A stretch of 64,000 bases of DNA from Chiloscyllium plagiosum (Eukaryota), in contig NC_057746.1 of NCBI RefSeq assembly GCF_004010195.1, positions 17,231,327 through 17,295,326 of the forward strand, read 5' to 3'. Shown piece after piece: positions 1-64,000 of the stretch (its first letter is position 1; the number at the start of each line of letters is the position of its first letter). The notes beneath the pieces were generated by a model. It did not search any database and was not told the origin of the DNA. It saw only the letters and a program-made list of their open reading frames with translations. The translations under genes and the position numbers were made by a program.

Positions 1-1000
1 ATATCTGGACACTAAGCCCAAAGATAGAGAAGAACGGATGGACAGACAATGAAGTACGTAACAATCAGCCTTAGAGAATGAATAGTTTTGGATCTCGACA
101 GTCTTCTGGACTCAATATTGAGTTTAACAAGTTAAGAGCTTGAGGCATCTTCATATTTGCTTACCCCAGCTTCCACACATCGGACCTTGTTATGACACAA
201 ATTGCTATAACACAGCATCGAGTGTTAGCCACTAGTTGTCCAGTAATAGCTGAAGTACAGTGAAACGTTTGTTTTGGTGAAGTACAGGCAGATGATACCA
301 TTCAATGTGCATAGAGTAACAGACCAAAGAATAAAATGTTACAGCTTCAGAGAAGATGTGCAAAGAACGAGATTGACATTGCAGCTTAAAGTTTGAGAGG
401 TCCATTCAGAAGTCTATAAACAGTGCAGAAGAAGTTGTCCTTGAACTTGTTAGTACAATGCATTGAAACTTGTGCATCTTTTCTTCGATGGTATAGTATG
501 GAAGAGATTATAAGGGGGTGGGAGTCTTTTTGATTGTATTGGCTGCCTTCCAAAAGCAGCAATAAGTAAAGATGGAGTCAGTGAATGGAAAATTGGCTGG
601 CATGATGGACCGGGCTGCATTCATATCTCTCATGGCTCCTTACGGTCCTGGGCAGAGCAGTTACCATACCAAGCCATGATGCATCTGAATAGAATGTTTA
701 CTATGATGCAAAATTTTGTAAGAGTCTGTTCGGGCATGCTGAATTTCCTTAGTCTCCTGACGAAGTAGGGACATTGTTGTGTTTTGCTTTGTGACCAGAA
801 CATCAGCCTAGATGGACCAGGAAAGATGGTTGCTCTTATGATTCCAAGGTTCTTGACGCTGTCACCATCTCCACATCAGCACTGTTGATATCGATAGAGC
901 CATACATTCCACCTTGCTTTCTGAAGTCAACGACCAGTTCTTCGATTTTGTTGAGTTTCAGGGAGATAATTTTACTTTTACCCTATGTCACTTAGCACTC
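1..1000 (+). repeat. Copy A of an old duplicated composite block (non-LINE flank joined to a Rex-like LINE 3' end); copy B at about 20355-21375
   Basis: Collinear similarity by eye, e.g. 'aagcccaaagatagagaagaacggatggacagacaatgaagtac' vs 20369 'aagcccaaacagagtgaagagcggatgaacaggcaatgaagtac', and 'gccactagttgtccagtaatagctgaagtacagtgaaa' vs 'gccactaattgtccactaatagctacagtatagtgaaa'. The same flank-to-LINE junction is present in both copies. Confidence 0.75.
255..1000 (-). mobile_element. Rex1/Babar-like LINE, 3' part (resumes at about 3250-3500 after a CR1 insertion)
   Basis: The 3' tail 'tacagtgaaa..ttttg...agtacaggcaga' is shared with copies at 20610 and 28830. The continuation at 3295-3516 translates to decayed RT (WFIDFLT...VRIGN...PQ..ILNALLYS.YTH.C). 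Confidence 0.7.
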
Positions 1001-1324
1001 TTGGTACATAGAACATAGAATATTACAGTGCGGTGTAGGCCTTTTGGCCCTCGATGTGTGCCGACCTGTAGAACCAATCTGGAATCCATCTAATCTACAC
1101 TTTTCAATTCTCGACCACATGCCTATCCAAATGACTATTCAAATGACGAGTCTACTACTGTTGCAGGCAATGTCTTCCATGCCTGGACTACTCTCTTAAT
1201 AAAGAAACTACCTCGGATATCTGTCCTTTATCGATCACCCCTCAATTTAAAGTTATGTCCCCTTTTGCTAGCCATCGCTAGTGGAGGAAAACGGCTCTCA
1301 CTGTCCAACCTACACAGTGGCAGT

Positions 1325-1590
1325 GGGTGGAACGGTGGCTCAGTGGTTAGCACTGTCGCCTCACAGCAACAGGGTCCCAGGTTCGACTCCACCTTGTCCG
1401 ACTGTCTGTGTGAGTTTCGTCCCACAGTCCAAAGATGTGCAGGTCAGGAGAATCGGCCATGCTAAATTGCCCATAGTGTTAGGTGCATTATTCATAGGGA
1501 AGTGGCACTAGGTGGGTTAATCTTCAGAGGGTCAGTGTGGACTTGTTGTGTGGAGGGACTGGTTCCATAGTGTAGGGAATCTAATCTAAA
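1325..1590 (+). mobile_element. HE1-type tRNA-derived SINE (internally deleted)
   Basis: A-box-like 'ggtggctcagtggttagcact', B-box-like 'ggttcgactcc', body 'ggccatgctaaattgccc', tail 'aatctaatctaa'. Confidence 0.85.
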
Positions 1591-1965
1591 ACCTATCTAA
1601 CCCACTGATGTGTCTCAATTAAGTCACCAGTCATCTTTCTTCTCTCTCGAAAAGCAGCTTCAAATCCCTCAGAATTTCCTCGTAAGACGTTCCCTCCATA
1701 CCAGGCAGCGTCCTGGTAAATCTCCTCTGACGTTTTTCCAAAACTTCCACATCCTTCCTAAAATTGGTGACAAGAACTCTACGCAATACTCCAAATGTGG
1801 CTGCACCAGAGTTCTGTAAAGTTGCAGCATGATGTCATGGTTCTGAAGCTCAGTCCCTCTACCAATAAAAGCTATCAGAGCGTATGCCTTCTTAACAACT
1901 TTAGCTACCTGGTGGCAACGTTTAAGGATCTATGTGTCTGGACACCGAGATCTCTGCTCATCCGT

Positions 1966-2325
1966 GGGCGGCACGGTGGCACAGTGGGCGGCACGGTGGC
2001 ACAGTGGTTAGCACTGCTGCCTCACAGCGCCAGAGACCCGGGTTCAATTCCCGACTCAGGCGACTGACTGTGTGGAGTTTGCACGTTCTCCCTGTGTCTG
2101 CGTGGTTTTCCTCCGGGTGCTCCGGTTTCCTCCCACAATCCAAAAATGTGCGGGTCAGGTGAATTGGCCATGCTAAATTGCCCGTAGTGTTAGGTTAAAG
2201 GGGTAATTGTAGGGGTATGGGTGGGTTGCGCTTCGGCGGGTCGGTGTGGACTTGTTGGGCCGAAGGGAATGTTTCCACACTGTAAGTAATCTAATCTAAT
2301 CTAAGTAATCTAATCTAATCTAATC
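1966..2325 (+). mobile_element. Young full-length HE1-type SINE with duplicated 5' end and (AATCT)n tail
   Basis: Sequence 'gggcggcacggtggcacagt' occurs twice, then B box 'ggttcaattcc', CR1-like 3' 'gggccgaaggg' and an AATCT repeat tail. The flanking CR1 sequence rejoins across it. Confidence 0.92.
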
Positions 2326-3999
2326 ACACTATCAAGACTCTTACCATTGCCCAGTACTTTGCATTCCTGTTACTCCTTCCAAAGTGAATTTCCTCACATT
2401 TTTCCACATTAATCATTATTTTTCACTTCTCAGACCAACTCTGCATTTTATCTATGTCTCTCTGTAACCTACAACATCCTTCATCACTATTCACAACTCT
2501 ACCGACCTTAGGGTCATCCACAAATTTACTAAGCCATCCCTCTATGCCCACATTCAGAACATTTGTAAAAATGACAAATAACAGTTGACCCAAAGCAGAT
2601 CCTTGCGGTACCCCACTGGTGACTGAACTCCAGGATGAATATTTCCCATCAACCAACCAAGCAATTTCTGACCCAAACCGCTAAATCACCCTTAATCCCA
2701 TGCATCTGCATTTTGTGCATTAGCCTACTGTGGGGAACCTAATCAAATACCATATTAAAATCCATATACACCTGATCGACATGTTTGGTCACCCTCTCAA
2801 AGAACTCATTAAGTTTCGTGATGCACGACCTACCATTCACAAAACAGTGTTGACTATCCCTAATCAACTTATTTCTTTTCAGATGATTATAAATCCTATC
2901 TCTTAGAAATCTTTCCAAAACTTTACCCACAACCGAAGTAAGGCTCACTGGTCTATAATTTTCAGTGTTGTATCTACTCCCCTTCTTGAACAAGGGGACG
3001 ACATATGCTATCCTCCAGTCTTCTGGCACTATTCCTGTAGACAATGACAACATAAGGATCAAAACCAAAAGCGCGGCAATCTCCTCCATTGCTTCCCTCA
3101 GAATACTAGGATAAATTCCGGCCGGCCCACAGGATTTATATATTTTTAGACTTTCCAGAATTGCTAACACCTCCTCCTTCTGCTCCTCAATCCCATCTAG
3201 TCTAGTAGCCTGAACTCATTATTCTCCTCGAATGCGTTTCTTTGCTAATATAGATCTTTCCTGTATGCCGTCACAAAATTGTTTGAGGCCCAGCCTATAA
3301 CAGCGATGTCTTAGCGGATTTGTAGATGTAGTTAGGACGAAATTTGGTCATACATTTATGAGTGTATTGAGAGTATAGCAGGGCGTTGAGTATCAAGACT
3401 TGCGGGGAATCACTGATGAGCATTTTCATGCAGAAGGTTTTGTTGCCTATTCTCACTGCTTTCGGTGCGTGAGTCAGGAAGTCAATGAACCAATTGCAGC
3501 CAACCAAAGCAGCCAAATGCCAACTAACAAATACAATGATAATAACCTAGCTTTGCATTACATAACGAAGGAACATTATCAATTATTTTTATAGGCTTGT
3601 ATACAAATTTAAAAAAAGTTTTTAAAACAGAGCAAAAGACGTTGTTACTAGAACTACAGTATTTTATTTTCAGCCTTCGATGACAAATGACCACAAAATA
3701 ATCAAAGTGGAATGTGATGGTGAACCAAACAAAACAGTCTCTAAATGCATAATGCAGGGAAATGATGAGACAGCATGCAGGCATAATGCCTGGATATGTT
3801 CTGGAAAAATGTTACAAGCTGAAGTATAACAGTATGAACTCAATGATAATGAACATTAGATCCGCTGTTGCCATGGTAACAAGGTAGCGAGTAGCACAGG
3901 TGGAAAAAACGCATTTTCCATAGGATAAGGTCAAAATTGAATTAAATTAACTGTAAAAAAAATGAAAGCAAATTACTGATCAAATATTCCCCTTGGCTG

Positions 4000-6321
4000 A
4001 GTTAAGTGAGTAACAGCAGAATATCTAACATCACAACAAATGGCTTGCTTTTCAGCGAATAATTTATACACTCTCAAACCTGACCCCAAGACCTAACGTT
4101 CATGGATGTAAAGAAGTGGCCATCATTGTTGAAAGTGTTGGCATGCTATCATCTCAAGCGAGGTTTGGTGCTGACATTAGGATAGTGTTGGCTGCAGATG
4201 TCCCAATGGAGAGGAACACCCAATAGCCTAAGCCTCCCAGAGTTTGGCAGAGCCCGAGTGCAAATACACGAAGATAAAACAGGAGAATTTGGTAATCATT
4301 CTGGAGCGAAAACTTCTAACAATATCTTTACAGATGTAAATTTGTGCTAGTAACAGACCACAAAAACCTGCCAAGGCTAGTCAATGAAAATGAGGTGGTA
4401 TTGCTCACAGCTTCAGGTCAAATTCAGTAATGGACTCTAAAACAAAATGTATTCAATTACAAATTGGAATATCATCCAAGAGGCCAAATAAGAAATGCAG
4501 ATGCCTTGAACCGTCTTCTGCTGGCAGATGCACCATTGGTGGTGCCGACAGTTAAAGTGTCTGTTGTGGTTTTAAATTTTCTGGTCACCCTTCCAGGCAT
4601 TGCTGATGATATCAGACCGTAGAAGTAAAAAGATCCGGTTCTGGAGAAAAAAATTGCAACAGCTGTTGGTGATGGGGAAACGAAAGGGCCATCACAACTA
4701 GAATTGAAACCTTTCTAAACTAGGTGGGGCCAGATAACCAGAATGGACGACATTTTATTATGGGGAGCAAAAGTAATCGTCCTGAGCACGTTTCACTGCC
4801 AGATTCCGGCTGAATGCCACCATGCAAACACTTTGAGTGTGCATTCACAAGAACTGTGAGCCCATGAAAGGGCTGTCACGTGTAAACTCATTCAGGGGTT
4901 TGCAGAATGAAGATGCTGGCGAGACGTTATGTCTCATGGCCACGACTGCACGCTGATATAACCACCTTAGTGGCAGCAGTGCCCAGCGTACCAATAAGGA
5001 CAGAAATTCCGACTAGCAGCTCCCATTCAATCGTGGGATTGGCCAGGTAAACGCTGGACTCAGTCACACATCGACAACATCAGCCTTTTCCTGGGCTTAA
5101 TGTTCTTAATCATTGTGGATGCCCACTTAAAGATCTAGGATGTACATAGAAGTCATTCATCTCACATGGGCACACCGATAGAAAAACTGCGAGCATATTT
5201 TGCAATACACTGGCTCCCAATAGTCTTAGTCACAGACAATGATCCCTCATTGACCAGAAGGGCATTCGAAAATTTCTGAAAGTTGAATAACATTTGGTAT
5301 CTAAGGACAGCTCCATACCATCCATTATCAAATGGTATTAGGAAAGAGAAGTCCTAATTTAGAAAACAGGCTTGAAGAAGCCGCCTATGGCTGCACACAA
5401 TACTAAAAAATTCGGTTCCTATTTGATTATCAGATCATTCCTCATGCAACTACAAGGATTGGTCGAGGAGAAGAGCTGACAATGGGGAGAGGACACAGCA
5501 CGAGTTTAATTCAGATCTTCATGAATCTGAGGGTCCTGGAGGAGAGCGGTTGGGGAGAGTTCAAGCCAATGCTTGGCACAAGACACATCTAATCGAAAAA
5601 TAATTTACTTCGGGGTTAGGTTTGATGTTTGATGTTTAAACCATTAAAATTGCCCAATATGGATAAAAAGCAAGTTCCACGTTAGGTCAGGTACCATGAC
5701 GTGCAACGTTTTTGTATGTGTGGCAATCTTGAACAGGAACATGGAACACATAAAAACTACAAATTGTCAAGCAGAGCAGGAGAAAATCATAGCTGGTCCC
5801 TTACAACAGCTGGAAAGGTTTTTGGAAACTTTGGTTTCTCTACCATCGTTTCGGGTCAGAGAAACATCCGAGTCTGAGGTGGACACTGCAGATCTCGCAG
5901 CCTCGAGGTATTTACCACTTGAAGTGAAGGATGTTTTTTTTTTCCCAAGACGCTTCATGAGCACGAGGCAGGCTATGATCGAACGGATGCTGCTGGTATT
6001 CGAGGCGCAGTTGCAGAATCCGGACCTGGTGTGGAAACACTCTGGGGGAAGGTTCAAGGAAACGACGTGGTCTAAGTCCTCAGACTCAGTGGGGGAGGGA
6101 TGTACTGATTGTAACGTGGTCAGCCAGGTGGATATCCCTGATTGGAGCAGTTAATCTAGAGTAATTAGGGAGTTCCGGCTGACAGATGTAAACAAGACTG
6201 ACAGAGGCACGATCCAGTCTGACAGCTGGCTCTATGGGGCCTGGATCAATGTCAAGAACTCTACACATATAAAGAAAATTTGGCATGGTGACGGGTTAAT
6301 GGCCTCTGTGGATTCATTTTA
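4000..6321 (+). mobile_element. Gypsy/Ty3 LTR retrotransposon remnant (RNase H, integrase, PPT, 3' LTR)
   Basis: Decayed motifs: 'gtaacagaccacaaaaacct' (TDHKP-like), NADAL.RL, WDWPGK.W...HID, MFLIIVDAH, VTDND and APYHP.SNG. Polypurine tract GGGGGAGGGA at 6091-6100 is directly followed by TGT at 6101, the LTR start. Confidence 0.85.
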
Positions 6322-6539
6322 AGGTGCATTTGCCAATTCCACGTTAGAGCATGGGAACAATAAAATGACAGCTCAACCTCTTCCCTTTGTGAACTGAAGG
6401 CAGTAAGTCTGGTGGCGCAGTGGCAGTATCCTTATCTGCAGACCAGAGGAACTACCCCAGAGATGTATTACAACCCTTAGATCAGGCTGTTTAAGGAAAA
6501 TACGAAAATAGTTATCTTGAGGAGTATGACTGTCTTTTG

Positions 6540-7085
6540 GTTGGCCTGTTAATAAAGAAGGTGAAGTCACATGAGGTCCGTGGTGAGCTAGTAAGATGGA
6601 TACAGGACTGGCTTGATAATACAGGACAGAAAGTAGCAGTGGAAGAGTGTTTTTCTGATTGGAGATTTGTGACCAGCGGTGTTCTGTCTGGAGCAGTGAT
6701 TGGATTCCAATTGTTAGTAACTTATCTAAATGTTTAAGCGGTGAATATAGGTACTCTGATTAGCAAGTTTGCAGATGACACAAAGTTTGTGGGAGCTCTG
6801 GAAACTTAGCTTGATTGCTGGAGGATGTAGCAGAGTACTGAGAATTTTGAGAAATCGGCTGAGAAATGGCATATGGATTTCAACATGGACAGTTACGAGG
6901 TGATGCGTTTTGGAAGGTCAAATGCAAGAAGAAAGTATACAGTAAATGGCAGAATCCTTAGATATATTAGCATGCACAAGCATCTAGGCATGAAAGTCAA
7001 CAATTTACTCAAAATGGCAACCTAAGTGAATATGTTGGTCAAGAAAATGTATAACATGCTCGCCTTTATCTGTTAAGGCATTAAC
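6540..7085 (+). mobile_element. CR1 LINE RT fragment
   Basis: Translates to LVRWIQDWL...WRFVTSGV, and contains 'aagtttgcagatgacacaaag' (KFADDTK). Confidence 0.85.
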
Positions 7086-7501
7086 ACTTATTCACCAAAT
7101 GTCTCGGTTTGAAGCAGTAAGTCATTTACAATTGCAAGATCTACTGGAAACCCCAAGTGACATGCGCTATCACATAGAATATGGCTTTGACTTTAACTGG
7201 AACTTTTTGTCAAATATATATTTTTAAAATGCAAAGAGTTAACAGGATGTCTGGCATCATCTATGGATATAGAAGTAGAGGCAATGTTTCGTGTCGAATA
7301 TGAATCTTTTCCAGAACTGAATAGAAAGATCGGTGAGGGGAATTGGAACAGGAGGAAATGTCAGGGGACGTAAGAAATAGGGTATTATCGAGATCATAAG
7401 TGTCAGACGTGAAAAGGCAAGGGGAGTGATAATGGCTGTAGAGGACGTAGAGAGTGCACAGTTACGAGAGTGGATGGTAATGTTTACTTGTCGTTCAGAA
7501 A

Positions 7502-7535
7502 GTGTGTGTGTGTGTGTAAGTCGGATCNNNNNNNN

Positions 7536-7570
<35 letters not shown>

Positions 7571-7585
7571 AAGTGAGAGAGAGAG
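7502..7585. repeat. (TG)n/(GA)n compound microsatellite with a small N gap
   Basis: Directly visible dinucleotide runs. Confidence 0.95.
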
Positions 7586-9099
7586 CCTAGCTGGTGCAAC
7601 ATTTAGTGCACATCCCTAATTTTCCAGGATTTAAGAGTTAATAGCAATGCCATGGGTCTTGAATCGCATGTATGCAAGACTATGTAAGGGTTGACAAAAC
7701 CCCTTCTGTGAAGGGCATTATTACAGTAATGTTTTTGCACATGATCAATGATAGAATATTTAAGCACGTTTGTATTAATTTTGAAATCGTGCATCTGCAG
7801 GAGTGCATAATCACCAAGAGAGTTTTCACTGTAGATATGAACAGGCAGATATGGTTCACATGAATACGTGCTTGGTTGAACTAGAAGTTTCCACTTGCAC
7901 CATCACACTAGGCAGTGATTACTAGCTCATTACTGAGTGGTAATGCTTTGCTTCAAATCATCCGTCATCTCTTGCCCTAAATTGTAAAATGATGTCTCCT
8001 AATCCTTGTAAAATTAAATAAAGGACAACGCCACTCTGATCGAAACTTTGCCTAGTTTCTGACATCTCTGACAAGCATAATTGTCTAGCGAAATTTTAAT
8101 GGTTTTTACTAAATTACCAGTCTTTGAGGAGCTAGTCCGGAATCATCAGTATAATGTTAACCATCTCCTGGGGTTTTGTGTGACAGAACAAAATGAAGGA
8201 TCAAAGTCAAAGAAGTAGCAATAAGGATAAAGAAGCTGGAACGTACACACAAAAAAGGATAATATTGAGGAGAAAAGAACTACACTCTGCCATCAGGATA
8301 GGATATGAGATATTCATGTCACAGTGTTTTGTAAATTGCGACTGAATGTTATTTTTCACATATGGGTTTGTGTACCTTTGTCTCAAAGCTGCTCCAGATG
8401 TGAACTTAATTGCCACGCCCAATCACTTTCCTGTTGATGGTAATACTGGACCAGTCAGATGCCAGAATGAAACCTGCTTTCATAGATCAAATGCGTGCAA
8501 TTGGCTATCATGATGCCGTATGACTGAACATATTCACATGAAGCTGTCAGTGTTCCTTAATTCAGGCTTATGTCAGAAGAGTGAGAAAGAACCAACAAAA
8601 CCATGTATAAAAGCGTGGCAGTTTAGAAGTATCTCAATATGAATAGAAAACAATAGACACTCAATCCTTCTCCCAACAAAAATCCTTCCAAGATACTCAA
8701 CCCAAGAAAAATATTCATCCTACATTGACTCTTCAATTTCCCAGTTCACTTTCAAGTTTTCCTTTTCGGACAGGTGAAATAATTTTCTGACTCCTTTTCA
8801 GTTCTGATAAACGCTCTTATTTCAGTTCTGATAATATGATAACTTACAAATAAACTTGCACACTAATGGCTCCTGTCCTGTCTTTTCTGATTGTTTTACT
8901 CTCAGCAGTTTAAATATTTCATTATTTTTTTCTGCTAATCCATTGCAATTTAGGTACAACCGGCATGGTAATTGTGTTTCCCTAATTTCCATTGAAGTGA
9001 TTTGTGTCCATTTCACAGAGCTGATAAAAGTCAGCTGCAGTACTTTGGATCTGGAAGCCAATGTTGGGAAAAGTCCTTAAGCCCAGAAAATAAATGGGA

Positions 9100-9810
9100 A
9101 AATCAGACCATTTGTCTGATTAATTCTGCTCTGCCATTTGATCATGACTGATGTATTTCTCAACTCAATTTTCCTGCCTTCTCCCTATAACCGTTGATTC
9201 CCTTCAGAATCAAGAGCCTACTTATCTCTGCCTTAACTATACTCAATGACTTGACCTCCACAACCCTCTGTGGCAATGAGTTCCATAGATTCGCCATCCT
9301 CTTGCTCGAGAAATTCCCGTAAACTCAGTTCTGAAATGTAATTTCTTAGTGCTGAAGCTGTGCTCTCGAATCCTCATCTATTGAATGAATGGAAACATCT
9401 TCTGCACGCCCACTCTATCCAGGCTTCTCAATGTTATGTAAATTTCACTGAGATCCCCCTCATCCTTCTAAACTCCATCGAAAAGAGACACAAAGTCTTT
9501 ACTCGTTCCTCACAAGACAAGCTCTTCAGCTTGGTGATCATTTTTGTCCAAATTCCCTGAACCCTCTCGAAAACCAAAAAAAAAAACGCACTTTAGTTAC
9601 AGGGACCAAAATTGATCACAGTATTCCAAATATGCTCTGACTAGAGCCTTCTACTACCCCAGAAGTACATCCCTGCTCTTGCATTCTAGCCATCTTGATA
9701 CTAATCCTAACATTGTCTTCCAAATTACCAACTGAACATACATATTAACCTCAAGAAAATCCTGAACAAGGACTCCTCAGTCCCTTTGAGCTTCAGATTT
9801 CTGAACTCAA
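9100..9810 (-). mobile_element. CR1 LINE 3' fragment
   Basis: Resembles the minus-strand CR1 3' end at 50950-51550 ('cctgccttctccctataaccgttgattccc', 'cttctaaactcca', 'cagtattccaaat'). Confidence 0.75.
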
Positions 9811-10203
9811 CTTTAAATGGGTGAAATCAGGAAAGATTTGCTCATTACAATCTAAGAGACACTGGACATTCTCTGGCCAAGACAATTATTTCCCAATCGA
9901 TAATTAATTCTACGACCATGTGTACTAACTTTCTGTTAATCGACGTTTTTACAGATGATGAGGCAAAGATTTCAACGTGGAGTTCAGATCCCAGATCAGA
10001 GTTGAGTGAACAATTAGGACCTAAGGTTATGTGGCTGCTCAACTATTCCTAAAGTCCACTTTCTGCTGCAATGTGAATCAAAAACTGAACGTATTAGGGA
10101 AACTCAGTAGGTCTTGTAACATCTTCGAAGAGAAAGCAGAGTTAACATTGAGTCCAATGAACCTACTGTAGCGACGTTCTCAACTAATTCCATCCTATTC
10201 TGT

Positions 10204-10989
10204 TGTTATGAAGTCGAAGGTGTTACTGTACCTTTAAGAAAGAATGACTGCTGCTTTGAACTGAGAGCTGACAAGCACCTGCGATGACCAGCTAAGAGTC
10301 TCAGAGTCTACTGGAAAATTGAAAACATGTAATATTTAGTTGTGAAATAGATACTTGAGATGGTTGCTGTTTTGACAACAATTCGAATTTAACTAATCAG
10401 TTCAAATAATGCTCCAGGATACGAAAACTCAATCGACTTTAAATGTATTGCTTTTGCCAACTCCAAACACCATGAAACAATCTGATGTTAGGGGTATTTA
10501 AGAAAAAAGGAATTTTGAAAGTCAGACAGAGCAACTGCCATTGAGAGATTAACTCCCATCGAGAAAGACTGCCATTCAAAAACAATCTGTATGAAAGATA
10601 CCTTTTTCTTAAGAGACATACTCGCAGTAAAAGAAAGAAGATGACCCAGGGAGATCTATAGCCGAACGAAGTCAGACACCAGAGACGACAGCCACTGTTT
10701 TGAAATCAAGTTGATGTAATTTTAACAAGTTTTTAAATTTAACCAGGATATTGTTATAGAGTTGGATGCAGGTAATAACCAGTTAAGAGAAGGGAATGGG
10801 GCTTACAGCTGAGAATGGTTGATGTTTAATATTCACTTTTCCAGTTAAGGAATGGATTGATATTATTTTCTTTAAATAGTGGAATTTGGGAGTTCTCTGC
10901 CACTCATATTTTAAAAGAATATGAGGCAATTTGAGTTTTTCTAGATGTTTGGTTTAATTACCAGAAGGGTTCACCACAATGTCATAACA
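10204..10989. mobile_element. Solo LTR (about 786 bp)
   Basis: Perfect 8-bp inverted termini TGTTATGA...TCATAACA. Flanks TCTGT and TCTTT match 4/5, a candidate 5-bp target-site duplication. No internal coding sequence. Confidence 0.7.
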
Positions 10990-11549
10990 TCTTTTCACTT
11001 CTCTGCTGTAACATCTCCGTTAAAGAAAACCTATCTCCACTCCTTTAAGAAAAGAAACAAGCACTGAAATATGTACAATTATCCTCTCCTGCTGAACTCC
11101 TGTATCTTACATAATTTACCAGAATGTTTATAGCTGTTAACCCGTGCTGTTGATTATTTTAAGAGAATAGCACAGGAGTTTCTTTCTGAAATCTAAAATA
11201 TTCCTTCGTGATATTTGATAGCAGCCATTCCCAGTTTATTGAGCAAGAGTCAATGTTACATTAACATGCAGAGAGAATTCAAAGAATCGTTGAAAGGTAC
11301 TTGAATTAATTCAAAATGTGCATTTGTCCAACCGAAATCGTTGGCAGGAATCAATACTGATTCAATACAGTGGAAATGTATATCGAGTGATAACGCACAG
11401 CCCTTCGATTGGAGTCACCAATTTATTGCTAAATGATCTGAATGAAGGCCCTGACTTGAGAATATTGCAAGGTATTCCGTTAGCAGGGTCAGGTTTGTAT
11501 TCAATGAAACTTTGTTGTATCCTTACTGCAGCAGTTTTCCTCATTGAGC

Positions 11550-12445
11550 TCATCTACAATTGAGAGTGAAGGGATATTTTATGGCACGTAGCAACTCCTG
11601 TCTGAACTTACTTTGGGTCACTGCATAAATGGCTGTGTTTGTGCAGCAGCTGAGTAGCTGAAGCATAACTCCTGTTTTTTCATAAATTTCATAAGGGCTA
11701 AGTAGAGATGAGAGAATAAAGACACCTGCAATTCGATAATGTAGGAAATATGTGACTGTCGTTATCCAGAGCAAGATAAAGCTGCCAGATATTGCAAAAA
11801 GTAAGATAATGGACCTTCTGCGATTCTTCATCTCAGGGTCTTTGTCTTTTTCATCATTACTGCTGTGGACTCGGAGGTTCTTTCGGGCTTGACTGGCTAC
11901 TAAAATGTGCCTGACAGTGAGGATGTTCAAAGATAAAATCAAGATGAATGGAAGAATTGGTGTTAACAGCTGTTCAATCCAAGAAAATGCCATCGCTGCA
12001 GATTGAAAATAAATCACTGGTGATACAAAACAACCACGTGGTATACTATTCACTCGCTCATAAGGAATGTACAAGAAAGCCCAGGGAATGTTTTTTAAAC
12101 AGAAGACCAAGGTCAACACTATGATCATCATCGCAGCAGTTTTCACTGTACAATATTTTGATTTCAGCTCCTGACAACAAATGGCTACAAAACGATCAAA
12201 AGTAAAAGCAACTGTGAACCAGACAGAGATATCTATGGCAGTCGGAGAAAGAAAAAGAATAAATTTACAAACAGAAGTGTACAGCAGCACCGAGTCCCTC
12301 CAATAAATTGCAGCAATCTGATTTAATGTTACGTTGAAGATAATCACTATTAAATCTGCTGTCGCCATTGCCACCAGGTAAACCGTGATGCACTTTGATA
12401 GACCACATTTCCCACGACATAAGATCACAATCGCCATCAAGTTCA
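11550..12445 (-). CDS. GPR139-like rhodopsin-family (class A) GPCR, coding exon 2 (end of TM1 to TM7); spliced protein 321 aa
   Basis: Seven hydrophobic segments across both exons. Motifs ILCRGKCGLSKC, YLVAMATADL (TM2), SVCKF plus FTFDRFVAICC (TM3), ECL2 Cys, DPEMKNRRRSIILLF (ICL3/TM6) and LLSCCTNTAIY (TM7). Acceptor 'ttttcaatttctcacAG' at 12447-12446 is phase 1 and joins exon 1 in frame as ...GVP-V-NLMAIV. Stop TGA at 11552-11550. Confidence 0.92.
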
Positions 12446-12709
12446 CTGTGAGAAATTGAAAAGTTAACAGAAACATATCAGGCTGTAGCCAACAATAATT
12501 ACTCAACTGCCATGAGATTGACATTTCGTTTTCTCTTTGCAGTCTGCTTTTCTGTGCTGAAATTTCTCATCAATCTCATGGATTAAATGTGGCATGATTC
12601 AAAGGGTAGTGCTGAAATCAATCCCACTATGTCTGGAATCTTTACAGCTGCTAGACATTTTAAAGAGTCCACAAAGATTCCTCAAGATACCTGATCTTTG
12701 ACAGAAAGC

Positions 12710-13050
12710 ACGGAGAGTTGGCTCAGTGTTTAGCGCTTTTGCCTCACAGTGCCTAGTAAACCTAGTTCGATTCCACCCTGGGCTGGCAGTCTGTGTGGAG
12801 TTTGCACAATCTCTCCATATCTGCTTGGGTTTCCTTCCATTTCTGACAACGTGAAGTTTAGTTAGATTAGCTATGTTAAATTGCGCACAGTGTTCATGAA
12901 TATATCGATTATGTGGATTAACCATGGGAAATGTGGGGTTACAGGGATAACTCAGGTGTAGTGCATCATAATGGGATGCCCTTCGGAGGCTTGTTATGGA
13001 GTCAATGGACCGAATGGCCTGCTTCCACATTATAAGTATTCTACAATTCT
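12710..13050 (+). mobile_element. Decayed HE1-type SINE inside the GPCR intron
   Basis: Sequences 'ttggctcagtgtttagc', 'gttcgattcc', 'ctgtgtggagtttgcac' and the tail 'gaatggcctgcttccaca'. Confidence 0.75.
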
Positions 13051-13457
13051 ATGAATGCATAGGACCCAGCTACAAGCAATAAGTAGTTATAAAACATTAA
13101 CATATGATACTATTAACTAAAGAACTATTTCCATCATAAACTCGTTTTACACATATACATGCACACCAGAAATACAATCTGTAACGAAGGATCATTGGGA
13201 AAGCAGTTCAGTGGCTTCTGTTCACAAGAATTGTTGTGTTAATGCTGACAGTTCTTCTGCCGCTCCGAAAGAGACAGAGAGAGGGAGAGAGAAAGAGAGA
13301 GAGAGAGAGAGTTCTTGGTCGATGAAGACTTCATGGCTTCTCTATATCTTGTACCCATCTCCAGATTGTTCAGCAATGTGAGAATACATCTTATGGCGGT
13401 TTGCAGACAGAAGGCGTTTGTCGTTGGTAACTGGTCAGTTATCCACAACCTAACCAG

Positions 13458-13760
13458 GTTAGATTAGATGCCCTACCGTATGAAACAGGCCCTTCAGAGC
13501 AACAAGTGCACACCGACCCTCTGAAGAATAACCCACCCCTGAATAATGCACCTCACACTATGGGCAATTTAGCATGATCAATTCACTTGCCATACACATC
13601 TTTGGATTGTGGGAGGAAACCAGAGCACCCGGAGGAAACCCACGCAGACACAGCGCGAATGTGCAAACTCCACACAGACAGTCACCCGAGACAGGAATCG
13701 AAACTGGGTCCCTGGCGCTTTGAGGCAGCAGTGCTAACCACCGAGCCACTGTGTCGCCCA
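13458..13760 (-). mobile_element. HE1-type SINE inside the GPCR intron
   Basis: Reverse complement matches the SINE at 1966-2325 (head 'gggcgacacagtggctcggtggttagcact', tail 'aatctaatct'). Confidence 0.9.
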
Positions 13761-14759
13761 TAATCTACCAGTTTTACGAACCAAAGCTCTATTTGCATAC
13801 AAACTATTGGTTCCAGTTCTTCTGCAAATACTGCAATAATCTAAGATTGAACATGTATTGTTTATACTGAAATTGTTTACTCTCAAAACATGGAATAATC
13901 CTTTGTTATTCGGACCCTAAGATGATGGAATAGAAGCAGGCCATTTGGTGAATCAAGTTGCCTATGCCATTCAATGAAGTTGCAATTAATCAGACAATAT
14001 TCAGCTTCATATTCCTCTATTATCCTCATAGCCCTTAATATACATTGTCTTTAGGAACAGAAGAATGACATTGGACATCTGAACCTATGTTTGTTTCAGC
14101 CTTTTGGTTACTTCTCTCGTCAATACCGATCCAGTGGGAGAGGTACAATTGGATAACACTGAGCATAAATCTTAGCACGAAAGAGACCACAATTAGAGAA
14201 GGAGAGATTATTGTTAGGTTCATGCGAGCCTGTTTAAAAGGAAGCAGCACAAAACGAACACAATGAATAAATACATAAATTAAGAGGGAAGGCAACAACA
14301 AAGATAAGAGGGAGTTGGAGAGAAGAGGTGAAATTCTTCGGATAAAACAGTACATTGGAGAAGAACCCAAGATTACATATCTCAGAAGAACAGTCAAACC
14401 AATAGTAACATTATATAAGAGTAGAAAATAAGGCGATACCAAGTATTACAGTGAGTAAGAATATACACAATGAACATCAGTCAAATTGAGCAAGAGAGGC
14501 GATATAGCTATGAAAAAAAGAGCATAAAAGAGTAGTAATGACTAAAGATAAGGAAATGCAAACTTGTTGACAATATGAAGGACAATATGGAGAGAAGAAA
14601 GCATGAACAAAAAAGGAGAATGTTAGAGAGAACACGAATGTTCTGGAAATGAAGAGAACTTCAACAGACGAGATGTCCAAGTTAGAGGAATCCTGACCCG
14701 CTTCGAAATGATAATAACACCTTTGTTGGAAATAGTTTTCAGGAGAATATTGTACTTAC

Positions 14760-14829
14760 CAGGCACTCCAATTACGGCGAGTATAGGATAGTATATGGAT
14801 TGAGTTGGAGACATTTCTGTCCACAACAT
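14760..14829 (-). CDS. Coding exon 1 of the GPR139-like GPCR (MLWTEMSPTQSIYYPILAVIGVP + G)
   Basis: ATG at 14829; 70 nt ending in the canonical donor G|GTAAGT (14759). 70+896 = 966 nt = 322 codons including the stop. Confidence 0.9.
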
Positions 14830-14905
14830 TTTCAGTGTGATGTGAAACCTTTTGTATTATAGGTGATTGATGTAACTATGAGAAGACAGAGAAAATATTG
14901 AAGCC

Positions 14906-14913
14906 TTTTTATA
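14906..14913 (-). promoter_or_regulatory. Candidate TATA box of the intact GPCR gene
   Basis: TATAAAAA on the minus strand about 77 bp upstream of the exon 1 ATG. Confidence 0.5.
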
Positions 14914-15419
14914 GCGAAGTAAATCCCAAATGTTGCGGTTAAGCTGCATTCCTAAGTGAATTTTATCTAGCCAAAACAGGCAAGAGTCTCATTGCACCTG
15001 GGTTTTCCCTGTAGAAGGCATTAAGCAAAGACACACTTACATCAACACCTTTTGGCAGAAGAGCATGTTGTTGGAAAATAAAACGTGATGCATTTTGATT
15101 TCAAGGCAAGGAAACAATGAAGGCTATTACTAAATTGAAATAATCAATCTCCACTGTTCTGTTTTAGATATGGAATATTTTCTTCCAAATTCTTTACCTC
15201 TACTGGATTACACTCGTGCCCCACAAACCCATGCCTTGTTACTGTTGCAACCCCGCAACCCCAACTCTCCAGTTTTGACAAGTGGTAGCGGTCATTAGCT
15301 CCCATTCTGCCTCCTGATTTTTCCATGGACTGTCTGCGTTTTCGTTCTATCTTTCACTCCAGAATGGTGTTTCTCTCACTTGGCAGGAAAGGGGAATTGA
15401 TGGACTTATTCAGTAGGTC

Positions 15420-16070
15420 ATACGAATACAAGGTATAGGAGCAGGACAAGGCTTCCATCTAAATCTGCTATTCAACAAGGTCATAGCTGCTCTTTTGTCT
15501 CAAGTCGACACTCCTTACTAGCCACGTATCCCTTCATTCATTCTGTGATTAACAAAAGCTGTTTTCTGAGTCTAAAATGTATTTTAGACTCAGTACGAAA
15601 GAGCACCAAACACTTTTCTGGTAGAGAATTTCGAAATTTTACAACCATCAGCGTAAAGAAATTCTATTCTGTTCTATTCTTATAATCATCTTCCGATAAA
15701 GGACCCAGGTTTCTTTAAAAGTTTAAATTTTTTGAAGCTTACGAAATGTTCTTTTTTTAAAAAAATTAGACTAAAGTAAATTATCTCGCAATATCACCTC
15801 ACATTGCAGACTGTCATGATTTTGTTGCACACACATTTAAACCTGCATAGACCTTCTTACAACTTGTTGTTTCTTACTCACATCTAATGCTCTCACATAG
15901 TTTTATATCACCAACACATTTGGTGACTTTAATATCATCTAAGACATGAACGTGTGTTATTATTGGCTGAGGCTTCAGTATTGATCCTCACTGCATTCCA
16001 CTGGAAGTAGCTGAACAAGTTGAAAGGGCATCAGTTATGACTATTCTCTGCTTTTGCTCCGTTAAACGTC
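15420..16070 (-). mobile_element. Highly decayed CR1 3'/RT fragment
   Basis: CR1-like tail 'ataggagcagga..aggc' and 'cagtattgatcctcactgcattccactgg' (reverse of a VPQGS-like region). Confidence 0.5.
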
Positions 16071-16549
16071 CCTACAGACTGAGAGGGGTAAGCAGCAAGT
16101 CAGTATCACTGTAAAGAATAAGGGGAGGTGCTTTCGGCACGTTAGAATTACTGTGAAGCACACTGGGAGGAGGGTGCAGCAATTCAGCTTCATTAGCCGT
16201 GTGCAGCAAGTCGGTATCAGTGTGAATCACCCAGCAGAAGTGTGCAGCAAGTCAGCATCACTACATCAGGGTGAAGCAGACTGGCAGAGTGGACATGTGT
16301 AAGAAGTGTAACAGTGGCACATGGCAACAGTTGGAGACAGTGCATCCTTCTAAGTCTTCTCACCTGTTTATGATGTCACATTAAAACAAAGCGATTGATG
16401 TGTAATTATTCCATGTATTTTTGATAGACCATGTGGTTTACATTCGGTGCTGTTAGTACATTTCAAGGTACATTTTAATTATGAAATACCATTATTTCAT
16501 AGTGAAGCACATGCCTCAGTTTAATTAGATAAAATGTGGGCAGTGGACA

Positions 16550-17490
16550 GAGGCAATAGTATATGACTATGAGTGAGACATGTATTAGAATCCATAATCT
16601 AGTACTGGAAAAAACACAACAACTGCCCCTATGACATAGGTATGAAGTTATTGCTCCCTATATGTAAGCACACACAGGCTGCAGGGAGAATGAGCAAACT
16701 GACCAAAATGCCATCCTATGCAAAAGTGGGTGGAGAAAAGAGAAATTTAATATTAATAGGGGATAGTATCATTAAGACAATAATTACTGCTCACTATTGG
16801 AAAGACAAGAAAAATTGCAAAAGGTATGTTGCCTTTCTGATGCCAAAATTCTGAGCCCGAGAAGATTTTGAAATGGGCATGGAAAGTTCCATTTTTTTTA
16901 ACTTTGTATATACCAATAACAAAGGTCAAACTCAAATAGAGCTTCTGCTGAAGGAACTTTTGCAGCAAGAGGCTGCATTAAAAAAACACACTAATGAGAT
17001 AATAAGCACACAGTTAGCTCTACTGTATCATAGACACCAAACCGATTCGCACCTGAGCTAAATGAAAAGTGACAGATGGCAAATGAACTTAGAGATATAA
17101 ATGCGTTGCTCAATAACTGGTGTCAGAGCAATGAGTTACGATGAATGGGACACTGGTCCCAGTCCTAGGAATTGAAATGGGTGCATTGGAATAGTCTTCA
17201 TCTGAACCGAGCGTGGTCAGTATAGTTGCCAAGTATATAATTAGGAATGTAGTTTGGACACGCGTTTAAGACTGACGCGAGAACGAATTTCCTCTCTCAG
17301 AATATTTTGAGGAATGAGATCTCTGTTCCACAATCAATGTGTTTATTTAAGGCTGAGGTACCTAGATTCTGTATCAGGCGACAAATAACGGTTTAGGGAA
17401 ATGGTAAGAAAGTGAATCTGAAGAGTGCCAGATCAGTCATTATCCTATTGAATGCAAGAGCCAAATGATTGATCCTGTTTTTATTTCTTT
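16550..17490 (+). mobile_element. Decayed CR1: ORF1 esterase-like part fused to a 3' end
   Basis: LILIGDSIIK (SGNH/GDSL-like ORF1 motif) and 'ggacactgg...cttcatctgaaccg' (GLHLN-like), followed by a CR1 3' tail around 17280-17490. Confidence 0.6.
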
Positions 17491-17759
17491 AGAATAAACT
17501 ACCTCTGCATCACAAAACGGCTGAACTCTCGAAGTGAGATGAGAGTGACTGCACTTGACATCGTCAGAATTACCTTCTGTTCTGCATCAAGGAGACCTCA
17601 CAACGCTGAAATCAACGAGAATCAGATGGAAGGCTCTATACTGCTTTGTACCCAAACAAAGGAAGATGTCTTTGAATTTTGCAGATCAATGATCTCAGCT
17701 CGACGACTAATGTGCCGGTGTTCCTCATGGTCGTCTCGTCTGTTCAAGCATTTTTCAGC

Positions 17760-18490
17760 TACTTAGCCAATAGCCTCCCTCTAACATAATGCCAGAATTG
17801 GAGTATCGTGATGATTGTACAATTTCCAGCACCATTCACAACTTTTCAGACACAAAAGCATTCCATGTTAAATTGCACCAAGCTCTGGACAATAATTAAG
17901 CTTAGCCTGACAACTGGAAAATAACATTGACGCTACACAAATTCTAAGCAGCAACCAATTCCAATACGAGATCATCTAACTATACACTCTTCATATTCCA
18001 TTACATTACCATCGACTGACTCCTCCTCACCAACGCACTGTGAGTTGCCTTCGACAAGAAACTCAGATGGACTTCTTATATAAACGTAAGAGTTATAGAA
18101 CATAACAGAATTCGGAATGCTGCAGCAAGTACTCAACTCCTGACTCCCCATAGTCTGTCCATTATGTCCGAAGCACAAGTCAGGAAGGTGATGGAATACC
18201 CTCCGCGTTTCTGGATGTATGTGGCTCCAATAGCAGTGAAGAAGCTCGGCAGCATCCTGGTGAATTGTTTGGAACCACACCCATTCCTTTCACCAGTGAC
18301 ACTCAAAAGCAGCAGTGTGTACTATCTACAAGATACACTGCAGAAATTCACCAACTACCCTACACAGCAATTTACAAACACAAGACAACTTCCATCTAGA
18401 AGTACAAGAGCAGCAGATGCATGGGAGCACAACAAACTCCAATTTCTCCTCCAAGTCACTCACCATCTTCACTTGGAAATGTATTGCCAT
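17760..18490 (+). mobile_element. Non-LTR retrotransposon RT C-terminal fragment (clade not assigned); related piece at about 26215-26730
   Basis: AQVRKVMEYPP.FWMYVAP..VKKL; the homologous region at 26254 reads GRSEMQYSLFIWMDVAPKTVKKLD. Confidence 0.65.
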
Positions 18491-18887
18491 TACGTAAAGT
18501 TTTTGTATTCAGTTATTTTCCCCGCCATTTATTGTACAAACTTTTCTGTCTCCGTGTAAGTGTGAGAATGTGTAGGGTTTATTGAAGTTGACTGTGTAAA
18601 ATAGCAACATGTTGAATCATACAATCATGCATGAGATTTTTTGAGGGACAGGTAGACACTGCAGGGTATGGAGTGCTTTATTTTCCTTTCCAACTCTATT
18701 TTTATTCAGTTCATGCACTGCCCTTTCACTTCTTTTTTCACAGAAGCATTGCGCCTATACACCTTTGGTTGTCAATGGTTCATTGAACACATGGGTGACT
18801 TTCCTAGTGATGGTGTCTTTTCACTGAGTCACACACAGAGAATGACAGCGTGCAGTGGTAGAGTACAGGGTTTAAGGAAAAACAAAA

Positions 18888-19016
18888 NNNNNNNNNNNNN
18901 NNNNNNNNNNNNNNNNNNNNNNNNNNNNNNNNNNNNNNNNNNNNNNNNNNNNNNNNNNNNNNNNNNNNNNNNNNNNNNNNNNNNNNNNNNNNNNNNNNNN
19001 NNNNNNNNNNNNNNNN
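18888..19016. other. Assembly gap (other gaps: 7528-7535, 30886-31722, 51560-52059, 59777-60408)
   Basis: Runs of N. Confidence 1.
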
Positions 19017-20609
19017 CTGCTGAAGCATATCATCTTTAGGAGCATCATTGGAAGGAGAAGCAGTGTTATTGTTTCAACACCGATATAATACTGGTTTGAA
19101 GTATGATGAAACTCTTAAAATATACTTTTGTTGTCCTCCTCACTGTCATCTTGGTATTGTTTCCCTGTTCCTTGTGTTTCCACCTCCATTTCAGCAGTAC
19201 CTGTGCAATCCAAGTCATTTTCTTTCTGTTCAGTAGGCCATTTTCAATGGAACCTCATTTGGCAACAGAAAATTCATTGACCTTGACTTCAGCATCTGAC
19301 TCTGGTTGAATCGGATTACAATCAAATTTCTCCACAAGGGCGCTCTGTAAAATATAACAGGCTCGATGGCATCATTCAAATCAATGGTGCAGTTCATCAT
19401 ACGAGGATATGGGCCAATTGATGGCAATTGGGTTGAGAATAGATAAAGTGATTTTTTTTGACTGGTGCAGATACGACGAGCTGAAGGACCTTTCTCTACT
19501 GTTGATTTCTATGACTCAATGACTCTAAAGCTGACTGGAAACCATCAAGTTAATTCATGAGCCCATTATCTGGAGTATTTATGGGTATTTAAACAATACG
19601 TTCAATTTGACTGGAGATGTCAATATAAATATTGTTCAATACCATCAAATGAAGTTATTTAGTGATCTGAATAGATTCAGAAACTGTTTGCATTTTTGAA
19701 GGAAGGGCTATAGATTTGGCAAAAACGAACAGGAGTGAGTGGTGTGAATGATTCTATGCTATACTATCCTATTTTCATGCTGACATGAACGATTTAAAAA
19801 GATTAAACAAAGAAAGTACTTTCTGGAAAGTGCTGTGAAAAGTGAGATCCGCAATTTTGAAGAATCCTATCCCCTGTGTAAATTATCTTTCCAATGTAAA
19901 GCTTTCTTCATTTCTTGCTCCTGACGTAAATTATATAAGGTTAAATAATATCAAATCAACTTGTTATTTCTTCCTTTCAGATTATCATTCTGCATGCATG
20001 ATTTATAAATTGTCTTAGTATACTTCGACTATATTGCTGTGAACTTGTATAGCAGTGGAAGTGATCGATGCAACTGTGAGAATAAAGAGAAAGTACCGAG
20101 GTATTTTTATACTGAAGTGAGAGTCTAATATTGCTGTTCGACTGCATTCTTAAGTGAACACCAGAGGAACCGCAGATGCTGGATAACAGCAACAGAAATT
20201 GCTGACAAGGCTCAGCGGGTCTCACAGCATTTGTGCAGAGAAATCAGAATTGACGTTTCCAATTCAATGGCCCTTCCTCAAAACTGATGGTAGCTAGGAA
20301 AATATTATATTTTTAATGCAGAAGATAGGTTGGGGAGAGTAGGAAGGAGTAAGCAATAGCTGGAGACAAAGCCCAAACAGAGTGAAGAGCGGATGAACAG
20401 GCAATGAAGTACATGACAAACATGCCTGGGAGAACGAATAGCTTGGGATCGCTACAGTTTTCTGTACTCAGTGCTGAGTTTAACAAGTTGAGGGTTTCAT
20501 GTATCCTGACATTTGCTTAACCCAACTGCCACAAACTAGGCCTGGTTATGACACAGTCTGCTATTACACAGTCTCCCTTTTGAGCCACTAATTGTCCACT
20601 AATAGCTAC

Positions 20610-21985
20610 AGTATAGTGAAAAGTTTTGTTTTGTGTGAAGTGCAGGCAGATCATGCCATATCAAGTGCATAGGGCAACAGAGCAGATCGAAGAATTCAAT
20701 GTTATGGCTTCACAGAAGGTGCCCAAAGAACGAGATTGACATGTCGATTTAAAATTTGAGAGGTCCATTCAGAAGCCTGATTACAGCATGGAAGTAGCTA
20801 TTCTTAAATCTGTTAGTACTTGTATTGAAACGTTTGCATCTTCTGTTCGATGGTTCACGTTTGAATACATTTTAACAGGGGTAGGAGAGGTCTTCAATTA
20901 TGTTGGCTACCTTTACAATGTAGTGAGAAGCAAAGATAGACTCAATGAATCGTAAATTGTCTGGCATGATGGACTGGGCTGCATTCATATCTTTCATTTC
21001 TTCTTACGGTCCTGGGCAGAGAAGTATCCATAGGAAGTCATGATACATCTGTAAAGATGTTTTCTAATATGCATCTACAAATTTTTGTAAGAGTCTTTAT
21101 GGATATTCCGAATTTCCTTTGCCGTCTGAAGATATAGGGGCATTGTTATAATTTTTTTTTTGTGACCATAGCATCAGCTTGCGTGGACCAGGACAGATTG
21201 TTGCTTCTCATCACTGCAAAGAACCCGATGCTGTCACCATCTCCACATCAGCACTATTGATATCGATAGAGCTGTATCCTCCACTTTGCATCCTAAAGTC
21301 AATGACCAGCTCTTTCCTTTTGTTGAGTTTGAGGGAGGTATTTTTATCTTTACCCCATGCCACTCAGAACTCTATGTCTTTCCTACATTCTGTCTCATCA
21401 TTGTTTAAGGTCCAATCTGTAACAATGATGTCATCAACGAATTTGAAGCTGGAGCTATTTGGCTACGCATTCATTGATGTATTGGGAGTAGAGCTGAGAG
21501 TTGATTATGTAGCCTTGTAGGTATCCGCTGTTAACGATTATCATGCAAGAGTTGTTGTTGTTGCCTATTCTGACTGATTGTAGTCTATGAGTCAGGAAAT
21601 CGACGATCCAGTTGCAGACGATGGAGCACAGATATAGGTGTTAGAGCTTGAAGATAAATTTGGTTGGAATTATTGTTTTGAAGGAAGATATGTCATCAAT
21701 AACTAATAGCCTGATTTAGAGATCCTTGCTAACCAGATGTCCCCAGGATGAATGTCCAGGGAGGTTGTGTCTGCCATGGATGTATTGCGATGTTAGATGA
21801 ATTGCAAAAGGTCAAGGAAACCTGGAGGCTAGAGTTGACGTTAGTCATGACTAACCCCTGGAAGTACTTCATAATTATCGAGGCCAGAACGGTAGTCATT
21901 CATGCACTCTGCATGTGTTTTCTTTAGCACCGGGATGCTGGTGGTCTTCTTGAAGCAGGTGTAGACTTTAGATCATAGTAAGCCG
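20610..21985 (-). mobile_element. Rex1/Babar-like LINE RT remnant (part of duplicated block copy B)
   Basis: Collinear with 255-1000 plus 3250-3500 but without the CR1 insertion. Minus strand gives a KFVDDII-like RT motif near 21430 and a KYFQGLV-like segment near 21860. Confidence 0.7.
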
Positions 21986-21989
21986 AGAC

Positions 21990-23290
21990 CTTCATCAATA
22001 TTCTCTGTCATTTCTTCAAACAATCTAAACAAGGCACTGAGACAGGATTTCACATGCACAAAACCACGTTGACCATTCGTAATCAGTCATTGCCTTTACA
22101 AATACATGTAATTCATGTCACTTAGATTCTCCACCAACAAGTCAGCCATCACTGACATCAAGCTCACTGGTCTATCTTTCCCTGGCTTTCCCATGCTAAC
22201 TTTCTTAAATAATAAATTACACTCCCTTCAGTTTTCTGGTACCTCATCTGTTGGTATGTATGATACACATATCTCATCAAAGACTCCAGAATTAACTTCT
22301 GTAGTTTCTGACAAATCTTTGGGGTACACCTGATAAGGTCCCAGGGATTTATCCTATATTACGCATTTTAAGATGCTCAGCATTTCCGACCCTGGAACAT
22401 GGACTCTTTTCAACGTAGCCCTATTTAAAAAGAAATATCTAGCTTCCACAGCCTTCTCCACAGTAAATGCTGAAACAGCCGCTTAAGTATTTCACTTATC
22501 TCCTCTAGCCCCACACAGAGACTGCCTCTGTCTATACCTGACATATACCTCCTTTCTTTGTCTTAACTAAAACCTCAATTTCTCTAGTCATTCAGCATTC
22601 CTAACAGCCGACAGTCATGCCATACATACTAAAACGAGCAAACTACCCCTCGACTCTCGTTCTCTCACTTCTGAATGCCTCCCACTTTCCAAGTGCTCCT
22701 CTCCCAAACAACTTTTTAAAGTCGTTGCTTAATACCATCAAAATTGGCCCTAGTCTGATTTAGAACTTTAACTTTTCGATGAGGTCTATCCTTTTCCATA
22801 TCTATTTTAAAATGAATAGAATTATCATGCCTGGGCCCAAAGTGCTCTCTTACTGACACTTCAATCACTTGCCCTGCCTTATTTCTCAATACTAGGTCAA
22901 GTGTTGCGTCGTCTTTAGTAGATACCTCCACATACTGAATCCAAACTTTTTCTTGTACACATGAAATAACTTCCTGTCCAACTTAGTCCTTAACTCTATG
23001 GCAGTCCCAGCCTATGTTTGGAAAGTTAAAATCTGCTGCCATTGCAACCTTATCATTCCAACAGATATCTGAGATCTTCTTAGAAACTTACATCTCAATT
23101 TCCCATTGACTTTTGCTGGTGGAAGTGGTGGTAGTGGTTCTGGTAGATAGGGACGGGGTGAGAACGGGGTTGAGGTGGTGGAGGAGGCGCTATATAACAA
23201 TCCTTATAAGATGAAAATCCCTTTCTTATTCCTCAATACCACACAAATAACCACATTGGACGTATTCCCAGGAATATCTTCCCACAAAAA
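21990..23290 (-). mobile_element. Decayed CR1 ORF2 (endonuclease to RT)
   Basis: ORF fragments ATLDLVLRNKAGQV..VSVREHFG..DNSIHF...RANFDGI and a KPGKDRPVSL-like segment near 22170. Confidence 0.8.
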
Positions 23291-23549
23291 ATACCTGGTC
23301 GGCATGTATGAATTGGACCGAAGGATCTGTTTCCATGGTATGCATCTCTATGACTCCACGACTCTAAGATAGGTGACATGCTTTTCTTCATCAGTTGGAG
23401 CATAGCGTATAAAATGCATCCAGTAATGCTGCACCTGTATAGAACTTCCGATATAGCACTAAAATTAGGTTTGATTGTCACTTTTACTCAAGTACAGGGG
23501 TACGGGAGCATAGTGAAAAGTTGACAGTGTTGTCATTGAGATCTTCATC

Positions 23550-24345
23550 TCAGGAGAAAGTGAGGACTGCAGATGTTGGAGTACCAGAGTTGAAAAGTGT
23601 GGTGCTGGAAAAACACAGCAGGCCAGGCAGCATTTGAGGAGCAGGAGAATCGACGTTTCGGGCATAAGCCCTTCTTCAAAAATCTTCATCTTAGGTGCAA
23701 GATACCGAGGTAAAATGTATTGGGTTAAGAAATTGAAACAGTTGGTGGCTTCAGTAGGTAAGAGGAACGGCCAAAACCCTTTCCACATATCGAGCAGGTG
23801 AAAGGTCTCTATATTCTCGATAATTTTAATCAATCTGTGTTGTAGTACACCAAGGACAAGGAAGTGAGGACTGCAAATTGTAGACATAAGAGTGGAGAGT
23901 GTGGTTCTGGAAAAGCACAGGAGGTCAGGGAGTATTTGGAGATGGAGAGGTCAAGTAAGGGGAGGAGGTGTCGGGCTGGTCCAGGTGAATTTGAGGTCGG
24001 GGTGAAAGGTATTAGTGAAGGTGATGAACTGTCCAACCTCCTCATGGGAGCATGAGGTAGTGCCAATACAATCATCGATGTAGTGGAGGGAATGAGGGAA
24101 TGGTGGGGGATGGTGCCGGTCTTGCTGTAGAAGACGGACTGTTACACATACCCAACAAAGCGGCAGGCATAGCTGGAGCACATGTGGCTATCCCTTTGGT
24201 TTGATGTTGGAGATGGAGAGGTCCAGAAAGGAGACCGAGGTGTCAGAGATAGTCCTTATGAAGGGCTTCCGTCCGAGAAGTCGATTCAACTGCTCCTCGG
24301 ATTCTGCCTGACTTGCTGTGCTTTTCCAGCCCCTCACTCTCGACT
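23550..24345 (-). mobile_element. Penelope-like element pieces: terminal repeat copies and an RT fragment
   Basis: RT-like YIDDCIG...FITFTNTFHPDLKFTW and ISDTSVSFLDLSIS. Terminal motif 'gaggactgcagatg.tggag...gtgtggtgctggaaaa...gacgtttcgggcataagccc'. Confidence 0.75.
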
Positions 24346-24644
24346 CTTTTAATACACCAAGGGAGTTATTGTGACTTGATCCCACGTCTTTTAGTTTAAA
24401 GAAAGGCATATAAAGACACAAAATCGCAAGAAACCTCTCTTGCAATATTTCCTGGAGCTGTGTAAAATTGAAATGAATGAATCTGTTGTCACTTCAGGTA
24501 CACAGCTTTAAGACGTGATTGCAGGAATTGCTTTGAAATGAATACTTCAACTTTTTTTTTCATGAACATTTCCACTAGTTTATCTGTAATTCTGTTTAAA
24601 AATTTCTTCCCTCAAATTTGCCTGTTGACTTTCTGTGTGGTTTG

Positions 24645-24830
24645 CATGTCCCTCTCCCTCTCCCCCTCTCTTTCTCTCACCCTCTCTCTCTCCCTCACTC
24701 TCTCTCAGTCCCCACTGACTCTCTCATTCTCTCACTCTTTCACCCACGCCTTCTCTCTGTCACCATCTCTGCCTCTGTCTCTGTCTCTGTGATTGAGAGT
24801 TTTTGCACATGTCCATGCATCTCTCTGTTC
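24645..24830. repeat. CT-rich low-complexity microsatellite
   Basis: Degenerate (CT)n runs. Confidence 0.85.
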
Positions 24831-25029
24831 TGTACTGAGATCACAGAAAGAAGCAAAATTTTAATATCTTTGTTCTCTCTTCAATTCCAATGTTTAAATA
24901 CACTCGAGACGACTAATACTCACATATATATGCTTATCACCAATAGTATACACTCGCACCACTATTCCCTTGGTATTCAATGGTGTTATCAGCATGTATG
25001 ACGGATATCTGATGGGGAAAGTGACGTCG

Positions 25030-26125
25030 CATGGGGGTCCAGCTTGTAATAGTTAGATGGATTAGGAACTGGCTGGGCAAGCAGGAGACAGAGAGCAGCA
25101 TAGCAGAAGGTAGTTTATCAAAATGGAAACCAGCGGTGATCGACAGGGATCGGTTTTTGGACCACTGTTGTTTGTATATACATAAATGATTTGGAAGGAG
25201 GTACAGGTGTTTTGATTAGCAAGTTGGCAGAAGCCACTAAGATTCATGGAGTAGCAGTTAGTGAAGGGGACTGTCAAATAATAAAGCACAATATGGATAA
25301 TTTGGAGAGTTGGACAGAAAAATGGCAGATGGAGTTTATTCCGGGCAAATGTGAGGCGATGCATTTTGGAACATCCAATTCAAGACCAAATTATACGATA
25401 AATAAAAAAGCCCTGGAGAATATTAATACACAGAGATCTGCGTGTTCAGGTCCATTGTACCCTGAAGTTGACATTAAGGTCGGTAGATTTTTCAGGAAGA
25501 CATATGGCATGCTTTCCTACATCGGACAGGTATCGAGTACAAGATTGGCAGGTCATGTGAGAGTTGGATAGGAATTGTTTGCGGCCCCAGTTGGAATGCT
25601 GTGTGTAATTCCGGTTGCAGCATTACCAAAGGATGTGGATGCTTTGGAGACGGTGCAAATGAAGTTCACCAGGATGTTGCCTGCAATGGAGGGCGCTAGC
25701 CTTGAAGAGAGGTTAATTAGATTAGGATTGTTTTCATTATAAATATGCAGGTTGAGGGGCGATTGAGGTCTAAAAGATCATGAGAGGTAAAAATAGGGTG
25801 GATATCATGACACTTTTTCTTTTCCAGAGTGGGGACTCAATTACAAGGGATGATGAGTTCAACGTGAGAGGGAAAACGTTTAACAGAGATATGTGTGGAA
25901 AGTTCTTTATGCAGATTGTGATGGGTGCTGAGAGCGCATTGACAGCAGAGGTGTTAGAGGAGGGCACGATAGTGTCATTGAAGATATATCTAGCCAGATA
26001 TATGAATGGGCATGGAGCAGAGGGACCCAGGTCCTTAGAAAGTAAGCGACAAGTTTAGATAGAGGATCTGGGATTGTTACCGGTTTGGAGGGCCGAAGGG
26101 ACTTGTTCATATGCTGAATCCACAC
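25030..26125 (+). mobile_element. CR1 LINE 3' half, decayed
   Basis: WIRNWL, QGSVFGPLLF, KWQMEF..GKCEAMHFG, and the tail 'gagggccgaagggacttgtt'. Confidence 0.88.
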
Positions 26126-26214
26126 TTCCAAACTTCTTTGGTTACCATGACGAGAGATTCAACTCAGTGCGCCACATTACCAAAAATGGTTAAACAATAG
26201 ATCAGAAATTTGGA

Positions 26215-26730
26215 ATACTATGGCAAGTAACTCACCTCCTGACTCTCCAAAACGTGTTTATCACTGCAAAAGGATCAGGCAGGAGTGAAATGCAATACTC
26301 CCTATTTATTTGGATGGATGTAGCTCCAAAAACAGTCAAGAAGCTTGACGTCATACCAGGCAAAGCAGCCTACTTGTTTGGAACAACTTCCATAAATATA
26401 AATTGCCACAATATTGACGCCAGTAGAACCAATGTGTACCATCTACTGCAGACACTAAAGATTCTCAGACAATATTTTCTAATGCACGAACACTTGGATC
26501 ATTAAGGACAATCGCATCCAATACATAGGAATGTCACCTCCCCCACCCCGTAGATTTCCCTTCAAAACACAGATAGTCCTTATCTGGAAATACGTTGTCA
26601 TTCTTTTTTGGCCCTCGGTGAAAAACCTGGCATTTTCTCTCGAATGTTATTGACAATCAACCCACATCGGGTGGAGAGCAGTGGGCAAAAAATGCTTGCC
26701 CGGCAGCAGTGCTGACATATCGCAAATGAG
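26215..26730 (+). mobile_element. Non-LTR retrotransposon 3' end sharing a tail with the Deu-type SINE
   Basis: Homologous to 18130-18490. It ends with 'gggcaaaaaatgcttgcccggcagcagtgctgacat', which resembles the SINE tail at about 34680-34720. Confidence 0.55.
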
Positions 26731-28789
26731 CAGTAATTTAGAAAAAAGCTTTTCTTTTCTTCTTTTAATATGTTTTTATGGTTTGTTCATTAAAATATTA
26801 ATTTCTTCTTACGGTACAATATCTGTCTCGGAGAATTCTTGCTGTCATATGGAGAGATGCAAATTGGCTGTGGATTAACTTTGATCATACCGCAGAATCA
26901 GTGAGGAGCCTCAGATAGATCATCCATTGAGTAATTCTAGCTGTCCGGGCTTGTAAATGCTTCACACTTGTCTTAGAAATTGATTTTCTGAACTCTGAAA
27001 GAAATAGTGAATTGGTATGTTCGTGGAGCATTTATCAAGGCAGGTTATTTAATTATGTACTAGTATTGCAAGACTGATTGTAGCAGGACTGCATAACTCA
27101 TCATACCTGCAGCTCAGTTACTGTCATATTGCAACACATAGTGTTGCACAATGTATCACTTGTCACTTCATCTTCATGACAGGAATAAAGTTACTAATAT
27201 TAAAATAATTGAAATAATTATGTTTTCTTTCCTTAGAATGCGAATTTTCTTTACAAATTTATTCTTTAAATGTGCCACATTCTGCATTATACGAAGGTAA
27301 TGTTTTGTATTTGCCCTCTTGTCTCAATATATAGCAATGAAATGAAAACGAAACATTCTACAGTCAAGTTACGACTGCAGTTGAAGCAGATGCATCTTTC
27401 CAGGTGCATTCACATTAGTTTGGATGTTAATCAGCTAATTAATTATAAACCATGGTTCTTTTAAAAACTTCAGTTATTTACAAGCAACACTTCGTTCTCT
27501 TAGATGTAAACTTCTGGGTCCTAACTTACATTTTGTTGCAGTTACTTAACTTCTTAAATGCACTGATCATGTAGCACACTCTTGCGACCACCAGAGTAAG
27601 GAGAAGAATTTAGGAAAAAAATCAAAGTTCAGACGGTAGACAAACTGAATAGGTAATTACATGATTGTTCTGTCCTACAGTTAATTGGTTTCCTGGTCAA
27701 TCTCGTCTTCTCGTTTTCAGTAAGAGGTTCACATTGGCAGTCCGTTCTTAAAGTGGCAGCTCAGCTGTGCCCAGAGAGGTTACAAAAATTATTATATTTC
27801 CACTAATCTTTCGTCCCTTCAACCGTTCAACTGTTTGGGATACATCTCCTTTCGGACTGCTTATTTATTTCTTTTCGAACTTGCCACACTCGCTAGTGTG
27901 CTTCATTGTTCACATTTTTCAAAGATGGTCTTCGAAATCTATCAACGTATTGTCCTTTTAGAATCGAGAAAACTGCAGCAATGTATGTTGAGAGTTGAGA
28001 ACAAGTTTTCCCAGTCCATGTCAGGGTATATAATAGTCCTTAATTATCCCTACTCTTTGCTAAGTTCTACACTTTTTGTCTTTTGTCTTTATTTAAAATG
28101 ACAAATGCAAAGAGACTACTTTGATTCTGATCGCTAATGCTTTTCGTTCTTCTTTATTGAATTTCTTAATTTTCTTAATTTCTTAATAATTTCCCTGATC
28201 ACTATATTGTTTTATGTTCTCATTACATTCTGCGACATGAGCTGCCTTTGTTGATAAACTTTCATTTGTAATTAAGCATAACATTTATGTCCATTGAATA
28301 TATAATGTTCGATAGTCTTGTTATATCCAGAAAATATTTGTCTGACGGCTCGCTATCTTCCTTTAATGCCTTCGACGAGACTGAGCCCGTTTTCTGCACA
28401 AGTGGCTGGTCTTAGTCCAGTAAGACCACATTTCATATTGCGTTCATAAAATTTGGATTCCTCCAGTTCATTACTCGTCAATTTCCAAACAGGTACGAAA
28501 TTTAACTAAGCAATGGGCTCTGCGTCCAAAAAGAAAATAAAAAAAGAAGATATAGCCTATAAACTGGTGCACATTAGTGATAGCCAATTTCTAATTAATA
28601 TGTCTAGAATTTCCCCATCCTTAGTTCTGTCTCCTTTCGTTGATAAAAGTTCTGCTGTTTCCAAATTAAGAACTTTTCTCTCTCTCTACTTGGCACAGAA
28701 ACAAAAGTTGCCCATAGTAATATATATATATGGTTAACATGCATTACACTGAAAGATTATTATTTTTACATATCTCTGAAACGTTGATT

Positions 28790-29390
28790 TGATTGGATTG
28801 TTTTTTACGATTGTCACATGGAACGAGATACAGTGAAAAGTATTGTTTTGCGTGCCATCCAGAAAATAAAATCTTACATAAGGGCATACAGATAATATTG
28901 TGGAATGCAGAACACAGGTGCAGTGTTACAGCTTCAGAGAAGGTGCAGAGACACATACACTGTAACATGTAAGAGGTACATTCATAAGTCTGATAAGAGC
29001 ACTGAACGAAACTCGTTTTAAAGCTGTCTTTCGTGATTCAAACTTAATGTTTGGCCATTTGGAAGACGGTGGAAAACAGCATAATCGAGGTTAGAGTGGT
29101 CTTTGCATTTTTAGATGCTCTTCTGACACAGCTGGAAATATAGACAGAGTCAATGGAAGGAAAAGCGTTTTTCGAAGTACACAGGAATGCATTCACAAAT
29201 CTCAATAATTTATTGCAATAATGGGCAGAACAGTGCCATACCAAGCTGTGATGCACCCAGAGAGAATGTTTCCTATGAAGCATCCATGAAATTTGCTTCG
29301 TGTCAATACCAAATTTCCTTAGTCTTCTGAGGACGTAGACATGTTAGTAAGTTTTCTTGACTGCTGTGTCGACGTGGATGGACTATGAGG
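28790..29390 (-). mobile_element. Rex1/Babar-like LINE 3' fragment
   Basis: Tail 'gatacagtgaaaagtattgttttgcg' and 'ccataccaagctgtgatgcacc', as in the other copies. Confidence 0.7.
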
Positions 29391-29559
29391 ATACGATGCC
29401 GAAAGAGGCATATTTTCTCATTTTTTAAAAATAGAGGGTTTGAGCCAGAGAAGCCGAGTTGTCGCTTCTAGCATAGCAAAATAATCAAACAGTAAGGCTC
29501 TTTTTTTGCTGAGTTAGAACGTGAGAAGCAGCATTTTGTCAAGGAAAAGTTACGACGTG

Positions 29560-31858
29560 TCCTTGATATGTATGTACCGTGAGGGAACCTTGGTTGACGA
29601 GGGAGGTTGAATGTCTTGTAAGGAGAAAGAAGGAGGCTTACAATAAGGCTGAGGAAACAAAGTTCAGACAGAGCGTTGGAGGGATACAGGATAGCCAGGA
29701 GGGAGCAGAAGAAAGGGATTAGGAGAGTTAAGAGAGGGCATGAAAACTCTTTGGCGGGTAGGAACAAGGATAACCCCAAAGCCTTCTTTGCGTATGTGAG
29801 AAACATGAGAATGACGAGAACGAGGGTACATCCGATCAAGGACAGTAGTGGGAGACTGTGTATTGAGTCGGAAGAGATGGGAGAGGTATTGAATGAGTAC
29901 TTTTCTTCAGTACTTACAAATGAGAGGGATCGTATTGTTGAAGAGGAGAGCATGAAACGGACTGGTAAGCTAGAGGAGATACTTGTTAAGAAGGAAGATG
30001 TGTTGGGCATTTTGAAAAACTTGAGGATAGACAAGTCCCCCGGTCCTAACGGGATATATCCTAGGATTATGTGGGAAGCAAGAGAGGAAATTGTAGAACC
30101 GTTGGCAATGATCTTTTCGTCTTCACTGTCAACGGGGGTGGTGCCAGGGGACTGGAGAGTGGCGAATGTTGTGCCCCTGTTCAAAAAAGGGAATAGGGAT
30201 AACCCTGGGAATTACAGGCAGTTAGTCTTACTTCGGTGGTAGGCAAAGTAATGGAAAGGGTACTGAGGGATAGGATTTATGAGTATCTGGAAAGACTGCT
30301 TGATTAGGGACAGCCAGTGCGGATTTGTGAGGGGTAGGTCTTGCCTTACAAGTCTTATTGAATTCTTTGAGGAGATGACCAAGCATGTGGATGAGGGTAG
30401 AGCAGTGGATGTAGTGTACATGGATTTTAGTAAGGCATTTGATAAGGTTCCTCACGGTAGGCTTATTTGGAAAGTCAGGATTCATGGGATAGTGGGAAAT
30501 TTGGCCAGTTGGATAGAGAACTGGCTAACCGGTCGAAGTCAAAGAGTGGTGTTAGATGGTAAATATTCAGCCTGGAGACCAGTTACAAGTGGAGTTCCGC
30601 AGGGATCAGTTCTGGGTCATCTGCTGTTTGTAATTTTTATTAATGACTTGGAAGAGGGAGTCGAAGGGTGGGTCATAAATTTGCAGACGATATGAAGATT
30701 GGTGGAGTTGTGGATAGTGAGGACGGCTGTTGTCGGCTGCAAAGGGACTTAGATATGATGCAGAGCTGGGCTGAGGAGTGGCAGATGGAGTTCAACCCTG
30801 TCAAGTGTGAGGTTGTCCATTTTGGAAAGACAAATAAGAATGCGGAATACAGGGTTAACGGTAGGGTTCTTAGTAAGGTAGAGGANNNNNNNNNNNNNNN
30901 NNNNNNNNNNNNNNNNNNNNNNNNNNNNNNNNNNNNNNNNNNNNNNNNNNNNNNNNNNNNNNNNNNNNNNNNNNNNNNNNNNNNNNNNNNNNNNNNNNNN
31001 NNNNNNNNNNNNNNNNNNNNNNNNNNNNNNNNNNNNNNNNNNNNNNNNNNNNNNNNNNNNNNNNNNNNNNNNNNNNNNNNNNNNNNNNNNNNNNNNNNNN
31101 NNNNNNNNNNNNNNNNNNNNNNNNNNNNNNNNNNNNNNNNNNNNNNNNNNNNNNNNNNNNNNNNNNNNNNNNNNNNNNNNNNNNNNNNNNNNNNNNNNNN
31201 NNNNNNNNNNNNNNNNNNNNNNNNNNNNNNNNNNNNNNNNNNNNNNNNNNNNNNNNNNNNNNNNNNNNNNNNNNNNNNNNNNNNNNNNNNNNNNNNNNNN
31301 NNNNNNNNNNNNNNNNNNNNNNNNNNNNNNNNNNNNNNNNNNNNNNNNNNNNNNNNNNNNNNNNNNNNNNNNNNNNNNNNNNNNNNNNNNNNNNNNNNNN
31401 NNNNNNNNNNNNNNNNNNNNNNNNNNNNNNNNNNNNNNNNNNNNNNNNNNNNNNNNNNNNNNNNNNNNNNNNNNNNNNNNNNNNNNNNNNNNNNNNNNNN
31501 NNNNNNNNNNNNNNNNNNNNNNNNNNNNNNNNNNNNNNNNNNNNNNNNNNNNNNNNNNNNNNNNNNNNNNNNNNNNNNNNNNNNNNNNNNNNNNNNNNNN
31601 NNNNNNNNNNNNNNNNNNNNNNNNNNNNNNNNNNNNNNNNNNNNNNNNNNNNNNNNNNNNNNNNNNNNNNNNNNNNNNNNNNNNNNNNNNNNNNNNNNNN
31701 NNNNNNNNNNNNNNNNNNNNNNCAGAGTCAGAATCATTGGTGACCTTTAAGCGGCAATTAAATAGGTACATGGATAGGTGCTTAAGCTAGGACAAATGTT
31801 CGGCACAACATCGTGGGCCGAAGGGCCTGTTCTGTGCTGTATTGTTCTATTTTCTATT
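29560..31858 (+). mobile_element. Relatively young CR1 LINE (5'-truncated, frameshifted, spans a gap)
   Basis: [61 protein letters not shown]; tail 'gggccgaagggcctgttctgtgctgtattgttctat'. Confidence 0.95.
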
Positions 31859-32224
31859 TTATTAACGGGTGGAGTCATGATCCCACAGAGCAAGGGTTTC
31901 AATTTAAATTCCAGTTGTTGGTGTTTGGAAATAGTGGAAGCCATGATGGATCTCTCTTGGTCAAAACAAGAAGTTGGAGTCCTGGCTCTCTGCCAGACCT
32001 TTCCATTGGTGTTCTTCTCTCAAGGACTGGAAAAGCGTCACATGTGAGACAAACTATTTTACAAGACTTCCATCTGCGAAAGGTATGTTTTGGGATGTTA
32101 CTATGTTGGAACAGTTGCTTTTTAGTAGTCAAATAACGTATCATTTTATTAAATCTTCAGATCGTGTTAAAGTTATTCTAATACTTCTTTTTTCATTTGT
32201 ATATTAACTGAGTTTGAGAATGAA

Positions 32225-32855
32225 GTGTGTGTTGCTTAAAGTCGAATAGTGTGGCCAATGTAAGTGCACATGGGACATCTTCTGGATGTATTTGCAGGGC
32301 GTTTCGTATGGCTCACAAAAGGAGCAGGACAGATTTTTAGTGATATTTACTCCTACACACTTGAAGCTCTTGAACACCATTGATTTCGACCGCGGTGTTC
32401 CTACCATCCTGCTTCCTGATGTCGATGATCGGTGCCTTCCTTTTTCTGACGTTGAGGTAAAGACTGTTTTCTTTACACAATGCCACTAAGGTATTGAGTT
32501 CTATCCTGTCCTCTTTCCTGTCACCGATTGACATGGGATCCACTACTGTGATGTCATTACCAAATTTTTAAATAGATTTAGAGCTGAATTTGATCACACT
32601 GTTGCAAGTATACATGGATTATATCAAGGGTCAGTGGACGCAGCCTTCCAGAGCACCAGTGTTGAGGATTATCGTGGAGGAGGTGCTGTCACCTATCCTT
32701 ACTGATTATGGCCTCTGGGTCAGCAAGTACAGGATTCAGTTGCAGAGGGAGGAGCAAAGTCCGATTTCTCGTAGTTTAGTTGATATTGCGTTGTTGAATG
32801 ACAAACTGAAAGTAACAAATTGGAGTCTATTGGGGGTATCCTTGTAATCCACATA
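32225..32855 (-). mobile_element. Rex1/Babar-like LINE RT fragment
   Basis: LVALCKENSLYLNVRK...IIDIRK and FKCVGVNITKNLS on the minus strand. Confidence 0.75.
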
Positions 32856-34424
32856 TTGTGGACGTTGGCACTGGGATGACAACGGAATTTAAGATGTCAA
32901 TCCTGATCATGTTTCGGAGAAGTCATGGTCATAACTATGATAACCCCCTACTATCACTTGCCTATGTGTTCCTTCGGCCTCTCTGTCGCATTTCTCTCCT
33001 TAAAGTAAAATACATTCTGTTCCTTTGAAACTTGAACGTGAAATTAAACTTAATTAACTTCTTTATGTTAACTTGGTTAAAATTGACTCGGTTTATCATA
33101 AACTAATTTCGAATTTTAACTCCTGTAGTTTTCAATAGTTGAGAAGTGATGGTACATTCGAAGTGCGTGGAAATTCATTTTGATACTTAGTTCCATTTCT
33201 TTCTGGGTTCGATATCGTTTTCGTGCTTGGTGTACTACATTTATTTTCTCACGTTAAAGGCAGGATGTCACATGTGTCTAGATTTACGTGAAGTTACCTA
33301 AAACATAAATAAAGATGAGAACTAATGCTACCAATCGTGAACCTAAGAATTATAATTATACCATATGGACATGCTATCTATCTTGCCCGGTTTCACTTTT
33401 GGTGTCTAACATGTGTAGTATTGTGATCAACTGATACAGAATAGGTTGTGGCATTCACCAGTTTTTGCAAAATTGCATTAAGATGGATTTACGTCTGTTT
33501 TCTTGAACTGGGTAGGTGGAGCGTTCGCATATAATCCTGGAGCATTGTTGTTAATATATTTGCATAGTTTGGGTGTCTAAAAGATAAGTTTTCTGGATGT
33601 GGAAAATGTAAAGGTAGGTTGCTTGGATTTTTAAACAAAGCTAAAGTAAACAGTTAAGTTAAATATGGAAGGTAGAATGACATCTCTGAACATGAAACTT
33701 ATGAATCAACGTAGAGCTTTATATAAATGGATGGCAAATATTTTAATGACAGTGGACTGGGAAAAGGAGACTTAGAAATTTTAAAAAATCGTAACAGCAA
33801 AAAGTAAGGACACAGAATGATAAACGAAAACAATAACTTGAAGAATAATATCACAATAGGGATTACAGTGAAATGAAAACAATATAGAATTAAAAAGTGA
33901 TGTGCAATGGAACAGATTTTCGAATAAGAAATTTTCAATTGCTAAGAGACAATAATGGCAGAAACGTATCGAAAAGAAAACGACAGGATGCCCATTCTGC
34001 GACATTCTTCCTTTCAAAATGATTATCATGGATCTTCAGACTCTACCCATATTGGCGTGATCCTTTGATACAGCTTCTATCATCAGCTCATTCACAAATT
34101 GTGTATAGCATCTCCTGAGGCAGTGTGCCTTTTTCAGCAATCTTTACCCTATCTATTCACTCAATACTTCAACCATGTTTTTCAGGTTGTTGCCTAGAAT
34201 GCTGGGGCATTTATAAACTATCTCTCTCTCTCTCTCTCTCTGTATGTGCGTGTGCGCATGTGTGTGTGTTTATTTGTTCTTTTCTTTTTCGCACTGAGCC
34301 AAACATACTTACCATTGAATGACTAAATGAAAAGTATACTTCTTTATGGAAGGGAATTTGAGTTACCGTTCACTAGTCCAAGTCTGGATGATTAATAGAT
34401 GGTTGTTTCAGGAGATGCACTCCA

Positions 34425-34735
34425 AATGGAAAAATTGTTAGATTTTTAATCCAAAAACCCAGGCATTTTTCTCAGATCTGGTTTCGAATATCACGATGGA
34501 AGATGGCAGCATTTTCTTCAATATAAATCTGTGATTAAGTGTCCAGTAATGATGATGACAATTATTGGCTTCTTAACGACTGTTCTGTAGGAATGGAAAC
34601 TGCTATCCACACCTGGTCTGGGCTACATGTAACTACAGACCGAGGTCAATGCCTTAACTGCCCTTTGAATAATAATAGATTAGCAATAAATGTTGGCCTG
34701 GCCCGGGATGCACTTACCTCTTTAATGAATACTAA
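34425..34735 (+). mobile_element. Deu-domain (SacSINE1-like) SINE, old
   Basis: Core 'ggaaactgctatccacacctggtctgggctacatgtaactacagacc...cttaactgccctttgaa' resembles the Deu domain as I recall it; tail 'gcaataaatgttggcctggcc'. Confidence 0.65.
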
Positions 34736-36489
34736 TGTAAAATTCCATCAGAAAGTAGGATTTTATTTATTTAGATCAATTCTCTTCATTCTATCTGCTT
34801 GCTTCTCCAAGATAGTGCTGCTGCTCGAAATAACAATTGGGAATGTCGACTTAGACGTCCAGTGATAAAACACTTTTCAACCATTTGTCCACCTCTATGG
34901 CTGTCAGTTTGACAAGTACAAATGACAAAGATGTGAGTGTGCACCACCTCATTAAAACTTCGCACAAGTTTCTAATTTTAAGATGTGATAGGATAGTCAT
35001 GCGATGAAAAGTCAGAGTACGTGTTACTTCCAGCTGAGCTCCTCGTGTCTTTGCTCATCACTTGTCATCGAGCTGTTGTTCTGATTTTTCTCTCTCCGTT
35101 ACGTTACCCCACGTAAAATCCTTATGACAAAATACGTTGCAAATTATGGCATTGTGTTAATGAAAGAAAATGAAAGGAACATCTTTTATATCAGGAACCA
35201 AGCTTTGACAACAGATCGCATCACTCCCCAGGAGACGTTAGCAAAATTCAAACTTTTTATTTCATAAGCTTTTATAACATTGCATCCGCTTTTTGGAAAG
35301 CTATTTGGAAAGAGACCAGTCAATAAGAACTTATTAACATCATTCATGAGTGTGCATTTCATCAAAATAAATGTACGACGTTTTAGCTGACACCATTTCT
35401 CTTTTTGCATATGCGTTTATACCGTGGGTGCTTTGGAATTTTTGATAAATCTGTATGCTCAACTTCTATGAGATGCACTCGTCACTTATACTGCCAAAAC
35501 TGATATTCAATCGCCAAAATCAAGCAACATGATGCTCCGTTATTTTAACCTGATTCACTCAATCCTTCTGAGAATTCCATTTTCCCCACACTGAGTCACT
35601 GCCGATTAGCTTCCACTTCATTTCCAAAATGCAGGAATCCAATTATTTGAGTGGATCTTCCTTTAAACTGACATGTCATAATCTTCACTGTGTTCATAGT
35701 CAGAGTTATTCCACAATGACCCATCTTCCGTTTGAACTTTGTTTTTAAATTGTATCTTGATACGTGCAGTCAAAGTCTTTCAATTTGCAGGACCACTTTT
35801 GATATCGAGCACCTGCAATTTCGTTGTTGCAATAATGTGGCTTTTCAAAACGCAGTCGAGTTTCAATTGAAACATATCTACAAGCTACACAATCGAACTA
35901 TGGTTGAAAAATCAAAGGCAGTCAGATGTAAGCTACGTACCTTCCAGTTACGGTGTTTGATATCTTTTGTTAACTTCCGAGATCAATACATGTGTCAACA
36001 TTAATCGAATCTGCTCATATGTTCCTGGAATGTAAAAAATGGAGAGTGGTTTATTTCTTCAATCGATATCGTATCCATGCATCTAAAAGTTATACAGTGC
36101 AAATCATAAGTAAAAATCTCCTTGATTTTTTATGTGAATAAGGTCTATAATAAATAACTTGAATCAGTCTTGAATTCGCCCCGCCCTCGGCACGCACGTT
36201 AATTCTGGATGACGAGGAAAATGATTGGTTTCAGTGCAAACAGTTCGAAAAAAAATTCCACCTCCCTATCCCACCACTTCCCAACACAATGTTCACGGGA
36301 ACTTCCAATAAATTATTCCTTACCTCAATGATTTCATACTAAATAAGCTGTGCATCAGTTTATTAAAATAGCTGTGGTAGATTAGGCAAGCCTTTCGCTC
36401 TCTCGAGATATTTTCGAAACATAAATGCATTGTGTTTGACTCAACGTCCTACCTTCCAAAGTAAAAGCTGATATTTTCTATCGGAGAAA

Positions 36490-36567
36490 ATGGGACATTT
36501 GACAATTGCTCAACTGAAAAAAAAAGAAACATTTACTATCCTCTTTTTGCATTACTTGGTGCTCTAG
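36490..36567 (+). pseudogene. Exon 1 of a second GPR139-like paralog, frameshifted in an A-run
   Basis: ATG GGA CAT TTG ACA ATT GCT CAA CTG, then an A9 run, then in another frame ATT TAC TAT CCT CTT TTT GCA TTA CTT GGT GCT CTA G|GTAAGA (IYYPLFALLGAL, phase-1 donor). There is no in-frame ATG after the upstream TAA at 36462. Confidence 0.8.
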
Positions 36568-37144
36568 GTAAGATTCAATTTTAAAAAAACTAGTATGTTC
36601 CACATTCAATTCGTTGTAATAAAGGTTTACTTTTTTGCTTCTCTAATAATATAAATGCGTTGTTGTAACATTTTGTTCATAATTGAACATTAATTGCGCA
36701 AGCCCAATAATTAAAGCTATTTCAAATTTCAAAGCTTCTTGTTACACATATTGGAAGGAATTTTAAATTTATTTTCACATTTGAAAACTGGCAAGCTGTT
36801 GATTTACATTTCAAACAAAAGCTAACCCTCTATATTGTGGCATACTAGGTTGTTACATTAGCTGATTCATTGATGTAAAGTGATACGTGCAAGCATGAAA
36901 ATAAAGCGAATATCAGCGGTACAGATATCACATTTTAAACATTTAAACATTCGAAACCCGAATAGTATTTACATTTTCAGTTGTGTAGTAAATTTAAAAT
37001 ATTCTATTCACATCATTAGCAGCAATATATGTATTACAGTTCCCTTTCTTCAGCTGATAACTCACGCTGCCTCAGTGGAAGGCGTTGCCCCTCCTCTACC
37101 CCAGCCTTTTTCTGCACTCTATCACACGGAATGGTGCCCTACAG

Positions 37145-37460
37145 TGTAGAAAAAAAACCCTTTGACCCAACAAGTCCACAGCAAATCTACGAAGAGCATC
37201 CCACCCAAACTCACTCACCCACCTATTATTCTACATTTGCCCCTGAATAATGCAGCTCACCTGTACATCCCTAAACACGACAAGCAATTTAGCATGAAAA
37301 TTCATCTAACCTGCACATCTTTGGACTGTGGGAGGAAACTGGAGCACCCGCAAGAAACCTCCGTAGACACAGGGATAATGTGCAATCTCCACAGAGACAC
37401 TTTCCTGAGCATGGAATCGAGCACCAGTTCCTGGCGCTGTGATGCAGTAGCGCTAATGAC
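37145..37460 (-). mobile_element. HE1-type SINE
   Basis: Sequence 'gcacatctttggactgtgggaggaaactggagcacccg' is the reverse complement of the HE1 body. Confidence 0.85.
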
Positions 37461-37544
37461 TGATCGACTCTACTGGCCTAAATCTAAAAGCTGAACAGTT
37501 GTATCTGGTCTCGATTTGTCGTGGATCCCCTTGCCCCGTACCAA

Positions 37545-38290
37545 GAACTTGTGCTGCTAAGCCCTTATACAAACCAATGTGCAACAGTTTCCCCAGATTA
37601 AAAGAAAACTCACACAATACCCTTTCACACCACACATCACGACCTGGAAATTCAGGACAATCATGGGCAAACCCGCCAGTGACAAATTGAAATGTTACTC
37701 TGACATCTTTGCACAGGAACTCAAGCGCTATAATAATGATATTGCTGCCCTCAGAGAAACCCAGCAGCAAGGGAAAAGGCAGTTCAGAGATCAACGTGGT
37801 GGCTACATCCTTTTCTGGAAGAGCAAGGCCGGACGGAGGGTCACATCCATAGAGTTAGCTTCACCATCTAAAACGAACTGGTGTACCAAATCAAAGATCT
37901 CCCCTCCCACTCCTCCCACCCCCGAGAAAAAGCGAGCACCTCATGTCACTCCAACTCAGATGCAATATGTTACGTTATTCAATACATATGCACCAACGCT
38001 TGATGCAGCAGCAAGAAGAAATTCTACTCCAGCTTTGACCAACCTCTCACCGGTCCTTGCTGCAGACAAACTAATTAACTTCTGTGACTTCAATGCTAGA
38101 GTCCACAAAAATGCAGATCTCTGGGAGGATGTAATCAGGAAAAAGCGAGTAGGAAAGGAAGACCCAACCAGCAGTCTTCTTCTAACTAAATTCCACGCAC
38201 ACAACCATCTCAGCACTTAACCAGGAAACACCCAGACCGATTTGACAAGAATAATCAGGTGATCCAAGAACCGATAAATCAGAAGTTCAT
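37545..38290 (+). mobile_element. RTE-clade LINE APE endonuclease remnant
   Basis: ITTWKFRT...AQELKRYNNDIAALRET...GGYILFW...YAPTL...DKLINFCDFNARV. Confidence 0.8.
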
Positions 38291-38749
38291 GTCAATTTAA
38301 TTTAATTTCACTTTAGAACTCCTCTCAATTTTTTTTATATCTAAAGGTGGCCATGGGTACTAACATGGGCCACAGTTAAAGCTGTCTTTTTGTGTAGAAT
38401 ATTCTTTGTTCCAGTCCTACTTTCCCCCAACCCACAGCTCATTACCAGTATATCATTGCTTAAGCTGCTTCTCTTTCTCGTCCAGAAATAGAAAAAAATG
38501 ATATATTTATTTTCAAATTTCCACACCACTTTCACCTGAACATTTCCATTAATGATTATTCCAGCCTCTTCACCAACATCTCTGTTCCTATTTCTGGGGA
38601 TTAACTGGCCACCAAGGACAAGACCTTTGATTCCCACAGATCTCTTGGTTATATATTTTCGTAGCCAGCTTCCTTTAGGACCATTTTCCATTCTTGACAA
38701 GACATACCTTCCACACTTAGGTCTGCTTTCCATCTACAACGGTGATTGG

Positions 38750-39680
38750 ATACCCATTGTCCTCATCTACCAAACCGTATGCTTTCAAATCTAAGCATCA
38801 TAAGCCACAATTTCGACAACATCCCGTGAAATGCCAACAACATGCACATGTTTCTGTCATTCCCTTTCCCATTGGAACCCACTGCCCCACTTCTCCTTAA
38901 CTCCTAACATGTACCTGCAGCTTCCTGGCACCATCCCCTGCAAAGCCAGTAGGTGTAACATCTGCCCTCCTACTTCCTCCCCCTCGCTATCCAATGCCCC
39001 AAACTCTCCTTCTCGGCAATCTAGCGCTTAAATGCACTCACTAAATCTAGCATACTGTATTCACACCGTGATCTCCTCTAAACTGAGTAAGCTAAGTGCA
39101 GACCAGGTTGCCACGTTGGAGATCATTTAATTTCTCTCAACGAAGAAAACATCCTGAGCTTCCAGTTGCTCACTTCTTCAACACGCCATCGCACTATCTG
39201 GCCAATATCTCTATCTTAGGCTTGCTGGCATCCTGCAGCGAACCTCAACACAGTTTAAGGAATACCACTGGGGACCCTCTAGCCCTGTCTATTAAAATCG
39301 CGTTTAACAGTTTTGTAACTTGAACACCTTCCCCTCTTGCTTTCCTTCACCAGGCATTGACATTACATGAACTTCTAACGCACACTAACCACTGTCAGTC
39401 ACTCACCGTCCAGATTAGCAGTTATTCAATCCTTCAGACTGACCTTTAACCACTGCTTTCCCTGCAGAAATGCTTTTTTTCTGTGTTTGGGCTTTACATA
39501 AACTAAACTTGCGGTTAATCTCCCCGCTCCCCATACCAACCCAATCCTCTGTGTAAAAACAAATCTTTTCTTAACTATCATCCGTTCCAAAGAATAGTCA
39601 ATGGACCATAAACTTGAACGCTAATTCTTCTCCACAGATGCTGCCAGTTCTGCTATTTTCCACAAATTTCTGTTTTTATT
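38750..39680 (+). mobile_element. Penelope-like element 3' region (GIY-YIG endonuclease remnant and tail)
   Basis: PIVLIY, PGTIPC...RCNICP, a decayed YCI...L..GE segment and ELPVAHFFN; tail 'ctccacagatgctgccag'. Confidence 0.7.
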
Positions 39681-39689
39681 TCTCCTGTA

Positions 39690-41200
39690 GATATTTTAAT
39701 GGAGGAACTTTAGAGACCCCTTACAGAAGTATTTGCATTATTGTCAATTACCAGTGAACCGCCTGATGTCTGGAGGGTGGTTAGTGTTGTACCTGTGTTT
39801 AAGGAAGTCTGTAAGGGGAAGCACAAGAAATACACAACAGTGAGTCATCGAATTTTGGTTAATTGTTGAATGTGATTTTAAAATGCAGGATTTATGAACA
39901 TTAGAGAGGCAAATATTGATTCGAGCTCGTCAGCAAGGGTTTGAGGGAGGAGAATTGCATCTCACAACCTGGAGTCATTTATTTGTTTGAAGAAGTTACC
40001 AAAAGGATTGATGAAGACAGAGTCTTGGACTTCGTTTCCTTGGACTGTACAAAAATGTTCGGCCATGTTCCACATGGGAGACCAATTAATTAAGTTAGGT
40101 CCCATGGGATTCAGGGTGAGCTTGCAAATTGAATGCATAATTGGTTTATGGCCAATGGCTAGTTTGTATTGTTGGAGGCTGTTATTCAGTCTGTCACCGG
40201 CAGTCTTCCACAAGTATCGGGTCTGTTTCCCCTTTTATTTGTTATTTATGTAAATACTTTGAATAATAATATAGAAGGCATGCTTACTAATCTGGTGGAT
40301 AGCACCAAAATCGGTAGCACAGTAAACGGTGAAGATGTTTTTCTACGATGACAATGGGATCTTGATCAAATAGATCAATGAGCTAAAACGAAAAGCAGAT
40401 GGAATTCAATCTGCATAAATGTGAGATATGGCATTTGATACAACAATCAAGAGTTGGGCAAATAAAAGTAATGATAGGGCCTTGGAGGTACTGTTGAACA
40501 AAGGAACATAGGCGTTCAGGTACATAATTGCTTGAATTCGTTTCACATACAGACAGGGTGGTTTAAAAGATATTTATCACGCTTGCCTTCATCTCTCATT
40601 CCTTTAGAGCTTGGAAAGTCACCTTGAAATTGTACAGGACATTGGTGAGCCCTCTTCTGGAATAGAGTGTTCAGTTCTAGTCGCTCCATTATAGAAAGTT
40701 TATTATTAAGTGGGGGCAGGTTCAAAAGAGATTTACCAGGATGTTGCCGGTGATGGAAGGTTTGAGCAATAAAGAAAGGTTGGATAGGTTCGAACGTTTT
40801 TCCACTGGTGCGTAGGATTTTGAAAGGCAAGCCTATTGTAGATTATAAACTATTGAGTGAATAGATAGGGTAAATTGCAGTTATCTTTTCCCCCAGATTT
40901 TGAGGTTTTGAAGACTTCTGGACACATTTTCAAGTTGAAATTATAGAGATTTTAATAAATAGATGGGGCATTTTTTTTTCTAGATAGAGGATGGTTCATG
41001 TGTACTATGATCATTCTGAAGAAGTTTTGCATGTGAGTATAATTACGATGCTTAAAATCCATTTGAATAAGTACAAAGGTTTTGGAGGGATATTGGCCAG
41101 GAGCAGGCAGGTGGGATTAGTTTAGTTTGGAAATATGTCTGGAATGGACTGTTAGACCGAAGGGTCTGTTTCCATGTTGCATGGCTCTACGACTCTGTGA
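39690..41200 (+). mobile_element. Decayed CR1 LINE ORF2 and 3' end
   Basis: WRVVSVVPVFK, LVDSTKIG and FTRMLP segments; tail 'gaccgaagggtctgtttccatg..ctacgactct'. Confidence 0.85.
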
Positions 41201-41299
41201 TCCTCTTCTTCAGACTGAAACTAGAGAAGAATATCTCAGTTATTGAATGAATGATCAACCTTCCTCAATTTTATAGGATTTAAAACATTTCGAGGAGCA

Positions 41300-42340
41300 A
41301 ATTCTGAAGTCTCAGTTAATATGTTTAGGCAATATCGTAACTCAAGGGAGAAGTGAAAATGAAAAGAAATTGATTGAATCTATTTTACTATTGTCCTTCC
41401 CTAAAGATGTGAAGTCGCTTTGATCACTTTTAGGATTAGTCGTCAATTTTAGAAATCATATTGATGGTTTTGCTGCCAAAGCATGTTCATTATCAGAACT
41501 TTGACGAAGCATGTTTCATTGCAGTGGACCGAAGGACACACAAAGACTGTTTCAGAGTTAAAACAGGATTTAGCTGCAGGTCCAGAATGGCAAGTGCCCG
41601 TCACTGAACTCTCTTTTGCACTGGCGATGATGTGCTTTTGCACATAACTTGATGATGTGCTTTTGCAGGGACTTCATGCGAAAAAGGAACACGTGGTTTA
41701 TACTCCTCGGCTTTTAAATCCAGCTAGCAAGATTTATACCTTGCAAAAAAGCTTCTTTTTGTAATGTTTTAAGCAATGTAGCATTTCCTTGAAGAAAATT
41801 GGGCTGAATCTCTTAACTATTCTGACAACATATTCCTATTCAATTGTTGTTCGATGGAAACAATAAAGGTAATAGTTATTCAAAACCATATAACACACAG
41901 GAATTTCGTTTCAATTTTAGTGTTCACAGTTTAATACACCCAGTTGATAATATACTTCGCCGACAAACCAAATTAGATGGATTGAACGAGAGTTAAATCT
42001 TGTCTAAAGTGTTTCCAAGGGACCATTTGTTCCAAAGCAAAAACGCTGATGATTTGTGAATTCTGCCAAATGCGGATGTATAATTGACACAACTGAACAG
42101 AGAGAAGATATAAAATGTCTTTTGAATATATCTATTGATAAATCCTTTATGGTTGAGAATAGTATTAGAAAGACAAAAAGTGGAATATATGTATTGAATC
42201 ACCGAGGTCCACCTCATGTTCAGTTAGCTCTTCAAGAAGCAGCCAAGCACCCAAATTAGAGTTAGCGACAGATTTTGTTTCAGCAGATGGAAAACTATGC
42301 ACTCCATGATGACACTGTGGCTTTCAGCAGTTTGTTTTGT
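41300..42340 (+). mobile_element. Retrovirus-like pol remnant: RT thumb, tether RNase H and second RNase H (lokiretrovirus-like)
   Basis: LLGLVVNFRNHIDGFAAKA..LSEL; WTEGHTKTVSELKQDLAAGP; VVYTPRLLNP (PVAYASRLL-like); IPIQLLFDG; LNISIDKS (IYVDGS-like); SGIYV; FVSADGK. Confidence 0.6.
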
Positions 42341-42479
42341 CCTGGTTTCTTTTATGTGTAGGGGCTGGTGCAATATTAGTAGCGTGCACGCCTTAGTTTT
42401 TTAAATGTTTTGCCATAATCGCTCTGCCTTACATAATTGGATTATAGGTTATCCCTTCAACTGCCATTTGGTTGTTTCC

Positions 42480-43945
42480 ACTTTAATCGCACCTTATGAC
42501 ATTCTTGATCAACTGCAGAGACCTATTATTCGGCCTGTCTTTTGAACTCTATGATTATAAACTCTGTGTCTGAGTGCATCTCGTCAATTCACTTGATGAA
42601 TATGCAGAACTCCAAAGCTTGCGATTTCCAAAAAACCTGCTGGACAACAATAATTTGTCGTGTGACTTCTGACCTGATTTCTTTTCGAGACAGATTAGCG
42701 GAAGGCCCTGAGCAAACTATGAGAAGATAACTTTCACGACTTAGGTGTTGTATTTGAAAGTTGGAATAATCGAAACAGCCTAAGTACGTGTGAACCAGCT
42801 CCAACCCACAGTACCATAATTCTTCGCTTAGTTTTCCACATTTGCTATTGAAGGAGTGGAATCTGCTTTTTCCTTTTCTCGCTTATAGCTAAAAGTTGGG
42901 AGTTCTCTGCCTGCCACTGAAGCTGTATGTGGGATAATCTGTTTTCTGAATTCCTCTTTCCAAGGGTATGTTGTTATAGTGGGACAATCCATTAATAAAA
43001 GTTACTAAATCTATTATTAAGTTTTCCAACAGAAATGCGTTATTTCAAGTTTCTTCCTTTTGTTGTATTTTAACTACTGCGGTTTAATAAATTTCGTTAT
43101 GCTTAACGTCGAGAGGTTTGACCATTCAATTTGCTTCTGGAACGCAGCATCTGATATTTACCATTGCATTAAGAAAAACGTTAGGGTCCAGGCGACCTTA
43201 ATTTATTTTAAGGGGCGTACATAAAAAATGGAGGCACTTTTCTGGATCAAAATCTCAAAAATCATGTTCGTTTTGGTTTATTGGATTCGAAGGCAGTTAA
43301 GTGTTAAAGACTTTTATTTTGGGTATTCATTTCGTTTGGTTTAATCCAGGGTGTACTTTGTACATTAATGACTCTTTCAGTCACGACGAGATTTCTGAGA
43401 ATGGAAGAAGTCATTTCCGGAGTCTTACTGAAAGTGAGCAAGACAACGTTTTTGGAATTGCCAGATAAGCTGGAGTTGGATTTAACTGCCTCTGCGAGAA
43501 AAGCTGAGGTAATTCTAGCAATAGCTCGACATTTACAATTGCTGGAATTGCCTTCAGAATATTTAGAAATGTCTTAAGTTCAAATGAAAATGAAGCTGCT
43601 TGAAAATCAAAAGAAAAATAAATAGTTTGAGTTACAATTGAAACCACAAAGGAAAGGATAGGCAAGCCGACCAAATAAAAGGGGGAAAGAGACAACAACA
43701 AAAAAAGAGTGCTTTTGAACTTTAGAGGTTGGAATTGAGAATTCAATGTTGATTTTAATGACAGAGGTAAAAATGAAAAGGAGGTGTAGTGAGGAGGAAC
43801 GTGCTGAACAGCAATGACATTGTAGCCAAAGATCTGGTGGCAATATGTTTAAAAGATAGCCAAGCGTTGCCTAAATTTGACGAGAAGGGTGTGGAAGTCT
43901 TTTCTCCATTTCCTTTGAGAAAGTGGTTAAAGAAATGAACTGTTC
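42480..43945 (+). mobile_element. Gypsy element 5' LTR plus gag fragment nested in the pol above
   Basis: An LTR-like stretch ends near 43220. It is followed by MTLSV..FL..EEV...KVSKTTFLELPDKL.L...RKAEVILAIARHLQL and ALPKFDEKGVE.F...FEKVVK.M, a gag signature of vertebrate Gypsy elements. Confidence 0.7.
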
Positions 43946-44560
43946 AGTTAAAAGCCAACGGAGAAATTTGCAGATAGATTATTTTGGTCATTAGCCACCG
44001 ATACAAGGAGGTTACTGATATATCCTAATGATAAATGATAGGTTTGGTCAATTTGTTGAGGCATTTCTTACAAGTCAGACAGCTAATGTGACAGCTAATA
44101 TCCTAGTGTTTGCAAAATGGGGTCTTCCAAATAGTGTCGAATCAGATCACGGCACGCAGTTTACTGCTCAAGTGATGCATTTTGTTAAAGCTTTGTTGAG
44201 ATCAATCAAAGGTTTCATATTGCATATCATCCTCGATAGTGAGATATTCGTGACAAACAATTGTATTTTAAAACATAGAAAAAACAAGATTAGGAAGCTT
44301 GTATAACAACATAAATTCACATTGAACACTTGTCGAATGAAATTGAGAAATATATTCTGTAATTCAAGTGAATTTATTCCCAACGTTTTCGGGTCAGGAC
44401 GTTCCATGAGGATGATCAATGCTCTTTCAGGAGAGAGCGTTCCTGAACCTGACATTCTTACTTTTTTGCCACGTGATTCTTACTTTTTTGTGCAGTAATT
44501 GCTGGGCAATATTCAAACAGCACAGATATCATCAGCTATTAAAATGCAATGCAATAGAAA
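43945..44560 (+). mobile_element. Integrase core of the retrovirus-like element
   Basis: NLQIDYFG..PP.QGGY.YILMIND.F.QFVEAF...TAN.TANIL..FAKWGLPNSVESDHGTQFTAQV, giving the first two Asp of the DDE triad. Confidence 0.8.
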
Positions 44561-45143
44561 CAGACTAAGGCTTATTGATGGTAAATTGAGTTCTATAAAG
44601 TACGACATGAGATGACCATTTATGCATTGAATTAATCAATTATTATTACCGAGATTTTATGAGCCCCACTCTGTTACCGATAAAGTGTAATGATCTGTAT
44701 CATGTTATGTTCGAATCGTTCAATCCCTCTCTACATACTTCGAATTCTCACCTTGATTCTTCTTTGTCTGCTTCTTTGACACTGACTTAAACAAGATATT
44801 GTCAGATAGCTATGAATCAGAAGTTACCATCGATAAAAAGTCAGATAGTTCATCTGATACTTACCAATTCACTCACGAGTGTCAGGGAAAGTATTTTGTT
44901 TCGCAGATGTGACTATGAAAGTACGTCACGAGTTGTTCGTTTCTCGGATCGTAGAAGAGAGACATTTGGTAAACTAATATAGTATGGTTAAACCTATTGT
45001 TGAACAAGAGGTTAATAAATTTGTGGGGCATATTATATACGATGATGCAATACGTATTCATCCAAAACCTCTTGATTAATTGTTTCCAACGGGTGCCCAT
45101 ACACTTAGTTGGTATTAATTATGATTGATTTCGGATAGAATAG

Positions 45144-45362
45144 TGGAGAACGTGAGAACTGCAGATGCGAGAAATCAGAGTCGCGAGTGTGGTGCTGCAA
45201 AAAGAACAACAGGTCAGGGAGCATCCAACGAGCAGGAGAATGGACATTTAGGGCATAAGTCCTTTATCAGGAATCATGATGAAGGACTTATGGCCAATAC
45301 GTCGATTCTCCTCCTTCTCGGATGCAGCGACCTGCTGTTCATTTTCATCACCACGCTCCCGA
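45144..45362. mobile_element. Palindromic non-autonomous Penelope-derived repeat
   Basis: Head-to-head inverted copies of the terminal motif around about 45272 ('gggcataagtcctttatcag gaatc atgatgaaggacttatggcc'). Confidence 0.75.
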
Positions 45363-47458
45363 TAGTGTTGTCGAGTTTACTTTAGCTTTTTCTAGTATTA
45401 GAGGTTTTTTTATTCTAATCCCATTCTTCATCGTTCTCATTCATCATAAATACCACGAAAATTCCAAATACTAGTAAGGGGTTGTGGTTGACTATTTCTG
45501 GAATTTAAACATTTTAACTAAATACATGTAAACTGCACGTAATAGCAGACAGTACTTTGATTCTAATATAGGGCGTTTGAATTTGGAGTTCGATGAGAAA
45601 ATTGATAGTTCTTCTGGTTTAATGGTCAGTGTACAATCATCGGAAATAGTGCTTCAAGCTAAAACTATCAAATATTAAATGGGAGATCAAAAGTTTACTT
45701 CGCAAAGTGTGGGGCATTTACAAGACCGACATTTTAGACATTGAAACTGCCATCAGTTCTGAAGAAAGATCAATAGAACCCAATGGACTCAGATTTATGT
45801 CAATATTTGCTACCAGATCTGCTGAGCTTTCCAGTCTTTTCCATTCTTGTGCCTGATTTCCAATCTCAGCAGTTTTTTCGGTTTTTATGTGGCTTGTTTC
45901 TGTGCTATATTTTTCTGTATAAACGCACTAATATCATGTTGTCAATTAACTCAAGTTTAAAGGGAATGTGCGAAATTAAACAAAGCAATTACAAGCTGAG
46001 TTAAATAAAGTGTTAAGCATCTCGTAATGTCGGTACAAATTTTTATCAAAGTTGGCTTGAACACAAATAAGCACATCTATCCAAATCTTCCAAATTTAAT
46101 TCATGGCGGAGGAAAATATGGGTATTCTAAACATGGCCCCAATTATTTCTTTCTATGCTGCGATAATTTATCTCGTCCACATTCACAATCTTTGGGCAAA
46201 TTTGGTTTAACAAATCTTTTGAAGTTTGTTATGACGTTTGTGCGATTCTTCAATGGAAACGTACTGCTTCTTCTGAAATATGATACTTGATTTTTGGATC
46301 TTTATTCATTGTTTCTAAGATAGTACAGTGACTTTCAAGGGAGAGCAGCACATAATATTTGTTCCATACATTCCAAAGCAGGTTGTGAATAGGGGCTGTA
46401 GATAGCCGCATGAGCTTAAGCACATCAATATTTGGAAGTGCAGGTAGCAGGTGTTAACGCTGTTGTAAAACCTACTCCTGTTCCCCTGTGGAAACCTATT
46501 TTTGTTCTCTCCTTCTGTATTCCCAGTGCCATTTTTGCTAGGTTATTTTACATAAGAAAAACACTGTGGCCTGGAGATACATGGCAACATTAATTTATTT
46601 AGCCAAAGTTGAGAGAGTCTACATCAGAAAACATTGAGAGTTGACACTCGAATTTGACAAGGTTTAAATCGATGTTTTTATTAATTAATTCAAGAAGAAA
46701 TAATTAAGTCAAATTCACAAGTGCTCTGTTTTAGACAAGCACTTTGTTTTTCACACATTACGAAAGAGGCAAGGAGTCTGTTTTCCTGGACTCACCACAC
46801 TCTATTTTCCCAGTTGTATTCCTATTCACTCTCCAAATGCCCGTGTTTCATTCCTAGCTTTGAAAAAAAAACATTCTTACTTTATGGATCATCCTCACCT
46901 TTGAGTTACAAATGCAGCCTCAGAGTTAATGCGGATTCAGGCATGTTTCATTTTTGCAGAAACTCTGACTACTTTATCCTCATTGGATCGACATTACGCA
47001 GTACAACTAACATTTCTTTAAACCAGACTAGTTACTTAACAGGAATAAGCGAGAATTAATCCGAAATAATTTATATGATCATCACTTACGAAATTTACGG
47101 AAACTTTGCATCTCATTCTATTCCCATCTGGAAATGCACGTCGACTTCCCATGAACTGAAAATCAAAATCAAACTTCCCTGAAAAGCACCAAATTGGATG
47201 AAAACCAATCTTGGCTGACTATGGATATTAAATCTCACGATAATATTTTTACCATTATGAATAAACACAATTTTGAAAGAGTCGGAAATGGACTTCTTAC
47301 TTAAGCTGACAAAAACAAACGAGGAGGTGTATGTATTGGTATGCTTTTGTTTGTATCTGACAACGTCAGTTCTGAGTTTTCCGCAAAAGTAATTAATTAT
47401 GGACCCAACTGATTTGAGTAAAACAATTGAAATAATTCATTTTCTTCTCTTTTTGCAA

Positions 47459-47890
47459 CCACTGTTTTCATGACTGCGGTTCTATCCCCATGAAATCTGT
47501 GGTCCCTCCCAATGCATCAGTTGATATCTTTTTATCTGCAGCAAGATCAAATCTTTTATTTCTGAAATTTGGCATGCTGCTGCGTGAAATTAATAATATT
47601 TATTTCTAAAATTTCGTTTTGAACTATACAACTGCCTGCAGTCTGAATTACATGGTAAGATTTATTATTGTTCACTGTTCAGTCTGGTTATTTTACACTT
47701 TTGAAAATTCGTTTCATTTGTTATCAGAAGCTGATAGTCAGATATTGCACGAAGAAGCCAAGTTTCCTCATCATTGTGTTAGCGTGAGGGTTGCTCATTT
47801 TAGTAAATGCTTCGATCTATTTCCTATTTCAGCCGGTGAAAATAACCATGACTGTGCTCTTTAAAGTTGATATTCCATACTACAAATGTT
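47459..47890 (+). pseudogene. Decayed exon 2 (TM1 to ECL2) of the GPR139-like pseudogene
   Basis: With frameshifts it reads MTAVLS/HEICGPSQCIS*YL, NLLFLKFGMLLREINNIYF*NFVLNYTTACSLN...HCSVWL, ICYQKLIVRYCTKK and DIPYYKC, collinear with the intact gene. The acceptor appears mutated (ttttgcAA at 47451-47458). Confidence 0.8.
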
Positions 47891-48215
47891 ATCAATGGAC
47901 TCCATTTACACTTTGCATTGCCACAGACAGGCTGTCAACGTCATCAAATACCCCTCCTACCACGGTAATGCTCTCCCACAATCCCTTCCAACCGGCAGAA
48001 AATGCAGAAGCTTGAACACACGCCTACAACGGGTTCAAGAAAAGATTTGTTCTGTTATTATTACACTGCTGATTGGACTCTCCGACTTCAAGTAATGTTG
48101 CACTTGCTAATGCTAAGCTTCGTATACACACCTCCTGCGCACTTGTTACCTAGTCCTGTCTAAGTAGACTATGATCTGTATATCATTGTCTTCTATGATC
48201 TGCCTATACAGTGTG
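47890..48215 (+). mobile_element. Rex1/Babar-like LINE 3' fragment truncating the pseudogene
   Basis: Sequence 'atggactccatttacact...ggttcaagaa' is collinear with the copy at 63745-63900. Confidence 0.7.
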
Positions 48216-48219
48216 GAAC

Positions 48220-49455
48220 AAACAACAAAGAGAACAAAGAAATTTTACAGCCTAGGAACAGATCTTTCTCCAAACCTGAGCTGATCCAAATCTACTGTCT
48301 AAATCTGTCACCCAATTCGGAAGCATCCGTATACCTCTGTTCCCCACCTACACATGCATCTGCCCAGGCGATCTTAAAAGAATCTACCGTGCCTGCCTCT
48401 ACTACCTCTGCTGGCAACGCCTTCCAGACACCCATCACCCTCTGTGTGAAGTACTTGCCGTGTGTATCCGCCTTAAACTTTTCACCTCTCACCTTGAAAG
48501 CTTGACCTGTCGTTATTGAATCTTCACACTGGGAAAAAAGCTTATCTCTACCCACCCGGTCTATACCCGTCATGACTTGTAAACCTCAATCAGGTCGCCC
48601 CTCAATCTCCTTTTTTTCTAATAAAAACAAACCTAACTTACTCAACCTCTCTTCATAGCTAGCACCTTCCATACCAGGCAACATTCTCGCATCCTTCTCT
48701 GCATCCTCTGCAAAGTGTCCACATTCCTTTTGGTAAAGTGGCGACCAGACTGTACACAGTCGTTTAAATGCGACTGAATCAATGTGTTGTACACTTTTAA
48801 CTTGACTTGCCAGCTCTTATACTCAATACCCCATCCAATGAAGGCAAGCATACTTTTTGACCACTGTATCCACCTGTGCAGCAACCTTCAGTGTACAATG
48901 GACCTGCTCTCCCAGATCTCTCTGTTCATCAACTTTTCCCAAGGCTCTTCATTTCATTGTATATTTCGCTTTAGAATTAGACTTGCCTAATTGTGTCACC
49001 TCAGATTTTTCTGGATTGAAATCCATCTTCTATCTTTCCGCCCCACTCTCCTGTCCATCTTTCTCTTTCAGAATCCTTTGACAGTCCCTTAAACCTTCTG
49101 CTATTCCACCAACCTTCGTGTCACCTGCAAATTGCTGATCATACCAACAGTGCCCACTTCCAGACAATTTATATATATCACAAACAACAGTAGCCCCAAC
49201 ACTGACCCCCGTGGATCACCACTGGTCACCTTCCTCCATTTTGAGAAATTCCCTTCAACTGCTACTTTCTGTCTCCTGTTGCTCAACCAGTTCTTTATCC
49301 ACCTAGCTAGAACACCCTGCACACCATGTGACTTCACTTTCTCTATTAGTTTACCATGGGGAAACGTATCAAGTGCCTTACTAACGTCCATTTATACGAC
49401 ATCAACAGCCCTTCCTTCATCTATCGACTTGTCACTTCCTCGAAGAACTATTAAG
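48220..49455 (-). mobile_element. CR1 LINE 3' half
   Basis: MDVSKALDTFPH...WIKNWL...PRGSVLG and KYFTQRVMGVW; tail 'aacaaagagaacaaagaa'. Confidence 0.9.
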
Positions 49456-50944
49456 TTGTTATACAAATTATACAAAAAAGATACAATCAAAAAGCATGTG
49501 GGTTGTAAGCCCGTTACAATGCAGAGGTCATGGTATGAAGTTGTGAAATTCAATAAGCAATTATGTAGACTAAACGGTTCACACGCAGAGCATTATCTGC
49601 TGTTATATCAGCTTGCAGGAATGGATATTCTGGCATGTGAGTGAGGTGATATGGTTGTTGGAGGTGATCTACCATCATGAGTTCACTTCTTGTGCTTATC
49701 TCTAATCGTCCACTACCTGCTAAGTCAGTTTGTTTAGTATTCTGTTTCATTCTTACTTCTCTGGCATATTTTCTGCCTTCAACCTTCAATTATGTTGCTG
49801 AAATACTGAGTTGCATACTTTCGAAAATAGTTCCGAAATGATTCAATAAATAAACAACCCAAATTACGCAACTCGTTTGGTTATGCATTATTCTGATTTG
49901 TTTCTTTCTTTTGTTATATCCAAACTTGTCTAAACATTCAAAGTCTACCTAAGCTCTGGGAAATAAACATTTTTACCCTCCTTATTTATAACTATTCTGT
50001 TGATGAAAGTAATGAAATCAGTTAGCGCCTATGGAAGTGTGAAACCCTAGCATAAAAGGATATGTGGGCCATTATTCTCCTCTATACAATGACATTGATA
50101 TTTCTAAATACATTGACTTTTCAAACTTTAAGAATGAAAGTCTACTTGGGAAGATTTCAAATAGCTAAAAGTATTAGAATTTAGTGGTGTCAACATTTTG
50201 ATCTAACAATCATTTCCAAACGCTTTTAAAGTTGCCATCAAACTGTCCTCAAAGTAGTATGAAAATAAATTAAAAACAAATTGAACTAATTAGCGGAGAG
50301 AATATGGGGACAAATGATGCATCGTATTTACAAATATAAGCTATCGTAAACCATGTTGAAAAATTATAAGATCAATCATTATGAGGCTTCAAACACCTTG
50401 TTGCTATAATTTCGCCAGAAAGGATATAATGCTATTTTTCTACTAAATGATATGTCATAGAGTTGTGGTGGATATAATTTATTTGGGAAGCATAGCATCT
50501 GAAGTAGTCTATAAATGTAATGCTCCGAATGTTGCACCATCCTCAACGTGGACTCGATTACAGGCACTCATGGTCTCGAGGTAAAGACTTGCACATTCTG
50601 GGTTGGAAGGAATTTTATTTTGAATTCTTTGTTCTTTATTTTTTCCAAATGCTTCGTGGACATTTTAATTTCTTTGATTTTTCATCGTAAGAATTTTTAG
50701 TTAACGTACCTAAGATGGCATCGGAACTAGTGAACTGCAAACATTTCACTGTACTTGTAAATGCACGTGATAATAAAGATAATTCTAAGTCTAAGAAATA
50801 ATCAATTCAAATTATGGCGGTTCATTTTCAAATTCCAGAAACTGTTCCTGAAATGATGCAGTCTCTTTGCACTTCTAATTCCATTCTGTATTTCTCTTTA
50901 ATAATTCTTCTGGCAAATCTGCTGGATTGAGCCCATGTTTCGAC

Positions 50945-53200
50945 CATGAGTCATAGGAGTGGAAGTAAGGCCATTCGGCCCATCGAGTCCACTCCGCCAT
51001 TCAATCATGGCTGATGGGCATTTCAACTCCACTTACCCGCATTCTCCCCGTAGCCCTTAATTCCTTGTGACATCAAGAATTTATCAATTTCTGCCTTGAA
51101 GGCATTTAGCGTCCCAGGCTCCATTGTACTCCACAGCAATGAATTGCACAGGCCCACCATTCTCTGGCTGAAGAAATATCTCTGCATTTCTGTTCTGAAT
51201 TTACTCCCTCTACTTCTAATGCTGTGTCCATGGGTCCTAGTCTCCTCACCTAACGGAAACAATTTCCTCACGTCCACCCTTTCCAAGCCATGTATTATCT
51301 TGTAAGTTTCTATTAGATCTCCCCTTAATCTTCTAAACTCCAATGAATACAATCCCAGGATCCTTAGCCGTTCCTCATATGTTAGACCTACCATTCCAGG
51401 GATCATCCATGTGAATCTCTGCTGGACACTCTCCAGTGCCAGTATATCCTTCCTGAGGGGTGGCGACCAAAACTGGACGTAGTACTCCAAATGGGGCCTA
51501 ACCAGAGCTTTATAAAGTCTCAGTAGCACAACGGTGCTTTTATATTCCAACCCTCTTGANNNNNNNNNNNNNNNNNNNNNNNNNNNNNNNNNNNNNNNNN
51601 NNNNNNNNNNNNNNNNNNNNNNNNNNNNNNNNNNNNNNNNNNNNNNNNNNNNNNNNNNNNNNNNNNNNNNNNNNNNNNNNNNNNNNNNNNNNNNNNNNNN
51701 NNNNNNNNNNNNNNNNNNNNNNNNNNNNNNNNNNNNNNNNNNNNNNNNNNNNNNNNNNNNNNNNNNNNNNNNNNNNNNNNNNNNNNNNNNNNNNNNNNNN
51801 NNNNNNNNNNNNNNNNNNNNNNNNNNNNNNNNNNNNNNNNNNNNNNNNNNNNNNNNNNNNNNNNNNNNNNNNNNNNNNNNNNNNNNNNNNNNNNNNNNNN
51901 NNNNNNNNNNNNNNNNNNNNNNNNNNNNNNNNNNNNNNNNNNNNNNNNNNNNNNNNNNNNNNNNNNNNNNNNNNNNNNNNNNNNNNNNNNNNNNNNNNNN
52001 NNNNNNNNNNNNNNNNNNNNNNNNNNNNNNNNNNNNNNNNNNNNNNNNNNNNNNNNNNNCTTCTTGTCTTTTCGACAAGTTGAAAACCCTTGCATGTTTA
52101 AATGCCAGTCCTGACCCCCCTGTAACCACGTTTCTGTGATGCCTACCATATCATAATCATTCACGATGATCAGTGCCATTAATTCATCTGCTTTGTTACG
52201 AATGTTACGAGCATTCAGGTAAATTGCCTTAATGCTAACTTTCTTATCATTAGGGATATTGGAAGTCATAAGATGTTATAAGTTATCCTTCCTTTTTGCT
52301 GCATTCCCAGTCTGTCTCAAGTTTAAATCTGCCTGCACATATGCTATCCTGCCGCTTTTCTTTCCATTTAACTCCATACTCCCTGTCGCTTTCACTTTCC
52401 CTTCCCCCAACTCTGAAGTTTAAAGTCCTACTGACCACCCTATTTATCCTCTTTGCTAGAACATTGGTAGCTGATCGGTTCAGGTGGAGACCATCCCAAC
52501 GGTACAGATCCCCTGGTTCCAAAACTGATGCCAATGCCCCATGAAGTGGAATCCCTCTTTCCCACACCAATCCCTTAGCCACGTGTTTACTTCCCTAATT
52601 TTCTTATCCCTATGCCAATTGGCACGTGGCTCGGGCAGTAATCCCGAGATTATGACCCTTGAGGATCTGTACTTCAAATTCCTTCCTAGTGCTCTATAAT
52701 CCCCAAACAGGTTCTCCACCCTAGCTTTGCCTATGTTGTTAGTCCCAACGTGGACCACGACAACTGGAACCTCCCCCTCCATCTCCAATATCCCTTCAAG
52801 CCGGTCGGAGATGTCCCGCACCCTGGCAACACAACATGCGAGACTCCCGATCCGGCTTGCAAAGGATACTATCTGTCCCCCTAATTATAGAATCCCCTAT
52901 AACAACTACTTGTCTTTTTTATCCCCCCTCTTGAATGGCCTTCTGCACCATGGTGCCGTGGTCAGCTGGCTCATCCTGTTCAGAGCTCCTTTCCTCATCC
53001 GTACAGGGAGCAAGAGTCTCATACCTGTTGGACAAGGTCAAGGGCTGAGGCTCCTGCACTCCTGAACTCAGGTTCCCCCTACCTGCCTCACTTACAGTCA
53101 CATTCTGATGTCTCTGATCCCTAACAGAATGTGAATTACTTAATCTCCCAGGTGTGACTGCCTCCTAAAACAAAGCGTCCAGGTAACTCTCCCCCTCCCG
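50945..53200 (-). mobile_element. Near full-span CR1: ORF1 (SGNH esterase-like), endonuclease N-terminus, gap, RT C-terminus and 3' tail
   Basis: LSNRYETL; VVVVHVGTNNIG...IISGLLP; DGLHLN; YLNARNIRNK...VGITETWL; LYKALVRPHLEYYVQFWSP...FFSQRMVGLCN. Confidence 0.92.
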
Positions 53201-53867
53201 CAATTGCTATAGCTATAGATCCTCGTGTTTTTGTCTAAATTCATAAATTAACTTTCCTTAAAATCCTGTTCTCTGGTTTTGTTTCTACGCACTGTGCTTC
53301 GAGGCTCAATGTGCCTGGTTTTTATAACAAAATGCGCTTAATTTTGACGTTAGATTTCTATGTTTGAACTGGTATCATATGATCTGTTCGTGTGTCTAAC
53401 GGAGTGGAATGACTAACTTTTCATTAGTTTTGTAGCCACGACAAAGAATCACCAGAATCGAAACATGAACTCTGCTTTTTTTTCTCTCTCAAACAAGCTG
53501 TTGTGCTTCTCCCACAATTTCTGCTTAACATTCAGTTTAACTCCATAGCGATAGAGAAGGAAAGTATCTGTGCAAAGTGGTTCTGACACGCTGAGGGAGT
53601 AAAACATAAGAGGGCATAGGATTAAGGTGATAGGAGGAAGATATATAAGCGACCTAAGGGGCAATGTTTACATGCAAAGGGTTGACTGAATATGGAATGA
53701 AATGCCAGAAGAAGTGCTGGAAGTGGGCACAATTGCAAGATTTCAACGGCACCGGGATGGGTAAATAAATAGGTTTTTTTTTCGTGGCATATCGGCTAAA
53801 ACTGTCCAGTGGGACTATATTAATTTATCATAATTGGGGGCATGGACGAGTTGGACCAACAAGAATA

Positions 53868-54925
53868 TATTATGGACCAGGAAAGACCCTCTGAACATAT
53901 TTCAAGAAAGTAACTCAGACCCTAAACTTGTTAGTTATTTTAAGTAGGTGTATATTCCAGGATTGATGCAGCTGGTCAAACCACTTAGCTTTGAACATAA
54001 AACAATTTAATTGCGCTGTTACTGAATGAAACGAAAGGAGAATAGAATATAGAATATACCCGCCGAAAACCCAACAGATTATCTTAAATAAGAAATGCTT
54101 TTCCAAATACTGGCACCAATCCACATAAACATGTCTTGGTTAAAAAAAAAGGTAACTCAAACACAGGTTCATACACAAGAAACAGATAACAGAGAGATTC
54201 AACATGGAACACCTTTTTCCATATAACTGCTTCATTGAACAGCAGCCTTAAAACTGACTGATCACTTGCTCTGACAGCCAGACTGCTAAGACCAAACCAA
54301 GTTGATCTGGGAGAAAAAGCAAGGACAACATAAACGTGTTAAATGACCAGCAGCATCGCACCTCCCCCCACAAATGGAAAATAAATAATAATCACTTCAC
54401 TTTAAAAACCTTCATCTTTCAGTATTAGTACACTACAATACCCAAACACATTGCAGAATGCAACCATGCAAGCATGCATTAATGCATTCTGTTCCAGTTC
54501 AGTTACTCTTGCCACCGCACAACTTTGTTTCTCATCCAAGTCTCAACAATGCGATGGCAATCTCGTTTTGTGGTTCTGTCACATGCATAATTTTCAAATT
54601 GATTCGCTGTAGCAACAACTCTATCAAAACAGTTTGAAATTTTCATCCTTAAACTTTTCCACGAACTTCAATGAGTTATGATCGGTTTATATGATTGTCT
54701 CAGAAACAATACTTGTAACATGAACATTGAAGTGTAGCAATGCCAATGCTAAAGTTAGAATCTCCTTCTCATCTGCCAAATATTTCTGCTGCTGAATGCT
54801 CAATTTCCTAGAGAAATATCCATAGGTGTTTCTAGCTTCTCGATACCTTCGTAGAGGTGCACAGCACCGACACCCATATCATACACATCGATAGTCACCT
54901 TGAGTGACTTTGCGTAATTAGATCT
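53868..54925 (-). mobile_element. LTR-like segment plus Gypsy RNase H remnant
   Basis: 53868-54050 resembles the reverse complement of the LTR end at about 43080-43220. 54570-54925 on the minus strand gives YFSRKL..QQKY...EKEIL.LALAL.HF...IYTDHNSL. Confidence 0.7.
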
Positions 54926-55205
54926 GAATATAATTAAAAGAAGCTCAACATTAATAGTATTAGCAGATTAGTGCCTTTTATTTTAAATTGATGCCCTAAA
55001 TAGTTTCATTTACCAAGGTTAAGAGTAGAGAATATCTGCTTCCTCCTCCATAATGAAGGCATATAATCTGTTTCAAAACATCCGTTGTTCAGAGTTTTGG
55101 TGGAATGGGGTTATAAGAACATAGGAACAAGAGGAGGCCATTCAGTCCCCCGTGCCTTTTCTGCCATTCAATGAGATCTTGGCTGATCTGTGGCCTAACA
55201 ACTGG

Positions 55206-55558
55206 GCATTTAGCTATGCCCAGTTGTCATCCATTTTATTCGCAAGTTAGGAATGACATTTGGCAGTGAAGTTATGTTAGTATTAATGGAATTTACTTGT
55301 TCCACTCACTCGCATTGTTTCAATGAGTTCTCAGTAACATGCGCATAGCTGCTTCTCAGATGGAGTGCATTTTTGGCAGTTTTCAGGCTTTGCGGGGCCA
55401 ATAACCAGCACAGATTGCTACTCCGACCGATCTTGCCACATCACTAAATTAACTACTGTTTGTCCTGGCATCTTGTCATTCTAGCTGTTGTCCTGCCATA
55501 TGAAAAGCTGTTCTTTATTCAAGAATGGTAACCGTTTGCATGAACAATACCTTAGCAC
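55206..55558 (-). repeat. Left arm of a 353-bp near-perfect inverted repeat (right arm 56480-56833)
   Basis: Sequence 'gcatttagctatgcccagttgtcatcc...gaacaataccttagcac' is the reverse complement of 56480 'gtgctaaggcattgttc...ggcatagctaaatgc', with only scattered mismatches. Confidence 0.95.
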
Positions 55559-55559
55559 A

Positions 55560-57800
55560 TATTCCAGCCTTTGGCCTTTCTCTAGCAAAATTTGAACGAA
55601 TTGCCATCTCCTTAAATAATGGACCAGCATGACCAGTAAAGAAACGAGACATGAGGTAGACCATGACAGTCAATAATCGACATTAAGCAAATATTCACCA
55701 TATACTGGCACCTGCTCAGCCAGAAATTGTAATAGCTGTCATTAGAGACTGATGAATAACATATCTTTATTGACCTGGCTCATAAATTTTTATCTGATGT
55801 CCTGCATGAAAATTTGTAGCGTCAGTGCGCCTTCATGTGACATGGTAAACAATGTACATCTTGTGGATTGCTGCACGGTTATCTGCATAGCCCAACTTGT
55901 TTCCCTTCTTTAGTAAACTGGAATCTGGATAAATTTGCTCTCGCTTCCAAAAATACAAATGACCCATTAATTTAATGACATACTGTGCCGTAGCCCTTAT
56001 GAACAAAGACTAGAAGAAGGATTAACTTTGTTGACTTAACAATTACGTGATTGCAGCTGCGAAGTTATTACCAAGGAAATCCAGACGTCAAACCAGATTG
56101 TTCTCTTCATAGGAATACAATGAACTAAGGGAGAACATGTTGCTCTTGATGAAATGAAAAACAAAATCAGCGAGACACAAGACCTGACCAAGAAATAAAT
56201 GGCCGAATATTTGTGAGGCTGCCTGGTTGTTGCAAAGGCTCATAACTCATTTGAGCATCCTGCTGCAATTCACTTATGCTGTTACTTGCTCGAGAAAAAA
56301 GAACGATAGATGACTAATATCCCTTTAAATATAGGAAAATCTGGGAAGCAACATATCACTGTATACTACGTTGTTGCTTATATCTAGAACACATTTGAAG
56401 TAGCTATGCGTAATATTACAGTTGATAGTTTTACAAATATAATCTCTGCTCAGCTAATGATAAAAGAAGAATTCAAGCAGTGCTAAGGCATTGTTCGTGC
56501 AAACGGTTACCATTCTTCAATAAAGAACAGCTTTTCATATGGCAAGACAACAGCTAGAATGACAAGATGCCAGGACAAACAGTAGTTAATTTAGTGATGT
56601 GGCAAGATCGGTCGGAGTAGCAATCTGTACTGGTTATTGGCCCCGCAGAGCCTGAAAACTGCCAAAAAATGCACTCCATCTGAGAAGCAGCTATGTGCAT
56701 GTTACTGAGAACTCATTGAAACAATGCGAGTGAGTGGAACAAGTAAATTCCATTAATACTAACATAACTTCATTGCCAAATGGCATTCCTAACTTGCGAA
56801 TAAAATGGATGACAACTGGGCATAGCTAAATGCAACCAAAACAAGGTGTGTTCAATTAACTGATGGCTCTGCTTGTACCATAACCATAAACATCACTGGA
56901 AAGCTATATCATTTCACTTGAATAAATAGACATCAGGGATGTGTAGTTGGTTTCAGTCAATTGGCTGCGCTTACAGATATAGTTCTTGCCCTTCACAACA
57001 ATGGAGTATGTCTTCACTGACCCCTGGGCTGTTTACAATGATGAAACGGTAGTGCAACAATTGGAGTTTACAATGGTAGCCTTTATTGAAGCAGCAATTA
57101 TGGGAGATAATCTGTGAAGAAGCATATTATTGAATGTTGCTTATATCTAGAAGACATTGGAAATAGCTATGCATAATATTACAGTTGATAGCTTTACAAA
57201 GAGAATCTCTGCTCAGCTAATGACAAAAGAAGAATTCAAGCCATCAACCCTGGACATTTAAGTACCTGAGGCAGCAGACAGCAGAATGAGGCATCCCACT
57301 GCAACTTGCATCACTCGTGAACTAGTGGAGCAATGCAATACTTGCAAAAAGATGAAGAAATTCCCTTTAAAAACGAATCGATTATTATCCATTTGGAGAT
57401 GCAGAGAAACAGCCCAGCTGCTGCAATTGGAATATATCAGACTGTTCCCTTTGTAACAATGTTTTTGATACAGTTTGATTATGATGAATGCAACCTGGGT
57501 GTCGAAATCATATACAGCTGTGTGGAAACAAACGAAGACAGTGCAATATATGTATAAACGTTATGGTGTAGGAGCCATTAGAAATATAAACTAAATATGG
57601 ATCACATTCTGCAGGGCAAGCAACGAACACGTGCTTGAGATAGAATGGATATTTCTCATTGCATATTGTTCTGAGGTAGCAGTGTTAGTGGAACGTATGA
57701 ATGGATCTATGAAGCAACATATGAAACTATTGACACCTATGCACATGCATAAATGGCAGTTGCATGTCTTACCCCAAATTTAATACGAACTGTGCAATCA
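55560..57800 (+). mobile_element. Class III (ERV-L/ERV-S-like) endogenous retrovirus pol remnant
   Basis: RT: *PVKKRD..MTVNNR, IDLAH, GKQCT..GLLHGYLHSPT, TH*FNDIL. Connection domain: GYW...TPSEKQLCACY*ELIET. RNase H: TDGSA, HWKA, YVFTDPWAVYN. Integrase: EWIFLIAYCSEVAVLVERMNGSMKQ. Confidence 0.8.
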
Positions 57801-58994
57801 ACCGCAGCCTGGCAGTACCTGCATGAATAAATTTATACTTAATATCTGTGAATAATTATATAATGACGCCGAGTGGGTGATAGAGCTATGTCTCTGTAAT
57901 TGTGGCAGGGTATGATTCCGTCTCCAAACCAGTCATAATTCTCAGCAGTTGTAAGTAGGATGATTGGGTACTCCCACAGGGCAAAATATCCCATTGCTTC
58001 TAGATGCAGATGAAAATGTAACTCTCAATATAAGCGGTTATGGATATAAATGATTATGTTATCGTGTATCAGGTATTAAACCAGCAACATAATTGTTTTT
58101 CTGCACAAAATTGACAATATGGTGACGGCTCCGCTGCCTGTGCTTCCTCTTGCTCTGTGTGATACGGGATCTACTGCTACTTGTGTACTACTGCTCCAGA
58201 AGAGGATTTGGCGGATGGATTCACAATGCAATAAAACGAATTCAAGATAGTTGTAACTGTCCGCCACATGTTGCATGCAACGTATATATGCAACGACAAT
58301 ATATGATCTAGTAACTTACACTAGTTACTGTCTCAAGAGGACACCCAAGTCACCCCACATTGCAGAATACTTTTACACCTCTTGATTCACTCTACATTAA
58401 ATGACAGAAATATTGATAACTGGAATATGACTATTTTGAAGCAGCTTTCAGAACGAACACCAGTCCATAGCTAACAGCTACTATCTCAAACGTTTACAGC
58501 GATTACACATTGTGGGTCCCGTGGAACTGTTGGCTTTGTATCATAAAGCAATGTAGAACATGCAGTTGCCCTATGTTTAACGATTGTCTGATGCACGTAT
58601 TCAGGGCTTAAAACAAATATTGTGCTAAAAATAACAGTACGAATAACTAATTGAATAAATTACCCTTCTGTTGGTGATATGAGCATTTCTAAATTAAACC
58701 GAAAGAAGTATCCCATTCCTAGAACTATTCAGACATGGCAAATTTCTTCTGCTTCAAATTGCGAGTAGCTTTGTATTTAGAGTGGAATCGCAGTAACTAG
58801 ATGGGAAACAGTCGACCCGGTCTATTCAGAGGTTCATAAATCAGAGGTTGCTGCCTTGAATTCAATGCAGTTCAAATCTGCTTTTGAATGACAATGACAT
58901 ATACAATTTTTCAAACTTATCTTTGTTTTTGCTGTCAAGTTGTATCGATACAAACGCCGCCTTGAAACATTTTTGAAAATATATGATATCTGAA

Positions 58995-60463
58995 CGAGGG
59001 TAGGTCCGATCAAGGACAGTAGTGGGAGATTGTTTATTGAGTCGGAAGAGATATGTGAGGTCTTGAATGAGTACTTTTCTTCAGTATTTACAAACGAGAG
59101 GGACCGTATTGTTGAAGAGGAGAGTGTGAAATGGACTGGTAAGCTAGAGAGATACTTGTTAGGAAGGAAGATGTGTTGGACACTTTGAATAACTTGAGGA
59201 TAGACAAGTCCCCAGGGCCTGACGGGATATATCCTAGGAATATGTGGGAAGCAAGAGAGGAAATTGGAGAACCGTTGGCAATGATCTTTTCGTCTTCACT
59301 GTCAACAGGGTTGGTACCAGGGGACTGGAGAGTGGCGAATGTTGTGCCCCGTTCAAAAAAGGGAATTGGGATAACCCCAGGAATTACAGGCTAGTTAGTC
59401 TTACTTCGGTGGTAGGCAAAGTAATGGAAAGGGATAGGATTTATGAGTATCTGGAAAGACACTGCTTGATTAGGGACAGCCAGCGCAGATTTGTGAAGGG
59501 TAGGTCTTACCTTACAAGTGTGATTGAATTCTTTGAGGAGATGACCAAGCATGTGGATGAGGGTAGAGCAGTGGATGTAGTACGCATGGATTTTATTAGG
59601 GCATTTAATAAGGTTCCCCATGGTAGGCTTATGCGGAAAGTCAGGAGGCATGGGATAGTGGGAAATATGGCCAGTTGGATAGAAAACTGGCTAACCGGTG
59701 GAAGTCAGAGAGTGGTGGTAGATGGTAAATATTCAGCCTGGAGCCCAGTTACAAGTGGAGTTCCGCAGGGATCAGTNNNNNNNNNNNNNNNNNNNNNNNN
59801 NNNNNNNNNNNNNNNNNNNNNNNNNNNNNNNNNNNNNNNNNNNNNNNNNNNNNNNNNNNNNNNNNNNNNNNNNNNNNNNNNNNNNNNNNNNNNNNNNNNN
59901 NNNNNNNNNNNNNNNNNNNNNNNNNNNNNNNNNNNNNNNNNNNNNNNNNNNNNNNNNNNNNNNNNNNNNNNNNNNNNNNNNNNNNNNNNNNNNNNNNNNN
60001 NNNNNNNNNNNNNNNNNNNNNNNNNNNNNNNNNNNNNNNNNNNNNNNNNNNNNNNNNNNNNNNNNNNNNNNNNNNNNNNNNNNNNNNNNNNNNNNNNNNN
60101 NNNNNNNNNNNNNNNNNNNNNNNNNNNNNNNNNNNNNNNNNNNNNNNNNNNNNNNNNNNNNNNNNNNNNNNNNNNNNNNNNNNNNNNNNNNNNNNNNNNN
60201 NNNNNNNNNNNNNNNNNNNNNNNNNNNNNNNNNNNNNNNNNNNNNNNNNNNNNNNNNNNNNNNNNNNNNNNNNNNNNNNNNNNNNNNNNNNNNNNNNNNN
60301 NNNNNNNNNNNNNNNNNNNNNNNNNNNNNNNNNNNNNNNNNNNNNNNNNNNNNNNNNNNNNNNNNNNNNNNNNNNNNNNNNNNNNNNNNNNNNNNNNNNN
60401 NNNNNNNNGCACAACATCGTGGGCCGAAGGGCCTGTTCTGTGCTGTATTGTTCTATGTTCTAT
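58995..60463 (+). mobile_element. Young CR1 LINE, same subfamily as 29560-31858 (spans a gap)
   Basis: Almost base-for-base collinear with 29820-30612 and has the same 3' tail. Confidence 0.95.
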
Positions 60464-61001
60464 GAAAGAATGAAATGTGGGAGACAGCAACAGTTTATTG
60501 TTTTGATAATATTGCAAAAATAAAACATTATAAATTGGATATGAAATGTAAGATATTCCAAGCTACGGGTAGAAGGAGAATGTTCACTACAGGATACATT
60601 GTGAAAATATCTTGCTGAATAGGTTTTGGCAAGCTGCAGCAACATTAAACATCAAAATAAATGGCGAGTCATTGAGGTAATTAGCATTTTCTGGAAATAA
60701 CGAGAAAAAGTGCGATTAGGTCTTAGTTTTTCAAAAGGAATTAAGCGCTGACTTGGACTGGTTGGAGTTAAACACCCCCATCTATTTTGTAACAGTAATT
60801 TTCTATGGTACAAGGCTCTTTAGAGTTAAGAAATCGAATAGTATGTTTACACAACAGGAACAAATGTCACTTATTGCATAACCTCTTCAGCTCACATGGG
60901 AGATCTTAGACACGATACAAATGGTTGGATCATTTAGCTTCATTTAGTTCTGTATTGGATATATTATATTCAACACCATCATTAGCGCATTACTTGAAAA
61001 C

Positions 61002-61071
61002 ATGAATCCAACAACACTCGCACTGATTTCAGGTGTCTATTACCCTCTTCTCGCTGTGTTCGGTGTCTCTG
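61002..61071 (+). CDS. Coding exon 1 of a third GPR139-like paralog (MNPTTLALISGVYYPLLAVFGVS + G); exon 2 presumably beyond the window
   Basis: Same 70-nt length, YYP.LA..GV motif and phase-1 donor (G|GTAATT at 61072) as the exon 1 at 14829-14760; start context 'aaacATG'. Confidence 0.8.
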
Positions 61072-61549
61072 GTAATTCATTGCAATCCATTTGACAACTG
61101 CTTAAAAACTATGGCATTTTGTTTTTGATTGTTTTCGTTGTTCTAAAGAATTTGTTTACTGCAGAATGGTGACTGTCTTTGCTTACTATCCAGACTTTAT
61201 TTTTTTAATTATCTATTTCTCACCTGTCATAATGAGTGGGTGATGTATCTTTTCAAATCTCAACATGCGATGTGCTGTTGAAGACAAATTACAGGATTAC
61301 GAATTTTCAAGGGTTCCAAAATAGGTTTTCAATGCGTGATTCAGGAAAACTGAGAGCATTTGTATTGGTATGCCTCTTGAGGTAGTAGAGGTCTAGACGT
61401 TGCTAAAACATAGAAATGTCTTTTACTTCATGCAATTCCTCCTTTGCATAGTATTAATTGCATGCAACATTAATGAAAGGCATACCTAAGTGGTCAGTGA
61501 TATATTAAAACATTGGTTATGCTGATGCACACCAAAAATCAGGCAGGAT

Positions 61550-61742
61550 AAGAAGAAAGTAAGGACTGCAGGTGCTGGAGATCAGAATCGAAGAGTGTGG
61601 TGCTGGAAAAGCAAAGCCAGTGAGGCAGCATCTGAGGAGCAGGAGAGTCAACATTTCGGGAGTCTTATTGCCGTAACACCGACTCTTCTGCTCGTTGGTT
61701 GCTGCGTGACCAGCTGTGCAGCTCCAGAACCACACGCTTCGA
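61550..61742. mobile_element. Palindromic Penelope-derived repeat with the centre deleted
   Basis: Same terminal motif as 23550 and 45144, followed by its inverted copy. Confidence 0.7.
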
Positions 61743-63639
61743 AACTTAGAACTATAGTTAAGATCACTAAATAGCAGACATCAACATAAAATAAATTGTG
61801 AAATGGAAATTGTTAATCAGGGACAATCGGTTCAAACTATATTTCAGTTAAGATAATGCACTGAAAAAATTATCATGTGGTATTATTACAACTAAAAGAA
61901 CCGTAAAATGTGAGAGACTTCAATAAAGTCTTATTACTTCAATTTTTGAGCTTTCCTGTAATACGTTTATGTCCCATCTAAATGTTGGCAATGTGTACGC
62001 ATTTCAAAAGTGTGGCAAAGTCCTGTACTTAAATCAATTCCATCATTGTTCAGGTAGGAACAGTATGACTTTATTTATTGAAGATAAATAAAAGTAGTTT
62101 GGCAGTACGGTTACTAGGAGGACGCCTGGAATGTAAGAGGCTGGGCGATTCTTCTTCCTAACATAATTCGATCAATTTAGGACAGAATTTAATTGAACAT
62201 TCTTCCATTAAACAATTTTATATCGTTGAAATTCCCTATCTTCAAAGCAGTCGATGCTTGCACATTCAAAATAAAGCAGCAATGCTCAACAGTCAATGGA
62301 GTCCTATGAAAAAAAAGAATCACAATCGAGAATAGTAGGTCCATTACATATGAACATCCGTCACGCTATTAATGACTGGTAGACCAGACTCAAACAATCA
62401 AATGGAGTTTGCCAGCTTGTGGTTGTTGCGTTTCAGATTAGGCAAATGCGTAGGATTTCTATTTTGCCTTCAGACCGGAGAATTCAAAATGATACAAATG
62501 TTGTTTTTAATGCTTTTCAAATTAATTTTGCGTAAGATATATTTGTGAATTCGTTCTGAAATTTTGCTGCGTACAGTAACACCTGAAATAATGTATCTCA
62601 AATGAGTGTTACATAGTTGTTCGGGAAATGATGCTCTGTTTTGGAAAAGAAACATGCTAAAGCAAGAGCACTCATAATTCAACATTTTCTCTATGTTTGG
62701 CATCAATTCTAGTGTGTTTTTTTGCCGTAAATGACGTTAATTACTTAGGTTATTTGCAATATCTCAAGTAGGCAAACCGGCTTTGAATTCCCGTTTCTCA
62801 CATTTATTTTAGAAAGTGGGGGTTTAATTTGCATTTATGGGAGAAACGTGGCATAACTGTATTATAGGATCATCCATCCTTATGTGGTTAATTAGCTTGG
62901 TGAACACGAAAAACAAAGATAAACGTCACTTTTTAAATTGATTAATGCGAATGGGCGTTTTGCTCCTATGTGAAGTAGAAACATCAGTCTGCATTATATC
63001 ATAAGCACAACGCAGGCTTTTCCACAATCTGTTCAGTGCATTTTCATGTCACTCACAGTGAGCTTTGGTGGCAATGTTTGTAAAGCCATTTGAGAGATTG
63101 ACAGAGAGCCCGGTCAAAGATTCAGAAGGCAAAGAGAGAAACAGTTGCAAATGGAAGGCAAACAAAATGTCAGGAGCTAAAGGAAAGACAGAAACCAAAT
63201 AAGAATGGAAGTAGAATCCTAAATTAATTAGTTGCCCACCAGATTTGCAGGTGCATTAAAAGATACGTTTTTAAGGAGAGCATAGTAAGGGGATATCAGT
63301 CAATCTGTTAAACATTGATTAAGCATGTAGATTTGAGGGAAATCATTAAGGTGAAAAGTAAGGTATATAGGCGGGGAAGTGCAGTAGACAATTCTAAAGC
63401 ATAAAACTGACGTTACAGAAGAAAGGCCAGAACAAATTTTGCAGTAGCTTTATTGAAGGGGTGCGTTGTTATCCAATGTAAATCACTGCAAGATTAGTAA
63501 GATAAATTCACTCAGTAGACAGTGAAGCTCCATATTACGCATAATTTCTTAAAAAAATGAAAGAAAACGCTCGTCTAATAAGTCTAGAAAGGGCTAGGTT
63601 TCAAACAATTTAGAAGAAAGCATTGAAAGCATACAATCC

Positions 63640-64000
63640 GGTTGCACAATGACATGGCACAGCAATTAATCTGCCCAAGATCGTCAGAAACTATGGAAAG
63701 TTGTGTGCACAGCCCAGGCCATCACGGAATACAACCTTACCTCCATGGACTCCATTTACACTTCTCATCACCGCAGAGGGGCTGTCAAAATCACCAAATA
63801 CCCTTCCCATCCCATGTAATGTTCTCCAACAATCCATTCTGTCAGGTGGATGATGAAGAAACTTGACACACTTACCAACAAGTTCAAGAACGGTTTCTTC
63901 CTTGCCGTTATTAGACTGATTAATGCAGTTTCGAACTTCTAATAATGTTGATCATGCTTCATAAACGTCCTGTGAATTGTAATCTGTATACTTCACTCTG
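63640..64000 (+). mobile_element. Rex1/Babar-like LINE 3' fragment
   Basis: Reverse complement of the 3' regions of the minus-strand copies ('gtgtgcacagccc..ccatcacgga..caaccttacctccatggactccatttacac...gttcaagaac'). Confidence 0.7.

What the first reader, a model, noticed from the sequence alone, without database searches (positions are those of the whole stretch)
11550..61071. Hidden cluster of at least three two-exon GPR139-like receptors: a birth-and-death GPCR family
Seen: three exon 1 copies (14829-14760 minus, 36490-36567 plus, 61002-61071 plus) share the (I/V)YYP.(L/F)A..G motif and a phase-1 GT donor; two are exactly 70 nt. One intact and one decayed exon 2 are present. The paralogs differ strongly in protein sequence. 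Known: mammalian GPR139 and GPR142 are single-copy sensors of aromatic L-amino acids. Inference: clustered, divergent paralogs with pseudogenes is how chemoreceptor repertoires evolve, so this may be an expanded shark amino-acid or chemosensory receptor family that is poorly characterised functionally.
Basis: partly seen in the sequence, partly recalled or inferred. Interest (0 to 1): 0.8.

Follow-up and report, generated by a model that had tools for sequence, protein, structure and literature searches.

The report
Huge overlooked shark receptor family
This stretch of a shark genome holds two intact and two broken copies of a cell-surface receptor gene from a family with at least 482 and likely over a thousand copies in this genome, a family I found described in no paper searched and which likely lets sharks and rays tell many different chemicals apart.

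Summary
The window has four loci of one two-exon class A GPCR family. Gene A (321 aa) and gene C (322 aa, exon 2 just beyond the window) are intact; B and D are pseudogenes. Eight capped searches found 482 distinct loci in the genome; systematic sampling suggests about 1,200-1,300 (wide limits). Sharks and rays carry many copies, the chimaera a handful, and amphibians and sturgeon one. The 'GPR139' label is a best-hit name. Human GPR139 scores 69 bits against the family profile, versus 127-215 bits for fish, amphibian and amphioxus orphans, and none of 101 paralogs keeps all four GPR139 agonist-site residues. Signalling residues are near-invariant, the pocket is diverse, and dN/dS is 0.23. This fits a ligand-diverse repertoire, not an arms race. 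Tissue and ligand are untested: gene A had no RNA reads, and paralogs had about 20 reads in one single-cell run of unknown tissue. A chemosensory role is the best guess (0.5). Ten paper searches found no description, and a shark genome paper speaks of GPCR paucity in cartilaginous fishes.

The parts
14760..14829 (-). Gene A exon 1 (70 nt: ATG, short N-terminus, first half of TM1), phase-1 GT donor
11550..12445 (-). Gene A exon 2 (rest of TM1 to TM7, helix 8, stop); spliced product 321 aa, intact; intron 2,314 bp
   Evidence: (7tm_1 E 7.5e-17)
36490..36567 (+). Gene B exon 1, frameshifted (78 nt; ATG out of frame with the motif)
47467..47903 (+). Decayed, truncated exon 2; pairing with the 36490 exon 1 is inferred from strand and order
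   Evidence: E 3.2e-20
61002..61071 (+). Gene C exon 1 (70 nt); exon 2 lies outside the window at G000:C37:17298541 onward (L031:3542); spliced product 322 aa, intact
3497..3950 (-). Gene D: pseudogene exon 2 (acceptor kept; stops, indels, cut off after about half its length); no exon 1 found
   Evidence: (E 8.7e-53)

Best explanation
The window is part of a tandem array of a very large shark-and-ray family of two-exon class A GPCRs that gains and loses genes by duplication and decay, and that likely serves as a repertoire for telling many chemicals apart. Shown: gene structure, intact and dead copies side by side, at least 482 loci, old subfamilies shared by sharks and rays, a single-copy sister gene in amphibians and sturgeon, purifying selection, near-invariant signalling residues and diverse pocket positions. 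Inferred: each subfamily binds its own small ligand or short peptide (perhaps with an aromatic group, as in the wider GPR139/MIP/FMRFamide receptor group) in the transmembrane pocket and activates a G protein through the DRF and TM7 motifs. Also inferred: the genes are expressed sparsely in sensory or barrier epithelia such as nose, gill, gut or skin. Confidence in the family and birth-and-death part is about 0.97; the number given is for the chemosensory function.
For: Size: 482 distinct loci in the union of 8 capped searches (counted). In one search, 121 of 132 matches have no stop inside. 100 evenly spaced 10-kb stretches held 19 loci in 17 stretches: 7 intact, 4 cut by an edge, 8 broken. 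This scales to about 1,340 loci (794-2,118) on the six sampled contigs; 4 of 10 intact or edge-cut sampled loci were in the union. Local array: 6 intact and 6 broken loci in the window plus part of the 200 kb of flanks fetched. Selection: dN/dS 0.23 over 21 disjoint paralog pairs, range 0.12-0.58. Across 101 paralogs D2.50, N5.58, N7.49 and Y7.53 are 101/101; DR 100/101; both disulfide Cys 100/101. Mean entropy is 2.2 bits at 27 pocket positions, 1.76 at 53 other outer-TM positions and 0.89 at 84 inner-TM positions (p 0.009, columns not independent). There are 96 different 19-residue pocket strings in 101 genes. N-termini are short (median 12 residues before the YY motif) with no glycosylation sequon in 49 of 49. 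Known shark chemoreceptor families are tiny: in catshark 2+6 OR, 3 ORA, 3 TAAR, 2 TARL and 32 V2R (PMC11979771 section 13).
Against: There is no tissue evidence. No read of 95% identity or more fell on gene A in two single-cell runs. About 20 paralog reads (80-95% identity) fell on the TM3 and TM7 motifs in one run of unknown tissue, and 6 of them continue into non-family sequence. The catshark brain-plus-olfactory top-50 list holds no GPCR (PMC11979771 passage), and V2Rs already give a working olfactory repertoire (PMC10116579 passages). Pocket positions were picked by recalled class A numbering, not from a ligand-bound structure. The 101 paralogs come from query-biased searches. Unplaced contigs (105 loci) may include haplotype duplicates.
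Confidence: 0.5

Rival explanations
1. An immune-cell sensor repertoire: leukocytes or barrier cells use the receptors to detect microbial or damage-derived peptides and metabolites, as FPRs and MRGPRs do in mammals (recalled).
For: Large clustered repertoire with diverse pockets. Paralog reads occur in a poly-A single-cell run. Shark OR genes themselves are expressed in spleen and other non-olfactory tissues.
Against: No sign of an arms race: pocket dN/dS among close paralogs is 0.20, no higher than the gene-wide 0.23. Subfamilies are old and shared by sharks and rays. The tissue of the run is unknown.
Confidence: 0.25
2. Mostly genomic drift: copies pile up on small, recombination-prone chromosomes, and only a minority do anything distinct.
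For: 8 of 19 sampled loci are broken. Loci concentrate on C37 and C44-C49 (10-35 Mb). Gene A had no reads.
Against: dN/dS is below 0.6 in 21 of 21 pairs; signalling residues are near-invariant across paralogs with median identity 49%; subfamilies have been kept since sharks and rays split.
Confidence: 0.13
3. Receptors for the shark's own peptides (hormones, neuropeptides or species-specific pheromones), keeping the ancestral role of the GPR139/MIP/FMRFamide group.
For: The wider group is activated by peptides with aromatic C-termini (PMC8557429 passages). Foldseek's top matches are peptide receptors, with near-tied scores.
Against: Hundreds of receptors would need a matching peptide family, and none was seen here. 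Bony vertebrates manage with one copy.
Confidence: 0.1
4. True GPR139/GPR142 co-orthologs that all sense L-Trp and L-Phe.
For: Human GPR139 is the best solved-structure match to the profile (E 3e-18); RefSeq uses the name; W6.48 is kept in 98 of 101 and F or Y at 3.33 in 53 of 101.
Against: GPR139 scores 69 bits against 108-215 for other orphans, including amphioxus ones. 0 of 101 paralogs have all four agonist-site residues; gene A has 1 of 4 and gene C 2 of 4.
Confidence: 0.02

Closest known systems
RefSeq models 'probable G-protein coupled receptor 139' of sharks and rays (e.g. Stegostoma P0002, 84% identical to gene A)
   Same: Same family: 2,518 clusters at E<=1e-10; the listed hits that carry a species name are all sharks or rays.
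   Different: Automatic best-hit names; some members are named capa, GPR15, vasopressin or galanin receptor-like. No family-level description found.
Single-copy amphibian and sturgeon 'probable GPR139' orphan (Pleurodeles XP_069092602.1; Xenopus, caecilian and Acipenser homologs)
   Same: Sister to the expanded family (IQ-TREE 100/99); best non-chondrichthyan profile score among those named (215 bits).
   Different: One cluster per species listed in 20 amphibian hits and one sturgeon hit; 30-37% identical to the shark copies; keeps P6.50, which only 6 of 101 shark paralogs have.
Tentative GPR210A/B orphans of coelacanth, gar and fishes (Rinne et al. 2019, PMC6504862; passages read)
   Same: Orphans next to GPR139/142. 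Likely the low-copy clades found here (shark C26:36.6 Mb with Latimeria and a teleost; C98156 and C27:2.29 Mb with anchovy), which share the TM1 phase-1 acceptor.
   Different: The low-copy clades are separate from the expansion. The word 'shark' does not occur in that paper's main text. I could not map its Ensembl ids to my proteins.
Human GPR139 (PDB 7vug, 9m42) and GPR142
   Same: Nearest relative with a solved structure; same wider receptor group.
   Different: About 20% identity; agonist site not conserved; Asp aligns where the family has the TM3 disulfide Cys.
Vertebrate chemoreceptor repertoires (OR, TAAR, V1R/ORA, V2R; T2R, FPR and MRGPR recalled)
   Same: Short compact genes, clusters, many pseudogenes, variable pocket with a conserved core.
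   Different: A different GPCR lineage; Pfam gives only 7tm_1 and a sub-threshold Srx hit; sensory expression not shown.

Membership tests
Class A (rhodopsin-like) GPCR | 7tm_1 domain above the curated cut-off | tested here: met
   62.1 bits against cut-off 30.5
Class A (rhodopsin-like) GPCR | Seven-helix fold with helix 8 and conserved microswitch residues | tested here: met
   Model of the exon 2 product: pLDDT 78.8, TM-score about 0.7 to many class A structures; N1.50, D2.50, DR, W6.48, N7.49, Y7.53 conserved; P6.50 and P7.50 mostly absent
GPR139 orthologs | GPR139 is the closest relative | tested here: not met
   69 bits against 108-215 for amphibian, coelacanth, teleost, amphioxus and two unnamed proteins. 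GPR139 itself could not be placed in the tree.
GPR139 orthologs | Agonist site F109, H187, W241, N271 (PMC5430874, abstract) | tested here: not met
   Of 101 paralogs, 48 match one site, 51 two, 2 three, 0 four (mapping)
GPR139 orthologs | Activation by L-Trp or L-Phe | not testable with these tools
   Needs a heterologous assay
GPR210A/B (Rinne 2019) | Orthology to the named coelacanth genes | tested here: inconclusive
   The expanded family is separate from the Latimeria and teleost clades; Ensembl ids not mapped
Birth-and-death multigene family | Many clustered paralogs with intact and pseudogene copies, recent and old duplications | tested here: met
Odorant receptors and other known chemoreceptor families | Match to their own Pfam models | tested here: not met
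   Only 7tm_1 and a weak Srx hit at E<=0.1
Chemosensory receptor repertoire (functional class) | Sparse expression in sensory cells | tested here: inconclusive
   No read of gene A; about 20 paralog reads in a run of unknown tissue

The most novel reading that the evidence does not exclude
Sharks and rays have a fifth olfactory or chemosensory receptor family, evolved independently from a GPR139-related orphan and more than ten times larger than their V2R repertoire, expressed sparsely in the olfactory epithelium. This would overturn the view that elasmobranchs smell with only a few dozen receptors.
Probability: 0.3. Interest if true: 0.95.

Novelty: new variant of a known kind. Interest (0 to 1): 0.8.

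Why it matters
A shark genome paper notes a relative paucity of GPCRs in cartilaginous fishes (PMC8455134 passage), and chemoreceptor surveys count only a few dozen genes despite large olfactory organs. A family of hundreds to over a thousand receptors under purifying selection, sitting behind one misleading automatic name, contradicts that picture whatever its tissue. It makes the question of how sharks smell so well with so few receptors directly testable with existing catshark tissue RNA-seq. It would also be an independent origin of a vertebrate receptor repertoire, with a single-copy frog gene as an experimental handle.

Tried and rejected
Exact copy count: not obtained. Genome searches score only about 110-130 candidates each, so the count is a union plus sampling. 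Chao2 gave 662, biased low by uneven capture. The 8,000-odd first-look candidates and the summed contig depths are not copy numbers and were not used. True shark GPR139 and GPR142 were not located, so they are missing from both trees; their exclusion rests on profile scores and site residues. FastTree on 143 rows left the deep branches unresolved (sister link to the amphibian clade 0.30); IQ-TREE on 51 rows gave 100/99, but monophyly of the expanded clade alone is only 85/67. Positive selection on the pocket was looked for and not found. A weak hit at 27446-27640 did not hold up with the DNA profile (E 3.4). No complex prediction was run, since no partner is claimed. Paper searches found no description of the expansion; one search was too loose to be informative. 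The library lacks most subscription papers, and the catshark paper's supplement could not be read; it may hold tissue expression for these genes. Rows dropped before the 101-paralog statistics: 6 partial ORFs and 3 low-copy outgroup genes, of 110.
Full report
What is in the window. Gene A is a two-exon gene on the minus strand: exon 1 at 14829-14760, a 2,314-bp GT-AG intron in phase 1 inside TM1, and exon 2 at 12445-11550. It gives an open 321-aa protein that matches Pfam 7tm_1; its exon 2 product folds as a class A GPCR. The exon 1 at 61002-61071 splices to an exon 2 just outside the window and gives an intact 322-aa gene C, 46% identical to A over exon 2. The exon 1 at 36490-36567 is frameshifted, and the nearest same-strand exon 2, at 47467-47903, is decayed; I pair them as pseudogene B by inference. 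A second decayed exon 2 (D) lies at 3950-3497. An exon 1 profile from 48 database proteins finds exactly the three stated exons and nothing in 20 shuffles. The window plus part of the fetched flanks holds 6 intact and 6 broken loci.

How big the family is. Gene A matched all 132 candidates the genome search scored, at 48-100% identity, 121 of them without a stop. Eight searches with different queries gave 482 distinct loci after three low-copy genes were set aside: 377 on 34 large contigs and 105 on small unplaced ones, which may include haplotype duplicates. 17 of 100 held a locus, 19 loci in all: 7 intact, 4 cut by an edge, 8 broken. Counting the 18 whose exon 2 start falls inside gives about 1,340 loci (95% limits 794-2,118) on six contigs, about 760 (364-1,398) of them intact or edge-cut. 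Only 4 of those 10 were in the union, which points to about 1,200 near-complete loci genome-wide (650-4,000). These are estimates; 482 is the counted floor.

Where it comes from. The protein collection holds 2,518 clusters at E<=1e-10, and the listed hits with a species name are all sharks or rays. The closest are from Stegostoma and Chiloscyllium, so the genome is likely that of a carpet or bamboo shark. A Callorhinchus query lists five chimaera clusters (itself and four at 72-75%), and the rest of the best 120 are elasmobranch or unnamed, so the large expansion looks elasmobranch. A profile search of 1.84 billion representatives ranks, after the chondrichthyan family, orphans from salamander (215 bits), coelacanth (200), a teleost (186), amphioxus (142, 127) and anchovy (127). 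Human GPR139 scores 69. The salamander gene has one cluster per species in 20 amphibian hits and one sturgeon hit. In IQ-TREE (51 rows, 299 columns) this clade joins the shark family at 100/99. Two other low-copy clades, each with shark members, lie outside; they likely correspond to the tentative GPR210A/B of Rinne et al.. Gene A's subfamily includes rays and a hexanchiform shark (100/100), gene C belongs to another subfamily, and gene A's four nearest paralogs lie within 0.5 Mb of it. Old radiation and recent tandem copying therefore both occur. True GPR139 and GPR142 are not in the trees.

How it likely works. Across 101 paralogs (median identity 49%) the activation and G-protein side is near-invariant, and the TM3-ECL2 disulfide is kept in 100 of 101. 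P6.50, present in the amphibian gene, is kept in only 6 of 101. Pocket positions, numbered by recalled class A convention, are more variable than other outer-TM positions (2.2 against 1.76 bits; inner TM 0.89), and 96 of 101 pocket strings differ. dN/dS over 21 disjoint close pairs is 0.23, and 0.20 in the pocket: functional genes whose pockets diverged between old subfamilies, with no sign of rapid recent change. The four residues needed for Trp/Phe activation of GPR139 (PMC5430874 abstract) are never all present. I infer a repertoire of receptors tuned to different small ligands or short peptides; the wider group prefers aromatic ligands (PMC8557429 passages).

What is not shown. No RNA run indexed gene A. 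In 13 million reads of one single-cell poly-A run, none matched gene A at 95% or more. About 19 paralog reads fell on the TM3 motif and 2 on TM7, and 6 of them run on into non-family sequence, so some may come from broken copies or unspliced RNA. The tissue is unknown. A chemosensory role (0.5) therefore stands against an immune-sensor role (0.25), drift (0.13), endogenous peptides (0.1) and GPR139-like amino-acid sensing (0.02).

What is known. Ten searches found no paper on this expansion. Term look-ups in the whale shark, catshark and zebra shark genome papers found no mention of it in the main text; the whale shark paper speaks of GPCR paucity in cartilaginous fishes. I read passages of PMC8455134, PMC10620051, PMC6504862, PMC8557429, PMC10116579 and PMC12294341, passages and section 13 of PMC11979771, and the abstract of PMC5430874; the others only as search listings. 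Subscription papers and unread supplements could hold a description. An earlier AI note on another piece of this genome reached the same reading; it is not independent evidence.

Verdict. New variant of a known kind; interest 0.8.

Noticed in passing
G000:C26:36600769-36601743 (L121); G000:C98156:21293-22210 (L122, L145); G000:C27:2294602-2295507 (L146): Three low-copy shark orphans of the GPR139-related group, one 64% identical to the coelacanth gene; they share the TM1 phase-1 acceptor with the expanded family.
   Followed up: partly
L033:8028 (+) and L045:9631 (+), flanks of the window: Further exon 1 copies with donors but no intact same-strand exon 2 in the stretches fetched; possibly orphaned exons.
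   Followed up: no
G000:C43:10275477 and 10276856; G000:C99322:7949 and 9291: Pairs of exon 2 copies only about 1.4 kb apart; some database models (P0016, P0021) fuse duplicated halves, possibly tandem exon 2 duplications or annotation artefacts.
   Followed up: no
window 11602-11655 and 12142-12249: In run X1, contigs of very high summed depth pile on the TM7 and TM3 motifs, with flanks like a subfamily my queries barely sampled (example L197); a hint of a much-amplified subfamily, not a copy number.
   Followed up: partly
window 2742-3215, 25140-25568, 29622-30692, 37561-38217, 52483-52884, about 44000: Broken retroelement fragments (LINE-like reverse transcriptase, endonuclease and ORF1 pieces; a possible integrase piece); labels recalled from motifs, not from a database call. 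One lies just past the truncated end of pseudogene D.
   Followed up: no
G000:C44 (15.3 Mb), C46 (12.8 Mb), C37:0-17.6 Mb: Family loci spread along most of these contigs (82, 53 and 70 found), so some small shark chromosomes may be largely receptor arrays.
   Followed up: partly
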